The position numbers and the translations under genes were made by a program. The notes below the pieces were generated by a model. The model was not told where the DNA came from. It worked only from the letters and a program-made list of their open reading frames with translations, and ran no database searches. From the NCBI RefSeq assembly GCF_004010195.1, contig NC_057749.1:10527409-10585148 (forward strand): DNA of 57,740 nucleotides, read 5' to 3'. Below, one piece after another: positions 1-57,740 of this stretch. The stretch is from Chiloscyllium plagiosum (Eukaryota). Numbering within the stretch: position 1 is the first letter of the stretch; each line of letters starts with the position of its first letter.

Positions 1-224
1 AAGTTTGTAACTACATTGAAAGCCTCAGAAAAAGCAAGGAATTGACAAAGTTGAAGAGAGACTAATCTTCCATTGCAGTTGCACAAGATATCATTGGATA
101 TTTTGATCAGATTCAAGCCAGTTTGGAGGATCCCAATGGAACAGTTTTGGGAAGATGGGATTGTAGTTTCAGAACACCAACATATTACAGAATTTTAGAG
201 AAAAGACAAAAAGTGAGTTGGAGT

Positions 225-336
225 CAAAAACAGAAATTGCTGGAAATGCTCAACAGGTCTGGCAGCATCTGTGAAGAGAAATCAGAGTTATCATTTCAGG
301 TCCAGTGACCCTTCCTCAAGAGTTACTTTGGTTTTT
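225..336 (-). mobile_element. Short PLE terminal-repeat insertion with 14-bp TSD
   Basis: aagtgagttggagt (211-224) and aagtgagttagagt (337-350); decayed core TTGAGGA-A-GGGTC-ACTG-GACCT-GAAAT on -. Confidence 0.75.
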
Positions 337-526
337 AAGTGAGTTAGAGTAGTGTTTCAAGTTAATGGAAGTTGGAGGTATTTTGATAGAGGCTGTGAAA
401 TTAGGTTTTTCAAAGAGATAATGAAATGCTAGAGATTAGAAATGATGATCGTTATCACAGACACTTACATAACAAGTTTTCATACCTTCTTAAAAACCTC
501 TTTCTTGCATTGTGGCTGTTTTACAG

Positions 527-726
527 AAGTGGGGAAGAATGGAGAAGAGATCGATTAGTTTTGAATAAAGCAGTGATGTCACCCCAAATTATCCAAAAGT
601 TTGTGCCACTTCTCAATGAAGTGGTGTTGGATTTTGTGTCCACAGTTCACAAACAGATTGCGAACAGTGGGAGAGAAACTTGGACAGCCGATCTCTCAAA
701 TGATCTCTTCAAATTCGCACTTGAAT
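527..726 (+). CDS. CYP11A1: CYP11A1 (cholesterol side-chain cleavage P450scc) exon 3
   Basis: ttacag acceptor and gtaagg donor; 200 nt; SGEEWRRDRLVLNKAVMSP...DLSNDLFKFALE is CYP11A-like; phase fits the next exon. Confidence 0.95.
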
Positions 727-2715
727 GTAAGGATCCAACATTGCTTCTTTACTTTGGTTATGCCATTACCTTATTTTACTTGCATGTTGTAGCCTTCAAA
801 ACTATTTTAAAAAATAACTTTTTAATTATTTTGGTATGAATTGCTTTACTGCAGCTTTCAATGGGAAAAATATTTTAAGTGATAAATGAATACCTTGACT
901 GCAAATATTCTTTGTTGTGGCGATGAAACCCTTAATACTGCAGTGCGTTATCATACATGAACAATGTGGCAGAGTGATATCATACTGATCTTTTGCTTAG
1001 CTTCGCAGTCTATTTTCTTGGAAAAGATTGGTCAGGTTGGACCTGTATCATTGGAGTCTAGAAGAATGAGATGTGATTTTGTTGAATCATATTAGATCCA
1101 GAAAAGACTTGACTAGGTGAATGTTGATAGGATGTTTCCCTTGTGCGATAAACTAGAACTTGTGAATCTAGTTTAGTAATAAGTGGACCTCTTACTTAAT
1201 ATGGAGATGCAGAAAACTTGTTCTCTCAGTGAGATTTTAGTCCATACAATTCTTTCCTCAGAGAATATTGTAAGGGGGGGTCATTGAATATTTTTAAGGT
1301 TGAGATTCTTAACTGACAAGGAAGTCAATGGGGATTGGGGTGGGGGAGCAAGGGGTGGTAGCAGGAAAGTGAAGTTGAGGTAAACGTCAGATCAGCTGTG
1401 ATTTTACCAAACGGCAGAGCAAACTTGAGGAGCCACTCCTGTGCCTAATTTGTATGTTTATATATTCAAACCTCAGCAACAAAAACTTGTATTTATGTAT
1501 CGACTTTAATGTAATTAAATATCCCAAAGTGTGTTATAGAAGGACATTTGACATTAGGTACCACAGGGAAATATTAGGTGAGATGTGTAAAAGCTTGGTC
1601 AAAGGGCTAGATTTCAAGGAGCATCTTAGTGACAGAGAGCGATGGAGAAGTTTGGAGAGGAATTCCAATGTGTAAAGCCTATACACAGCCAACAATGGAA
1701 CAATTAAAATATGTGATTTACAAGAGCTTGGAATTGGAGGAGCATAGCATTCAGAACCGAAGGTAATTACAGATTTATAAAAAGGAGCAAGGCAATGGAA
1801 AGATTGAAGATAAATTAAACTTAATTAAATATTAAGTTTTGAGACTGCCAGCCAGCATGGAGCAATGAGCAGAGAAGTGATGACTGAAGCATTTGGTGAT
1901 GACTGAAGGGTGCAGTTTTACGGATGTGCTCAGACGCCACAGTGAGCCAAACTGGTCCATTTTATTCAAATCACTAAACAGGTATTGTTTTTCATTAGTT
2001 GTTGAATGTTCTACTATATAAAGAAGTAAGAATGTTGTACTAGTTTTTGGAAAACTGGAGCATCTTAAATATGCTTCAGTACAGTGTCTCTAAAGTAACC
2101 CCAGATTAGCAGTCAGCATTAGCCCCTTTTGCGTAGCTGAGCTCAATTATTTATTTAAATTATTAATATCTTAATTTTAACACTCATGTTTTGTTATTCA
2201 CATAAAAAGTGTTGGTGAAATTGGACAGGAGTGGGGATCAATTCCAATTGTATCGTATGCCCTTTCTCTTAAGCATAACAGCTAATATTCAACATTGTTG
2301 ACTTCAACAGAACTGAAAGTAGGAGATGTGGAATGAAGGTCAGCAAAATATAGTTCCATCTTCTGTGAACTCACAATATCCAGTTTCAGTTCCATGATGT
2401 CTTCTCAGTAAAGTTTAACCTTAGTTAGATTTCAGGCAAAGTAAAAGGGGAGATATATATTCAGGAAGCTAATTTTTAGATCTGTATTTGGCACAAGGTA
2501 CAGCCAATTTTAACTCATTTAAAACTGAGCTAACTACACAGTAATGATAGCAAAATGGGGTAGACCAGGCTTTATAGCCCCATTAATGCCTATTCTTTTG
2601 AAGGTGTCCTTCTCTACAGGAGTCTATCACTTACAAATTGCCTGCCCTTTCAGGAAATAAGCCCCTTTTGACACATGAATCAAGGTTCAGTGAAATTCAG
2701 AGAACCACGTTGGCT

Positions 2716-2804
2716 ATGTTAGGACAGGGCTGCATACACTGTGTACACATTATAACAATTCAAGGTGGCCCACCATGTTAGGACAGGGCTGCATACACTG
2801 TGTA
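2716..2804 (+). repeat. Perfect 30-bp direct repeat with 29-bp spacer
   Basis: atgttaggacagggctgcatacactgtgta at 2716-2745 and 2775-2804. Confidence 0.95.
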
Positions 2805-3299
2805 GTCAAAGAAGCTCCGGGAAAATACATTTTAACTTACTTTATGGGGTTCAGGAGGAATGAGACCACCTCTAAACATAGCTGAGAAACTGTTACCTTA
2901 AGGCAGTCCTAATCAGTTTCCACAATTGAGACCACACTCTCACTCTTTGAAGGACTTAGCTGCTGGCCATACAGTCAGCATCCATTATTGCCCAAGTCCA
3001 AATATAGTAAGCTGCACCACGATTGCTTATATGCCCCTCAGAGCACCACTTCTATTTAAGTGAATTCTGGGCTCAGATGTATGCGCGCATCTTAAGGGAA
3101 CATTGGTTGTCTGCTGCTTGAGATAGCTACATGATAGCGCAGTTTGGAGGGAACTTCAAAATCCACTCCCTATATGCTCTACTACTTCAGTAAGACCAGA
3201 CTATTAAGGATGTTTTATCTCCAAATGTTTTTAATGTCAGTCTGTTAATGTAAATTCATCAAGAAATAGTGGAAGAATTTCCAATCTTTGCTTTTACAG

Positions 3300-3503
3300 C
3301 TGTTTGCCATATATTGTATGGAGAACGTCTGGGCTTGCTGCAATGTCTCCATAACCCTGCATCACAAAAGTTCATCGATTCAGTTACGTTGATGTTCAAA
3401 TCCACAACTCCAATGCTTTATATTCCACCTGGGCTTCTGAAGTCAATTAAATCGAAGATCTGGCAAGATCACGTTGCTGCTTGGGATACCATTTTTTCAC
3501 ATG
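3300..3503 (+). CDS. CYP11A1: CYP11A1 exon 4
   Basis: ttacag/gtgaga; 204 nt; (S)VCHILYGERLGLL...KFIDSVTLMFKSTTPMLYIPP...WQDHVAAWDTIFSH. Confidence 0.96.
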
Positions 3504-3845
3504 GTGAGAAAATCAGGACAAATGTCTATTAATTGTGGAAAACGGTGGCGGCGCCAAGTGAACTCAATAGTTGAATTTCTACTTCCTGTTACGTTTTGCT
3601 TATTTACTCTGGCTATTTCTATTTGTAATTTTATTTTGTTCTGTTACATCCTTGTTGTTAACCACTTCTTCAACAAGGACAGCAGCACATTGTACACTAC
3701 AATTTGGTCATCTGTGCTTTCCTTCTCCCATATGTTTGACAGTTCAGTGCTTCTTTTCCTCTTTTCAGCATTTTAACCTTTAATTTTCTCTAAATCTTTC
3801 CATTGATCTCATTGGCTATTGAAGGAAAGTTACCTTCCATCAACT

Positions 3846-3960
3846 AGAGAAAGCGAGGACTACGGATGCTGGAGAGTCAGAGTCAAAAAACATCGACTGT
3901 CCTGTTCCTTATATGCTGCCTGACCTGCTGTGCCTTTTCCAGCGCCATGCTTTCTGATTC
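3846..3960. mobile_element. Short inverted PLE terminal-repeat insertion
   Basis: Tail on - joined to truncated repeat on +; same family as 39043-39261; degenerate 14-bp flanking duplication (10/14). Confidence 0.65.
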
Positions 3961-4749
3961 ACGTTCCAATGACTGTTGATTGCAAGACAAATCTGAACTC
4001 TGAAGCCTGAAGTTTCATTCACACTTAGCTGGGTTGAATCTGCGTAATCGTTTTAAAGATAGGTGGTTGCTTTATGAGGAAGGGAATTCTGAGACTTGGC
4101 AACCAGGCAGCTGAACATACAGTTGCCAGAGGTGGGTAATGAAGATCAGAGGTAATCAATGGATGAAAGATGAAGGAAAGTAGAGATCTCAGAGAATTGT
4201 AGCGCTCTCGGAAGTTACAGAGAGAGGAACGTGTGAGGCTATTGGAAGTAATAGAAGACCAGGGTGATGGGTGAACAGGACTTGGTGCAAGATTTGAAAT
4301 GGCAGAAGGGTATTATTTGAATTTTAAATGGATCCAGAAGTCAAGTGAAGACAGGGAGCAGTGTAAAGTGAGCAGCACTTGGCGCAGAATCTTGAAATTA
4401 GAATCAGGCAATTCAAGATCGAAATCAAGTACTTAATCACGCAAAGCATGGTAGATATCTGGAACTATCTCCCTATAACAACTGGATGGCTTGTTCATTT
4501 AAGCTTTCAAAAGTGAGATCAGTAAATCCTTGGCAAATGAAGTTAACAGACTGTTTGCTTAAATATAATTGTAGATATTTTCTAATTAACCTTTTCAGAG
4601 TTGTTCTTATACACTTCTGAAGCTATGGGACTTAAACCCAGGCATCCTAGTCCAGAATTGGGACATTGGTTCCAATGCAAAACAAATGCCCAAGAATTTA
4701 AAACTGGCATGGAAACCAGCAATGTAAGCAAAAGCCCACCGGCTGTCTT

Positions 4750-7700
4750 GTGATAGTTATGTCATCTTCCTCTGTTGTAAGTGCTTTTAGGTTCTCTTAT
4801 AGCTTGGTGATTTTTTAAGCCATTAAACACACATGGCTTGTTACAAGGTGTCAGAGTGATGCAGTTGAAAAAAAATGTGTGATTTTCAAGCCTCTATTTG
4901 AACCAGCTACTGTGAAAAAAAATGAGTCAAGTTCTTAGAGCTCTAAGAAAGCTAGCTACGAAAGAAATAGCAAAGAAAAAGCGCAAGAAAAACAAGTCTC
5001 CCATTTTGAATTACTTGGCGAATCAAAATGTTTCTGCATTTTCTACTCCCAGCTGTTGTGGAATTAAAAGGAAATATGAAACGGCAATAGATTTTTTTTT
5101 CCCCTCAGTGAGAAAAATTATGAAATAGCAACAGAATGAATTATAATGGAAGTTTATAAAAGTTGCAACCCTGCTGTCAGTGCTGGGAACAGAGTGCTAC
5201 AAGCTTCATTGCAGCCTAGATCTCACAGACAAGCAGAAAGGAGAAACGTTTCAGGTTGTGAAGACACTTTGACCCCCTATTAATGTTAATCATTCTACTA
5301 CTAATATACTAGTTCAATGCCAGAGCTGAAGAGATTTTGATCAATATTTAACCACACTAAGATAACTGAATCCTGAGAGTTTGGACAACTGAAAGCTAAT
5401 CTCAAAGATAGGCATAAGGGACCTTGGGCAGCACATTTATTAAGAGAGGAGAAACTTACTGTCAAGAAAACTGTTGATATCTGCAGAAGTTCTAAACTTA
5501 TCAGCTTGAGCGCATTAATGGAAGAACAGACAAGGTTTTGCATTACGCTGAGAGACTTTCCACGTCAAATGAGATCAACAGATTGGTAAAAAGGAAGAAC
5601 TTTTTGCAGAAACGAAAGCAGAAAAATCAAGACCAGAGAATGGAATGGAAATATTGCACAGAACATCACACAAAATAAAAGCAAGCATGTCCAGTACGGG
5701 GAATGCTGTAACTACAAGAAACTGAATCACTTTGGACACAAATGATTAGCAAGGAAAAAGCAAAACAAACCTACAGAGCTGGCTGCTGTGTAATTCAGCT
5801 AATAATTTTGTCAAACCATTTTCCACCACACAATATATTGTCATTTTTAGGTTTATCATTAATGGTTTGTGACAGCAGAAGGAGAGTATCAAATGAACGT
5901 AGACTGTTAGATGGACACCAGTGCTGTGTGCAACAGCCTGAGTTCTGCAGAAAATGGCTCAAGATAATGACTTAAAAATGAAGCAATTGGAAGTAAGGTG
6001 CAGGATTTATAATGTAAGGAATATAAGTAGGCCATTTGGCCCATCTCATTAGCTCTGCCATTCAGTTAGATCATAGCTGATCTGATTATCCTCAACTCCA
6101 CTTTCCTGCCTTTTGCCCTGCACCATTGATTCCTTTCCTGAATGAAAATCTGACTATTTCAGACTTGAATATTTTTTAAGGTCCCAGTTAATAGCTCTCT
6201 GTGGTAAGGAATTCCACAGATTCACACCCCTCTGAGAGAGAAAATTCATCCTCATCTCTGTCTAAGATGGATGACACCTTACTCTAAGATTATGCCATCT
6301 GCTCATAGAGTCTCCAAAAAGGGAAGCTTTTTCTCCACTTCTGTCAAGCCCACTAAGAATTTTAGGTGCTTCAATAAAATCACTTGTAATTCTTCTAAAC
6401 CTCATTGAAAACAGGTCCAAACTACTCAACCACCCCTCATCAAAAAATCCAACCATGTCCAGGATCAACCTCATACCAAGTGGGCAAATTAAACTGAAAA
6501 GCTCAGTGCAATGGGAAGAATGAAAATCTCGAGTTCCAATTGGCAGATGATAAACACAATCCATTCATTTCAACAGAAGCAAGTCAAAAGCTCGGAGAAG
6601 TAACCTAACTGTGCCAGAAGAGGTTTGCATAAACCACTTGTCTATTGACTGTCAAACAGAAGCTAGAAGAGTTTAAAGATGTGCTTACAAGTCTTGGATG
6701 TCTTCCAGATGAATATTGTGTCAAAGTGATTGAGAGTGTGAGACCAATGTAGCATCTGCAAGGAGAGTTCCAACTGCCTTCAAGTCCAACCTGAAAGCCA
6801 AGGTAGAAAAGAAGGGAGTAGTCAAAAATATGACAACTCATATAGATTGGTTTTGAAGCATTGTATTGGTGACAACCTGGGAAACTAAGAGTATGCATAG
6901 ATCCAAAGGATTTTAATAAAGTTTTGAAGAGATGTCATTACTCAATTCCAACCATTGAAGGAATCTTGCAGCAACTTGCCAAGGCAAAGGTCTTCACTCC
7001 CCTTGATACAAAGGATGGTCACAGGTCAGTGAAGCTTGATATAAAGAGCAGAATTCAAATTACTTTCTGCATACTGTTCAGGAGAAATAGATGGTCGCAT
7101 ATTGCCACTTGGCATTTCCGTGCTCCAGAAGATAATCAGTGTAGACAGCATAAGATAGCAAAGTCTGCAGCGGTTCAAGAAAGTTGCTCACCACCACATT
7201 CTCAAAGGCAACTAGGGGTGGGCAATAAAGGCTGGCCCAGCCAGCAATGCCCTTGTTCCACAGGTGAATAAAAACAAGTCATTGATATTTCCGAGTAGAA
7301 GTTATTGTGGATGATCTGCTTGTCTATGTGGAGTTGCAATGGATGAAGCCAACACAAATCACAATCATAATCTAGTTTAGCAGCTAGTGAGAGCTCACCA
7401 GGTGAATCTGAAACTGAACAATAAAAGGATGCAACTGTGGATGCCTAAAGTCAAGTTCTTTTACTGACAGCAAAAGAACTTTGCTCAGATCCTGCAAGGT
7501 GCTAGCTGTACCAGAGAGGCAGTTACTAACAGATGTAAAAGCTAAGTGCCTGCTTAATATGCTGTCAGAGGGGGAACCACAACACAAGTTCACTACTAAG
7601 GATGTACAATGGTGGGGCCCAGAACAAGAAGCAGCTTTCATGATAACTAAACATAACTGATGACAGTGGAAGTGCTGAGCCAATGTGATGTCAATAATGA

Positions 7701-9730
7701 AGTCACTTTGTAGTGTGACACCGGTGAATCAAGGCTCTGAGCAACACTTGTGCAGTACGCCAACTAGGTACATTGGTGTACAAGGCATTAAAACAAAGTT
7801 AGCAACACTATGCTCAGATTGAGAAAGAATGCCTTGCTATTGACTTTGCTTGTGAGCATTTTAATCAGTACCTGGTTTAAGAAAATAAATGTGGTAATGA
7901 AGGCTGTCTATAAACCGCTTCCAAGCATCTCCCTCAAATCATTCTGTCTGCTTCAATGATCCTGCATAGAATGTTACTTTGTTTGCAAAGATCTCATCTG
8001 GATGTGAAATACAAGCAAAAGAAACATATGTTCATTGCAGTCATGCTGTCAAGAGCTTCATGGCCAATGAAAAGTTGAGGATGCTCAACCAGATTGTAAA
8101 AAGGAAACTACACAACAAGGTGCAATTCTCCAAGAGCTACAAAGAAGAAGTGATGAAAGGATGCCCTGAAAACTTTAAGATAACACTTGTTGCCAGAGGA
8201 AAATATTGGGCAGAGATAGCTGATAGCCCAAGATGGCATCTTGTATGCATAAAATTGAGTCATTATCCCTAAGGAGATGCGAAAAGAGTTGTTGAGGGGC
8301 ATTCATGCAAGACACCAAGGAATTGAGTCTAATCTGAGGAAGGCTGTAGCGAACAAACATAAGCAATGAACTGAAGGACCACCTCAGACTGTCAGTGCTT
8401 GTCACAAATGCCAAGCTAAACAAGCTAAGAAGCCACAACGGACACACAACAGACCATGGATTAAGCTTGGAGTCTATCTCTTCATTCTTGCAGGAAACAT
8501 CTTGTCACTGTAGACCACTAGTCTGATTAATGGGAGTTAGACAGCTGAATTCAAGGACTAAGTACTGGCAGGTGTGACTAGATTGAGTTGGGATATCTGG
8601 TACAGCATGGATGAGTTGGACTGAAGGGTCTTTTTTCCATGCTGTACCTCTCAATGACTCTGACTACTGCTGAGACTGTAGAATGCCGTAAGGCACAAAT
8701 ACAGCATTCCTGACATGGTGATGAGTAGCAATATCACAGATGAAGAATCCAGCTGTTTTATAAAGGAATTGAAATTCAGCATCATGCATTATCTCCATAC
8801 TAGCCCCAAGTCAAACAGAAAGGCTGAGGCAACAGTGAAAATCAACCAAAGGATCATAAAAAAATTGAGTAAATTCAGCACAGAATTGTATCAAGGAATG
8901 GTTGAGTGGAGAAGTACACCCACTGAAGACATGGCAAGTCCAAAAACTCAAGTTATATGGATGTTGTACCAAAACTGCTCTTCCAATGGCAAAAAGAACA
9001 CTGAAGCCAGAAATATGCTGTGAGTGAAAAGAAAGAAGTGAAACAAAAGAAAACCACATTTCACTTTGATAGAAGTGCCAAGTCATTGCCATAGCTGAGC
9101 ATTGGAGAGCCAGTTAGAGTGCAAACGTTCCATACTCTTATCAAAAGTCTGCCAACATGTGCAGCTGTTGTCACCTTGATCATACCTGGTAAATGTGGGT
9201 GACTGATATTTCATTGTGACTACACATGTCAATGTATAACTAAAGAAGCTGTGCCTTCACAGTACACACAGCACATGAGGAAGAAGGAAGCTCACCTCTC
9301 ACACAGGGTACACAACAACCATCAGTCCAGACGTTCATTGTTCCTCAGCGATGGACATGAATCAGCAACAGTAGGTGGCACAGCAGTAGCCCTCATCAAA
9401 CAACATTCCCTGGAGAAGGCACATCATCCAAAGATTGAGGAAATACCAGTGAAACAACCCATGTGTACCATTAGGAGACTTGCACAATGTAAGGACTATG
9501 TATGTAATGCATGTATAAAGACTGATAAAAGTAGAATCATCTAGAGTTAATATACTGTTATGTTAATGATAATTTTCTTTGTGGCCACCTTATTCTAGGT
9601 AACGTAACTCTGACTGATACTGCTTGCATCTTTTTTTGTTTATTTATGAAAATGGGAATATTGTAAAAATCCATTGTACCTTAAGTGTACTTGATGCCTT
9701 GCCATGGTCACGTGACCTCTATCTCAGCAT
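4750..9730 (+). mobile_element. Decayed Gypsy/Ty3 LTR retrotransposon in CYP11A1 intron 4, with nested CR1 pieces
   Basis: RT (GKLRVCIDPKD...HYSIPTIEGILQQLAKAKVF..LD; VIVDDLL near 7300), RNase H (YAQIEKECLAI near 7810) and integrase (SPKSNRKAEATVK near 8805) in Gypsy order; degenerate PBS aggtgtcagagtg at 4846; purine tract then TGT near 9662; many stops; LTR limits approximate. Confidence 0.88.
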
Positions 9731-11049
9731 CCCATAGGGCCATTGAACAGAGAAGCTTGAAACAGATGGTCATCATTTGTATGAAGATTGGAAAAAGTTT
9801 GAAGGGCAAAATGGTCTACTTTATAAATTGACAAGACAAAATGATTATAATTTCTTAACAAATCACATGCTTCAGAGTGGTCAAGAAGAGTAGTACAAAA
9901 TATTATACTCACAGAAGATGGTGTTTCTTTTAAGATTTTGGTTGGAGGATGGGGTGAAAAACATAATTGGAGTGATTCAAATGGAGAATTCCAAGAAAAT
10001 CGACCATTGGATTTGATGGTATATTCAAAAACCGAAAATAATAGAGAGGATGAAGATATGATGTACTTCCCAAGAACAGAAGAGGGAGGTGTGATGGTTT
10101 TAAAGGAAAGAGGGACAAGTACCTGAAGATCTGGGACCATTTATACTAGCTTGAGGGCACCAAAAAAAATTAGATGGTCAGCAATTTGATGCAACGAGGG
10201 TCAGTGGAGCAAGAAAGTGTGTCATGCACAAGAATCAAGTTGGCAGCGAAACAAAACCAAAATACGGATTCAGGACAAGACAGGTGTGTGGTTTGGTTTG
10301 ATCACAAAGAGAAACTCGCGATGGGGTGGGTGAATGTGCCACAGTTACAATTGCATAAATCATTTCATAGTGACAAATGAGTTCATGAGGTCCTCATGCT
10401 TGGAGATGAAGTTCAAAAAAGTAGTAGAGAGACGTTTATGAAGATGGTCAGTGACAGAGGAAAGATGTATTGGATTTTCTTTGCTCTCAATCTTGATCTT
10501 GAAGTGGTGCATGATTTTAATAGAGAAGAGGAAGGCCTATAAGCTCTTGATGTGGTTAAGGTTCTGGCCATGGACAGCTAAAACATTGTGCACCAGATGT
10601 ACTCAAATCTGCCACCCTCAGGTTTGAGGAAGTGAAAATGAGTCTATAGCAGGAAAACTTCACATGTCACATACAAAACCCAAGCCAAAAATTAGGGTTC
10701 TTTATGGAAACCAGCTCCAAGGTGTCTAGCCATGTTTCTATATACTGTGAGTCGTCCAGGCTTTGGGTGATTTCTCTTTGTTTTCTCACATGCTTTCTCT
10801 CTCGAGAAATGTCTGTCCATTGATAAGTTTAGCTTTGAAAAACCATTTATTGTGGGATACAAATAATATTTTCAATAGAGTTGAGTAGCTAAACAATTAC
10901 AGAAGAAATTATACAGAATGCTGCCCAAGGAAGGTGGCATAATTATGTAAAGTGTATTAAATATGATTAGAGATGGTTTGTTTGCCAGTCACTATTAGAA
11001 CTGGTGAAATACTTGTGCTTTGATAAACACTCTCTATCTTAATTTGTAG

Positions 11050-11210
11050 CTGATACCTGTATACAAAGAACATATAAGCAGTTCCACCTGGGATCCAAAA
11101 ATGACAAAGAATATTCCGGAGTTCTAGCAGATCTGCTGCTGCAAGACATGCTGCCCCTAGATGACATCAAAGCAAGCATTACAGAGCTTATGGCAGGTGG
11201 AGTTGACACA
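11050..11210 (+). CDS. CYP11A1: CYP11A1 exon 5 (I helix)
   Basis: ttgtag/gtaaga; 161 nt; (A)DTCIQRTY...YSGVLADLLLQDMLPLDDIKASITELMAGGVDT; not in the ORF track on +. Confidence 0.96.
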
Positions 11211-11671
11211 GTAAGAGAAAATTGTTTTCTTACCGGACAGTGAGTCATATTGCTGATGGGGTGAAATGAAAGAGCTTGGAGGAGGCGTGTGGAGAGCATA
11301 AATGCCAGTGAGGCGTGTGCGGCCAAATGGCCAATTTCTGTGCTGTACACTCTATAGGTTGAATGTTCTGACGGGCTTGGGGCTCTGACAAATGAACAAT
11401 ATGCAAACCCCAACTGTTGTGGTATTTGTGACCTCACCCACCAGTGTGATCTTCCTAAAGATTGCCAGTGAACAGGCCACCTCCAGCAACTGTGTCCAAT
11501 TCCTAAAAATCACAGAATCCATACTGTGGAGAAGCAGGCTATTCAGCCCATTGAGTTCACACTGACCGTCCAAAGAGCATTCCTTCCAGACCCACCTCCT
11601 TCCACCTTATCACCTTCATTTCCTGTAGCTAATCCATCTTGTCGGCACATTCTTGGACACTATGGGCAATT

Positions 11672-13845
11672 GATGTAGGATTGCTCGCTGAGCTGAAAGG
11701 TTTGTTTTCAGATGTTTCATCACCATATGTGGTAACATCATCAGTAAGCCTCCGTTCGAAGCGCTGGTGGAATGGCCCGCTTTCTATTTATGTGTTTAGG
11801 TTTCCTTGGGTTGGTGATGTCATTTCCTGTTCTTTTTTCTCATTGGGTGGTAAATGGGATCCAAATCAATGTGTTTGTTGATAGAGTTCTGGTTGGAATG
11901 CAATGCTTTGAGGAATTATTGTGCATGTCTCTGTTTGGCTTGTCCTCGGATGGATGTGATGTCCCAGTCAAAGTGGTGTCCTTCCTCATCTGTATGTAAG
12001 GATACGAGTGAGAGTGGGTCATGTCATTTTGTGGCTAGTTGATGTTCATGTATCCTGATGGCTAGTTTTCTGCCTGTTTGTCCAATGTAGTGTTTGTTAC
12101 AGTTCTTGCAAGGTATTTTGTAAATGACATTAGTTTTGTCTGTTGTCTGCCCTGTTCACATCCAACAACATCAACCTGGCCGAGGAAGCACTGACTACAT
12201 TATTAGAAGAACCAAAGACAAATAAAGCAAACACCACCAACCTCATCAGCAATGATAATATCGTCAAGCCAGTGTACCTATGCCTTACCACCCACTTCAC
12301 CTTCAATGACAAAACCTACAGACAAACCAACAGAACACTCATGGGATCTCCGCTATCAGGGTTCTTAGCAGATGCAGTAATGCGGACACTTGAACAAATA
12401 GCTCTGCCAACCATCCAACCCAAACGTTGGGTCCACTACGCGGATGACTCCTTCATCATCACTAAATGAAAAGAATTAGAGGAAACCTTCAAGACCACCA
12501 ATAATATCTTTCCTAGCATAAAATTCACTAAAGTGGAGGAAAACAACAACAAACTGCCATTCCTAGATGTCGCAGTCGAGTAAGCAGCCAATGGGGAACT
12601 TCAAACCAACGTCTTCAGAAAAACAACACATACTGACCAAATACTGAACTACAGAAGCAATCATCCCAACACCCAAACGAAGCTGCATTAGAACATTATT
12701 TCAACAAGCTACCACACACTGCAGCATAGAGAAACTGCGCAGAGCAAAGGAAAATCACCTATACAGTGTACTCAAAAAGAACAGGTACCCAACGAACACA
12801 ATCTGTCGATTTCTCAGCAACAAACCCCAACAAGCAGACAAAACACGTCCAGAAACTCTAGCCAATCTCTCCTACATCAAAGACATCTTGGAAATGACCG
12901 CCAGACTACTCAGACCACTTGGCATCACGGTAGCCCACAAATCCATCATCACACTAAAGCAGCAGCTAGTGAACTTGAAAGACCCTAATCAGACAACAGA
13001 CAAAACCACTGTCATTTACAAAAAACCTTGCAAGAACTGTAACAAACACTATATTGAACAAACAGGCAGAAAACTAGCCACCAAGGTACATAAACATCAA
13101 CTAGCCACAAAAAAGACATGACCCACTCTCACTACTATCCTTACATACAAATAAGGAAGAACACCACTTTGACTGCGACAACACATCCATCCTCGGACAA
13201 GCTGAACAGAGACACGCACAAGAATTCCTAGAAGCATGACATTCCAACCGGAACTCAATCAACAAACACAATGACTTGGATCCTATTTACCAGCCTCTGA
13301 GAAAAAGAACAGGAAATGACATCACCACAAGAAATGGTGTCCACAGGAAATGATTAGATTAGATTAGATTACATTACATTACAGTGTGGAAACAGGCCCT
13401 TCGGCCCAACAAGTCCACACCGACCCGCCGAAGCGAAACCCACCCATACCCCTACATTTACCCCTTACCTAACACTACGGGCAATTTAGCATGGCCAATT
13501 CACCTGACCCTGCACATCTTTTGGACTGTGGGAGGAAACCGGAGCACCCGGAGGAAACCCACGCAGACACGGGGAGAACGTGCAAACTCCACACAGTCAG
13601 TCGCCTGAGGCGGGAATTGAACCCGGGTCTCAGGCGCTGTGAGGCAGCAGTGCTAACCACTGTGCCACCGTGCCGCCCACTAATGATGTCACCAACCCAA
13701 GGATAACTAAATACATAAATCGAAAGTGGGCCATGCCACCAGCACTTCGAAAGGAGGCTCACTGATGATGTTACCACGTATGGTGAAAAAATGTCTGAGC
13801 AATCCTACATCCTGAGCTACAAATCTTCTCAAAACTCACTAACTA
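11672..13845 (+). mobile_element. 5'-truncated Penelope-like element with an inverted copy of its 3' end and a 13-bp TSD
   Basis: RT (LMGSPLSGFLA..., HYADD) and GIY-YIG-like (VIYKKPCKNCNKHYIEQTGR) on + from about 12150; inverted 3' portion at 11672-12149; actatgggcaatt at 11659-11671 and 13846-13858. Confidence 0.93.
13355..13681 (-). mobile_element. Young HE1-type tRNA-derived V-SINE inserted in the Penelope element
   Basis: A/B-box head (gtggcacagtggttagc...gggttcaattcc), V-domain, CR1-like tail with (taatc)n; aatgat flanks both sides. Confidence 0.9.
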
Positions 13846-15804
13846 ACTATGGGCAATTTACTATGGCCAATCCACCTACCCTGCACATCACTGGACTGTG
13901 GGAGGAAACCCATGCAAACACAGGGAGAATGTGCAAACTCCACACAGACAGTCGCCCAATGGTGGAATTGAAGCTGGCGTTTTGATATAATAGTGCTAAC
14001 CACTGAGCCACTGAGCTGCTTGCTATTAGGGACATTGACAGGGCTGAGCAGACAGGAGGAGTAATCAAAGTGCCTGAAGCTGTGGTTGGCTGGCTGCCTT
14101 ACCAGGAGAATGGGACCTCGAGAGTTGAGGTGTCCTCTGAAGACATCTACAATTGTTAGCAGGATGATCAGAACCACCCATCCACTTGATTACATGCAAC
14201 TGCGATTGTGGCCAACGGATCCCTTCAGTTCCAGGAAGGTGGTGGGTGGGCTTTGAGGAGACAAAGGGGGTGGATTTGAAGTGAAGGCATCAATGGTTTC
14301 AACTGGGATAGATGATCCTGATGGCCGGGGAATCTATAACTAAAGGTCACAGTTTAAGAATATAGGGTATGCCATTGAGGACTTAGACGAGAAAAAAATT
14401 TCTTCACTCGGAAAGTGGTGAGCCTGTAGACTTCTCTGCCACAGAAAGCAGTTGAGGCCAAAACATTGAGTGTTTTCATGAAGGAGAAATTTGGGGTAAA
14501 GCTATCAAAAGATATGCAGATAAAGAGGGAGCTAGGTACTGAGTTAGATGTTACACCATGATCATGCTAAATGGCAGAGTTGACTTAAAGGGCTGAATGG
14601 CCTACTCTTGCTCCTATATTCAAAGTTTCTATATTTTCTTGGCCTGCTACTGGGAAGCTGTGTCCAGACAAAGGCAGGGTGGTGACCTCAACAAGGAGTT
14701 CATCTGCCAGCAAAAAAAAAATACCACCTGCCTCAAAAACTAGCCCTCAACTGGGCACTTAAGATTTATTTGAGTTAGCTAACTGTCACTGCCAGCCATA
14801 AACTATTAAGAGTCCACAAAATTTGGAACACATCAGGCAGTCACCTGGATCTGAGACCCTCTGATTTTGCTTCCTGTCTCACCTCCAAATCTGTCTCTCG
14901 GAAAGTCCTGCACTTGGCACTAGAAAAGGATGAGGGGTAAATAAACCTACTGTCATGAAACAAATGTCAATATTTTGGATATTGAAATACAAACAGAAAA
15001 TGTCGAGAATCATCAGCCGGTCAGATAAAAGCATCATCAGCATTTTCTTTTTCGGTAATACAACTGACATTGTATAGCATTTATGTTTCTGAGTGACATC
15101 GAACAATTTTATCTTGCTTACAGTCATATGAATGAGTAACTTTATAAATTGGTAAGACACAATAATTATGATTCTCAACACTTAACTGAAATCTCAAGTA
15201 GATTAGCAAAAAGTGTTCCTTTAAATTTACCTTGGGCAATGTGTGCAAGATTCCATTTTTTCTGCATCATCTCAAAGTCTGTAGAGCAGCCATGGCATTG
15301 GGAATGGTTTAGAAAACAGTCAAAATATGATAAGAAGAAAACTAAAACTTAGAAGTTATGCAAGACTGTGCATGAAAACGAAGAGGGAATTGTGAAAGAG
15401 AAAACAGTCAGTCAGAAGTCCAGTCAATGTAGAAATGAGGATGGGAGAGAGTATATATTATCACCTTCAGCATATGTATTTTAGGCAATCCAGCACAGTA
15501 TTCACAAAGAAAGCAGTTGATGTGTTTTTGTAATTATAAGGCAGAATCTCTAAGTTACTGGTAAGTTCCAACTAAGGTTATCAGTTGCACATAAGATAAC
15601 CTTATCCCTGATGTTTATTTGGCACAAATGGGAAATGTTCTGCTTGTGGCTTTTCTGAATACTGCACATGAGAATATTTTGGTGAATGACACTAATTGCA
15701 GCACTTTTACTGAAGGGTTGGATCTTATGAAGGAACGTGTGACTTTAAAGTGTATCTCAGTTTATTAATTTAAATGAAAAGTAATGCATTGTGCCCCAAA
15801 TAGG

Positions 15805-16790
15805 GTTTGGTTTGGTTTATTATTGTCACAACTACCGAAATACAGTTAAAAGTATTGTGTGCTAACCAGACAAGTCATATATAAGTACATCAGGTTTCAA
15901 AGAAACTAGTCCCACATTATGCTCTTTCCCCAGGCCCTTAAATTTCCTTCCTTTTTCGGGTAATTTTTACATAGAAAGTGGGGCTAGTTTAGTTTGGTCA
16001 AAGGGTCTGTTTCTATGCTATACAACTTTATAACTGAATGCAGAATATAGTGTTACTGCTACAAAGAAGGTGCATAGAAAGATCAACTCTAATATGAGCG
16101 TTCCATTTATAAATCTGACAACAGCAGCGAAGAAGCTGTTCTTAAATCTGTTGATACAGGCTGGAAGGCCATCTATAAGATGTCTCACCCAAGACTTAAT
16201 CCGGCAGAGGTGAGGAGCTGTCAGTGTCTCATCTGGCATCCTACTGCCCAACTACTCAATGATTCAATTCTTCCCCGCTGTTATCTGACTTTTGAACTGA
16301 CCTCTTGAATATTAATTCTGATCTATTTCTCTTGCTCTCTCTCTCTCCCTCTCTCTGCATTCCCTCTGCATAGAAATATAGAAGGTAGGAACAGGAGGAG
16401 GCCATTTGAGTCTTCCATCACAATCATGACTGATCATCCAACTCAATAGCTTAATCCTGCTTTCTCCACATAATCTTTGATCCCATTCACCCCAAGTGCT
16501 GTATCTAGCTGCTTCTTGAATACATTCAATGTTTTAGCATCAACTATTTCCTGTGGTAATGAATTCTACAGGCCAACTACCATTATGGTGAAGAAATATC
16601 TTCTCATCTCCATCCTAAATAGTCTACCCCGAATTCCCAGACTGTGACCCCTAGTGTCTGTATTCTGCACTCTGTTCTACTACCCTGGCACTCTTTGTAT
16701 TGTAATGATCTGCCTGTATAGCACACTAAATAACACTTTTCAGTGTATCTCGGTACATGTGACAACAATAAATCAATCAATCAATTAAAT
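15805..16790. mobile_element. Head-to-head pair of Rex1/Babar-like LINE 3' ends; the right one is interrupted by a CR1 fragment (about 16372-16652)
   Basis: NRFKNSFFAAVVRF on -; the same segment on + near 16250; gtgacaacaataaatcaatcaat tail. Confidence 0.6.
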
Positions 16791-17054
16791 GCTTTCCTCC
16801 CTTCCAACTCACCACCAGGAGTCATTAAATTCCACCCAAAAACCACAAAAGAAGACAGAAAGGAAAAGTAAGATAATAAATGTAAAATATCATATTTAAG
16901 AAGGTAAGTTGTGTTCAGCCTTATGTTCTGATAATTTATTCATTGTAGACAAGCCTAGCATGTATGTATGTATTCACCTTCATACTTTCAATCCATATAG
17001 ACTTGTTAAAAAAATCCGCCATACACTTATCATTCTATTTCTGTCATGAAACAG

Positions 17055-17221
17055 ACTTCCATGACTCTCTTATGGACTATGTATGAGCTTGCCAAATACC
17101 CCAACGTGCAGGAAAATTTACGCAGTGAAATTATAGAAGCCAATCAGAAAACACAAGGAGATCCATTACAAATGTTAAAATCAGTGCCATTACTCAAAGC
17201 TGCACTCAAGGAAACATTGAG
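17055..17221 (+). CDS. CYP11A1: CYP11A1 exon 6
   Basis: aaacag/gtaaga; 167 nt; TSMTLLWTMYELAKYPNVQENLRSE...VPLLKAALKETL(R); ExxR motif and the basic adrenodoxin-contact segment. Confidence 0.96.
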
Positions 17222-17314
17222 GTAAGACCGGGTTGCAGTTATAAGAAATATCAACTACAGTCTTCTCAAATTCTTAAGGCATTTAAAATGACTGCGAAGG
17301 TACTAAATGTACCA

Positions 17315-17535
17315 ATAGTGCTTCAGTGCCATAGTGAGGAAATGCTACACTGTCCGAGAGTTTGTTTTCAGATGCTGCTTTAAACTCAGGTCCTGACTGC
17401 TCTCTTACGTGGATTCGATTCCAAGACACTACCTTGGTGAAGAACAGGCAAAATATCCCTAGTATCTGGCCATTGATTCCTCAGTTATTACCAATAAAAT
17501 TATATGGTCATTAGCACATTGCTGTTTGTTGGAGA
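17315..17535 (+). mobile_element. Deu-domain SINE remnant (others near 19400-19690 plus 20600-20740, 50845-51320, and 55220-55365 on -)
   Basis: Degenerate match to the recalled Deu-domain consensus (gctgcactgtc...taaac...ccatggcacta...gaagaacagg). Confidence 0.55.
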
Positions 17536-19127
17536 AATCTGTGTTGATTGGTTATCTTCTCAGCTTTGATTGATCAATGATTGCCTTGGAAAATGCCAGG
17601 GAACTGTTGTCCTCCAGTTTTGGTATTTTTGCATCTATCCTGATGAGTGCAAGACAAAAACCATCATTTCTTGGTCTAATCAATGCTCAGGTTCTGAACT
17701 ACATTACCAAATGACTATTTATGATTAACTAATACTTTAAAAGATTTGTAGCACATTTCAGTCACACAATCATACTAAAATATGTTCTAGAACACCTTTA
17801 TCTTATCACAGGTATGATAAGAGGGCATTCTCGAGAACAGTTAAGGTTGAGCAATAAATATTCGCCAAGTTATCAATACCCACCATTCCATAAATGAATA
17901 AAAAACTTCACTGTTCAAGGTGGCTAACACCCAGCCTTTTTTGTGTATTTGATCACAGGCAAATAAACTATAACAATCCAAAATGCAATTCAAGTATGCA
18001 ACTAAGGATATTTTAAGAAGTTGAACAGTTGCTGCCTCCTATACTGTGCTGACTTGAAAATGCAAAATCAATTCAAAAATGGAGTGAATCAGCTTGCTTT
18101 CCCCAACAATGTACTCATTTGAGCACTAACTCTCATCCTCCTAATGTTCAAAGTTCGGATTCTAAATGACAAATTTTCATGACGTGTACCAGACTTCAGC
18201 ATTGATTTCAAGAGTCCATAGGGATTACCCTTCCAAAGTGACAAACCCCAAAATTCTACTTTGTGTTATTTGATGTTCCTGTGACCTGTGCCACAGAAGA
18301 TTCACTTAAGACATAAGCGTGTGTGCGCGCACACACACACACACTCGCAAACCAACATTGGAATTTATGGAGAATTGTGAATTATTTCATGATAAAAGAA
18401 CTACTAGAATTGATCATCTTACTGCCAACATTAGCGTGGCTCCATCCATTTCAGTTTTAGCAGAGATTCTGGGACTCATGGTGGGCTGCAATGATTTCAA
18501 AATATGTGAAATATGTTAATCCACATAACATTTTTAAGCATATTTTGATTTCATTGCAGGCCATTGACATGATTATTGCAGAGTATTACTTCAAAGTAAG
18601 CCAGGGAATTAGAAGATCCTATTTTTACTGTTGGAATAACATTAGGGAGACTCTAAATGGAACTGGATGGTGTCGCGAGAGAACTAGGAGACCAGACGTG
18701 TAAGCTTTTTCAGGATTTGATGATCATGTACAGTCAGATTCAATATGGCAAATAGGACCCTCAACGTTATGTATAAGGACCAATGATTGATTCGGAAAGT
18801 GAAACAAATGAATGGCAAATAATCTGGAATCATGTTCAGATCCATTTTTCTATTCACTCGTGTGACATGGGCATCACTAACTGGTCAGCATTCATTGCCC
18901 ATTCCTAGTTCCCTTGTGATGTTACCTTCTTTAGACTTTGATATCATATCAACTCAGTTCCTTTGCAATTTTTATCATTAGAAGCACATGAAAAAGCCAG
19001 AGAAGGATGCCATTCAGGCCATCGTGCTTCTTCGTGGAAAGCTTCCTCCATCTCACTTTGGTTGTTGTCTAATTGCTTCCCCTTTTGTATTTTGACTGTT
19101 GATAATGTGATTTATTTCTATTCACAG

Positions 19128-19206
19128 ACTTCATCCAGTAGCTGTATCATTACAGCGCTACACAAATGAAGACATCATATTGCAAAATTACCACATACCT
19201 GTTGGG
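19128..19206 (+). CDS. CYP11A1: CYP11A1 exon 7
   Basis: tcacag/gtaaga; 79 nt; LHPVAVSLQRYTNEDIILQNYHIPVG. Confidence 0.96.
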
Positions 19207-19695
19207 GTAAGATAAGGCAATCAAATACTTTACCTATGATGCTGCTTCATAGAAATGAAATGCCATCATCCACTGCAAATGTCAGCACACTCCAAATCAC
19301 CTTTCCAATTTTATTGCTCATCTTCCCTTCCACTTTGCAACAATGATTGCACTTCAACATTAATCACATTGCTGTATTTATTTGTAAACAGATAATGGAC
19401 GCAGATAGGGCTTCTCAGTTATTGTGTGAACATTGATTCATTTTGATCCCTGAGTCAGAAGGTCATGAATTCCAATCCTTTTTACTCAAAACTTGAGTGA
19501 GAAATGAAGATTAATGCTGCAGTGCATTACTGAAGATATGCTTTACCATCAGTACTTCTGACTTGCAGAGCTGTTCAACGGAGGACATGGTCAATGCACA
19601 AAACCCCATGGCACTAATCTTCTTCCTGAGGAGCGTGGTCAAAAATTTCCCTTTAAAATAGATTTTCTGATCATTATTAGGCTGTAGTTTGTGGT

Positions 19696-20596
19696 ACACC
19701 AAAATTGAAGGTGTAGTGAACAGCAAAGAAGGTTACCTCCAGATTACAACTGCATCTTGATCAAATGAGCCAATGGACTGAGGAGTGGCAGATGGAGTTT
19801 AATGTAGATAAATGTGAGATGCTGCATTTTGGGAAAGCAAATCTTAGCAGGACTTATACACTTAATGGTAAGGTTTTAAGGACTTTTGTTGAACAAAGAG
19901 ACCTTGGAGTGCAGGTTCATAGCTCCTCGAAGGTAGAGTCACAGGTAGATAGGACAGTGAAGATGATGTTTGGTATGCTTTCCTTTATTGGTCAGAGTAT
20001 TGCGTACAGAAGTTAGGAGGTCATGTTGCAGCTGTGCAGGTCACTTTTCAAATATTGTGTGCAATTCTGTTATCCTTCCTATGGGAAGCATGTTGGGAAA
20101 CCCGAAAGGGTTCAGAAAAGATTTACAAGGATGTTGCCAGGGTTGGAGGATTTGAGCTATAAGGAGAGGCTGAACAGGCTGGGACTGTTTTCCCGGGAGC
20201 TTTGGAGGTTGAGGGGTGACTTTAGTAGTTTATAAAATCATGGGGGGCATGGATAGGATAAATAGACAAAGTTTTCCTGGGGTGGCGGAGTCCAGAAGTA
20301 GAGAACCTGGATTTAGGGTGAGAGGGGAAAGATATAAAAGAGACCTAAGGGGCAACCGTTTCACGCAGAGGGTGGTACGTGTATGGAATGAGCTGCCAAA
20401 GGAAGTGGTGGAGGCTGGTACAATTACAGCATTTAAAAGGCACCTGGATGGGAAGATGAATAGAAAGGATTTGGAGGGATATGGGCTGGGTGCGGGCAGG
20501 TGGGACTAGATTGGGCTGGGATATCTGGTCGGCTTGGATGAGTTGGACCGAAGGGTCTGTTTCCATGCTGTACATCTCTATGACTCTATGACTCTA
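19696..20596 (+). mobile_element. CR1 LINE 3' fragment
   Basis: WQMEFNVDKCEMLHFG...ERVQKRFTRMLPGL...FTQRVVRVWNELP; (tctatgac)n tail. Confidence 0.92.
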
Positions 20597-21451
20597 CTTC
20601 CTATGTGCAAATTAGCTAGCATTGTTTTTGCATTAAAGCAATGACTACAGTATACTTAACAAGTATTTAATTGTTTATAAAGCATCCAAGGACACCCTGA
20701 AATCTTAAATATACCATATAAATGAAAGTATTTATTTCATGGTGGAAAATCACAGCTGAAGCCACTCATGTCCTTACCAGATAATCAACTACACCTTTTT
20801 TCTTAAAACAATGGGGAGCAGAGCCTGGCTTATTTTTCACCTCTCTCATTCAGGGCTTGGCTGTCACACCCAGTGCTTCAATGGATCAGATTAATTTACT
20901 TTAAATGGGAGTAGAGATTAGACTTGTTTTTTCAGTCTGTAAGGTTCAAACACACAAATGCAGCATAATTACTGTCTGAGCTTTGGGTCACTCCCAATCA
21001 TTTATAATTTATAGTATTTGTATGTGTCATTTCATGTATATATATTACTGGGAAGAGATACATGAGGTTGGAATGATTACAGAATTAATAGGAAAAGTTG
21101 GAGTGAATTCATTATGTAACATCTGTAAGTAAACATCTCTGCTGCACATTTGTATATTGTATATTGTATTTGTATATTGTGTTGACTGTTCCAGTAATAT
21201 GTCAACAGTTATTGGTGATATTGTTTGTTAATCGTGATAGCCTCAGTGAGTTCAGTGTAGTTTCTGATATTTACCCCTTCAAGCCAAAACAAACTCCTGA
21301 AATGTTAAAATTTATTAACAAACAATTAAACCATTGTGTCATGGTGTTATATTTAAATACCGCATACCTGTCAAAGTTAAATATTTCTACACAATTAGTT
21401 ATGAATGTTACATTGCAAAATCTTTTCACCAATTATCAGCAATTGTTTTAG

Positions 21452-21643
21452 ACCTTAGTGCAGGTGGGATTGTATGCAATGGGAAGAAACTCAGAGATAT
21501 TTCACAAGCCAGAAAGGTACAACCCAGAAAGGTGGCTGAGCCAGGAATGTACCTACTTCAGAAGCCTTGGCTTTGGATTTGGATCCCGGCAGTGCATTGG
21601 GCGTAGAATCGCAGAGACAGAAATGCTGCTGTTTCTAATTCAC
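21452..21643 (+). CDS. CYP11A1: CYP11A1 exon 8 (PERW and heme-binding Cys)
   Basis: ttttag/gtaagt; 192 nt; [12 protein letters not shown]...YNPERWL...[24 protein letters not shown]. Confidence 0.97.
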
Positions 21644-22072
21644 GTAAGTCACTCATTAGTTTTATGCCAGAAGTCGCTGAACTCAAAATAACAACTTTCC
21701 ATTTGATGATTCTCAACTTTTTGTTTAAATCGAGTCAATACCAACATTTTAAAACAGCTTAAATACTATATCAAACTTCAGCAATATTTTCATAAATGCT
21801 TCCAACAAAGTAAGGGATTTATAAATCCCTCTGTAGTGGCAGTCCTATCAGCCTCAATACTTTCAGAAACTATCATTGGCTGAGAAATGAGGGGAACATT
21901 TTTTAAAAAGGTGATCCTATGTAATATCCTTAGCAACAATGTGAGCCTGGATAGGAAAATTGAATTTACATCTGCTGTTTATTTAAAATGCTGCTTTTTT
22001 ATATGAAATATTTTTGTGATGTTGAAATGCTGCAATTGCTGATTGATGCCTATTGACACGTTTCCTTATTAG

Positions 22073-22186
22073 ATGCTGCAGAACTTCAAAATTGAAACAA
22101 GTCGGTTGGTTGAAGTGAGAACAACCTTTGACCTTATCTTAATTCCGGAGAGCCCCATCATGTTAGATTTAAAGCCTGTTAAGTGA
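22073..22186 (+). CDS. CYP11A1: CYP11A1 exon 9, coding part to TGA
   Basis: ttattag acceptor; MLQNFKIETSRLVEVRTTFDLILIPESPIMLDLKPVK*. Confidence 0.95.
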   Translation: MLQNFKIETSRLVEVRTTFDLILIPESPIMLDLKPVK

Positions 22187-23578
22187 AGAAAAAAGGATGC
22201 GTTTGTGGAGGATACAATATATGTTTGTTTCATCTTTTCATTGGAAATTAATTAATGAGTAATCAGAAGAAGTATACAAGTTCAGTGATCAGTTAGCTGA
22301 TGAACAATTTATTTACCTATTACTTGGATTTTTTTTCCATGTAACTGTGATATTAATATTAAGGCATTCAAAAGACGCAGTGGCCAATTTTCATGAATGA
22401 TGGGGAGAAGTAAGGGTAACCAGTTCAAACAGCAAGGGAAAAATTGCATCATTGAAGAGAAATGTATTGCTTTTCATATCATATCATGTACATCTAAAAT
22501 GTTGCTTGGACATATGGAGCAAATTATTTCTTTTTTCTTTATGTAATTGATTGTAAAGTCCTTTCTTCAAAGTTTGTTCGTGATTTTATAATGCTAAGTA
22601 CGCAAAGAACACCTTACCCTACTTGGAGATGAAGAATGAACAGAACTCCAAATCAATCAGAAAGGTGATAAACAATTTCATATATTGGAAATCTTTGTAC
22701 TTTTGATTTTTTTCAGGATCATGTTGCGGTATTATTCCTGTTTCTATATTCACTTGAAAAACAGGCACTCTGTCAAAGATTTTTATATTGTACCCATCAG
22801 GACAGAATCGCAAGAATATCAAATCTCAAAGAGAACAACAATTGATACTGCATAAGAACTATATGAGAACCAATCAGCACCTTTTTATGCAGCACAGATT
22901 ATTCCTCACTTTGTGATCTGGTTTTCTTGCAATGAATGCAAGTCTTCCATTTTCAACATTACAAAAAATATCTTGCAAATAGTAACATAAACAGAATGTA
23001 AACAATGCATTATGAGAGTGATATTTCATGTTCAGTTCCATCTGATGCGATAGAGTTGCCCACCTTCAATTTAGAATTTTAAAAAATGATCAGCCAAGTT
23101 TTTTTAAAGGTTAGTGATGAAAATTCAATAGTAAGCAAAAAGAGAATTTTCTATTTTGCATTTTATATTGTGTTTTAAAAATGTCAATAAAAATTGACTT
23201 TTATTTTGCATTGTTTGGGAACTGGGACAGTTGTGGAATCGTACAAGTGGTAAAAGTACCTTCTTAATATATTTCTCACACTGCAAACCTCCATTGGCTC
23301 TTTGTTTGGCAAATTAACTAGCCTTACAAGTGAATTTGCTTTTAAAATAATCAAAGACATTAAATATGCAATAATAGTCATTGTCTGCTATTACCAAAGA
23401 AAATTTCTAGCCTCTCTGGCTATTTAGTTTGATCAGGGGATTTTTTGTTATTATCATAGTTTTCATGTAGGGCCTTTTAAAATCACACTATATAAACATT
23501 TCCTTAGTTTTGTATCACTGATGTGTTTATGCTTTGTTTGTATTTTTATCATGATAGGAAGTGATTATTATTTGCATT

Positions 23579-23584
23579 AATAAA
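23579..23584 (+). terminator. Candidate CYP11A1 polyadenylation signal (a second AATAAA lies at 23186-23191)
   Basis: AATAAA at the end of an AT-rich stretch with no recognisable repeats after the stop codon; no transcript evidence. Confidence 0.4.
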
Positions 23585-24879
23585 CTTTTGCAAATACCCT
23601 TGATTAGGAAAAAACCCAATGATCTGAACTGTCTTTAACTTACAAAATGGCTGTTATCACCTCAGCAGAATATGCTCAGAATTTTTTTCCACATCATTCT
23701 TTGCACATACGTTTAAAGATAAATTGACCAATAGTACATATAACAGATTTTTGAAATATTATTTGCTAACTATTAAGATTTTTCATCAGTTTTTGTTCAA
23801 GTTTCTCAATTTGGATGTGTAACTTGTTTTCCCAGGTCCCACCACTGACATTTATTTCCAAAGAGACCCAATTACTCCTGAGGTGATTTTTGGAAGCTTT
23901 GGTGTGCATCCTGCTAATTGATCCATTTTTCTTATTTGTTATCCACTCACATTGCAAATGGCTGTCCTTTTTTTTGATATTCTGTTGTATACTACTAATT
24001 CGATTTGACTCATAGCCATTAATTATACACATTTAGCATTGTGTCTTAACACGTGCCTTGGGCTGTTTTAAAATTATCACTAGCAATAACAATTGGTTAC
24101 ATCAGTTTCTCTGCAATGCAGATACATCACTTGCCACTAAAAGGAGAAAGGCCCTGGATTATGTTAAAATGTAATGCATCCAAAACTGTGGGAGATGATG
24201 ATCTGGTCCTATGCAGTTCTGTACTCTGGTGTGTACTTGACATGAAAAACCGCAGCCCTTTATTCCATCAGTGTTTTGCTTGCTGCTATGGATTCTGAAA
24301 GTTTTAGTAGCATTACTTTATACCAGTCCACAATGCCAGTAACCAACCTCAAATCATGGAAAATCAAAAACACTCCAATTCCCTTCATCTAATACAGCAT
24401 TCCCGCAGTTCAGATAAACCTAGTGCACCATGAGCTTATTGTATTTGGCCAAAGTTACCAGATCATAATCATTAAAGTAAAGATAAAGTCACCATAATCC
24501 TACGAGACCATAGGGCTGCTCTCTCATTAGAATGGAACAACTGGTGGTGGTGGTGTAATCTGAGGGTGACTGCATCTTGGGCAAGGGGAGAGATTGAGAA
24601 GGTGAGTCCTTCATGGTAATCTTAGCTGGTGCAGGAATTAAACCCATTCTGTTGGCACCACTCTGCGTCACACACCAGTTACAACCACTGAGCTAACCAA
24701 CCTTGTACTGTGATCATAGTGTGTCACATGCTTCATAAATTGACCATTAAGAGGAGAGTCAAATGAAGTGGTAACAAGATCTCTCTGGGGAACAAAGGCA
24801 ATAACAGAAATAGCCCCTTTGGTAGATACAGGAACAATTCAGGTAACCTTAATACAAAGCTACCTCTAATGACCATACA

Positions 24880-25575
24880 GGACGAACACAGTCCGCCGAT
24901 TTCTCAGCAACATACCCCAACAAGCAGACAAAACACATCCAGAAACCCTAGCCACTCTCCCTTACATCAAAGACATCTCAGAAATGACTGCCAGACCTCT
25001 TGGCATCATAGGAGCCCACAAACCCACCAACACAGCTAATGAACTTGAAAGACCCTATACAGACAACAAGCAAACTAATGTCATTTACAAAATACTGTGC
25101 AAGAACTGTAACAAACACTACATTGGACAAACAGGCAGAAAACTAGCCACCAGGATAGATGAACATCAACTAGCCACAAAAAGACATGACCCACTCTCAC
25201 TAGTATCCTTACATACAGATAAGGAAGGACACCACTTTGACTGGGACAACACATCCATCCTAGGACAAGCCAAACAGAGACACACATGAGAATTCCTAGA
25301 AGCATGGCATTCCAACCAGAACTCTATCAACAAACACATTGACTTGGATCCCATTTACCACCCCATGAGAAAAAGAACAGTAAATGACATCGCCATAGGA
25401 AATTATGTCACCACAGGAAATGACATTACCAACCCGAGGAAACCGAAACACATAAATAGAAAGCGGGCCATGCCACCAGTGCTTCATCCAGAGGCTGACT
25501 GATGATGTTACTTAGTATCATGACAAAGCGTCTCAAAATGAACTTTGCAGCTCAGCGAGCAAACATCCATCCAGT
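24880..25575 (+). mobile_element. Penelope-like 3' fragment (GIY-YIG plus terminal repeat), same family as 11672-13845
   Basis: NVIYKILCKNCNKHYIGQTGRKLATRIDEH; decayed CTGATGA core near 25499. Confidence 0.9.
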
Positions 25576-26250
25576 CCCTACGGAATTTTTACATATCAAG
25601 TTACTTACCTCTTTCCTAGACCCTGCAATATTTAACAACCATTAAGTTTTATTTTGCCAGCCAGCTTGTCTACTACAGTGAACATATTTTTTCTTTTACT
25701 GTGCATCTGTCTGTAGTCACACAAGTACCTCTGTGGTCACATCTGCAATTCTTGTGACAAAATATCTCCCTGGACATTGATCCTGGTGGCTGCCGCAGGT
25801 AGTGGTCCAAGCCAGTGCTTCATTTGCTGGCTGAACAGCTCATTTTTCTGGTAAAGGGTCCTACATATCCAAAAGGTTGTTAGCTTACATGAGATATTTT
25901 GTGCCTGTGTTTGCTGCACTTCCAAACATGTGGAGTAGCCTGGCAAGCAGAGTTTCAGGACATATCGGAAAGGAATGGCAGTGGAATTGTTTGGCCATGA
26001 TGTATTTCAAAGAGACAACAACATCTTCACTTATCATGCTTAAGCTACTGTAGCAATGACATTGCTGGAAGACCTCTTTCTCCATCTGATCCAGTAGATA
26101 TCTAAGCAGAAGGTCACCTGGTAAATCAAAACCTACTTGGCACGAGTCTAGGTTCTCTGAGTCTGAGTGTGATATTAAAATGCTGACTTTATGATCTTGA
26201 TAATTAAAACATCACTGGAGGTGGCACTCACTCCAAGTGTCATACATTGT

Positions 26251-26565
26251 GGGTGGCACGGTGGCACAGTGGTTAGCACTGCTGCCTCACAGTGCCAGAG
26301 ATCTGGGTTCAATTCCTGCCTCAGGCGACTGACTGTGTGGAGTTTGCACATTCTCCCTGAGTCTGCGTGGGTTTCCTCCGAGTGCTCCGGTTTCCTCCCA
26401 CAATCCAAAAATTTGCAGGTTAGATGAATTGGCCATGCTAAATTGCCCGTAGTGTTAGGTGAAGGGGTAAATGTAGGGGAATGGGTCTGGGTGGGTTGCG
26501 CTTCAGCAGGTCGGTGTGGACTTGTTGGGTCGAAGGGCCTACTTCCACATTGTAGGTAATCTAAT
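26251..26565 (+). mobile_element. HE1-type V-SINE, full length
   Basis: Near-identical to the reverse complement of 13355-13681. Confidence 0.9.
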
Positions 26566-26869
26566 TGTCACTATGAGACTCAGACTATTAGCTGCAGTTT
26601 AAATGCTTCCTCGTGCAATTCTATTCTTCAAAGAAAACAATGCAACAATGGACATTTTTAATGGATATTTTATTCCTATACTGTGTAAAAATGCTTCATC
26701 CAGAAAGGAACAGAAACAATTTTTCTCAGTCCATTAATTATTGTTAATAAAGAATATACAGCTCAATTATGAATAAATTACACTAACAACTTTTTAAAAA
26801 TAACTATATACATTTCTTTACATTCTGTTTTCTTATGTCAGAGCTCTGTGTTGAAAACAAGCCAGAATA

Positions 26870-27200
26870 TTCATTTTATTCACTCACAGGATGTTAGTGT
26901 CGCTGGCTGGGCCAGCATTTATTGTCCAGCCCTAATTGCCCAGAGGAGAATTAAGCGTCAACCACATTACTGTGGATCTGGAGTTAAAAGTAGCCCAGAC
27001 CAGGTAAGGATGGCAGTTTCTTTCTCTAAAGGACAATAGTGAACCAGATGGGTTTTTCAGTCAATTAATAACAGTTTCATGGTCATCATTAGACTGTTAA
27101 TTTCCAATTTTTTTATTGAATTCAAATTCCACTATCTGCCATAGTGGGTTTTGTACCCAGGTCCCCAGAATATTACCTGGGTCACTGGATTAATAGTCTA
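26870..27200 (-). mobile_element. Second tRNA-derived SINE family (also about 28725-29010 +, 45119-45430 +, 37340-38025 - interrupted)
   Basis: Shared gactattaatccag...ccatggc...ggaatttgaattc body and ...ataaatgctggcc...tgaataaa tail. Confidence 0.6.
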
Positions 27201-27365
27201 AAAGCAATGCTTTGAGGAATTGTTTACAAGGAAGCACAATTTGTTTTAGTTGTAAATAAATATGACTAGCTCTGATTTAGTTACCATCTGCGATGTTCAT
27301 TTACAATTTGACTCGGCACATAAATGTTCTCTTAACATGTTGTGGATGAAATCCTCTTTTGAAAT

Positions 27366-27428
27366 TCATGCCAAAGGATCAAGCATTCCATGTCGATTTC
27401 GGATCAAAACTGAGTCTGATGCATTTCT
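27366..27428 (-). CDS. CCDC33: Probable CCDC33 terminal coding exon
   Basis: ttaacag acceptor, phase 0; RNASDSVLIRNRHGMLDPLA*; short, so weakly constrained. Confidence 0.6.
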   Translation of the reverse strand, partial: RNASDSVLIRNRHGMLDPLA

Positions 27429-28334
27429 CTGTTAAAATGGCAAGGGTAACTATTAAAAGTAGCAAATACCTAGTACAACCCTAATCTACACCAGGGCCTT
27501 TTCAATACTTTATTTTAACTGAATGCTAGGAGGTATGTAGTAGTAAAACAAAACATCTTTTGGTGCAGTGGGTAACGTCTCAACCTCTGAGACAGAAACT
27601 GAGTGTTCAAGTCCTACTCCTGGACTTGTTGACCATGGGAGACATGTTTGTACCATGCTTTATTATCAACCTGTAAATCCATGCAACATGCCTATGGCAG
27701 GCCGTAAGAGCAAGAGAATCTGCTACTCAGCCAGAAAAGCTGCAGTGCAACAATCTCCCCACATTAAAAGACTCCACACACTGGTCCCTTTCGTATTCCA
27801 TGGTAGGCATCCTCCTCACTTCAAGGGACTAATGAAGAGGTAGTCAAAAGCTATATAATAATTATTGATAAATTTGAGAATTAAGTCAAGAGAAATTTAT
27901 TGACTTAGAATATGGAATTCGCTACCACTTGAAGTTGTTGAGGTACAAAGCATGGATGGATTTGAGGAAATAATATAAACACATGAGAGAGAAAGGTACA
28001 AAATGTTAAAAAAAAGCTTGGAGGGAGCATGCATTCAGCTGAGGCAAACAGCAACGCTATGTAACGCTTTCCAAGAAGATATGTAGAATATCTTTTTGCC
28101 ATTGGTCATCATTTCCTCTTCTGACTTAGAGGATCTGAAATCTAAGTTGCCAGAATTTCCTAATTGATATCTTTATTTACTCACTTCATCCTCGTGGTCT
28201 TCAACTTTGCCCACTCGCTGAGTTTCTCAGCTTCCAAAAAGCTCTTTACTAAAACAAAACTCCTTTCCAAAAACACATAATGGATACCAAGGTTTGCCAG
28301 AGACGATCTGTATTGGGAGAACAATCTCACTCAC

Positions 28335-28451
28335 CGAGGGAAAGTCATGCAGCACGATGGTAGAGGTTCTGGTAAAACCATGTTCATATTCCGAGAGCCT
28401 TGTCAACATCTCCTGTTTCTCCCGCCCCCACTTCCGTGAACTCTCCTCCAA
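28335..28451 (-). CDS. CCDC33: CCDC33 coding exon
   Basis: tggtag/gtgagt; 117 nt; LEESSRKWGREKQEMLTRLSEYEHGFTRTSTIVLHDFPS. Confidence 0.93.
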
Positions 28452-29909
28452 CTACCAAATAAACAGTAGAGAGAAATAAAGATCAGTTATTTCCAGCAGA
28501 AGGCATGACTTAACTGTTAACATGTACCTGGATTGGTAACAATTTACATACTTCACAATGAACTAATGCATCAAACCTTTTGGTTTTCCTTTGTCATAAC
28601 AAAACTGCTTTGCCTGCAGAAAATATATCAATCATCCACCAGCATGCTCCATTTACTTTGGAAAACAGAAAAATATGCAAATACTATACTCCGTAAGCTT
28701 TGTGGTATCTGTCAAGAGGGAGGAGGTTATAATTTCACTGGACTAGTAGTCCAGGTTTAGTTAAAACCCTAAAGTCATGAATTCAAATCCCTCCATGGCA
28801 GCTGGAAGAATTTAAATCTGGAATTGAAATCTAGTGTTATAAAAACCCATGTCCTTTTAGGAAGGAAATCTTCCATCCTTACTTAGCCTGTCCTACACAC
28901 GATAACTTGAAACTAAGCTGTTCGCTGTACTGGCCCCTCAAGGCAAAATATGGAAAGGCAACAAATGTGGGCTTTACTAGCAACTGCCACATCTCATGAA
29001 TGAAGAAAAGAAGAAGAAAATGCTTTAAAGAAGGGTCTGTGCTTTGGGGAGTCTTTGAAACACTCTAGCCCAGCACAAAGCAGAGATCGGTCCTTGAACG
29101 TTCTCAGTTCTGAGGTAGGTGCATTGGTGACTGATAAGGAGGGTCAGAGGTTATCAGGAAGTAGGTGGAATTGAGGTCACAATCAGATTAGCTATGGTCC
29201 TGAATAATGGCTAGCAAGCTCAGGGGGTAACTACTGCTCCCAATTCACATGTTCAGCTCTACCATTGTGTCTGTTTCCAGCTGTTCTCCAATCAGATACA
29301 AAACTTTTGTAGTTTCTGATTTCTCTTATTTATCGCCTTGCTATTGCTTAACCCAACTGCAGTAAAATGCTCATCATCACATCACATCAACAACTACACC
29401 TGCTGGAACCTTCACCATGGCATGTCAAAGGGTGAACTATTATTTAAATTTTTGTTTTAAAACCTGCTAGGTCTGACACTATTCCTGAAATGTTAGATTG
29501 ATTTCTATCTTCACAAGTTCTGCCTGACCCACTCAGCTTTTCCTGCATTTTCACAGTTTAGTGGAGACATCGGCAATGAAATCAATATTCTGAGCCTCAA
29601 AAAATCTCACCAAAAACCAGGGTCCACTTATCTGCTACATCGTGCACCATCACCGTGGATACGGATGTTTGACATGTTAAAATGGCAATCGTGCTTCCGA
29701 TGCAAGGAGTGGGCATGCGTTTAAATCCCACTGACCTTCCCAACACATCACCTGTTTGATCTCTTCTACTTCATTATGAAATACTAGCAAGGAAAATGTA
29801 AAATTATGGAAAGAAAAATTGAGGCTGATTTCTAATGTGAACATAGCCTGTCATTAGGATCAAATAACATAATAGGTATATACAAAAATATGGCTTTTAG
29901 GATTGGAGA

Positions 29910-30812
29910 ATATTAGTAAGGCGTTTGATAAGGTTCCCCATGGTAGACTACTGCAAAAAATACGGAGGTATGGCATTGAGGGTGAGTTGGAGGTTTGGAT
30001 TAGGAGTTGGCTGGCTGGAAGAAGACAGAGGGTAGTAGTTGATGGCAAAGGTTCATCTTGGAGTGCAGTTACTAGCGGTGTTCCGCAAGGATCTGTTTTG
30101 GGACCATTGCTGTTTGTCAGTTTTATAANNNNNNNNNNNNNNNNNNNNNNNNNNNNNNNNNNNNNNNNNNNNNNNNNNNNNNNNNNNNNNNNNNNNNNNN
30201 NNNNNNNNNNNNNNNNNNNNNNNNNNNNNNNNNNNNNNNNNNNNNNNNNNNNNNNNNNNNNNNNNNNNNNNNNNNNNNNNNNNNNNNNNNNNNNNNNNNN
30301 NNNNNNNNNNNNNNNNNNNNNNNNNNNNNNNNNNNNNNNNNNNNNNNNNNNNNNNNNNNNNNNNNNNNNNNNNNNNNNNNNNNNNNNNNNNNNNNNNNNN
30401 NNNNNNNNNNNNNNNNNNNNNNNNNNNNNNNNNNNNNNNNNNNNNNNNNNNNNNNNNNNNNNNNNNNNNNNNNNNNNNNNNNNNNNNNNNNNNNNNNNNN
30501 NNNNNNNNNNNNNNNNNNNNNNNNNNNNNNNNNNNNNNNNNNNNNNNNNNNNNNNNNNNNNNNNNNNNNNNNNNNNNNNNNNNNNNNNNNNNNNNNNNNN
30601 NNNNNNNNNNNNNNNNNNNNNNNNNNNNNNNNNNNNNNNNNNNNNNNNNNNNNNNNNNNNNNNNNNNNNNNNNNNNNNNNNNNNNNNNNNNNNNNNGGCA
30701 TATGGAGGATAGTGGGTTAGTGTAGGTTAGGTGGGCTTGGATCGGCGCAACATCGAGGGCCGAAGGGCCTGTACTGCGCTGTATTCTTCTATGTTCTATG
30801 TTCTATGTTCTA
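29910..30812 (+). mobile_element. Young CR1 fragment spanning the assembly gap
   Basis: SKAFDKVPHGRLL...SGVPQGSVLGPLLF before the gap; (ttctatg)n tail after it. Confidence 0.85.
30129..30697. other. Assembly gap (569 N)
   Basis: N run. Confidence 1.
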
Positions 30813-30892
30813 TTTCCAATGTCCACGGTGATTAACTTTGGCTTTATTCAATTTTTAAAGAAAAATTGTTCATCCCTCACATCCATCTTCCT

Positions 30893-31090
30893 GATGTGGA
30901 GGTGCCAGTGTTGGACTGGGGTGGATAAAGTTAAAAATCACATGATACCAAATTATAGTCCAGCAGGTTTATTTGGAGTTACAAACTTTCAGGGCGCTGC
31001 TCCTTCGTCAGGTAGCTCGTGGAGTAGAATCATAGGATACAGAATTTACAGCAAAAGATCATAGTGTCATACACTGATGCAATATATTGA
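30893..31090 (-). mobile_element. Terminal repeat of another PLE family, with hammerhead-like motif (30979-31014)
   Basis: On -: UAC-CUGACGA-A-GGAGC-AGC-GCCCU-GAAA-GUUU-GUA. Confidence 0.6.
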
Positions 31091-32573
31091 ATAGTTTTGG
31101 GATTTTTCCTACTTTCTTGCATTTCTGCAGAAACATGATGTCCATGTGCACAATCTTCTGGGACTTCTTACCATCCATCCCTCATTGGCCCTGAGGAAAT
31201 GGTAGTGACACTTTTTCTTAAACTACATCCACTCCGTTCTGACCGCTATAGTGTTTGGCAGGTAATGAATCAATTACGGATCCAATTCTCTGATTTAGTT
31301 TACCTTCAGCTTTAGAGTCATAGAGATGTACAGCATGGAAACAGACCCTTCGGTCCAACCCGGCCATGCTGACCGGATATCCCAACCCAATCTCGTCCCA
31401 CCTGCATTCACCCGGCCCATATCCCTCCAAACCCTTCCTATTCATATACCCATCCAAATGCCTTTTTCTGAGCAAGATTCCTGCATTTTCGAGGAACTCC
31501 CTTTGGCAGAATGCTTGCCAACACGTGAACAACTTCATCAAAGTCCCATCAACGCACTAAGCCACCCAGGGGGAATAAAACTACTTAAACATTTTCTTTT
31601 ACTAACGATTCACTTTAAGCACTTCAGAATCTTTTCACAGTTTGTACTACCATTGCTTTAGGAAGAGGTAAGTGTTCCTAGAATCGTACATTTCAGAACA
31701 GGGCCTTCAGCTCCCACTTTCTTGCACTAGTGTCATAGCCTTAAATATTATGACACTTGAAATGCTCATCCGAGTACTTTAATGTTTGAGGTTTCCTGCC
31801 TGAACGACCCTCCCAAGCAGTGCATTCCAGAGCTCTACTGTCCCCTGGGTGAAAAGCATTTTGCTCAAATCTCATCCAAACCTCTTGCCTTTCAGTTTCA
31901 AGTTATGCCCCTTGTTATTGACCCTTCGAATAAGAGGAGCAGCTGCTTTATATTCATCCTGTTCATGCCTCGCACAATCTTATACACCTCTATCAGCAAC
32001 ACCCCTCCCCCCGCCTTCTGTGCTCCAAAGAAACCAACCTGAGCTTATCCAGCCTCTCTTCCATCACTGAAATGCTCCATCCCAGGTACCAAGCTGGTGA
32101 ATCTCTTCCACACTCTCCTCGAGTGTAATCACATCTTTCTTATAGCATGGTGACCAGAACTGCAAACAGTACTCCAGCTATGGCTCAACCAAAGTTCTAT
32201 ACAACTCTCTGACCTCCCTCTCCTTTTCATTTATGTCGTAAAGGCAAGCATCCTGCCTGCTGCCTTACCTACTCTACTAATCTGCCCTGCCAGGGACCTG
32301 TGGACAAGCAATCCAAGATGTCTCTGTTCATCTGGCCTTCATAGTGTCCTGCCATTCATTGCATATTCCCTTGTCTTGTTACTTCTTCCAAAGTGCAGAC
32401 ATCACATTTATCTGCCACTGATGTGCCCACCTGATTAATCCACGTATACCCTCCTATAATCTAACACCTTCCTCCCCGCTGTCAACTATCGAACCAATCT
32501 ATGTGTCATTGCACAAGCCCATTTTTCATTCCCCCATTATGACATCATTTATGAAGATCACCAACAATAAGGT

Positions 32574-32672
32574 GAAGCCTTCACAAGAGGCTCCCAAGCA
32601 CTGAGGATGTCACCTAGACAGGGGACGAAACGTCTGCAACACAAATTCCCGGCTCGGCGAACAGAACCACAA
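32574..32672 (+). mobile_element. 99-bp PLE mini-insertion with a perfect 12-bp TSD, inside a CR1
   Basis: caacaataaggt at 32562-32573 and 32673-32684. Confidence 0.88.
32598..32637 (+). ncRNA. Minimal type I hammerhead ribozyme motif, intact core
   Basis: GCA-CUGAGGA-U-GUCACCU-AGAC-AGGGGAC-GAAAC-GUC-UGC. Confidence 0.8.
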
Positions 32673-32734
32673 CAACAATAAGGTCCCTAGCACTGATTCC
32701 TGTGGTATGACACTGCACTCCAGGCTAGAGGCAA

Positions 32735-32972
32735 TAAAAATCACAGGTGCTGGAATCCAAAGTAGACAGACAGGAGGCTGGAAGAACAGAGCAAGCATGC
32801 AGCATTAGGAGGTGAAGAAGTCAATGTTTCCGGTGTAACCCTTCTCCAGCAGGTTCCAGCCGCACAAACAGCCTTCAACACACCACTGCAACCCCTGGCC
32901 AATATTTCAGTCTTAGGCCTGCTGCAGTACTCTAGCAAAGCTTAACACAAGCTAGAGGAACAACAGCTCATA
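32735..32972. mobile_element. PLE remnant: tail on - (decayed CTGGAGA-A-GGGT-TAC-ACCG-GAAAC) joined to an ORF C-terminal fragment on +
   Basis: ...LANISVLGLLQYSSKA*HKLEEQQL resembles PLE endonuclease C-termini. Confidence 0.55.
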
Positions 32973-33598
32973 AGGTCATACAGCACAGAAACAGACCCTT
33001 TGGTTCAACTAGTCCATGCCAACCAAGTTTCCTGAACTAAACCATTCCACTTGCCTGCATATGGCCCATATCCTTCTGAACCTTTCCTATTCATATACCT
33101 GTCCAAATGTCTTTTAAAGTTGTAACTGTGCCTGTATCTACCACTTCCTCTGGCAATTCATTCCACATATGAACCACCCTGTTTGTGAAGAAGTTGCCCC
33201 TCGGGTCCTTTTTTCAATCTTTCCCCTCTCTCCTTAAACATGTGCCCTAGTTTTGAACTCCCCCACCTTGGGGAAAAGACCTTTGCTATTCAGCTTACCC
33301 ATGTCCCTTATGATTTTATAAACCTCTATAAAGTCACCCTCAACCTTGTACATTCAAGTGAAAAAAGTCCCAGCCTATTCTCACAACTCAATCCTTCCAG
33401 CCCCAGCAACATCCTGGTCAATCGTTTTTGAACCCTCTCCAATTTAATAAAATCCTTCCCATTGCAGGGTGACCAGAACTGGACTTTGTTCCAAAAGTGG
33501 GTTGAATAACATCCTACACAACCTCAACATAACATTTAAAATCCTATATTCAATGGTCTGAACAATGAAAGCAAGCATGTTAAATGCCTTATTAGCCA

Positions 33599-33877
33599 GA
33601 ATCGAGAGTGTGGTGCTAGAAACGCCATGATAGGTAGATGGAGGTAGGGTGAAGGTGGTAGGTTGGAGAGGAGGGTTGAGCGGGTTGAGAGGAGGGTTGA
33701 GAGGAGGGTGGGAAGGAAGATGGATAGGTAGGACAGGTCAAGAGGGCGGTACCAAGTTGGAAGTTTGCATCTGGGGTAAGGTGGGAGGAAGGAAAATGAA
33801 GGAAACTGGTGAAATCCACTTTGATCCCATGAGGTTGGAGGGTCCCAAGGCAGAAGACGAAGCATTCACTTTCTCCC
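33599..33877 (-). mobile_element. PLE 3' fragment with 14-bp TSD, inside a CR1
   Basis: tgccttattagcca (33585-33598) and tgccttattaacca (33878-33891). Confidence 0.75.
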
Positions 33878-34603
33878 TGCCTTATTAACCACCCTGTCTA
33901 CCTGTAACACCAATTTCAAAGACCTATGTACACGAACCCCTTGGTCTCTCTGTTTGACAACATCACCCTGGGCTCTATCATTGTATAAGTCCTGCCCTTG
34001 TTTGTTTTACAAAAATACAAGATCGCGTATTTATCCAAATTAAACTCCATTTGCCACTCCTCAGCCCTTTGGCCCAATTGATCAAGATCCCATTGCATTT
34101 TAGATAACCTTCTTCTCTGTTGACTACACCATCAATTTTGGTGTCATCTGCAAATTTACCAACCACCTCCTATATTCTCATCCATATGCATGACAAATAA
34201 CAGCACCGATCTTTGTGGCACACCACTGGTCACAGGCTTCCAATCCGAAAAACAACCTTCCACCACCACACTTTGTCTCTTACCATCAAAAGCAAAGTTT
34301 GTATCCAATTGGCAAGCTCCCCCTGGATTACGTGATCTAACTTTACTAATGAATCGACCATGCAGAACCTTGTCAAAGGCTTTACTAAAGTCCATTTAGA
34401 CAATGTTTACCCCTCTGCTCTCATCAATCTATTCGCTTACATCTTCAAAAAACTCAATCAAGCTAACACCCCATCAGCCCTGGTTACCCCGTGAAGGCAT
34501 TTGAGTTCCCAAGCAGTGTGAGGTGACAATTCTCTCCCCTTATCATGTCACCATGGAAATGGGGAGTGAGGTGGCCTCATTATGATTGGGGGGTGTAGTC
34601 AGT

Positions 34604-35568
34604 TGCCATGGAGAGGAGCGGCCATTACTGAGGCCACTGAATAGGCACCATTGCCCCAGCTATTACCCCAGGGTGGGGGGACCTCTCAATGACTCGGACC
34701 AGAAGCTACCCCACAACCCCCTGCCCCTGCTCCTTCTCACACTCCCTCCTCCTCCTCCTCTCTCTCTGACAACCCAAGGCCCAGGGATGGCAGAGGGAAT
34801 TGCGCTGTGAGGGGAGATAGCACTGCGACACAGTTGGAAGATCTTTCCATCTTGTACCTTACAGCCTTTAGAACTCAACAACGAGTTTAACAATTTCAGA
34901 GAGTGAACACTTTTCTCCACATTCGTTACCCAACCGCCTGCACCCCCACATCCCATTTTGCTGTGGTTGCTCCCATCACAGCCAACCCATTTTCAACTAC
35001 TTAGACTTTTTGTTAGCCCCCTCCCTTCATTATTTATCTCCCTCTCAGCTTAACATCAATTGCTTTGTTTGCCTCTCCATTTTCTCTGTCTCCCTTGGCA
35101 TCATCTCCTTGAACTACTCACTCGTCCTCTAGTCCCCACCCATCATCACCAGCATAAATACCACAATTCGCCGGTGGCTTTCAGTCCTGACAGCAGGTCA
35201 CTGGGCTCAAAAACATTCATTCTGTATTTCTCTCTGCAGGTCCTTAATGGTGGCACAATGGTTCAGTGGTTAGCACTGCTGCCTCACAGCACCAAGGACC
35301 TGGGTTCAATTCCAACTTTGGGCGACTATCTGTGTGGAGTTTGCACATTCTCCCTGTGTCTGCATGGGTTTCCTCCCACAGTCCAAAGATGTGCAGATTA
35401 GGTGCCATGGAGAGGAGCGGCCATTACTGAGGCCACTGAATAGGCACCATTGCCTCAGCTATTACCCCAGGGTGGGGGGACCTCTCAATGACTCGGACCA
35501 GAAGCTCCCCCACAACCCCCTGCCCCTGCTCCTTCTCACACTCCCTCCTCCTCCTCTCTCTCTGACAA
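34604..35568 (+). repeat. Direct repeat: 34604-34772 and 35403-35568
   Basis: Near-identical (2 substitutions, one CCT unit). Confidence 0.95.
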
Positions 35569-35730
35569 TTTAGCCATGCTACTTTGCTCCATAGTGTCCA
35601 GGGATGTACAGACTAGGTGTGTTACCCATTGGAAATGCAAAGGTAGGGTAGTGAGTGGTATGTTCTTCAGAGGGTCAGTATAGATTCAATGGGTCAAGTG
35701 GCCTGCTTCCACACTGTAGGGATTCTATGA
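35247..35730 (+). mobile_element. HE1-type SINE interrupted by a locally duplicated 166-bp segment
   Basis: tRNA head at 35247; the body resumes at about 35570. Confidence 0.8.
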
Positions 35731-36188
35731 TCTGCTAAGGAAGGGTCGCTGGACCCGAACCTTTAACTCTTCACAGATGCTGACAGACCTGCTGAGCTTT
35801 TCCAGCAACTTCTGTTTTTGTTTCTGTTTACAGCATCTGCAGTTCTTTCAGTTTCTATGATCAGTTGAATTTCTCCAGCACTTTCTGTTTTAGATTGGAG
35901 ACGACTTTCATTCTCCTCTTTATAACTGTTGGTGCAAATTGACATTGAGATATTACAAGCATGGAGATTCCGTCATGGTGCGAGAGGGTTTGAGTACAGG
36001 AGCAAGATGTTTTGCTGCAATTGTACAGGGCCTTGGTGAGACCACACTGGGGTACTGTGTGCAGTTTTGGTCTCATTATCTGAAGAAGTATGTTTTGTCT
36101 GTGGGGAGGGCGCAATGAATGTTCACCAGATTGAATCCTGCAATAGCAGAACTGAAATACAAAGAGAGGCTGAATAGGTTAGGATCAC

Positions 36189-36522
36189 AGTTTGTGAGAA
36201 GATTTGTAGCTCGGGTGCTCGTTGCTGTGGTTCTGTTCACCGAGCTGGAAGTTTTTGTTGCAAACGTTTCGTCCCCTGTCTAGGCATGGCACTCATCCAC
36301 AAATTCCATCAACAAACACATCGACCTGGGCCCAATATACCGGCCACTACAGCGGATAGCTGAAACTGACAACCGGAAGCGGCAGGGATAGGCCACTATA
36401 AATTCCGGAGGAAACACCACAGAAGCGCTTCACAGGAGGCTCCCAAGCACTGAGGATGTCACCTAGACAGGGGACGAAACGTTTGCAACAAAAACTTCCA
36501 GCTCGGCGAACAGAACAACAGC
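36189..36522. mobile_element. Inverted PLE terminal-repeat insertion with a perfect 13-bp TSD, inside a CR1
   Basis: aggttaggatcac at 36176-36188 and 36523-36535; left end is the reverse complement of the right-end repeat. Confidence 0.9.
36447..36486 (+). ncRNA. Minimal hammerhead ribozyme motif, intact core
   Basis: GCA-CUGAGGA-U-GUCACCU-AGAC-AGGGGAC-GAAAC-GUU-UGC. Confidence 0.78.
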
Positions 36523-37207
36523 AGGTTAGGATCACCTTCATGGGGATTTAAAGAATAAGAGGGGTTGTGTTCTCATAGAAACTTATAAAACTATAACAGG
36601 ACTAGACAGAGTAAACCCAGGAAAGACATTCCTGATGACCAGGGAATCCAGAACAAAAGGTCACAGTTTAAGGATAAAGCAGCGGTCATTTTGGCCTGAG
36701 ATAAGGAGAAATGTCTTCACCCAGAGAGTGGTGGAATTCTCTGCCACAGAAAGCAGTTGAGGCCAAAACATTGAGTGTTTTCAAGAAGCAGTCAGATGTA
36801 GCTCATAAAACTTAAAGGACTCAAAGGGAAAAAGTGGGAAGATGGTATTGGGTTGAATGATCAGCCATGATCACACTGAAGGGCCAAATGGCCTAATCTT
36901 GCTCTTGTTTTCTATGTTTCTAAAAGACTGTTATGCATTTGGATTCCATTATTTTGGAATCTCATTGTGCTAGTAACACTGAGGCCCAGGCCAGCACTCT
37001 GGGGACAAGGGTGCAAATTCAAAGAATTGGTGCCTTGGCCTATGTTGGCTCCAGCGCAGACTCCTAATGGAAGAGCAGGCAGTCAGGCTACCTTTCTACA
37101 TTATTGCCTACAGTCCAATGCCTCAAAGAGTGGGGAAATAGCAGCTCACAGCAATATATGGAGTGTGGAGACATGCAAGCTGAAAGCGTCTTTCAAAGTC
37201 TACGTAC

Positions 37208-37291
37208 CAGCGTCTCCAGTGTCTGTACGCGTCTCTGAGTCTTCTCCAATCTTGCTAAGAGACTTAATTTCTCCGAGTCAGAGAGGGACTC
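37208..37291 (-). CDS. CCDC33: CCDC33 coding exon
   Basis: tttcag/gtacgt; 84 nt; ESLSDSEKLSLLARLEKTQRRVQTLETL. Confidence 0.9.
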
Positions 37292-37547
37292 CTGAAAGAA
37301 AGAGCAGGGCAGTTAAAAGATCAGCATAAAGAAGGGGCTTTTTTATATTCCTTCATGGGGTGTGGGCTAGGTCAGCATTCTTTGGCCTTCAAACCCCATT
37401 GCTGTGAGTCTGGAGTCACATGTACAGCAGGCCAGGCAAGGATGGTAGATACCTTTCCCTAAAGGACATTAGAGAATCAGTCAGATTTCTAGCACCTGCA
37501 GTTTGGCTTTATTTTTAGCTTTTAGGTCAATTGACGGCGGTTACATA

Positions 37548-37891
37548 AATTAGGAGAAAATGAGGACTGCAGATGCTGGAGATCAGAGTCGAAGAGGCTG
37601 AAAAAGCACAGCAGTCAGGCAGCATCCAAGGAGCAGGAGAGTTGACGTTTCAGGCTTAAGCCCTTCATCAGGAATGTGAAGTAGGGGAGAAGGGGGCTGA
37701 GAGATAAATAGGAGAGTGAGGGTGGGGGTGAGGTAGCTGGGAAGACGAAGTCCATATTCCTTCCCACCTATCCACTCCGACTTATCATCATCATCCCCCC
37801 CTACCTGCAACTACATATCACCTTACCCGCTACCTCACCCCCACCCCCACCCTCCTATTTATCTCTCAGCCCCCTTCGCCCTGCCGCACTT
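37548..37891 (-). mobile_element. PLE 3' end with internal inversion and hammerhead motif (37641-37675)
   Basis: On -: AUUC-CUGAUGA-A-GGGC-UUAA-GCCU-GAAAC-GUC; 37683-37744 is inverted at about 37822-37882; ggttacata flanks both sides. Confidence 0.75.
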
Positions 37892-39042
37892 ATCGACAAT
37901 GGTTACATAGATGTAAATAGTCCACCTTTTTAATTTCAGATTTGGATTGAATTCAAATTTTGCCAACTGCCCTGATGGAATTCGAACCCATGTCCTCAGA
38001 ACATTAGCCAGGACCTCTGGATTATTAAAAGCCAAAAGAATTGTGGATGCTGTAGATTAGCAACAAAACTAGAAATTGCTGGATGAGCTGAGCAGGTCTG
38101 GCAGCGTCTGTGGAGAGAAATCCGAGTTAATATTCCGGGTCGAGTAAGGACACTCTTGGTAAAAGGCAAATTCAGAAAATCTGATTGTCTCACAGGCAAC
38201 TGGTCAGTCCAGTCGGAAAATTAATCAAGAAGAATCTGAGATAGAGATAGAGAGAAAGTAGCAGGGAGAGATATACTGCAGCTTCCAAACCCAGCTTCAA
38301 GACCCCAGCAACTGCTACTGAAAAACTAAAAACCCAAAACTCCTGGTTCTGTGGCAACTTGACCCTTCCACTTAGGGTTCTATTGTTCTACTTTAAAAAG
38401 TCCTGACTATTAGGGCTTTCAATAGACAGCTTTCCACCTCTGTCTTAAAATCCCTCTTCAAAAACAAAACAGGACAAAATATATCTCTTCAGGCCACAGT
38501 AATGTCAGAGGGAGGTTTTAAGCGAGTGAAAGGTACTACTGCCAACAGTGAAGCAAAGCCAATCAATTAGATAATGGGTTTGAGTCCTTGTATGGTTCCA
38601 AAATTCAAAACATTTTAGCTCAGTGAAGAATTCATAGAGTCACAGAGTCACATAGCACGGAAACAGACCCTTCGGTCCAACCAGAACATGCTAGCCCTAA
38701 TCCCAAACTAAACCAGTCCCACCTGCCTGCTCCTGGCCCATGTCCCTCCAAACCTTGCCTTTTCGTGTACTTATCCAAATGTCTATTAGACGTTGTAATT
38801 GAACTCACATCACTTTCTCAGGAAGTTCATTCCACACACAAACTATCCACTGTGTAAAAAATTTGCCCCCTCGTGTCTTTTTTAAATCTCTCTCCTCTCA
38901 CCTTAAAAATGTGCTCGCTAGTCCTGAAATCCCCCAAACTCGGGAAAAGACAACTAGCATTTACTCTATCCATACCCCTCACGAATTCCAGCAACTGAGC
39001 GAGCCAGTATAGGGTAAATTTTTAGGAGCTCTTTTATTCCAG

Positions 39043-39261
39043 GAGAAAGTGAAGACTGCAGATGCTGGAGATCAGAGTTGAGAGTGTGGTGCTGGAAAAG
39101 CACAGCAGGTCAGGCAGCATCCGAGGAACAGGAGAATCAACGTTTCGGGCATAAGTGCTTCATCAAGAATTCCTGACAAAGGGCTTCCGCCTGAAACATC
39201 GATTCCCCTGCTTCTCAGGTGCTGCCTGACCTGATGTGCTTTTCCAGCACCACACTCTCAA
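39043..39261. mobile_element. Spacer-less palindromic PLE terminal-repeat pair
   Basis: Arms 39074-39169 and 39170-39265 centred on gaattc; 14-bp flanking duplication (12/14). Confidence 0.85.
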
Positions 39262-39347
39262 CTCTTAGATTCCAGTCAATTAAAATGTTAAAGAATCTAG
39301 AGTCCACATGTTAATCAGATCTCATTTATTGGATAAAGGAATCATAC

Positions 39348-39484
39348 CTTCTGTAAATGCATGGGATGCTGAACTAAGATGGGCACAGGCTGCAGGCGTA
39401 ACCTTTCAATCTCTTCCCTCAGCCGGGCATTCTCTGCCAACAGGACAGACTCCACCTCTTTCCTTATGTTGTCCTCAGTATTCA
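39348..39484 (-). CDS. CCDC33: CCDC33 coding exon
   Basis: gtatag/gtatga; 137 nt; (V)NTEDNIRKEVESVLLAENARLREEIERLRLQPVPILVQHPMHLQK; phases match both neighbours. Confidence 0.92.
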
Positions 39485-39871
39485 CTATACAAATGCAAAC
39501 AGGATTCACCATTATACATTACTGACACACCAATGCACTGTCGGAACCATGAGCAACATGGCCACTCAGTTACACCAAAAATCAATTCATTAAGTTACAC
39601 TAATTTCACAGTCCACACACATCACAAAGCTTTGGGCTCTTGTGGTACAGTGGTAGTGTCTGTGCCTCTGGGCCAAAAATTCCAGGTTCAAGTCTCACCT
39701 GCTCTGGAGGTGCATCCTAACAGATTGATTAAAAGCTTTTTTTCAACATGACTAAATTACTTGTAGCATGGAGATAGTGTCTCTACCTCTGGGCCAGAAG
39801 GTCCAGGTTCAAGTCCTTCATATCTCAGGATGTGATGCCCTTGATATGTCTTTTTGTTCTTAAATGACTTA

Positions 39872-40086
39872 CAGGTTGTTCTGCTGTAACACATGTCTGG
39901 TCAACACAAATTGGCTATAACGCGGTTGGCCAATTGTGGACATTGTTTGGATAACGTAATCTTTCTACTGAATGGGTAAGCGATTTTCTGTTAGCGATCT
40001 CCTACAGTGTGGTTTTCTACAGCGTGGTTTTCCATAGTGCAAGGTTGCAGAGGAACATAACTGCTGTGTCACAGCAGAATGACCTG
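39872..40086. mobile_element. Tc1/mariner(pogo/Tigger)-type MITE
   Basis: 21-bp TIRs caggttgttctgctgtaacac and rc caggtcattctgctgtgacac (18/21); TA on both sides. Confidence 0.75.
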
Positions 40087-40486
40087 TATGTCACATCTCA
40101 GATGTGAACATTTACTGACAACATTCCGGAATGTTGTCCGATACTTAATGCTTCAATCAACTGATGCTGACAGGCTGTTTCAACTGACTGCAGAACTCGG
40201 GGTTATAATCCCAAGACAAGAGCTCATCCATCTAGGACAAAGATGAGAACAAATTTCCTCACTCAGTAGATAGTGAAACTTGGAATATTTGATCCCAGAG
40301 AGCTCAGTGAGTATATTCAAGGCTGAGGTTGATAGAGTTTTGAACCCTGACGGAGTCAAAGCGACTATGCTGTGCGAGTAGAGTAGAAGTGAAAACCATT
40401 CACAATCTTGTTAAATGGCAGAACAGATTCAAGGGGACGAATGGCCTACTCCTGCTCCTATTTCTTTGTTTGTCACTTGAATTTAC

Positions 40487-40571
40487 CCGTACGCTTTTTA
40501 GATGCTTCGGGCTTTGCTTTCGGTCTCTCTTTCAACTTTTTGTCCAAAAGAGTCTCCATTCTTTCAATAAC
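40487..40571 (-). CDS. CCDC33: CCDC33 coding exon
   Basis: ttgcag/gtaaat; 85 nt; VIERMETLLDKKLKERPKAKPEASKKRT. Confidence 0.9.
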
Positions 40572-40887
40572 CTGCAACAACAAATGACATTTGATAGATC
40601 GGTTGAATGCCATTCATCCAGTGTGGAGAGCACTTGATTCCGAATCTAAACCATACTGCACTTAAATCTGTGAAGGTATGAAACTGACTGGATCCCAGGA
40701 TATCTCCATAATTCCGGCAAGTCACTCAAATAATAAAATTTGCTCAACTGTCAAACAAGAATGTCCTCGTGACAGGGGTTTGTAAACTTTAAGTACAATA
40801 ACATACTCAGTTTTGCAACAAAACAAGAAATGAGAAAGAAAATAAGATTAATCTCTGCATTTTTTGAGCTTTTAGGAAAGAAATCAT

Positions 40888-41240
40888 GTGGGTCATGGAT
40901 AGGATAGATAGACAAGGTCTTTTCCCTGGAGTGGGGGGAGTCCCAAACTAGAGGGCATAGGTTTAAGGTGAGAGAGGAAGGATTTAAAGGGACTTAAGGG
41001 ACAACTTTTTTCACACAGAAGGTAGTGCATCTATGGAGTAAGTTGCCGGAGGAAGTGGGGGAGACTGGTACAATTACAGCATTTAAAAGGCATCTTGATG
41101 GGTGTAAGAATTGGAAGGGTTTAGAGGGATATGGGCCGAGTGCTGGCAAATGGGACTAGATTGAGTTGGGATATCTGGTCAGCAAGGACAAGTTGGACCA
41201 AAGGATCTGTTTCCATGCTGTACATCTCTATGACTCTATA
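40888..41240 (+). mobile_element. CR1 3' end (similar short ends at about 31313-31465 -, 38633-38980 -, 47960-48367 +, 8563-8665 +)
   Basis: Same 3' UTR and tail as 19696-20596. Confidence 0.85.
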
Positions 41241-42026
41241 AATCAAAACTAGTACCTAAGTTAGAACAGTCAAAAGTAATTCATTAAGACATGCTGCAGC
41301 ATGGTAAAGTGTAAAGGAAATATTAATAGGAATTCATTGAGAGATTCTTGTCTTGATGAGCTGGAGGCTCTCATGACCTTTTACAACCCGGGACACACAG
41401 CAGTGTTTCTCCGCTACCCGCAAAGTTCCATTGTCTGCTAAGTTTCTGACTTTGGTTCAAACAATTGCTAAAATGGACACCAGAACCAGGAGAGTCTAAG
41501 TACCAGGAAGTTCTTGTCCTTAGAAAAGAGCAGATGAGAGGTTATCTCAATGTCTTTAACATTACAAAGGAATTTAGAGGCATTCAGCATGGAAACAGCT
41601 CCCAGAGGGGACTGACACAGACACAGTGCAAACTCCACACTGACAGACACCTGAGGCTAGGATTGAACCTCGGTCCCTGCTGCTGTGACCGCAGAGTCAC
41701 TTTGCCATTCCCCCCATCCCCCACACTTTGTTGCTGAATCACATCCTGGAGCTCCCTCCACGGCAGTACTGTGGGAGTATGTACACGACATGAACTGCAG
41801 TTGTTCCACAAGTTAGCTCACTATTACGGATTAAGGATGGTCAATAAATGCTGATCCAGTCAGTGACGCCCCTCATCCCGTGAATAAATAAAAAGAAACA
41901 TAATTAGGCAGGACCTGTTAAATGGAAAGTCATGTTCAGCCTTCCCAGAACCCAAATGAGATGTCTCTTTAAAAATTGGAACTTGTGTATGTTACAAACT
42001 CTGCACGTCTTCACCAACTCCCTTAC

Positions 42027-42158
42027 CTTTTCCTGTTGCCGTATGGTGTCTTCCAGAATCTTTGATTTGTGCATTTTTTCCTGGTATTTGTGCAGCGCTG
42101 CCAGCTGCTGCTGATGGGCTTTCTGTGACTTCAAAAGTTCAGCTTCACGATCGTTCTT
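42027..42158 (-). CDS. CCDC33: CCDC33 coding exon
   Basis: ttctag/gtaagg; 132 nt; KNDREAELLKSQKAHQQQLAALHKYQEKMHKSKILEDTIRQQEK. Confidence 0.94.
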
Positions 42159-43994
42159 CTAGAACAAACAATAATGACATCGGGGTCTTACTGAACAAAG
42201 GTAGCCACCATGCCAGCCATTGAAGCTTAGATTAGGAACATGAGAAACACACTAAGGGACTAAAGATGAGCAATAGAGGTGGTCCAACCAGGGACTCCCA
42301 TGTCTCATGAGTAAATTTTTTTTAAAAACCAACAAACATGTTACTTTTCTGTAAGATCAAGGCAAAAAATCACCACATCCCACAGACAATGTTTTGTCCT
42401 GGATTGCCTCATGCCCCATTTGCCCTATTCTCCCATTGGCATTTCTTCATAACTCACTCCACAAATCTACTAGCCTTAAAGTGACCTGGATTTCCTTTTA
42501 CACAGATGTTACTCTTTTTTAAAACTTGCGTATCTTTGCAATCCTTCAGCACAATGAGCAACATCCCCGGGATCAATTTGATCCATTCAATTCATAATGT
42601 TACAAGTTTCAAACTGATCAGCATTCAACACCCTCTACCGTTCTAAAAGCAGACAAGGCCTCCTTAAAACCTTCCTTGTAAATTCTTATATTTATCTTTG
42701 ATGACCAGCCCTCTCAGCTCTCTAGGATATTAATATTATAGCCATTACTCAGTGATGGAATCTGGGCACAATAATATTAAACGTCAATATTTCAATACAC
42801 GTTTGCCAGAGCTACGTCATGCCAAGATTTTGCAGATACTTAGTGCCTACCACTTTCCACAAATCAGATTTAATTTGGGTCAGTTCTTCATAATATTACA
42901 GTCAGTGGTGTTATTGAATACCAATACATTTGCCAGGATCGGCGCAGCTCTAAGAACACTAAGTTTTGACTGACTTATCTCAGAAAGGATGCATTGGTAT
43001 TGGAGGCATTCTGGAGAATGTTCACTCGGCTGATCCTGGGTATGGAGGGATTGTTTTATCAGGACAGGTTGAGTCAGTTGACATTGTGTGCATTGGATTT
43101 AAGAAGGAGAGGAGACCTTATTGGAGCACACAGGATTCTGAGGGGACTTGACAGTGTGGATGGGGAGAGTTTAGGACCAAAGGAGATAACCTCAGAATAA
43201 GGTGTTGCTCATTTAGGACAGAGATGAGGAGTAATTTCTTCTCTCAGAGGGTGGTGAATCTGTGTGGAACACTTTACCACAGAGGGCTTGGAAAGGTTGG
43301 GTCATTAAGCAAATCCAAGGCTGAGGTAAGAGGGATTTTTAATCCATAAGGGAATCAAGGATTATGGGGAAAAGGCAGGAAAATGAAGCTGAGGAATATC
43401 AGAACAACCATGATCTCATTGAATGACAGAGCAGACATGGTGGGCTGAATGGCCTTCTTCTGCTGCTACACCTTATGGCTAGCATTCAAGAGGTTCGACA
43501 TCATCCAGGGCAAAGCAGACTTTTTGATTGGCACTCTGTCCACTTTCTGGCTTCCTTCACTGCCTTGACTACTGATGCTCAGTAGCAGCAGCGTTGTGCC
43601 GTCTATAAGATGCACTACAGCAGCTCAGCAAGCCTCCTCTGCCAGCGCCCTCATAACCTCCCATCCCTACCACGCTGGAAGGAAAAGGGCAGCAGACAGT
43701 TGGCAAGATCATCACCACCTGCAGGTTCCAGACCACTCCCACCCACACGCTGAATCAGAATTATAGCTTAGATTTCTGCCAAGTCAAGATGACTCAGGAT
43801 CCCTTCCTAAAGGGTGGCATGTCCCAGTGCTGTGATTCCTGATCCCATTCCTGGGGTTTCCAATATTTCACAGTACACAACCTGGACACCAACCCACACC
43901 CTCTGCACTCCTCACCCTAGCCAGCTCCACTGAGGAGATCGACATGACCCACCCCTTCACCATGTTCATGGAGACAGACCAGTTTTTCCAAAGA

Positions 43995-44278
43995 GTCCTG
44001 GAATCCCTACACTGTGGAAGTAGACCATTTGGCCCAGACCCATCCCCCACTACACTATCCCTGTAATCCTGCATTTCCCCTGGCTAACCCATCCATCCTG
44101 CACAAGTTAGCATGGCCAATCCACCTAACCTGCACAACTTTGGACTGTGGGAGAAAATCCATGCAGACACAGGGAGAACATGCAAACTCCAAGCAGACAG
44201 TCACCTAAGGCAGGAATCGAACCTGGGTCCCTGGCACTGTGAGGCATCAGTGCTAACCACTGAGCCACCATGCCGCCC
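43995..44278 (-). mobile_element. HE1-type SINE (others at about 44905-45120 + and 49410-49718 +)
   Basis: tRNA head and V-domain. Confidence 0.85.
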
Positions 44279-44391
44279 CAATCACTGGATGTGTAGGTCG
44301 AGGCCGAGACCTCCCTGGTTTGTCTGGATAGCCCAGGGCCCTTAAAAGGAATATCATCCACACAAGACACTTCCATTCCCCCATGACTCAC

Positions 44392-44480
44392 CCGTATCAA
44401 TTCATTCTGGAGCTGCTGCACTTTGTCTTTGCAATTCAGAAGCTCCGCAGTCTCTGTGGCCAGTTTCTGTCTTAACAAAA
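44392..44480 (-). CDS. CCDC33: CCDC33 coding exon
   Basis: ttccag/gtgagt; 89 nt; (V)LLRQKLATETAELLNCKDKVQQLQNELIR. Confidence 0.93.
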
Positions 44481-45463
44481 CTGGAAATCAAATAAGCAAA
44501 AATACAAATGAAAAGAGGTTTAAAGTTCAGTTCCACACCCACACAATTTAGATGATGGTTTCTAACAGCAATGAGAACCAGTCCCTTTACTAATCCAGCA
44601 ACACGGGGACTAAGGACAGTTGTTCATCAAGGAGCTACCGCGGGCCTGAAGGACAGATTGGTCTCTTTCTGCAGACAGAAAGTCAAGTGCAGGATAAAAA
44701 CGCCTTCCAGGAAATGTAGCCCCAAGATCTGTGACTAGGAAGCGATGGGTTCAGCTTAATTTAATAAAATACTATTGAGTTACTCAGTGGATAGCTCTTT
44801 AATCTTTGTGCAGAAAGTCTATTTTATATTATCTCATGGTCCAGAGTGTTGATCAGCCAGCTATGAAAGCCTGTGCTATTGACATTGTTGGAAAGCATAA
44901 CTGAGGTAGCACAGTGACTCAGTGGTTAGCACCACTGTCTCACAGCGCCAAGGACCCGGGTTTGATTGCACCTCTGGGAGACCGTCTGTGTGGAGTTTGC
45001 ACATTCTCCCTGTGTCTGTGTGAGTTTCTTCCCACTGTCCAAAAATGTTCAGGTTAGAGTGGTTTGACCATGCTAAATATGGGATTACTGGGATAGGGAG
45101 GGTCTGGGTCTGGGTAGGGGTGGCAATGGCATAGCGGTATTATCACTTGACTATTAATCCAGAAACTCAGATAATGTTCTGAGGACCTGGGCACCAATCC
45201 TGCCATGGAAGATGGTGGAATTTAAATTCAGTTTAAAAAGTCTAATGATGGCCATGAATCCATTGTTGATTGTCATTAGAACCCATCTGGTTCACCAGTG
45301 TCCTTCTAGGAATGAAACTGCAATCCTTACCTGGTCTGGTCTACACATGACTCCAGACCCACAGCAATTAGGGATAAATTGGTAATACGTGCAGGCCTAA
45401 CCAGGGATTTCCGCATCTCCCTGGGTGAATAACTAAACTTGCTCTTCAGAGGGTTTGTGCAGA

Positions 45464-45637
45464 GTCGAAAAGTGTGGTGCTGGAAAAGCATAACAGGTCA
45501 GGTAGCATCCAGGGAGCAGGAGAGTTGACGTTTCAGGCATAAGCCCTTCATCAGAGATGTGGAGGGGAAGGGGGCTGAGAGATAAATGGGAGGGTGGGAC
45601 TGGGGAGAAGGAAGGTGGGAAGGCGATAGGTGGATGC
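45464..45637 (-). mobile_element. PLE terminal repeat with hammerhead motif (45524-45558) and 14-bp TSD
   Basis: On -: CUGAUGA-A-GGGC-UUAU-GCCU-GAAAC-GUC; agggtttgtgcaga and aggattggtgcaga. Confidence 0.78.
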
Positions 45638-45795
45638 AGGATTGGTGCAGACTTGATGGGCAGAAAGGTCTCTTTCCACACTCTTGGGATTCTGAGACTA
45701 TAAACAAAAGAAAACTAGATAGATCGGGGACACGATCACCGATTTTACCTCAACGGTATGCTCACAATGACGGTACGAGTACTTTAAAACCAGAC

Positions 45796-45991
45796 CTATT
45801 CTGTCAGCTATTTCTGCTTTAGTCATCACATCAATGTCGGTGTCATCCAACAGAACTCGGCCGAGGTCTTGATGGGAGCTCAGCTCACTCCGCAGTTTGC
45901 TGTTTTCAACCTCCAGCCTCGTGACATCCTTCCTCAGGTTAATGATGTCCTCAGCCATCTTCTGCATGGCGGTCCGGTAATTATCCAGCTC
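45796..45991 (-). CDS. CCDC33: CCDC33 coding exon (start of coiled coil)
   Basis: ggcag acceptor; [37 protein letters not shown] resembles human [20 protein letters not shown] (recalled); phase-1 donor G/gtctgg. Confidence 0.9.
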
Positions 45992-45998
45992 CTGCCAG

Positions 45999-46022
45999 CA
46001 CACACACACACACACACACACA
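45999..46022 (+). repeat. (CA)12 microsatellite abutting a CCDC33 splice acceptor
   Basis: Directly visible. Confidence 0.95.
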
Positions 46023-46371
46023 TAAAGAGTGGAACGAGGCAACCAGTTCCATTTCCCAAAAGCATGCTTTTTCTGATATTAGCAACCGTGGAGTTATTGC
46101 ACAGCCCCCCCCACCCACCAACACATTCATATGGTGTGGATAACAACAGCAAGCCTAACATTTATTGCCCAACCAACTTCCCTTGCGAGATACAGTTACA
46201 ACATTTAAACACGTGGACAAGTACATGAATGGGAAAGTTTGGTGGGGTGTGGGCTAAATGCAGGCAAGTGGGACTAGTTTAGTTCAGGAACATGGTCAGC
46301 ATGGACTAGCGGACTGAAGGGTCTGATCCGTGCTGTATGACTCTATGTCTCTAAGACAGCAGATCTGTAGG

Positions 46372-47145
46372 CAGGAATCTTAACAGGACGTATACACTTA
46401 ATGATAAGGTCCTGGGAGTGTTGCTGAACAAAGAAAACTTGGAGTGCAGTTCATAGCTCCTTGAAAGTGGAGTTACAGGTAGATAGGATAGTGAAGAAGG
46501 TGTTTGGTATGCTTTCCTTTATTGGTCAGAGTATTGAGTACAGGAGTTGGGAGGCCATGTTGCAGCTGTATAGGACATTGGTTAGGCCACTTTTGGAATA
46601 TTGCATGCAATTCTGGTCTCCTTCCAATGGAAAGACGTTGTGAAACCTGAACGGATTCAGAAATGATTTATAAGAATGTTGCCAGGGTTGGAGGATTTGA
46701 GCTAAAGGGAGAGGTTGAATAGACTGGGGCTGTTTTCTTTGGATCGTCGGAGGCTGAGGGGGTGACCTAATAGAGGTTTATAAAATCATGATGGGTATGG
46801 ATAGGGTAAATAGACAAAGTCTCTTCCCTGGAGTTGGTGAGTCCAGACCTAGAGGGTATAGGTTTAGGGTGAGAGGGGAAAGCTATAAAAGAGACCTAAG
46901 GGGCAACTTTTTCACGCGGAGGATGGCATGTGTATGGAATGATCTGCCAGAGGAAGTGGTGGAGGCTGGTACAATTGAAATATTTAAAAGGCATCTGGAT
47001 GGGTATATGAATAGAAGGGTTTGGAGGGATATGGGCTGGGTGCTGGCAGGTGGGACTAGATTGGGTTGGGATATCTGGTCGGCATGGACGGCTTGGACCA
47101 AAGGATATGTTTCCATGCTATAAATCTCTATGATTCTATGACACT
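46372..47145 (+). mobile_element. CR1 3' fragment
   Basis: LQLYRTLVRPLLEYCMQFWSP...WNDLPEEVVEAGT; tail repeat. Confidence 0.9.
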
Positions 47146-50100
47146 ATGTACATATTCTTGAGGGCAGCTGGGCTTGAGCAATAATGTTGCCCTAGACAGT
47201 GATGCCCACATCCTGTGAACAAATAATTTATTTTTTCTAAAATAAATCAGCTTTCACCAGCTCATACAACCATTGCATTTGAAAAGGAAATGGATATTGT
47301 ACAGAGAAAATGTACAGGACTTCAGGAATAACGCAAGGGAATAGAAGAAATTGAAAAACTGTTCCAAAGAGCTGGGGTATGACAAGCTGAATGACTTCCT
47401 TCTGGCTGATGCACTTTAAATGTTACAATCGATTTTAATTTATGCCGTTTTAACAGTGACTTTAGCACCGATATTTTGTATGGCCTTTGAATTCTTTGGG
47501 GCCAGCCCATAATAAACCTGTTGGAAACAGTTACAATGACTGAACTGGCAGGTGTGAATGGGAGATAAGCAAGTTCATTACAATAGATCAGATGGGCAGT
47601 GATCACACACCCCACTTCCCCTGGGAATCAGAGGTGGATAATCATACCATCCACTTACAGAGATAATGCCACAGTCATCGTTTCACTTCTTGTTATTGAA
47701 GGTTAACAACTGGAACACTGATTGTTAATATACACTTCCAGTCGTAAAACCGAAATAAAATTGTTTGCAAATATCACAGTAAGAGGTGATGCAAAAGAAA
47801 AGGTGAATTAAAACAAAAGACTGGCATTGATATAGCGTCTTTCACAACCTCAAGAATTCCCATAAGCAGAACTTGGGTAGGGTGATTTGGGGTAACCTCC
47901 TGGGGCCAATGCTTTGTGGAGGGAGGGGGTTTGGGTGAGATGTCCTGCACTGGGATTACAGGCTGAGGGGTGACCTTATAGAAGTTTATAAAATCATGGT
48001 TGGCGGGGGGGGGGGGGGGGGGGGGCATGGATAGAGTGAATAGTTAAGGTCTTTTCTCTAGGATGGATGAGTCCCAAACTAGAGGGAATAGGTTTAAGGT
48101 GAGAGAGAAAAGGTATAAAAGGGACCTCAGGGACAACATTTTCATGCAGAGGATGGTGTGTGTGTGGAATGAGCTGCCAGAGGAAGTGGTGGAGGCTGAT
48201 ACAATTACAGCATTTAAAAGACTTTGGGATGGACACATGAAAAGGAAGGATTTAGAGCGAATTGGGCCAAATGCTGGTAAATGGGATTAGATTCATTTAG
48301 GAAAGCTGGTTGGCATGGACGCGTTGGACTGAAGGGTCTTTGTCAGTGCTGTATGACTATGACTCTAAAGGCATCCGGGAGGAACTTAAAGCCAGGATGG
48401 GGCGAGAGTGGTACCCTCTGACCTTCAGTTTTGTTTAAGTTAGACTCAGAGACCTTTATTGATGGACTGGAAGGAAAAGATGTTGTGTCCCATGGTGGGG
48501 GGACGCTCAAGACTTGATTTGCCCCAGCGGTGGGGTCAGAGTTAGGTGAGCAGGGCAAGGGGGATGGCTCTGTCCATAGGGATAAAGAAACTACATTGTT
48601 CAGATGTTTGGAATTCTGCCCGAGTTAACTCATCCCCTGCCTTTCCTGTCTGACTGGTCCACCACCTACAAGGTATACGTTGCCTGGGAAACCCAGTCAG
48701 CTCCCGGTGATTGCCTCACTGGAAAGACAGCGCCTCCAACAGTGCCGTATCCCACAGCACAGGCAAATAGGAGGTTGGCAAAACCCAAATCCATGCCCAC
48801 CGAGCTCAGAGGCAGGGAGTTACCACCTGAATCACTGGGACCCTTACAATCACCAGAGACATGAACCTTTCAACCACTTTTGAACCCTCTCCCCAGTGGA
48901 TACAAGAGTCAGTGTTAAAACTGGTTACAAGTCAATGTCTGACCCACTGAACCCCATAAACCTGACTTTTAAAAGGATTGTCATAGCAACAGCATCAGTA
49001 GTGGGTTAGTAAATATCAGGGAGTATTAAACAGTTTTTCTCACATGCAGCTCACAGGAAGAGATAAGCAGTCACAGCTATGTCCTTGATCAACTAACTCT
49101 ATCTGAAACATGACATTGAGCTCCCCGATTTCATGATGCTATGAGTTTTCTTTGTGCCAAAAGGTTAATCACGTTGCAAAGAAATAAGTTTGCAAGCAAA
49201 ATAAGTGTCAGAAGGTTCATTATTGAGTAGTTATATACCCTAACATTGTGATTCGAAGAACAGTGATAACACAGGTTTTATTGCAATCTACCACTGGCTC
49301 TACACTCCCATATCTCCAAGCTGCTAATGAGTTATAGAGTCATACAGCATGGAAGCAGGTCCTTCAGTCCAACTAGCACATGTGACCATATTCCAAAACT
49401 AAACTAATAGGGACAGCATGGTGGCTCAGTGCTTAGCACTACTACCTCACAGCACCAGGGTCCCAGGTTTGATTCCAGCCTCAGGTATCTGTCTGTGTGG
49501 ATTTTGCACGTTCTCCCCGTGTCTGCGTGTGTTTCCTCTGGATGCACCGGTTTCCTCCCACAGTCCAAAGATGTGCAGGTCAGGTGAATTGGCTGTGTTT
49601 AATTGCCCATAGTATTGGGTGCATTAGTCAGAGGGAAATGGGTCTGGGTGAGTTATTCTTTGGAGGGTCAGTGTGGACTGGTTGGTCCAAAGGGCCTGTA
49701 GGAAACCTAAACTAATCAAATCCCAAGATGGAGTTTAATTTGGATAATTGCGAGGTACTGCATTTTGGTCAAACAAACAAGTGATAGAGCCCTAGGGAGT
49801 GTTGTAGAACAAAGAGACTGAGGGGTTCAGGTACATAATCCTTTGAAATGTGTGTCACAAGTGGAAAGGGTGATTAAGAAGGTGTCTAGTACCCTTCCCT
49901 TCATTGCTCAGACGGTTGACTATCACAGTTGAGAAGTCATGTTGAGGTTGTACAGGATGTTGGTGAGGCCTCTTCTGAAGTACTGTGTCCAGGTCTTGTG
50001 GCCCTGTTATAGGAAGGATATTATTAAACTGGAGGGGGTTCAGAAAAGATTTACCAGGATGTTGCTGGGAATGAAGGGTTTGAGTTATAAAAATAGGCTG

Positions 50101-50214
50101 GGACTTTTTTTTTATAGCTATTTATGTGAGGAATGTTACCCAGAAACAGGCCAATACCAGAACACGAATGGACAGAGAAGTCAATACTCTAGGCTGATTA
50201 ATTCAGTAAAGCTG

Positions 50215-50500
50215 ATAATATCTGAGAGAAAATGTTTTCAAAGTCTCCCTGAAAAAAGATTGGAGTGTTCTCAGCGACCTGTGGAATCTCTTGCCCACAC
50301 TGGAGAAGAAGTACCCATGAAGGTGCCAACTATTCCTGGCATTGCCAACAAGCTCAGGTGAAGGCAAACGCAAAGAGTGAAGTGTAAATGTGAGCACCTC
50401 ATCCACCCAGCTCCCTCTTCAGACACCACCTGCCCCCCTGAGGCAGGATGTCCACATCCAGTATTGGATTGCTCAGTCACCTCAGGAGCCACAACTCCAG
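50215..50500 (+). mobile_element. RTE-clade LINE 3' remnant
   Basis: Decayed C-terminal motif ...SIGLLSHLRSH. Confidence 0.5.
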
Positions 50501-50576
50501 AGAGGAAGGAAGTCATCCTGCCTTACAAGAGACTGTTGAAGGAGAGAAGATAAATACAAGCCTTTCTTTTTCAAAA

Positions 50577-50660
50577 CTGAAAATGTGTTGCTGCAAAAGC
50601 GCAGCAGGTCAGGCAGCATCCAAGGAGCAGGAGAATCGACGTTTCGGGCATAAACCCTTC
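50577..50660 (-). mobile_element. 84-bp PLE terminal fragment with a perfect 13-bp TSD
   Basis: ttctttttcaaaa at 50564-50576 and 50661-50673; truncated within the hammerhead core. Confidence 0.8.
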
Positions 50661-52883
50661 TTCTTTTTCAAAAGCCCACACGTGTGTGAGATGCCCGATA
50701 CTGCACTGCCTGCAGGAAGGTTACAATGTTGTATATCAAGGTTGAGGCGTGCTCTGCCCTGGCGTAGCACACTGTGTGCAGAACTGTGTCAAATAATCAG
50801 CAATATTAACAGCACAAGTGATAAGTTTAGCCACAAGTTGTCAAATGTTGCTGCACTGTCAGAAACATGGTTTTAGAACATTAGCAGCATTAAACTGAGC
50901 CTCTATCTGCCCTAGTGAGGGCAGAAGTTCCCTTGGTATTGTTCCTAAGAAGAACAGAAAGAACTTGCCTGCTAACATTGAACCTTCAACCATTTATTTT
51001 GTGGTCACTCTTTGTGGGATCTTGCTCTGCAAAAATCAGCTGACGTTTGCCTTGGCTTTCAACAGTGGTCACGCTCATTGGTCTTCTCCACAGCAAAAAC
51101 TCAGCCAATCAGACTCGAGCTACCATCCAATCAGCAGTCTTTCCGGCCACGGTATAAGCTGTTGAGAAGGTTGGAGATTCGGCATTCTTGCATTTGTCCT
51201 GATGAGCGCAGGGCAAAAATCTTTGGAAACATGGTGTTGTTTTCAGCAAGGCGTTCATGGTCTGTGCAGCTGGGAATGTGTTGAAGTTGTGAAAGGTGCT
51301 ACGTATGTGAAGCTTTTCCTTCCATCAATATTCAGAAGAGGGACCAGCAACGACCGTTAGTAAGGAGGACCTGAAGAAACGTGCACAACGGAGAGGGAGG
51401 CAGAAAGAAAAGGAATTCCTGAGAGTGGGAATTTCAGAGAGCGATGTTAAAGACACATGCCAGTGAAATGAATCAGAAATAAGTGCACGGAACGCAATGG
51501 GGAAGTATCAAGAGTGGACAGGTGGATGAGGCTGTTTAAGGTTACTGTGCTGAGGAGATCATGGAAGGTTTTAAAAGACAGAGAGCCGACAGATAAAGAA
51601 GATAATTACACTTTGCCTCCAAAGTAACCATTTTCCAAGAATGCTCTGACAAAGTGAATATATCAAAAGGTCAAGGGCAGCCAAGCACAAAAGGTCATTC
51701 GGCCCATCAATTCCATGTTGGGTGTCTGAGGTGCAATCCATTCAGTCCTTTTCCCACCCCTTCCTACTCCACACCCCCAGCTTTATCGGTCCTAATGCCA
51801 TTACATGTGAATCCTGTGGTGATTGATGACCGTGTCAGGATTAGTATAGCTGTAAAACCCGCTCATGTGAAATAACGGTCAGTTAACAGTTAATGTTACC
51901 ACTGTAATGGATGCAGTGTGTGTTGTATTTGTTGCTAGTAGAGTCCTTGGTGAGATCTGAACTCCTCCTCTGACCTGGCCCCCCTCCACTCCCACGTTGC
52001 CAGCATTACAAATTTGAGACACGGACTGAAATCCCAAGGGCAGTCAGCGTATCTGAGGGAGTGGAAAGAGGGTGAAAATATCTTCTTTTGAAAAGAAAAC
52101 AGAACACAACTTATAACTCTTGAGGACAAGGTTAGATTTCCATTTGCGACAGAAGATTAGGCTTTCAATCAAGGATCTTAATTGTTACAACAAAGGCTGG
52201 TTCTGAAAATGTATGATCCTCCTCAAACAGTGCAGCTATATTGGCTTAGGATGTGAAGAAAGTAAACTATGTTATCTGGCCATTATTTAGACTATGTGTT
52301 GTTTTATAGAAAAGAAACAGATTTTACAACCTTTTTGCAAAGCTTTTGTGTCTTGATGCAAAATGGAACGGAGATAGAGTTGTTTCCCAGTGTTAAAGCA
52401 AGTGCGGTGGGTTTGGGACAAAGGTACTGAGCTGAACCTAATCTATTTCCTCCCACAACATATTCAGAGTTTAGACAACAGACAAATTACTGAAGAAAAT
52501 TTAACTGTCTTCAGTATAGAATGTACAGCAGAGAAACAAAAACACAGGAAATAGGAACTGGAGTAGGCCATTCTGCCCATCAAGTCTGCTCCAACCATTC
52601 AATATGATCAAGGCTGTTCATCTGACTCAGTAACCTGTTTCTGCTTTCTCTCCTTGCCCTTTGATCCCTTTAGCCTAAAGAACCACATCTAAATCTTAGT
52701 TGAAAACATTCAACGTATTGTTCTCAACAGCTTTCTGTGGTTCATCACACTCAGGGAGAAGAAATTTCTCCTCACTTCAATTCTAAATGGCCTCCCCCGT
52801 ATCGTCAGGCTGTGACCCTAATTCCGGACTCAGGTAGGTCCTCCCTGTGTTTACCCTGTTCAGTCCAGCTGGCTCACTCTGGA

Positions 52884-53036
52884 TCAAATCCAAAACACCC
52901 GTAGACGCTGCCAATCAGAAGCAAAAACAGAAATGTACTGAGGAGGGATCAGTCGACCAGAAACACTAGCTCGGATTTCTCTCCACAGATGCTGCCAGAC
53001 CTGCTGAGCTTTTCCAGAAATTTCCGTTTGTGTTTG
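52884..53036. mobile_element. Inverted PLE terminal-repeat insertion with 14-bp TSD
   Basis: tggctcactctgga (52870-52883) and tggctcattctgga (53037-53050); CTGAGGA...GAAAC at 52938-52964. Confidence 0.75.
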
Positions 53037-53342
53037 TGGCTCATTCTGGAGTTTAGGCTCCACAAGACCCTCCTCCCATCTCTCTTCAGGGAATCCCAAC
53101 ATGACATCCTACCTCCCTGGAAGATGATCCAGTTTCCACTCATGCATATCATACAGTTCTCAGTCTCCACCATTCCTTTTGGTATCACTTGCGAACCAGT
53201 CTCTCGGTTTATTGTTTCTGGTGGATTCCTTAATGAGTTTATTAGCATCTATCTTCCAGTTATGATCCTTAGTATTGGCCTCTCTTATTCCTTCTGCTAT
53301 TCAGCTGCTCTGGTTCTGTTCGCCAAGCTGGAAGTTTTTGTT

Positions 53343-53382
53343 GCAAACGTTTCGTCCCCTGGCTAGGTGACATCATCAGTGC
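53343..53382 (-). ncRNA. Minimal hammerhead ribozyme motif (left arm)
   Basis: GCA-CUGAUGA-U-GUCACCU-AGCC-AGGGGAC-GAAAC-GUU-UGC. Confidence 0.78.
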
Positions 53383-53463
53383 TTGGGAGCCTCCTGCGAA
53401 GCGCTTCTTTGATGTTTCCTCCGGTGTTTATAGTGGTCTGTCCCTGTCGCAGGAGGCTCCCAA

Positions 53464-53503
53464 GCACTGATGATGTCGCCGAGCCAGGGGACGAAACGTT
53501 TGC
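53464..53503 (+). ncRNA. Minimal hammerhead ribozyme motif (right arm)
   Basis: GCA-CUGAUGA-U-GUCGCC-GAGCCA-GGGGAC-GAAAC-GUU-UGC. Confidence 0.72.
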
Positions 53504-53593
53504 AACAAAAACTTCCAGCTCAGCGAACAGAACCACAGCAACGAGCACCCGAGCTACAAATCTTCGCTATTCAGCTGTTTTATAATTTGTTAT

Positions 53594-54731
53594 AGAACAT
53601 AGAAAAGTACAGCATAGAACAGGCCCTTTAGCCCACGATGTTGTGCCGAGCATTATTCCTAATGTAAAATAAAATAACTTAACCTACGCATCCCTCAACG
53701 CACTGCTCTCCATTTGCATGTCCAGCAGTCGCTTAAAAGTCCCTAATGACTCTGCTCCCACCACCACCGCTGGCAGCACATTCCATGCATTCACAACTCT
53801 CTCAGTAAAAAACCTTCCTCTGACGTCCCCTCTATACCTTTCTCCTAATATCTTAAAACAATGACCCCTCGTACCAGTCAATCCTGCCCTGGGGAAAAGT
53901 CTCTGGCTATTGACTCTATCTATGCCACTCATTATTTTGTACACCTCAATCAGGTCTCCTCCTCTTCCTCCTTCTCTCCAGAGAGAAAAGTCCAAGCTTA
54001 GTCAACCTCTCTTCATAAGGCAAGCCCTCCAGTCCAGGAAGCATCCTGGTAAACCTTCTTTGCACTCTGTCCAAAGCCTCTGTATCTTTCCTATAGTAGG
54101 GTGACCAGAACTGGACACAATATTCCAAGTGTGGCCTCACCAGGGACTTGTAGAGCTGTATTAAAACCTCGCGGCTCTTAAACTCGATCCCCCTGCTAAT
54201 GAAAGCCAAAACACCATATGCTTTCTTAACAACCCTATTCACTTGGGTGGCCATTTTGGGGAACTATGTACTTGCACACCAAGATCCCTCAGTTCCGCTA
54301 CACTGCCAAGAATCCTGTCTTTAATCCTATATTCAGCATTCGAGTTCGACCTTCCAAAATGCATCACTTCGCATTTATCCAGGTTGAACTCCATTTGCCA
54401 TTTCTCAGCCCAGTTCTGCATCCTGGGGTCTATGTTGCGCTGCAGCCTCAATAGGATACTATCAACGGCACCTCCAACCTTTGTGTCATCTGCAAATTTA
54501 CTAACCCATCCCTCAATCTCCTCATCCAAGTCATTTATAAAAACTACAAAGAGCAGAGGCCCAAGAACAGAGCCCTGCGGGACCCCACTCAACACTGTCC
54601 TCCAGACAGAATACTTTCCACCTATAACCACTCTCTGCCTCCTGTCAGCCAACCTAAACTGAATCCAGGTAGCCAAATCTCCCTGTATCCCATATCTCCT
54701 GACTTTATGAATGAGTCTACCATGGGGACCC
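53594..54731 (-). mobile_element. Young CR1 3' fragment
   Basis: SGVPQGSVLGPLLFVVFINDLDE...KFADDTK...LVRPHLEYCVQFWSP; few frameshifts. Confidence 0.93.
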
Positions 54732-55484
54732 ATGAAAGTGAATACCTCACACGTTCCCATACTGTACTCCATCTACCATTTCTTTGCTCACTGCCCTCCA
54801 TCATCCAAATCCTTCTGATGCCTCCACGTTTTTTTAACACTACCTGTCCCTCCAGCTAACTGTGTTATCTGCAAATTGAGCAACAATGCCCTCAGTTCCT
54901 TCGTCCGAATTGTTGATGTAGAACTTGAATAGTTGTGGTCCTGACACTGAATCCTGTGGAACTTTGGCAATCCACTGGCTGCTATCCTGAAAAAGACCCC
55001 TTTGCCCTTACTTTCTACCTTCTGCCAGGCAGCCAACTCTCTATCATGCCCATACCTTGCCCTAACACCAGGGGCTCTTACCTTATTTTGCCACCTCCAA
55101 AGTGTGACACTTTGTCTGCAAATCCAAATAGATCACATCCATTGGCTCTTCTTTGTCTAACTTGCTCATTACCTCCTTGAAGAATTCTAACAGATTTGTC
55201 AGGCATGACCTCCCTGGATGAATGAGGAATATTGGCCATCATTTTCTGCTTATCTTCAAAAAAGTGCCATGGGATCTTTCTACGTTAGACCAAGAAACCA
55301 GAAGCTGCTTCAGAATGACAGTGTCTCCAAAAGTACTGCACACCCTCGGAATTGCACTGGAAGTGCCAAGATCTTGTCAAATCTCATTGCCTCCCCCCAG
55401 TCCCATGAGTCTTGTTGCCAACATTGTCCCCATCCCCCAACCATGGTCCATGTGAGATGATTGACTTCAGCAGAAGGAACAAGA

Positions 55485-56290
55485 CAAGGGAGCACTCAGT
55501 GAATGGCAGGACCTTACAAAGTTCAGAGTGATCTTGGGATGCTTGCCCACAGATCCCTGAAGGTGACAGGACAGGTTAATAGGGTTAACAAGGCATACGG
55601 GACACCTGCTTTTATCAGGGAGCAGAAAGTAAGGACTGCAGATGCTGGATAGCAGAGTCAAAAAGTGTGGCACTGGAAAAGCACAGCCGGTCAGACAGCA
55701 TCCGGGGAGCAGGAGAGTCGACATTTCGAGCATAAGCGTCGTGACCTGCTTCTATCAGTCAAGGCATGGATTAAAAGGGCAAGAAGTTATGTTGGAGCTG
55801 TACAGGATTGGTCGGGGCAGAGCTGGAATACTGTGTGCCGTTCCAGTCACCGCACTATGAGAAGGATGTGATTGTACTGGAGACAGTGCAGAGGAGATTC
55901 ACCAGGACGTTACCTCTGAGATGAAGAGATGCTATTCTTTGGAACAGAGATGATTGAGGGGGGATCCTGATTGAGATGTTTAAGATTACGTCGGGCAAGG
56001 ACAGTCGTGATTGAAAGTAGCTGTGAAGGGTCAAGAGCGAGGGAGCACACTTTTAAAGTGAAACAGAGGTTTAGAGGAAAATCCTTTTCATCCTAAGGAT
56101 GGTGTGGGTTTGGAATGCACTGTCTGGGAGAGTAATTAAGGGATGAAACTTCACAATCTTTAAAAAGTTTGGACGAACACTCTAAGTATCATAACTTTCA
56201 AGGCCTAATGTGCGAAGGTGGGCCAAGTTAGGTGCAAACTCAATGGGCTGAAGGAACTCTTCCATGCTGGATGACTCTATCATTCTCTGA
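55485..56290 (+). mobile_element. Old CR1 3' fragment (a younger CR1 follows at about 57230-57606)
   Basis: Degenerate CR1 ORF2 end; GPLLFIIYINDLD...FADDTK at 57230. Confidence 0.75.
55619..55743 (-). mobile_element. PLE terminal fragment with 15-bp TSD, inside a CR1
   Basis: acctgcttttatcag (55604-55618) and acctgcttctatcag (55744-55758). Confidence 0.8.
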
Positions 56291-57606
56291 GGATACAGCT
56301 GGGTTCGGCTGTGGTGCTCCCAGCTTGAGGAGTTCCTGCAGAGCTAGGCCGGACCAGAGACTGTGTGTCAGTCCATCCAGCACCATGCAGAGAGACACGG
56401 GCGGTGGGACATTGGCTCACGAAGGACATATCAAGAAAAAGGAGAGAGTGCTCTCAGTAACCATCAGCTCTTCATGGTTGACAGAAAGGATAAATGTTCC
56501 TGCATCCGGCGTCTACCATCAAGAATGTGAAGGACTTCCTAATCTTAGCCCTTCAAGGTCTGTGAGGTAAAACTGTCAAAAGTATACGACTCATTTCAAA
56601 AGCATCCTTGGGGTAGGGATAGACTGAACTTCAGAGATAAGGAGACCTTCACAACACAGCTGGACTAGGCAAGAAGCAGGCGTGAACTCTGTACCAGCTA
56701 ACTATCTGATTTCCACCCTATTCTCCACACAGCCTGGAAACTAATGTGCAACCGGCCTGTACAAACACTGATTCATTACACTGAGCAGCCGATATCATAC
56801 AATCTCGAGTGAGCTCTTGTTTTGCTCACTCATGTATCGCTGCTTGGGCCAGCATTTATTGCCATCCCCAGTTGCCCCTTGAGAAGGTGGTGGTGAGCTG
56901 CCTCCTTCAACCTTGCAGACCATGTGGTTGACCCACAGTACCCTGAGGGAGGGAATTACAGGATTTTCACCCAGTGACACTCAAGGAACAGTGCTATATT
57001 TCCAAGTCAGAATGGTGAGAGTCTCGGAGGGACACTTAAAGGGGGTGGTGTTGACCAAAGCTTGAGCAAGCTTTGACCAAATTTCATTTCTTTGACCTGA
57101 GCTGGTACAAGGCTGGCAGAAACTGAAGATACAGGTTTCAGAAGAGAATCAATGGATGATAAACTGGAAGAAATGAGCTGAGGGAACACAGCTTCCGAAC
57201 GATGGGAACACAGATTATCAGAAGGTTGGCGGGTCCACTACTTTTCATCATTTATATAAATGATTTGGATGCGAGCATAAGAGGTACAGTTAGTGAGTTT
57301 GCAGATGACACCAAAATTGGAGGTGTAGTGGACAGCGAAAAGGGTTACCTCAGATTAAAACAGGATCTTGACCAGATGGGCCAATGGGCTGAGAAAATGG
57401 CAGATGGAGTTTAATTCAGATAAATGCGAGGTGCTACATTTTGGGAAAGCAAATCTTAGCAGGACTTATACGTTTAATGGTAAGGTCCTCGGGAGTGTTG
57501 CTTAACAAAGAGTGCAGGTTCATAGTTCCTTGAAAGTGGAGTCGCAGGTAGATAGGATAGTGAAGGCGGCGTCTGGTATGCTTTCCTTTATTGGTCAGAG
57601 TATTGA

Positions 57607-57740
57607 CCAATCCTCCTTCCAATCCTCCCACTTCCTCCAAACGAAAGGAGTAGCCATGGGCACCCGCATGGGCCCCAGCTATGCCTGCCTCTTCGTAGGA
57701 TATGTGGAACAATCCATCTTCCGCAACTACACTGGCACCA
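57607..57740 (+). mobile_element. Penelope-like RT fragment of a second clade, inserted in a CR1 and running off the window
   Basis: HFLQTKGVAMGTRMGPSYACLFVGYVEQSIF. Confidence 0.85.

Follow-up and report, generated by a model that had tools for sequence, protein, structure and literature searches.

Minimal hammerhead motifs in the Chiloscyllium plagiosum genome and their probable carriage by Penelope-like elements and short non-coding relatives

A stretch of 57,740 nucleotides of Chiloscyllium plagiosum DNA, hereafter the window, contains repeated motifs in which CUGANGA and GAAA boxes enclose stems of differing sequence. The initial annotation took these for minimal hammerhead ribozyme cores kept by about six families of Penelope-like element (PLE) repeats. 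This raises the question of whether the motifs are hammerheads or chance matches, and what kind of element has spread them. We conclude that they are very probably type I hammerheads lacking helix III (min-HHRs), carried by PLEs and by short non-coding elements that use the PLE machinery.

The full min-HHR descriptor (CTGANGA-N-G-N8-22-GAAAYRTH) has 7 matches in the window against 0.02 ± 0.14 expected, and none of 100 shuffles reached 7. A loose pattern (CTGANGA-N8-30-GAAA) occurs 15 times, where 100 dinucleotide shuffles of the window average 5.57 ± 2.49 and none reaches 15. Several of these 15 (39459−, 45904−, 51199+ and 51371+) fit no family and are chance-like. All sites listed in the initial annotation are present to within a few bases, and its density of one motif per 4-5 kb is correct for the 13 sites noted; including every decayed copy brings it closer to one per 3 kb. 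Beyond the 7 full matches there are one further exact-core copy and approximately ten decayed ones in the window (Table 1). Cores had been described as largely kept; the exact CUGANGA...GAAA core is present at eight sites only (A at 32601+, 36450+, 53379− and 53467+; B at 11744−; C at 37671− and 45554−; E at 31011−). Copies of D (320−, 35735+, 52938+), F (32849−), C (39172−, 39167+) and B (13762+, 25499+) carry damage to core, stem II or helix III; only 52938 had been flagged as decayed, yet 320− reads CUUGAGGA, 35735+ CUAAGGA...GAAC and 32849− CUGGAGA. All copies in the window are truncated fragments, intronic or intergenic and mostly with mutated cores, and are relics, not working ribozymes.

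Table 1. Motif copies and PLE coding sequence in the window, by family.
Feature	Position	Strand	Details and evidence
A hammerhead, fully intact	32595..32640	+	helix I GCA/UGC, CUGAGGA, unpaired U, stem II GUCACCU/AGGGGAC, GAAA-CGUC; cleavage predicted between 32634 and 32635; copy homology ~32574-32676; 38.7 bits (training row of the model itself)
A copy, inverted, truncated, from stem II on, without CUGANGA box	36198..36285	−	blastn 95-97% identity, query positions 72-159; left arm, head-to-head partner of A copy 36422-36523
A hammerhead, intact (GAAACGUU)	36444..36489	+	pattern match, blastn, model score
A hammerhead, intact; left arm of head-to-head pair, copy 53305-53439	53340..53385	−	pattern match, blastn, model score
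A hammerhead, GUCGCC variant, core intact; right arm, copy 53447-53606	53461..53506	+	pattern match, blastn, model score
B hammerhead: exact core, 7-bp stem II GUUACCA/UGGUGAU, altered helix III tetrad (ACAU)	11705..11750	−	pattern match, blastn, model score; within inverted 5'-truncated PLE copy, coding homology 11673-12149 (−), tblastn E 6.6e-54
B PLE fragment	11857..13801	+	RT/EN-region coding homology 11857-12021, 12284-13643 (E 3.5e-82); weak RVT_1 match 12134-12466; hammerhead 13756-13801 with internal deletion, 21.6 bits
B PLE 3' end: GIY-YIG ORF 24873-25286, then decayed hammerhead 25493-25538	24873..25538	+	coding homology E 1.9e-95; PF01541 E 4.3e-5, 24.2 bits (cut-off 22.6), just upstream of the motif; hammerhead 18 bits
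C hammerhead: exact core, stem II GGGC/GCCU, GAAACGUC	37638..37677	−	pattern match, blastn, model score 44.5 bits (training row of the model itself); helix I damaged (AUUC vs AACU); inverted repeat of ~200 nt upstream, 37685-37881
C head-to-head pair, both copies decayed	39041..39265	.	model 24.2 and 30.3 bits; minus arm (motif 39133-39172) with U at C3, stem II broken; plus arm (motif 39167-39206) with A at G8, tetrad ACAU
C hammerhead: exact core, stem II GGGC/GCCU, damaged helix I, tail to ~45415	45521..45560	−	pattern match, blastn, model score
C copy, 5'-truncated, start inside core	50580..50663	−	26.6 bits, model positions 9-34
C copy, 5'-truncated: tail and partial motif	55621..55737	−	blast 79-85% identity from query position 71
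D copy, decayed: CUUGAGGA, stem II GGGUC/GACCU, GAAAUGAU	225..320	−	15.7 bits, E 0.04; C-like tail
D copy, decayed: CUAAGGA, stem II GGGUC/GACCC intact, GAAC for GAAA	35735..35826	+	blastn, sequence inspection
D tail fragment	38072..38143	−	86% identity
D copy: exact CUGAGGA, GAAA; broken stem II GGAUC/GACCA; tetrad ACAC	52938..53077	+	pattern match, blastn
E hammerhead: exact core CUGACGA, tetrad AGUU, helix I UAC/GUA	30976..31017	−	pattern match; stem II GGAGC-AGC-GCCCU, one A.C mismatch
F copy, decayed: CUGGAGA, stem II GGGU-UAC-ACCG, GAAACAUU	32823..32849	−	sequence inspection

Across the 3.56-Gb genome a relaxed descriptor found 132,259 matches (66,050 and 66,209 by strand) compared with 48 (24 + 24) in a reversed control, and the earlier picture of a genome seeded with many diverse ribozyme modules was thus an understatement, with over 130,000 intact-descriptor motifs. 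Family C contributes 86,254 perfect cores (43,103 forward, 43,151 reverse; control 0) and family A 9,800 + 9,926 matches (control 0). Stems not beginning with GG (A, B and compensated variants) account for 11,659 + 11,976 (control 26 + 23), GGGD-initial stems, D and F included, for 2,244 + 2,205 (control 0) and E, allowing up to 3 mismatches, for 16 (7 + 9; control 0). E is a separate low-copy family. Intact-core copies of each of the six stem-II types occur outside the window, every type being multi-copy.

The motifs have no intramolecular helix III, and the suggested check against the Rfam hammerhead model came back empty: an Rfam scan of the window returned no hammerhead family at gathering score, nor at E ≤ 10. 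Covariation, another of the suggested checks, bore the reading out. In a set of 40 distinct sequences, paired cells make up 84.5% compared with 61.9 ± 1.8% in shuffled controls (0/500 reach this value) and 21-41% with a slid partner column, where the stem II percentages are partly circular because sequences were chosen with at least 3 stem II pairs. Helix I took no part in selection, and alone gives 72.5% paired against 48.9 ± 2.8% shuffled (0/500) and 11-49% slid. All 4 of its pairs vary on both sides (types AUUC/GAAU, AGUC/GACU, GCA/UGC, CCA/UGG, UCA/UGA, CAC/GUG and UAC/GUA), although the covariation lies mostly between a few families and therefore represents few independent events. In family E the helix III tetrad is AGCU instead of ACGU and is still self-complementary. 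Predicted minimum free energy structures of monomers (one C copy, one B copy) consist of exactly helix I and stem II; the designed double hammerhead is not the predicted optimum of the dimer (−14.3 vs −19.5 kcal/mol for C, −17.1 vs −24.7 for B). The core boxes, the single unpaired base after A9, the pairing of G10.1 with C or U at 11.1, the self-complementary 15.1-16.1 tetrad and a short helix I covarying between families support the assignment of these sequences as candidate minimal type I hammerheads, as had been proposed.

Families A and B can be linked to PLE coding sequence. An exact-core B motif lies 155-215 nt downstream on the same strand in 8/19 genomic endonuclease loci, and in 11/19 when one mismatch per box is permitted. 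Likewise, PLE coding homology stops 70-80 nt before the A motif at three genomic loci (L001, L003 and L006) and in the window, where a short match at 36284-36370 (+) (tblastn E 5.5e-7) ends 79 nt upstream of the hammerhead at 36444. Moreover, in both families a conserved frame opens with a start codon made up of A9, the unpaired U and G10.1, and the encoded peptides are homologous; the AUG at 32607 starts the frame MSPRQGTKRLQHKFPARRTEPQQQ, and the frame in the right-arm copy at 53461 reads MSPSQGTKRLQQKLPAQRTEPQQRAPELQIF... The two families share 69-72% identity by blastn in addition to this homologous N-terminus. Same-strand GIY-YIG/endonuclease-region homology directly upstream, together with a start codon within the motif, ties A and B to PLEs at the level of sequence, and we infer that they are families of Poseidon-like autonomous PLEs. 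Copies of A either stop at 32674-32678 by A/T-rich non-conserved DNA or extend into the conserved ORF start. Among the first 100 genome places listed for each family, at least 14 divergent (minus then plus) pairs were seen for A and at least 5 for C, and no convergent pair at comparable distance for either. In the window the A pair at 53305-53606 coincides with a sub-threshold Rfam hairpin match (53340-53506), as does the C pair (39101-39239).

The dominant family C has a helix II of only 4 bp. Downstream of the cut site its 3' ends fall into two groups ~34 nt apart, one at +56 to +69 and the other at +95 to +105. A sub-type with a UUUU loop has a non-coding unit of 480 nt; one copy is 535 nt long, its first and last 55 nt being 96% identical and its longest frame 122 codons, and 7/14 core-spanning matches begin at exactly one and the same base. 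A partial tandem plus an inverted fragment was also seen for this sub-type. No autonomous partner mobilising C was found, and 3 same-strand C pairs contain no PLE ORF. The 3' tails of C, D and F are similar in sequence, and those of C-F are unlike the sequence 3' of the A/B motif. A 122-nt direct dimer of D exists, and intact forms of D and of F (GGGU-UAC-ACCC GAAACGUU) occur elsewhere in the genome. The six stem-II families of the initial annotation are each real, but they are not six independent lineages, given the kinship of A with B and the similar tails of C, D and F. Its PLE link holds by coding homology for A and B. For C it has architectural support from the two alternative 3' ends, the head-to-head pairs and the partial tandems; D, F and E are joined to PLEs by similar tail sequence or analogy only. 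Family C, and through their tails D and F, would be non-coding derivatives copied with PLE machinery.

Traces of cleavage were sought in reads and in copy ends. Among 244 X23 RNA reads, from a poly-A single-cell library that suits the question poorly, depth across the predicted cut was 165, 157 and 156 with no drop, and no place was reported where molecules begin or end. Genomic copy starts are not piled at the cleavage site (~3/66 at +29 or +30); their preferred 5' end, ~4 nt before the core, is unaccounted for by the model proposed here.

We propose that the A/B motif sits at the junction of pseudo-LTR and ORF, ~70-215 nt 3' of the preceding unit's coding homology to the endonuclease region, with A9, the unpaired U and G10.1 serving as start codon. 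Copies of A and B end ~70-110 nt further on, where, by analogy with an anole element, reverse transcription may start internally; the 480-nt unit of the UUUU-loop C sub-type would be copied at more than unit length. Helix III would be out of reach of a single copy, and two copies on a multimeric transcript would be needed. These may pair through the self-complementary tetrad (ACGU; AGCU/AGUU in E) and helix I into a double hammerhead, which would cut slowly, 3' of the NUH triplet, and would probably depend on aid from the element's protein, a mechanism modelled on published experiments with other PLE hammerheads.

It could instead be that the boxes are kept mainly for a non-catalytic role, namely start-codon placement, binding of the RT-EN protein or marking a template for internal priming, with cleavage incidental or vestigial. 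We regard this as rather unlikely. It accords with the overlap of the A/B motif with the start codon and first residues of a conserved frame, and with the lack of a cleavage trace in reads or copy starts. In the anole element catalytic mutants have no effect on insertion in vitro, and RNA-seq shows no ends at the cut; its hammerhead does not cleave without protein but does so in its presence, and C3G/G8C rescue was seen (PMC11167929). Craig et al. describe hammerhead-less PLEs that proliferate well and suggest that hammerheads may simply parasitize PLEs (PMC8557442). However, C, D, E and F are non-coding, with an unpaired A and no AUG where A/B have the start codon, and yet keep the same catalytic boxes; the alternative frame in C stops after 17 codons, covariation in helices I and II is of the kind that a hammerhead demands, and the helix III tetrad changes yet remains self-complementary.

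The absence of PLE coding sequence consistently next to C, its 480-nt non-coding unit, the direct D dimer and tails that differ from A/B would fit C-F being independent SINE-like or satellite repeats with a hammerhead, unrelated to PLEs, such as schistosome Sm-alpha or newt satellite 2. This is improbable: C and A/B share one motif type (unpaired base, self-complementary tetrad, short helix I), C shows the PLE hallmarks of alternative 3' ends, divergent pairs and a partial tandem with an inverted fragment (PMC8557442, PMC11167929), and a 2026 preprint makes the case that the retrozymes of animals derive from PLEs and are non-autonomous (10.64898/2026.07.22.740005). As CTGANGA and GAAA are short and several loose matches lie outside any family, we also considered chance matches of a degenerate pattern within ordinary repeats, a reading that is refuted by the window (7 vs 0.02) and genome (132,259 vs 48) controls and the covarying helices and retains practically no probability.

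Schistosome Sm-alpha and newt satellite 2 are canonical type I hammerheads of Rfam RF00163, and Forster et al. are said to have found in 1988 that short-helix-III forms act as dimers. The PLE-borne motifs that we favour share with RF00163 the catalytic core, type I topology and a repeat-borne location; they differ in having no intramolecular helix III, loop 3 or loop-loop tertiary contacts, and the Rfam model gives them no score. Animal non-LTR retrozymes are likewise few-hundred-nt non-coding units with a type I hammerhead, occurring as monomers, dimers and partial tandems and akin to PLE pseudo-LTRs (PMC7229834; 10.64898/2026.07.22.740005), whereas sampled family C, known here from DNA copies, is mostly solitary or head-to-head without long tandem arrays. 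The preprint, by Li, Clavereau & Pollet, reports retrozymes in its single cartilaginous fish and a maximum of 14,255 'active' copies (axolotl), under a definition unlike the present one. In the Anolis carolinensis Poseidon element PAc (Frangieh et al. 2024, PMC11167929), as in A/B, the start codon lies where stem II begins, and the cut site 28 nt past the A of AUG; two alternative 3' ends defining an optional tail, A/T-rich flanks at 3' ends, a GIY-YIG endonuclease and the lack of RNA-seq ends at the cut site are also common to both. Its ends lie 111-118 nt from the AUG, compared with ~68-75 and ~105 nt in A copies, as judged here from sequence. Closest are the min-HHRs of Cervera & de la Pena (2014, PMC4209133), who already describe the class, its family-wise covariation and its genome-wide scattering; their abstract, results, discussion and bioinformatic methods do not mention cartilaginous fish. 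Common to both are the CUGANGA/GAAA boxes, one unpaired base between 9 and 10.1, the G10.1-C11.1 pair, self-complementary 15.2-16.2 without loop 3, a helix II that is long (7 bp in A and B) and a helix I that is short (3-5 bp), multiple consensus families within one genome, with compensatory changes, mostly solitary copies, opposite-strand pairs 100-700 bp apart and a pseudo-LTR site by the RT-EN ORF. The dominant family here differs in its 4-bp helix II, and its genome's 132,259 descriptor matches lie far above the ~4,000 of coelacanth and ~9,000 of Xenopus that were called remarkable at the time, a loose comparison because the descriptors differ. The min-HHRs of C. plagiosum thus belong to a class known since 2014, and it is their copy number that is notable.

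All sites listed in the initial annotation were found in the window, each within a few bases of the coordinate it had been given (see table). Matches to the loose pattern CTGANGA-N8-30-GAAA number 15, whereas 100 dinucleotide-preserving shuffles give 5.57 ± 2.49 and never reach that count; four of the 15 lie outside every family and are chance-like. A fuller, published-style pattern (CTGANGA-N-G-N8-22-GAAAYRTH) occurs 7 times against 0.02 ± 0.14, again with 0/100 shuffles at the observed number. A check against the Rfam Hammerhead_1 model (RF00163) had been proposed initially; run on the window, neither this nor any other Rfam hammerhead family gave a match at gathering score, and the 17 hits obtained at E ≤ 10 include no hammerhead. 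An intramolecular helix III is absent from these motifs. R1, a covariance model that we built from 40 rows, misses the window copies of families D, E and F at E ≤ 1; nearly all of its training rows are A, B or C, with one decayed D and zero E or F.

Hammerhead copies and other features of the window (coordinates are window positions)
Feature	Position	Strand	Detail
Family A, exact core	32601, 36450, 53467	+	stem II GUCACCU/AGGGGAC (32601, 36450); GUCGCC/GGGGAC (53467)
Family A, exact core	53379	-	
Family B, exact core	11744	-	stem II GUUACCA/UGGUGAU
Family B, damaged	13762, 25499	+	damage in core, stem II or helix III
Family C, exact core	37671, 45554	-	stem II GGGC/GCCY
Family C, damaged	39172	-	damage in core, stem II or helix III
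Family C, damaged	39167	+	damage in core, stem II or helix III
Family D, damaged	320	-	stem II GGGUC/GACCY; damage in core, stem II or helix III
Family D, damaged	35735, 52938	+	damage in core, stem II or helix III
Family E, exact core	31011	-	stem II GGAGC/GCCCU
Family F, damaged	32849	-	stem II GGGU/ACCG; damage in core, stem II or helix III
Loose-pattern match outside families	39459, 45904	-	
Loose-pattern match outside families	51199, 51371	+	
PLE coding remnants	11857-12021, 12284-13643, 24876-25496	+	tblastn, natural PLE ORFs
PLE coding remnants	11673-12149, 13119-13283, 25187-25351, 26286-26567, 35283-35410, 44939-45031, 49446-49649	-	tblastn, natural PLE ORFs
PLE coding homology	36284-36370		tblastn; upstream of family A motif
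GIY-YIG (Pfam)	24873-25286	+	E 4.3e-5, 24.2 bits vs cut-off 22.6; ~200 nt upstream of B motif 25499
RVT_1, weak	12134-12466		E 2.8e-4
RVT_1	54242-54772	-	E 3.5e-13
Cytochrome P450 ORF pieces	405-836, 3254-3529, 21452-21688	+	E 1.9e-7, 4.4e-8, 3.6e-22; successive profile parts
Inverted repeats	37685-37881, 53340-53506, 39101-39239		head-to-head copies, long, near-perfect
N run	30129-30696		568 N, possibly an assembly gap; ~280 nt from family E copy
BDV_P40 (bornavirus nucleoprotein), sub-threshold	17129-17380	+	E 0.008, 15.6 bits vs cut-off 26.3

Patterns were then counted over the 3.56-Gb genome, in which the window is C40:10527409-10585148, as forward plus reverse matches, with the identical pattern read backwards as control; places were listed for the first 100 matches, on contig C1. 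The descriptor CTGANGANG-N8-22-CGAAACGTY gave 66,050 + 66,209 matches (control 24 + 24), the family A 33-mer with ≤2 mismatches 9,800 + 9,926 (0 + 0), and family C, defined by a perfect core, a GGGC/GCCC stem and ACGUC, 43,103 + 43,151 (0 + 0). Stems lacking the initial GG numbered 11,659 + 11,976 (26 + 23), stems beginning GGGD 2,244 + 2,205 (0 + 0), and the family E 34-mer with ≤3 mismatches 7 + 9 (0 + 0). Three of the first 100 descriptor matches listed are family A and 97 are of the GGGC type or its one-base variants. The non-GG places hold family A as GUCACCU/AGGGGAC and GUCGCCU/AGGGGAC, family B as GUUACCU paired with GGGUGAC, AGGUAAC and similar strands, and the compensated variants GAGC/GCUC and GAGUC/GACUC, whilst the first 100 GGGD places include ~16 D forms (GGGUC-ACUG-GACCC, GAAACGUU) and ~9 F forms (GGGU-UAC-ACCC, GAAACGUU). 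The mismatching stem II C of the window family E copy is replaced by U in 10 of the 16 genome matches. Since intact forms are present elsewhere in the genome, the six stem-II types named in the initial annotation are real families, and the window copies of D, F and partly E are simply worn. Its reading of CUGANGA and GAAA boxes in type I order is likewise borne out, by the eight exact-core sites of the window and by the genome counts over reversed controls.

The section of PMC4209133 (Cervera & de la Pena) on minimal type I hammerheads of Penelope-like elements (PLEs) describes the core boxes, a base separating positions 9 and 10.1, pairing of G10.1 with C11.1, a palindrome at 15.2-16.2 that lacks loop 3, and a helix II that is long where helix I is short; it further describes families rich in compensatory changes and copies that are mostly solitary, with opposite-strand pairs 100-700 bp apart. 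From the window and from loci of the same genome (310,911 bases) we collected all exact-core instances whose stem II has ≥3 pairs, obtaining 85 instances with 46 distinct sequences. Adding the window family E copy gave 47, from which seven were removed to leave 40 rows: three with no family or a deletion (L013:1138-1175, L064:2767-2806 and window:13756-13798) and four of family E, whose longer stem shifts the register. In these 40 sequences, a sample enriched for intact motifs, 84.5% of cells over the whole structure are paired, against 61.9 ± 1.8% when shuffled (0/500) and 21-41% with the partner column slid. Stem II pairing is partly guaranteed by the selection, and helix I, the short helix flanking the core and cut site, therefore serves as the independent test: 72.5% is paired against 48.9 ± 2.8% shuffled (0/500) and 11-49% slid, and both sides change in all four of its pairs. 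Helix I reads (5′ strand/3′ strand) AUUC/GAAU or GAUU in family C, AGUC/GACU in the GGGU-CCUG-ACCC type, GCA/UGC in A, CCA/UGG and UCA/UGA in B, and CAC/GUG and UAC/GUA in the E types. Between families, stems change in a compensatory manner (GGGC/GCCC vs GAGC/GCUC; GGGUC/GACCC vs GAGUC/GACUC). Thus the initial observation that sequence changes while pairing and core are largely kept holds, as an excess of pairs over shuffles in helices I and II with double-sided changes, resting on few independent events because a handful of families supply the covariation.

A single unpaired nucleotide separates A9 from 10.1, namely U in families A and B and A in the other four; our script presupposed one unpaired base, yet the base that follows is in every family a G whose partner is the base just ahead of G12. 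This G10.1-11.1 pair (column pair 15-32) is GC in 25, GU in 14 and AU in 1 of the 40 sequences, with G.U in family E and in both window C copies. Helix III is reduced to a self-complementary, dimer-type tetrad A15.1-N-N-U16.1 with no loop 3. Its sequence is ACGU wherever copies of A, B, C, D and F are intact, and ACAU or AUGU in damaged copies. Family E carries AGCU in 7/16 and AGUU in 9/16 genome matches, the latter self-pairing via G.U. The tetrad therefore keeps its self-complementarity when altered.

Families A and B are linked to PLEs through coding sequence. Searches of the genome with protein and DNA queries scored 40-150 candidates each. The profile search with GIY-YIG (PF01541), the PLE endonuclease (EN) domain, scored 150 of 14,403 candidates and was of no use; with the GIY-YIG ORF as query all 150 scored matches, of 81,338 first-look candidates, had E < 1e-57. 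An exact-core B motif lies 155-215 nt downstream of the EN match on the same strand in 8/19 loci, and a B motif lies downstream in 11/19 when one mismatch per box is permitted. In four loci (L021, L024, L025 and L028) the other flank of the EN match has a family B motif on the opposite strand. At 14/19 EN loci (L011-L029, positions 1833-1997) we also observed an opposite-strand tblastn match over the same interval, with E of about 1e-17 to 1e-28. Natural PLE ORFs, used unaltered as tblastn queries, give long matches overall and match directly upstream of family A motifs; the coding homology ends 70-80 nt before the A core in three of eight family A loci (L001, L003 and L006), and likewise for the homology at window 36284-36370. 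Moreover, in both families A9, the unpaired U and G10.1 form an AUG, which opens a frame conserved within each family and homologous across the two (family A, MSPRQGTKRLQ.KFPARRTEPQQRAPELQIF; family B, MLPSRVMKRLEMNLPAQRANLHPEPQPELQIF). There is no AUG at A9-10.1 in C to F. As a separate observation, 31-letter words of the family A copy occur in sequencing runs (X1-X19) of five organisms coded A to E, so that family A, or at least its motif-bearing part, may be common to several related species.

Family C lacks the AUG at 9-10.1 because its unpaired base is A, and an alternative frame (A6-U7-G8) meets a stop after 17 codons in nearly all copies. At 30 perfect-core loci, a biased sample, the median start of homology is 4 nt ahead of the core. 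We also surveyed 62 non-targeted copies that carry the tail. Amongst these, 22 are 5′-truncated at scattered points within the unit, 9 adjoin their own inverted copy, 15 begin ~4 nt before the core beside unique DNA (8 ATTC, 3 TTTC), and 16 are long forms extending upstream. The view of family C as a ~130-nt unit with a sharp 5′ end was accordingly rejected as selection bias, one sub-type being 480 nt. The favoured 5′ end lies 4 nt ahead of the core and not at the cut site; it might mark a transcription start or an ATT preference of the endonuclease, both of which are guesses. The 3′ ends fall into two groups after the cut site: for loop 2 UUAU (n = 23), 13 short at +56 to +69 and 9 long at +95 to +105; for UUUU (n = 18), 9 at +53 to +68 and 6 at +98 to +105; and for CUGU (n = 10), 6 at +60 to +76 and 2 at +105. 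Eight of the 13 short UUAU ends lie at +60 to +65, in the middle of a small inverted repeat or next to that midpoint. The repeat's sequence by sub-type is UCAGCUCUGA, UCAACUUUGA and CCAGAAUCUGG. Termini ~34 nt apart are the PLE 'tail' signature.

A search for the parent element used a long-form UUUU copy plus ~800 nt upstream. Among the 40 of 8,147 candidates scored there were 14 core-spanning non-self matches, of which 7 share the exact start base and 4 more start ≤26 nt away, and all 14 end at +77 to +126. The long-form UUUU copy is 535 nt, with a longest frame of 122 codons, and its first and last 55 nt are 96% identical; the 55-nt terminal redundancy implies that a 480-nt unit was copied at more than unit length. 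On contigs C29, C6 and C9 a partial copy stands directly 5′ of a full copy, each with an opposite-strand fragment nearby. At L083 (G000:C1:27372250-27372950, minus strand) two identical D motifs, each preceded by the same 22 nt, lie 122 nt apart, and the stretch separating them finishes in the tail that characterises one family C sub-type, which makes this a chimeric partial tandem. Sampled family C copies are mostly solitary or inverted. Within the first 100 places listed for each of families A and C, divergent (minus then plus) pairs number 14 for A, at 67-1,043 nt, and 5 for C, at 33-336 nt, and no convergent pairs occur at comparable distance.

We found no autonomous element mobilising family C. 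No PLE ORF lies within any of three same-strand C pairs on contig C1, spaced at 2.4-3.8 kb; RVT_1 gives only two matches there, of which one lies on the other strand and one is weak. Loci L070 and L081 were considered as a C-lineage autonomous element, as they share a fragment of PLE coding sequence that precedes a C motif by roughly the same distance; the intervening ~490 nt are unalignable, so no such element is established there.

Evidence bearing on cleavage came from raw reads of a single-cell poly-A RNA library (run X23), of which about 2% was sampled, with 244 reads on the family A repeat. Orientation is biased ~10:1, by the stated convention towards hammerhead-sense RNA. Depth over the predicted cut site, between 32634 and 32635, is 165, 157, 156, with no drop, and no pile-up of molecule starts or ends was reported on the repeat for these 244 reads. 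Of 120 listed reads with loose ends behind 32674-32677, 75 run into one conserved sequence, the ORF start, and the rest are dissimilar; DNA-contig flanks at the same ends are A/T-rich. The same run shows A>T at 32629 (22/152) and C>G at 32631 (22/147), ~15% each, compared with <0.4% of X15 DNA-contig depth; these variants probably stem from one diverged, highly expressed copy. Starts of genomic copies were rejected as a fossil of cleavage, as only ~3/66 begin at the cut site. ViennaRNA folds one C and one B monomer into helix I plus stem II at the MFE. The designed double hammerhead (-14.3 kcal/mol for C, -17.1 for B) is about iso-energetic with two free monomers (-15.4 and -17.4) and lies above the dimer MFE (-19.5 and -24.7), and is thus predicted to be accessible and not favoured. 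Published results agree with this picture. Activity of PLE minimal hammerheads is given in the relevant part of PMC4209133 as very low, in dimers or trimers only. For the anole motif, the passages of PMC11167929 on cleavage state that protein is needed, that C3G or G8C abolishes it and both together partly restore it, that the motif is dispensable for insertion in vitro, and that no RNA-seq ends fall at the cut site.

We conclude that these motifs are very probably minimal hammerheads of PLEs and of elements derived from them, acting weakly as double hammerheads when transcripts are multimeric, and that the window copies are relics. On such a transcript, paired copies would form a double hammerhead, which would then cleave weakly. 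A motif of the same identity may instead have been retained chiefly for a non-catalytic role, and all of the negative cleavage evidence speaks for this; however, the catalytic boxes are retained in non-coding families and the helices covary, and we hold such a role to be rather unlikely. A PLE-independent origin of families C to F is less probable still, given their PLE-type termini and arrangements. Judged by sequence resemblance, D and F appear tied to C only through similar tail sequence, and E to the other families only through motif type. Chance matches are excluded by the shuffle and reversed-pattern controls and have practically no probability.

We tentatively advance a further possibility, which we think may well prove wrong. 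Rather than a PLE tail in decay, the main hammerhead carrier may be a self-standing non-coding 480-nt family C element, with at least 86,000 copies that have a perfect core. Multimeric or circular RNA would be the template from which it is copied beyond unit length, and PLE proteins would mobilise it in trans. The element would then be a vertebrate 'retrozyme', a non-coding hammerhead-bearing repeat unit, ~10x as numerous as the published hammerhead populations compared, whose 5′ end at the first helix I base would be a defined RNA start and not random truncation. If true, this lineage would be a natural system for testing minimal hammerheads in vivo.

Several other features of the window were noted. 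The P450 pieces probably represent exons of a host gene for P450, with family B PLE fragments in its introns. The RVT_1 match at 54242-54772, a well-preserved fragment of a very abundant family (456,453 first-look candidates), was rejected as the coding partner of the family A copy at 53379; 0/19 genomic relatives have a downstream hammerhead, and it is therefore an unrelated LINE neighbouring that copy. The head-to-head inverted repeats give sub-threshold matches to Rfam plant miRNA precursors (≤76.5 bits vs gathering 168), an artefact of any long hairpin; transcripts across them would form long double-stranded RNA. The BDV_P40 match is probably noise.

Much of this has precedent. The class, its family-wise covariation, solitary scatter and opposite-strand pairs appear in the relevant parts of PMC4209133 (2014), and start-codon overlap and double termini in those of PMC11167929 (2024). 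A 2026 preprint (10.64898/2026.07.22.740005) reports retrozymes from the one cartilaginous fish it covers and makes the case that they are PLE-derived. In full-text searches of papers on hammerhead ribozymes with shark/retrotransposon or Penelope-like, we found no description of these particular families. Cartilaginous-fish-type genomes join the hosts of PLE minimal hammerheads, and intact motifs in one genome can exceed 10^5, spread over six or more structural families. Of specialist interest are the recurrence of the anole architecture, with its start codon within the ribozyme and double 3′ termini, in a distant vertebrate lineage, and the non-coding 480-nt unit as the most successful carrier. 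Neither point changes the current picture, and the contribution is an abundant natural substrate for the question of a role in vivo.

The arrangement of A and B, with their AUG, matches that given in PMC11167929, where it treats the anole Poseidon element (PAc of Anolis carolinensis): the ORF starts at stem II, the cut site lies 26 bp past the start codon, and reverse transcription has two adjacent internal start sites, the distance between them being the optional 30-40-bp 'tail'. The two 3′ termini 30-40 nt apart that this tail produces are likewise seen in the family C ends and in the loose ends of family A reads in X23. Where PMC4209133 describes a pseudo-LTR placement of minimal hammerheads around an RT + GIY-YIG ORF, we observe the EN-downstream side, for B and A only. 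PLE insertions as described in the sections concerned of PMC8557442 (partial tandems forming pseudo-LTRs, an adjacent inverted 5′-truncated copy, a tail) are matched here by partial tandems, inverted neighbours and tails. Compared with the animal non-LTR retrozyme, a non-coding unit that carries a type I hammerhead and stands in direct tandem, we find a 480-nt non-coding unit, partial tandems at three places and one 122-nt D dimer. It is the quantity that stands out: 132,259 descriptor matches in this genome, compared with the roughly 4,000-9,000 called remarkable in the part of PMC4209133 concerned, the two descriptors being different.
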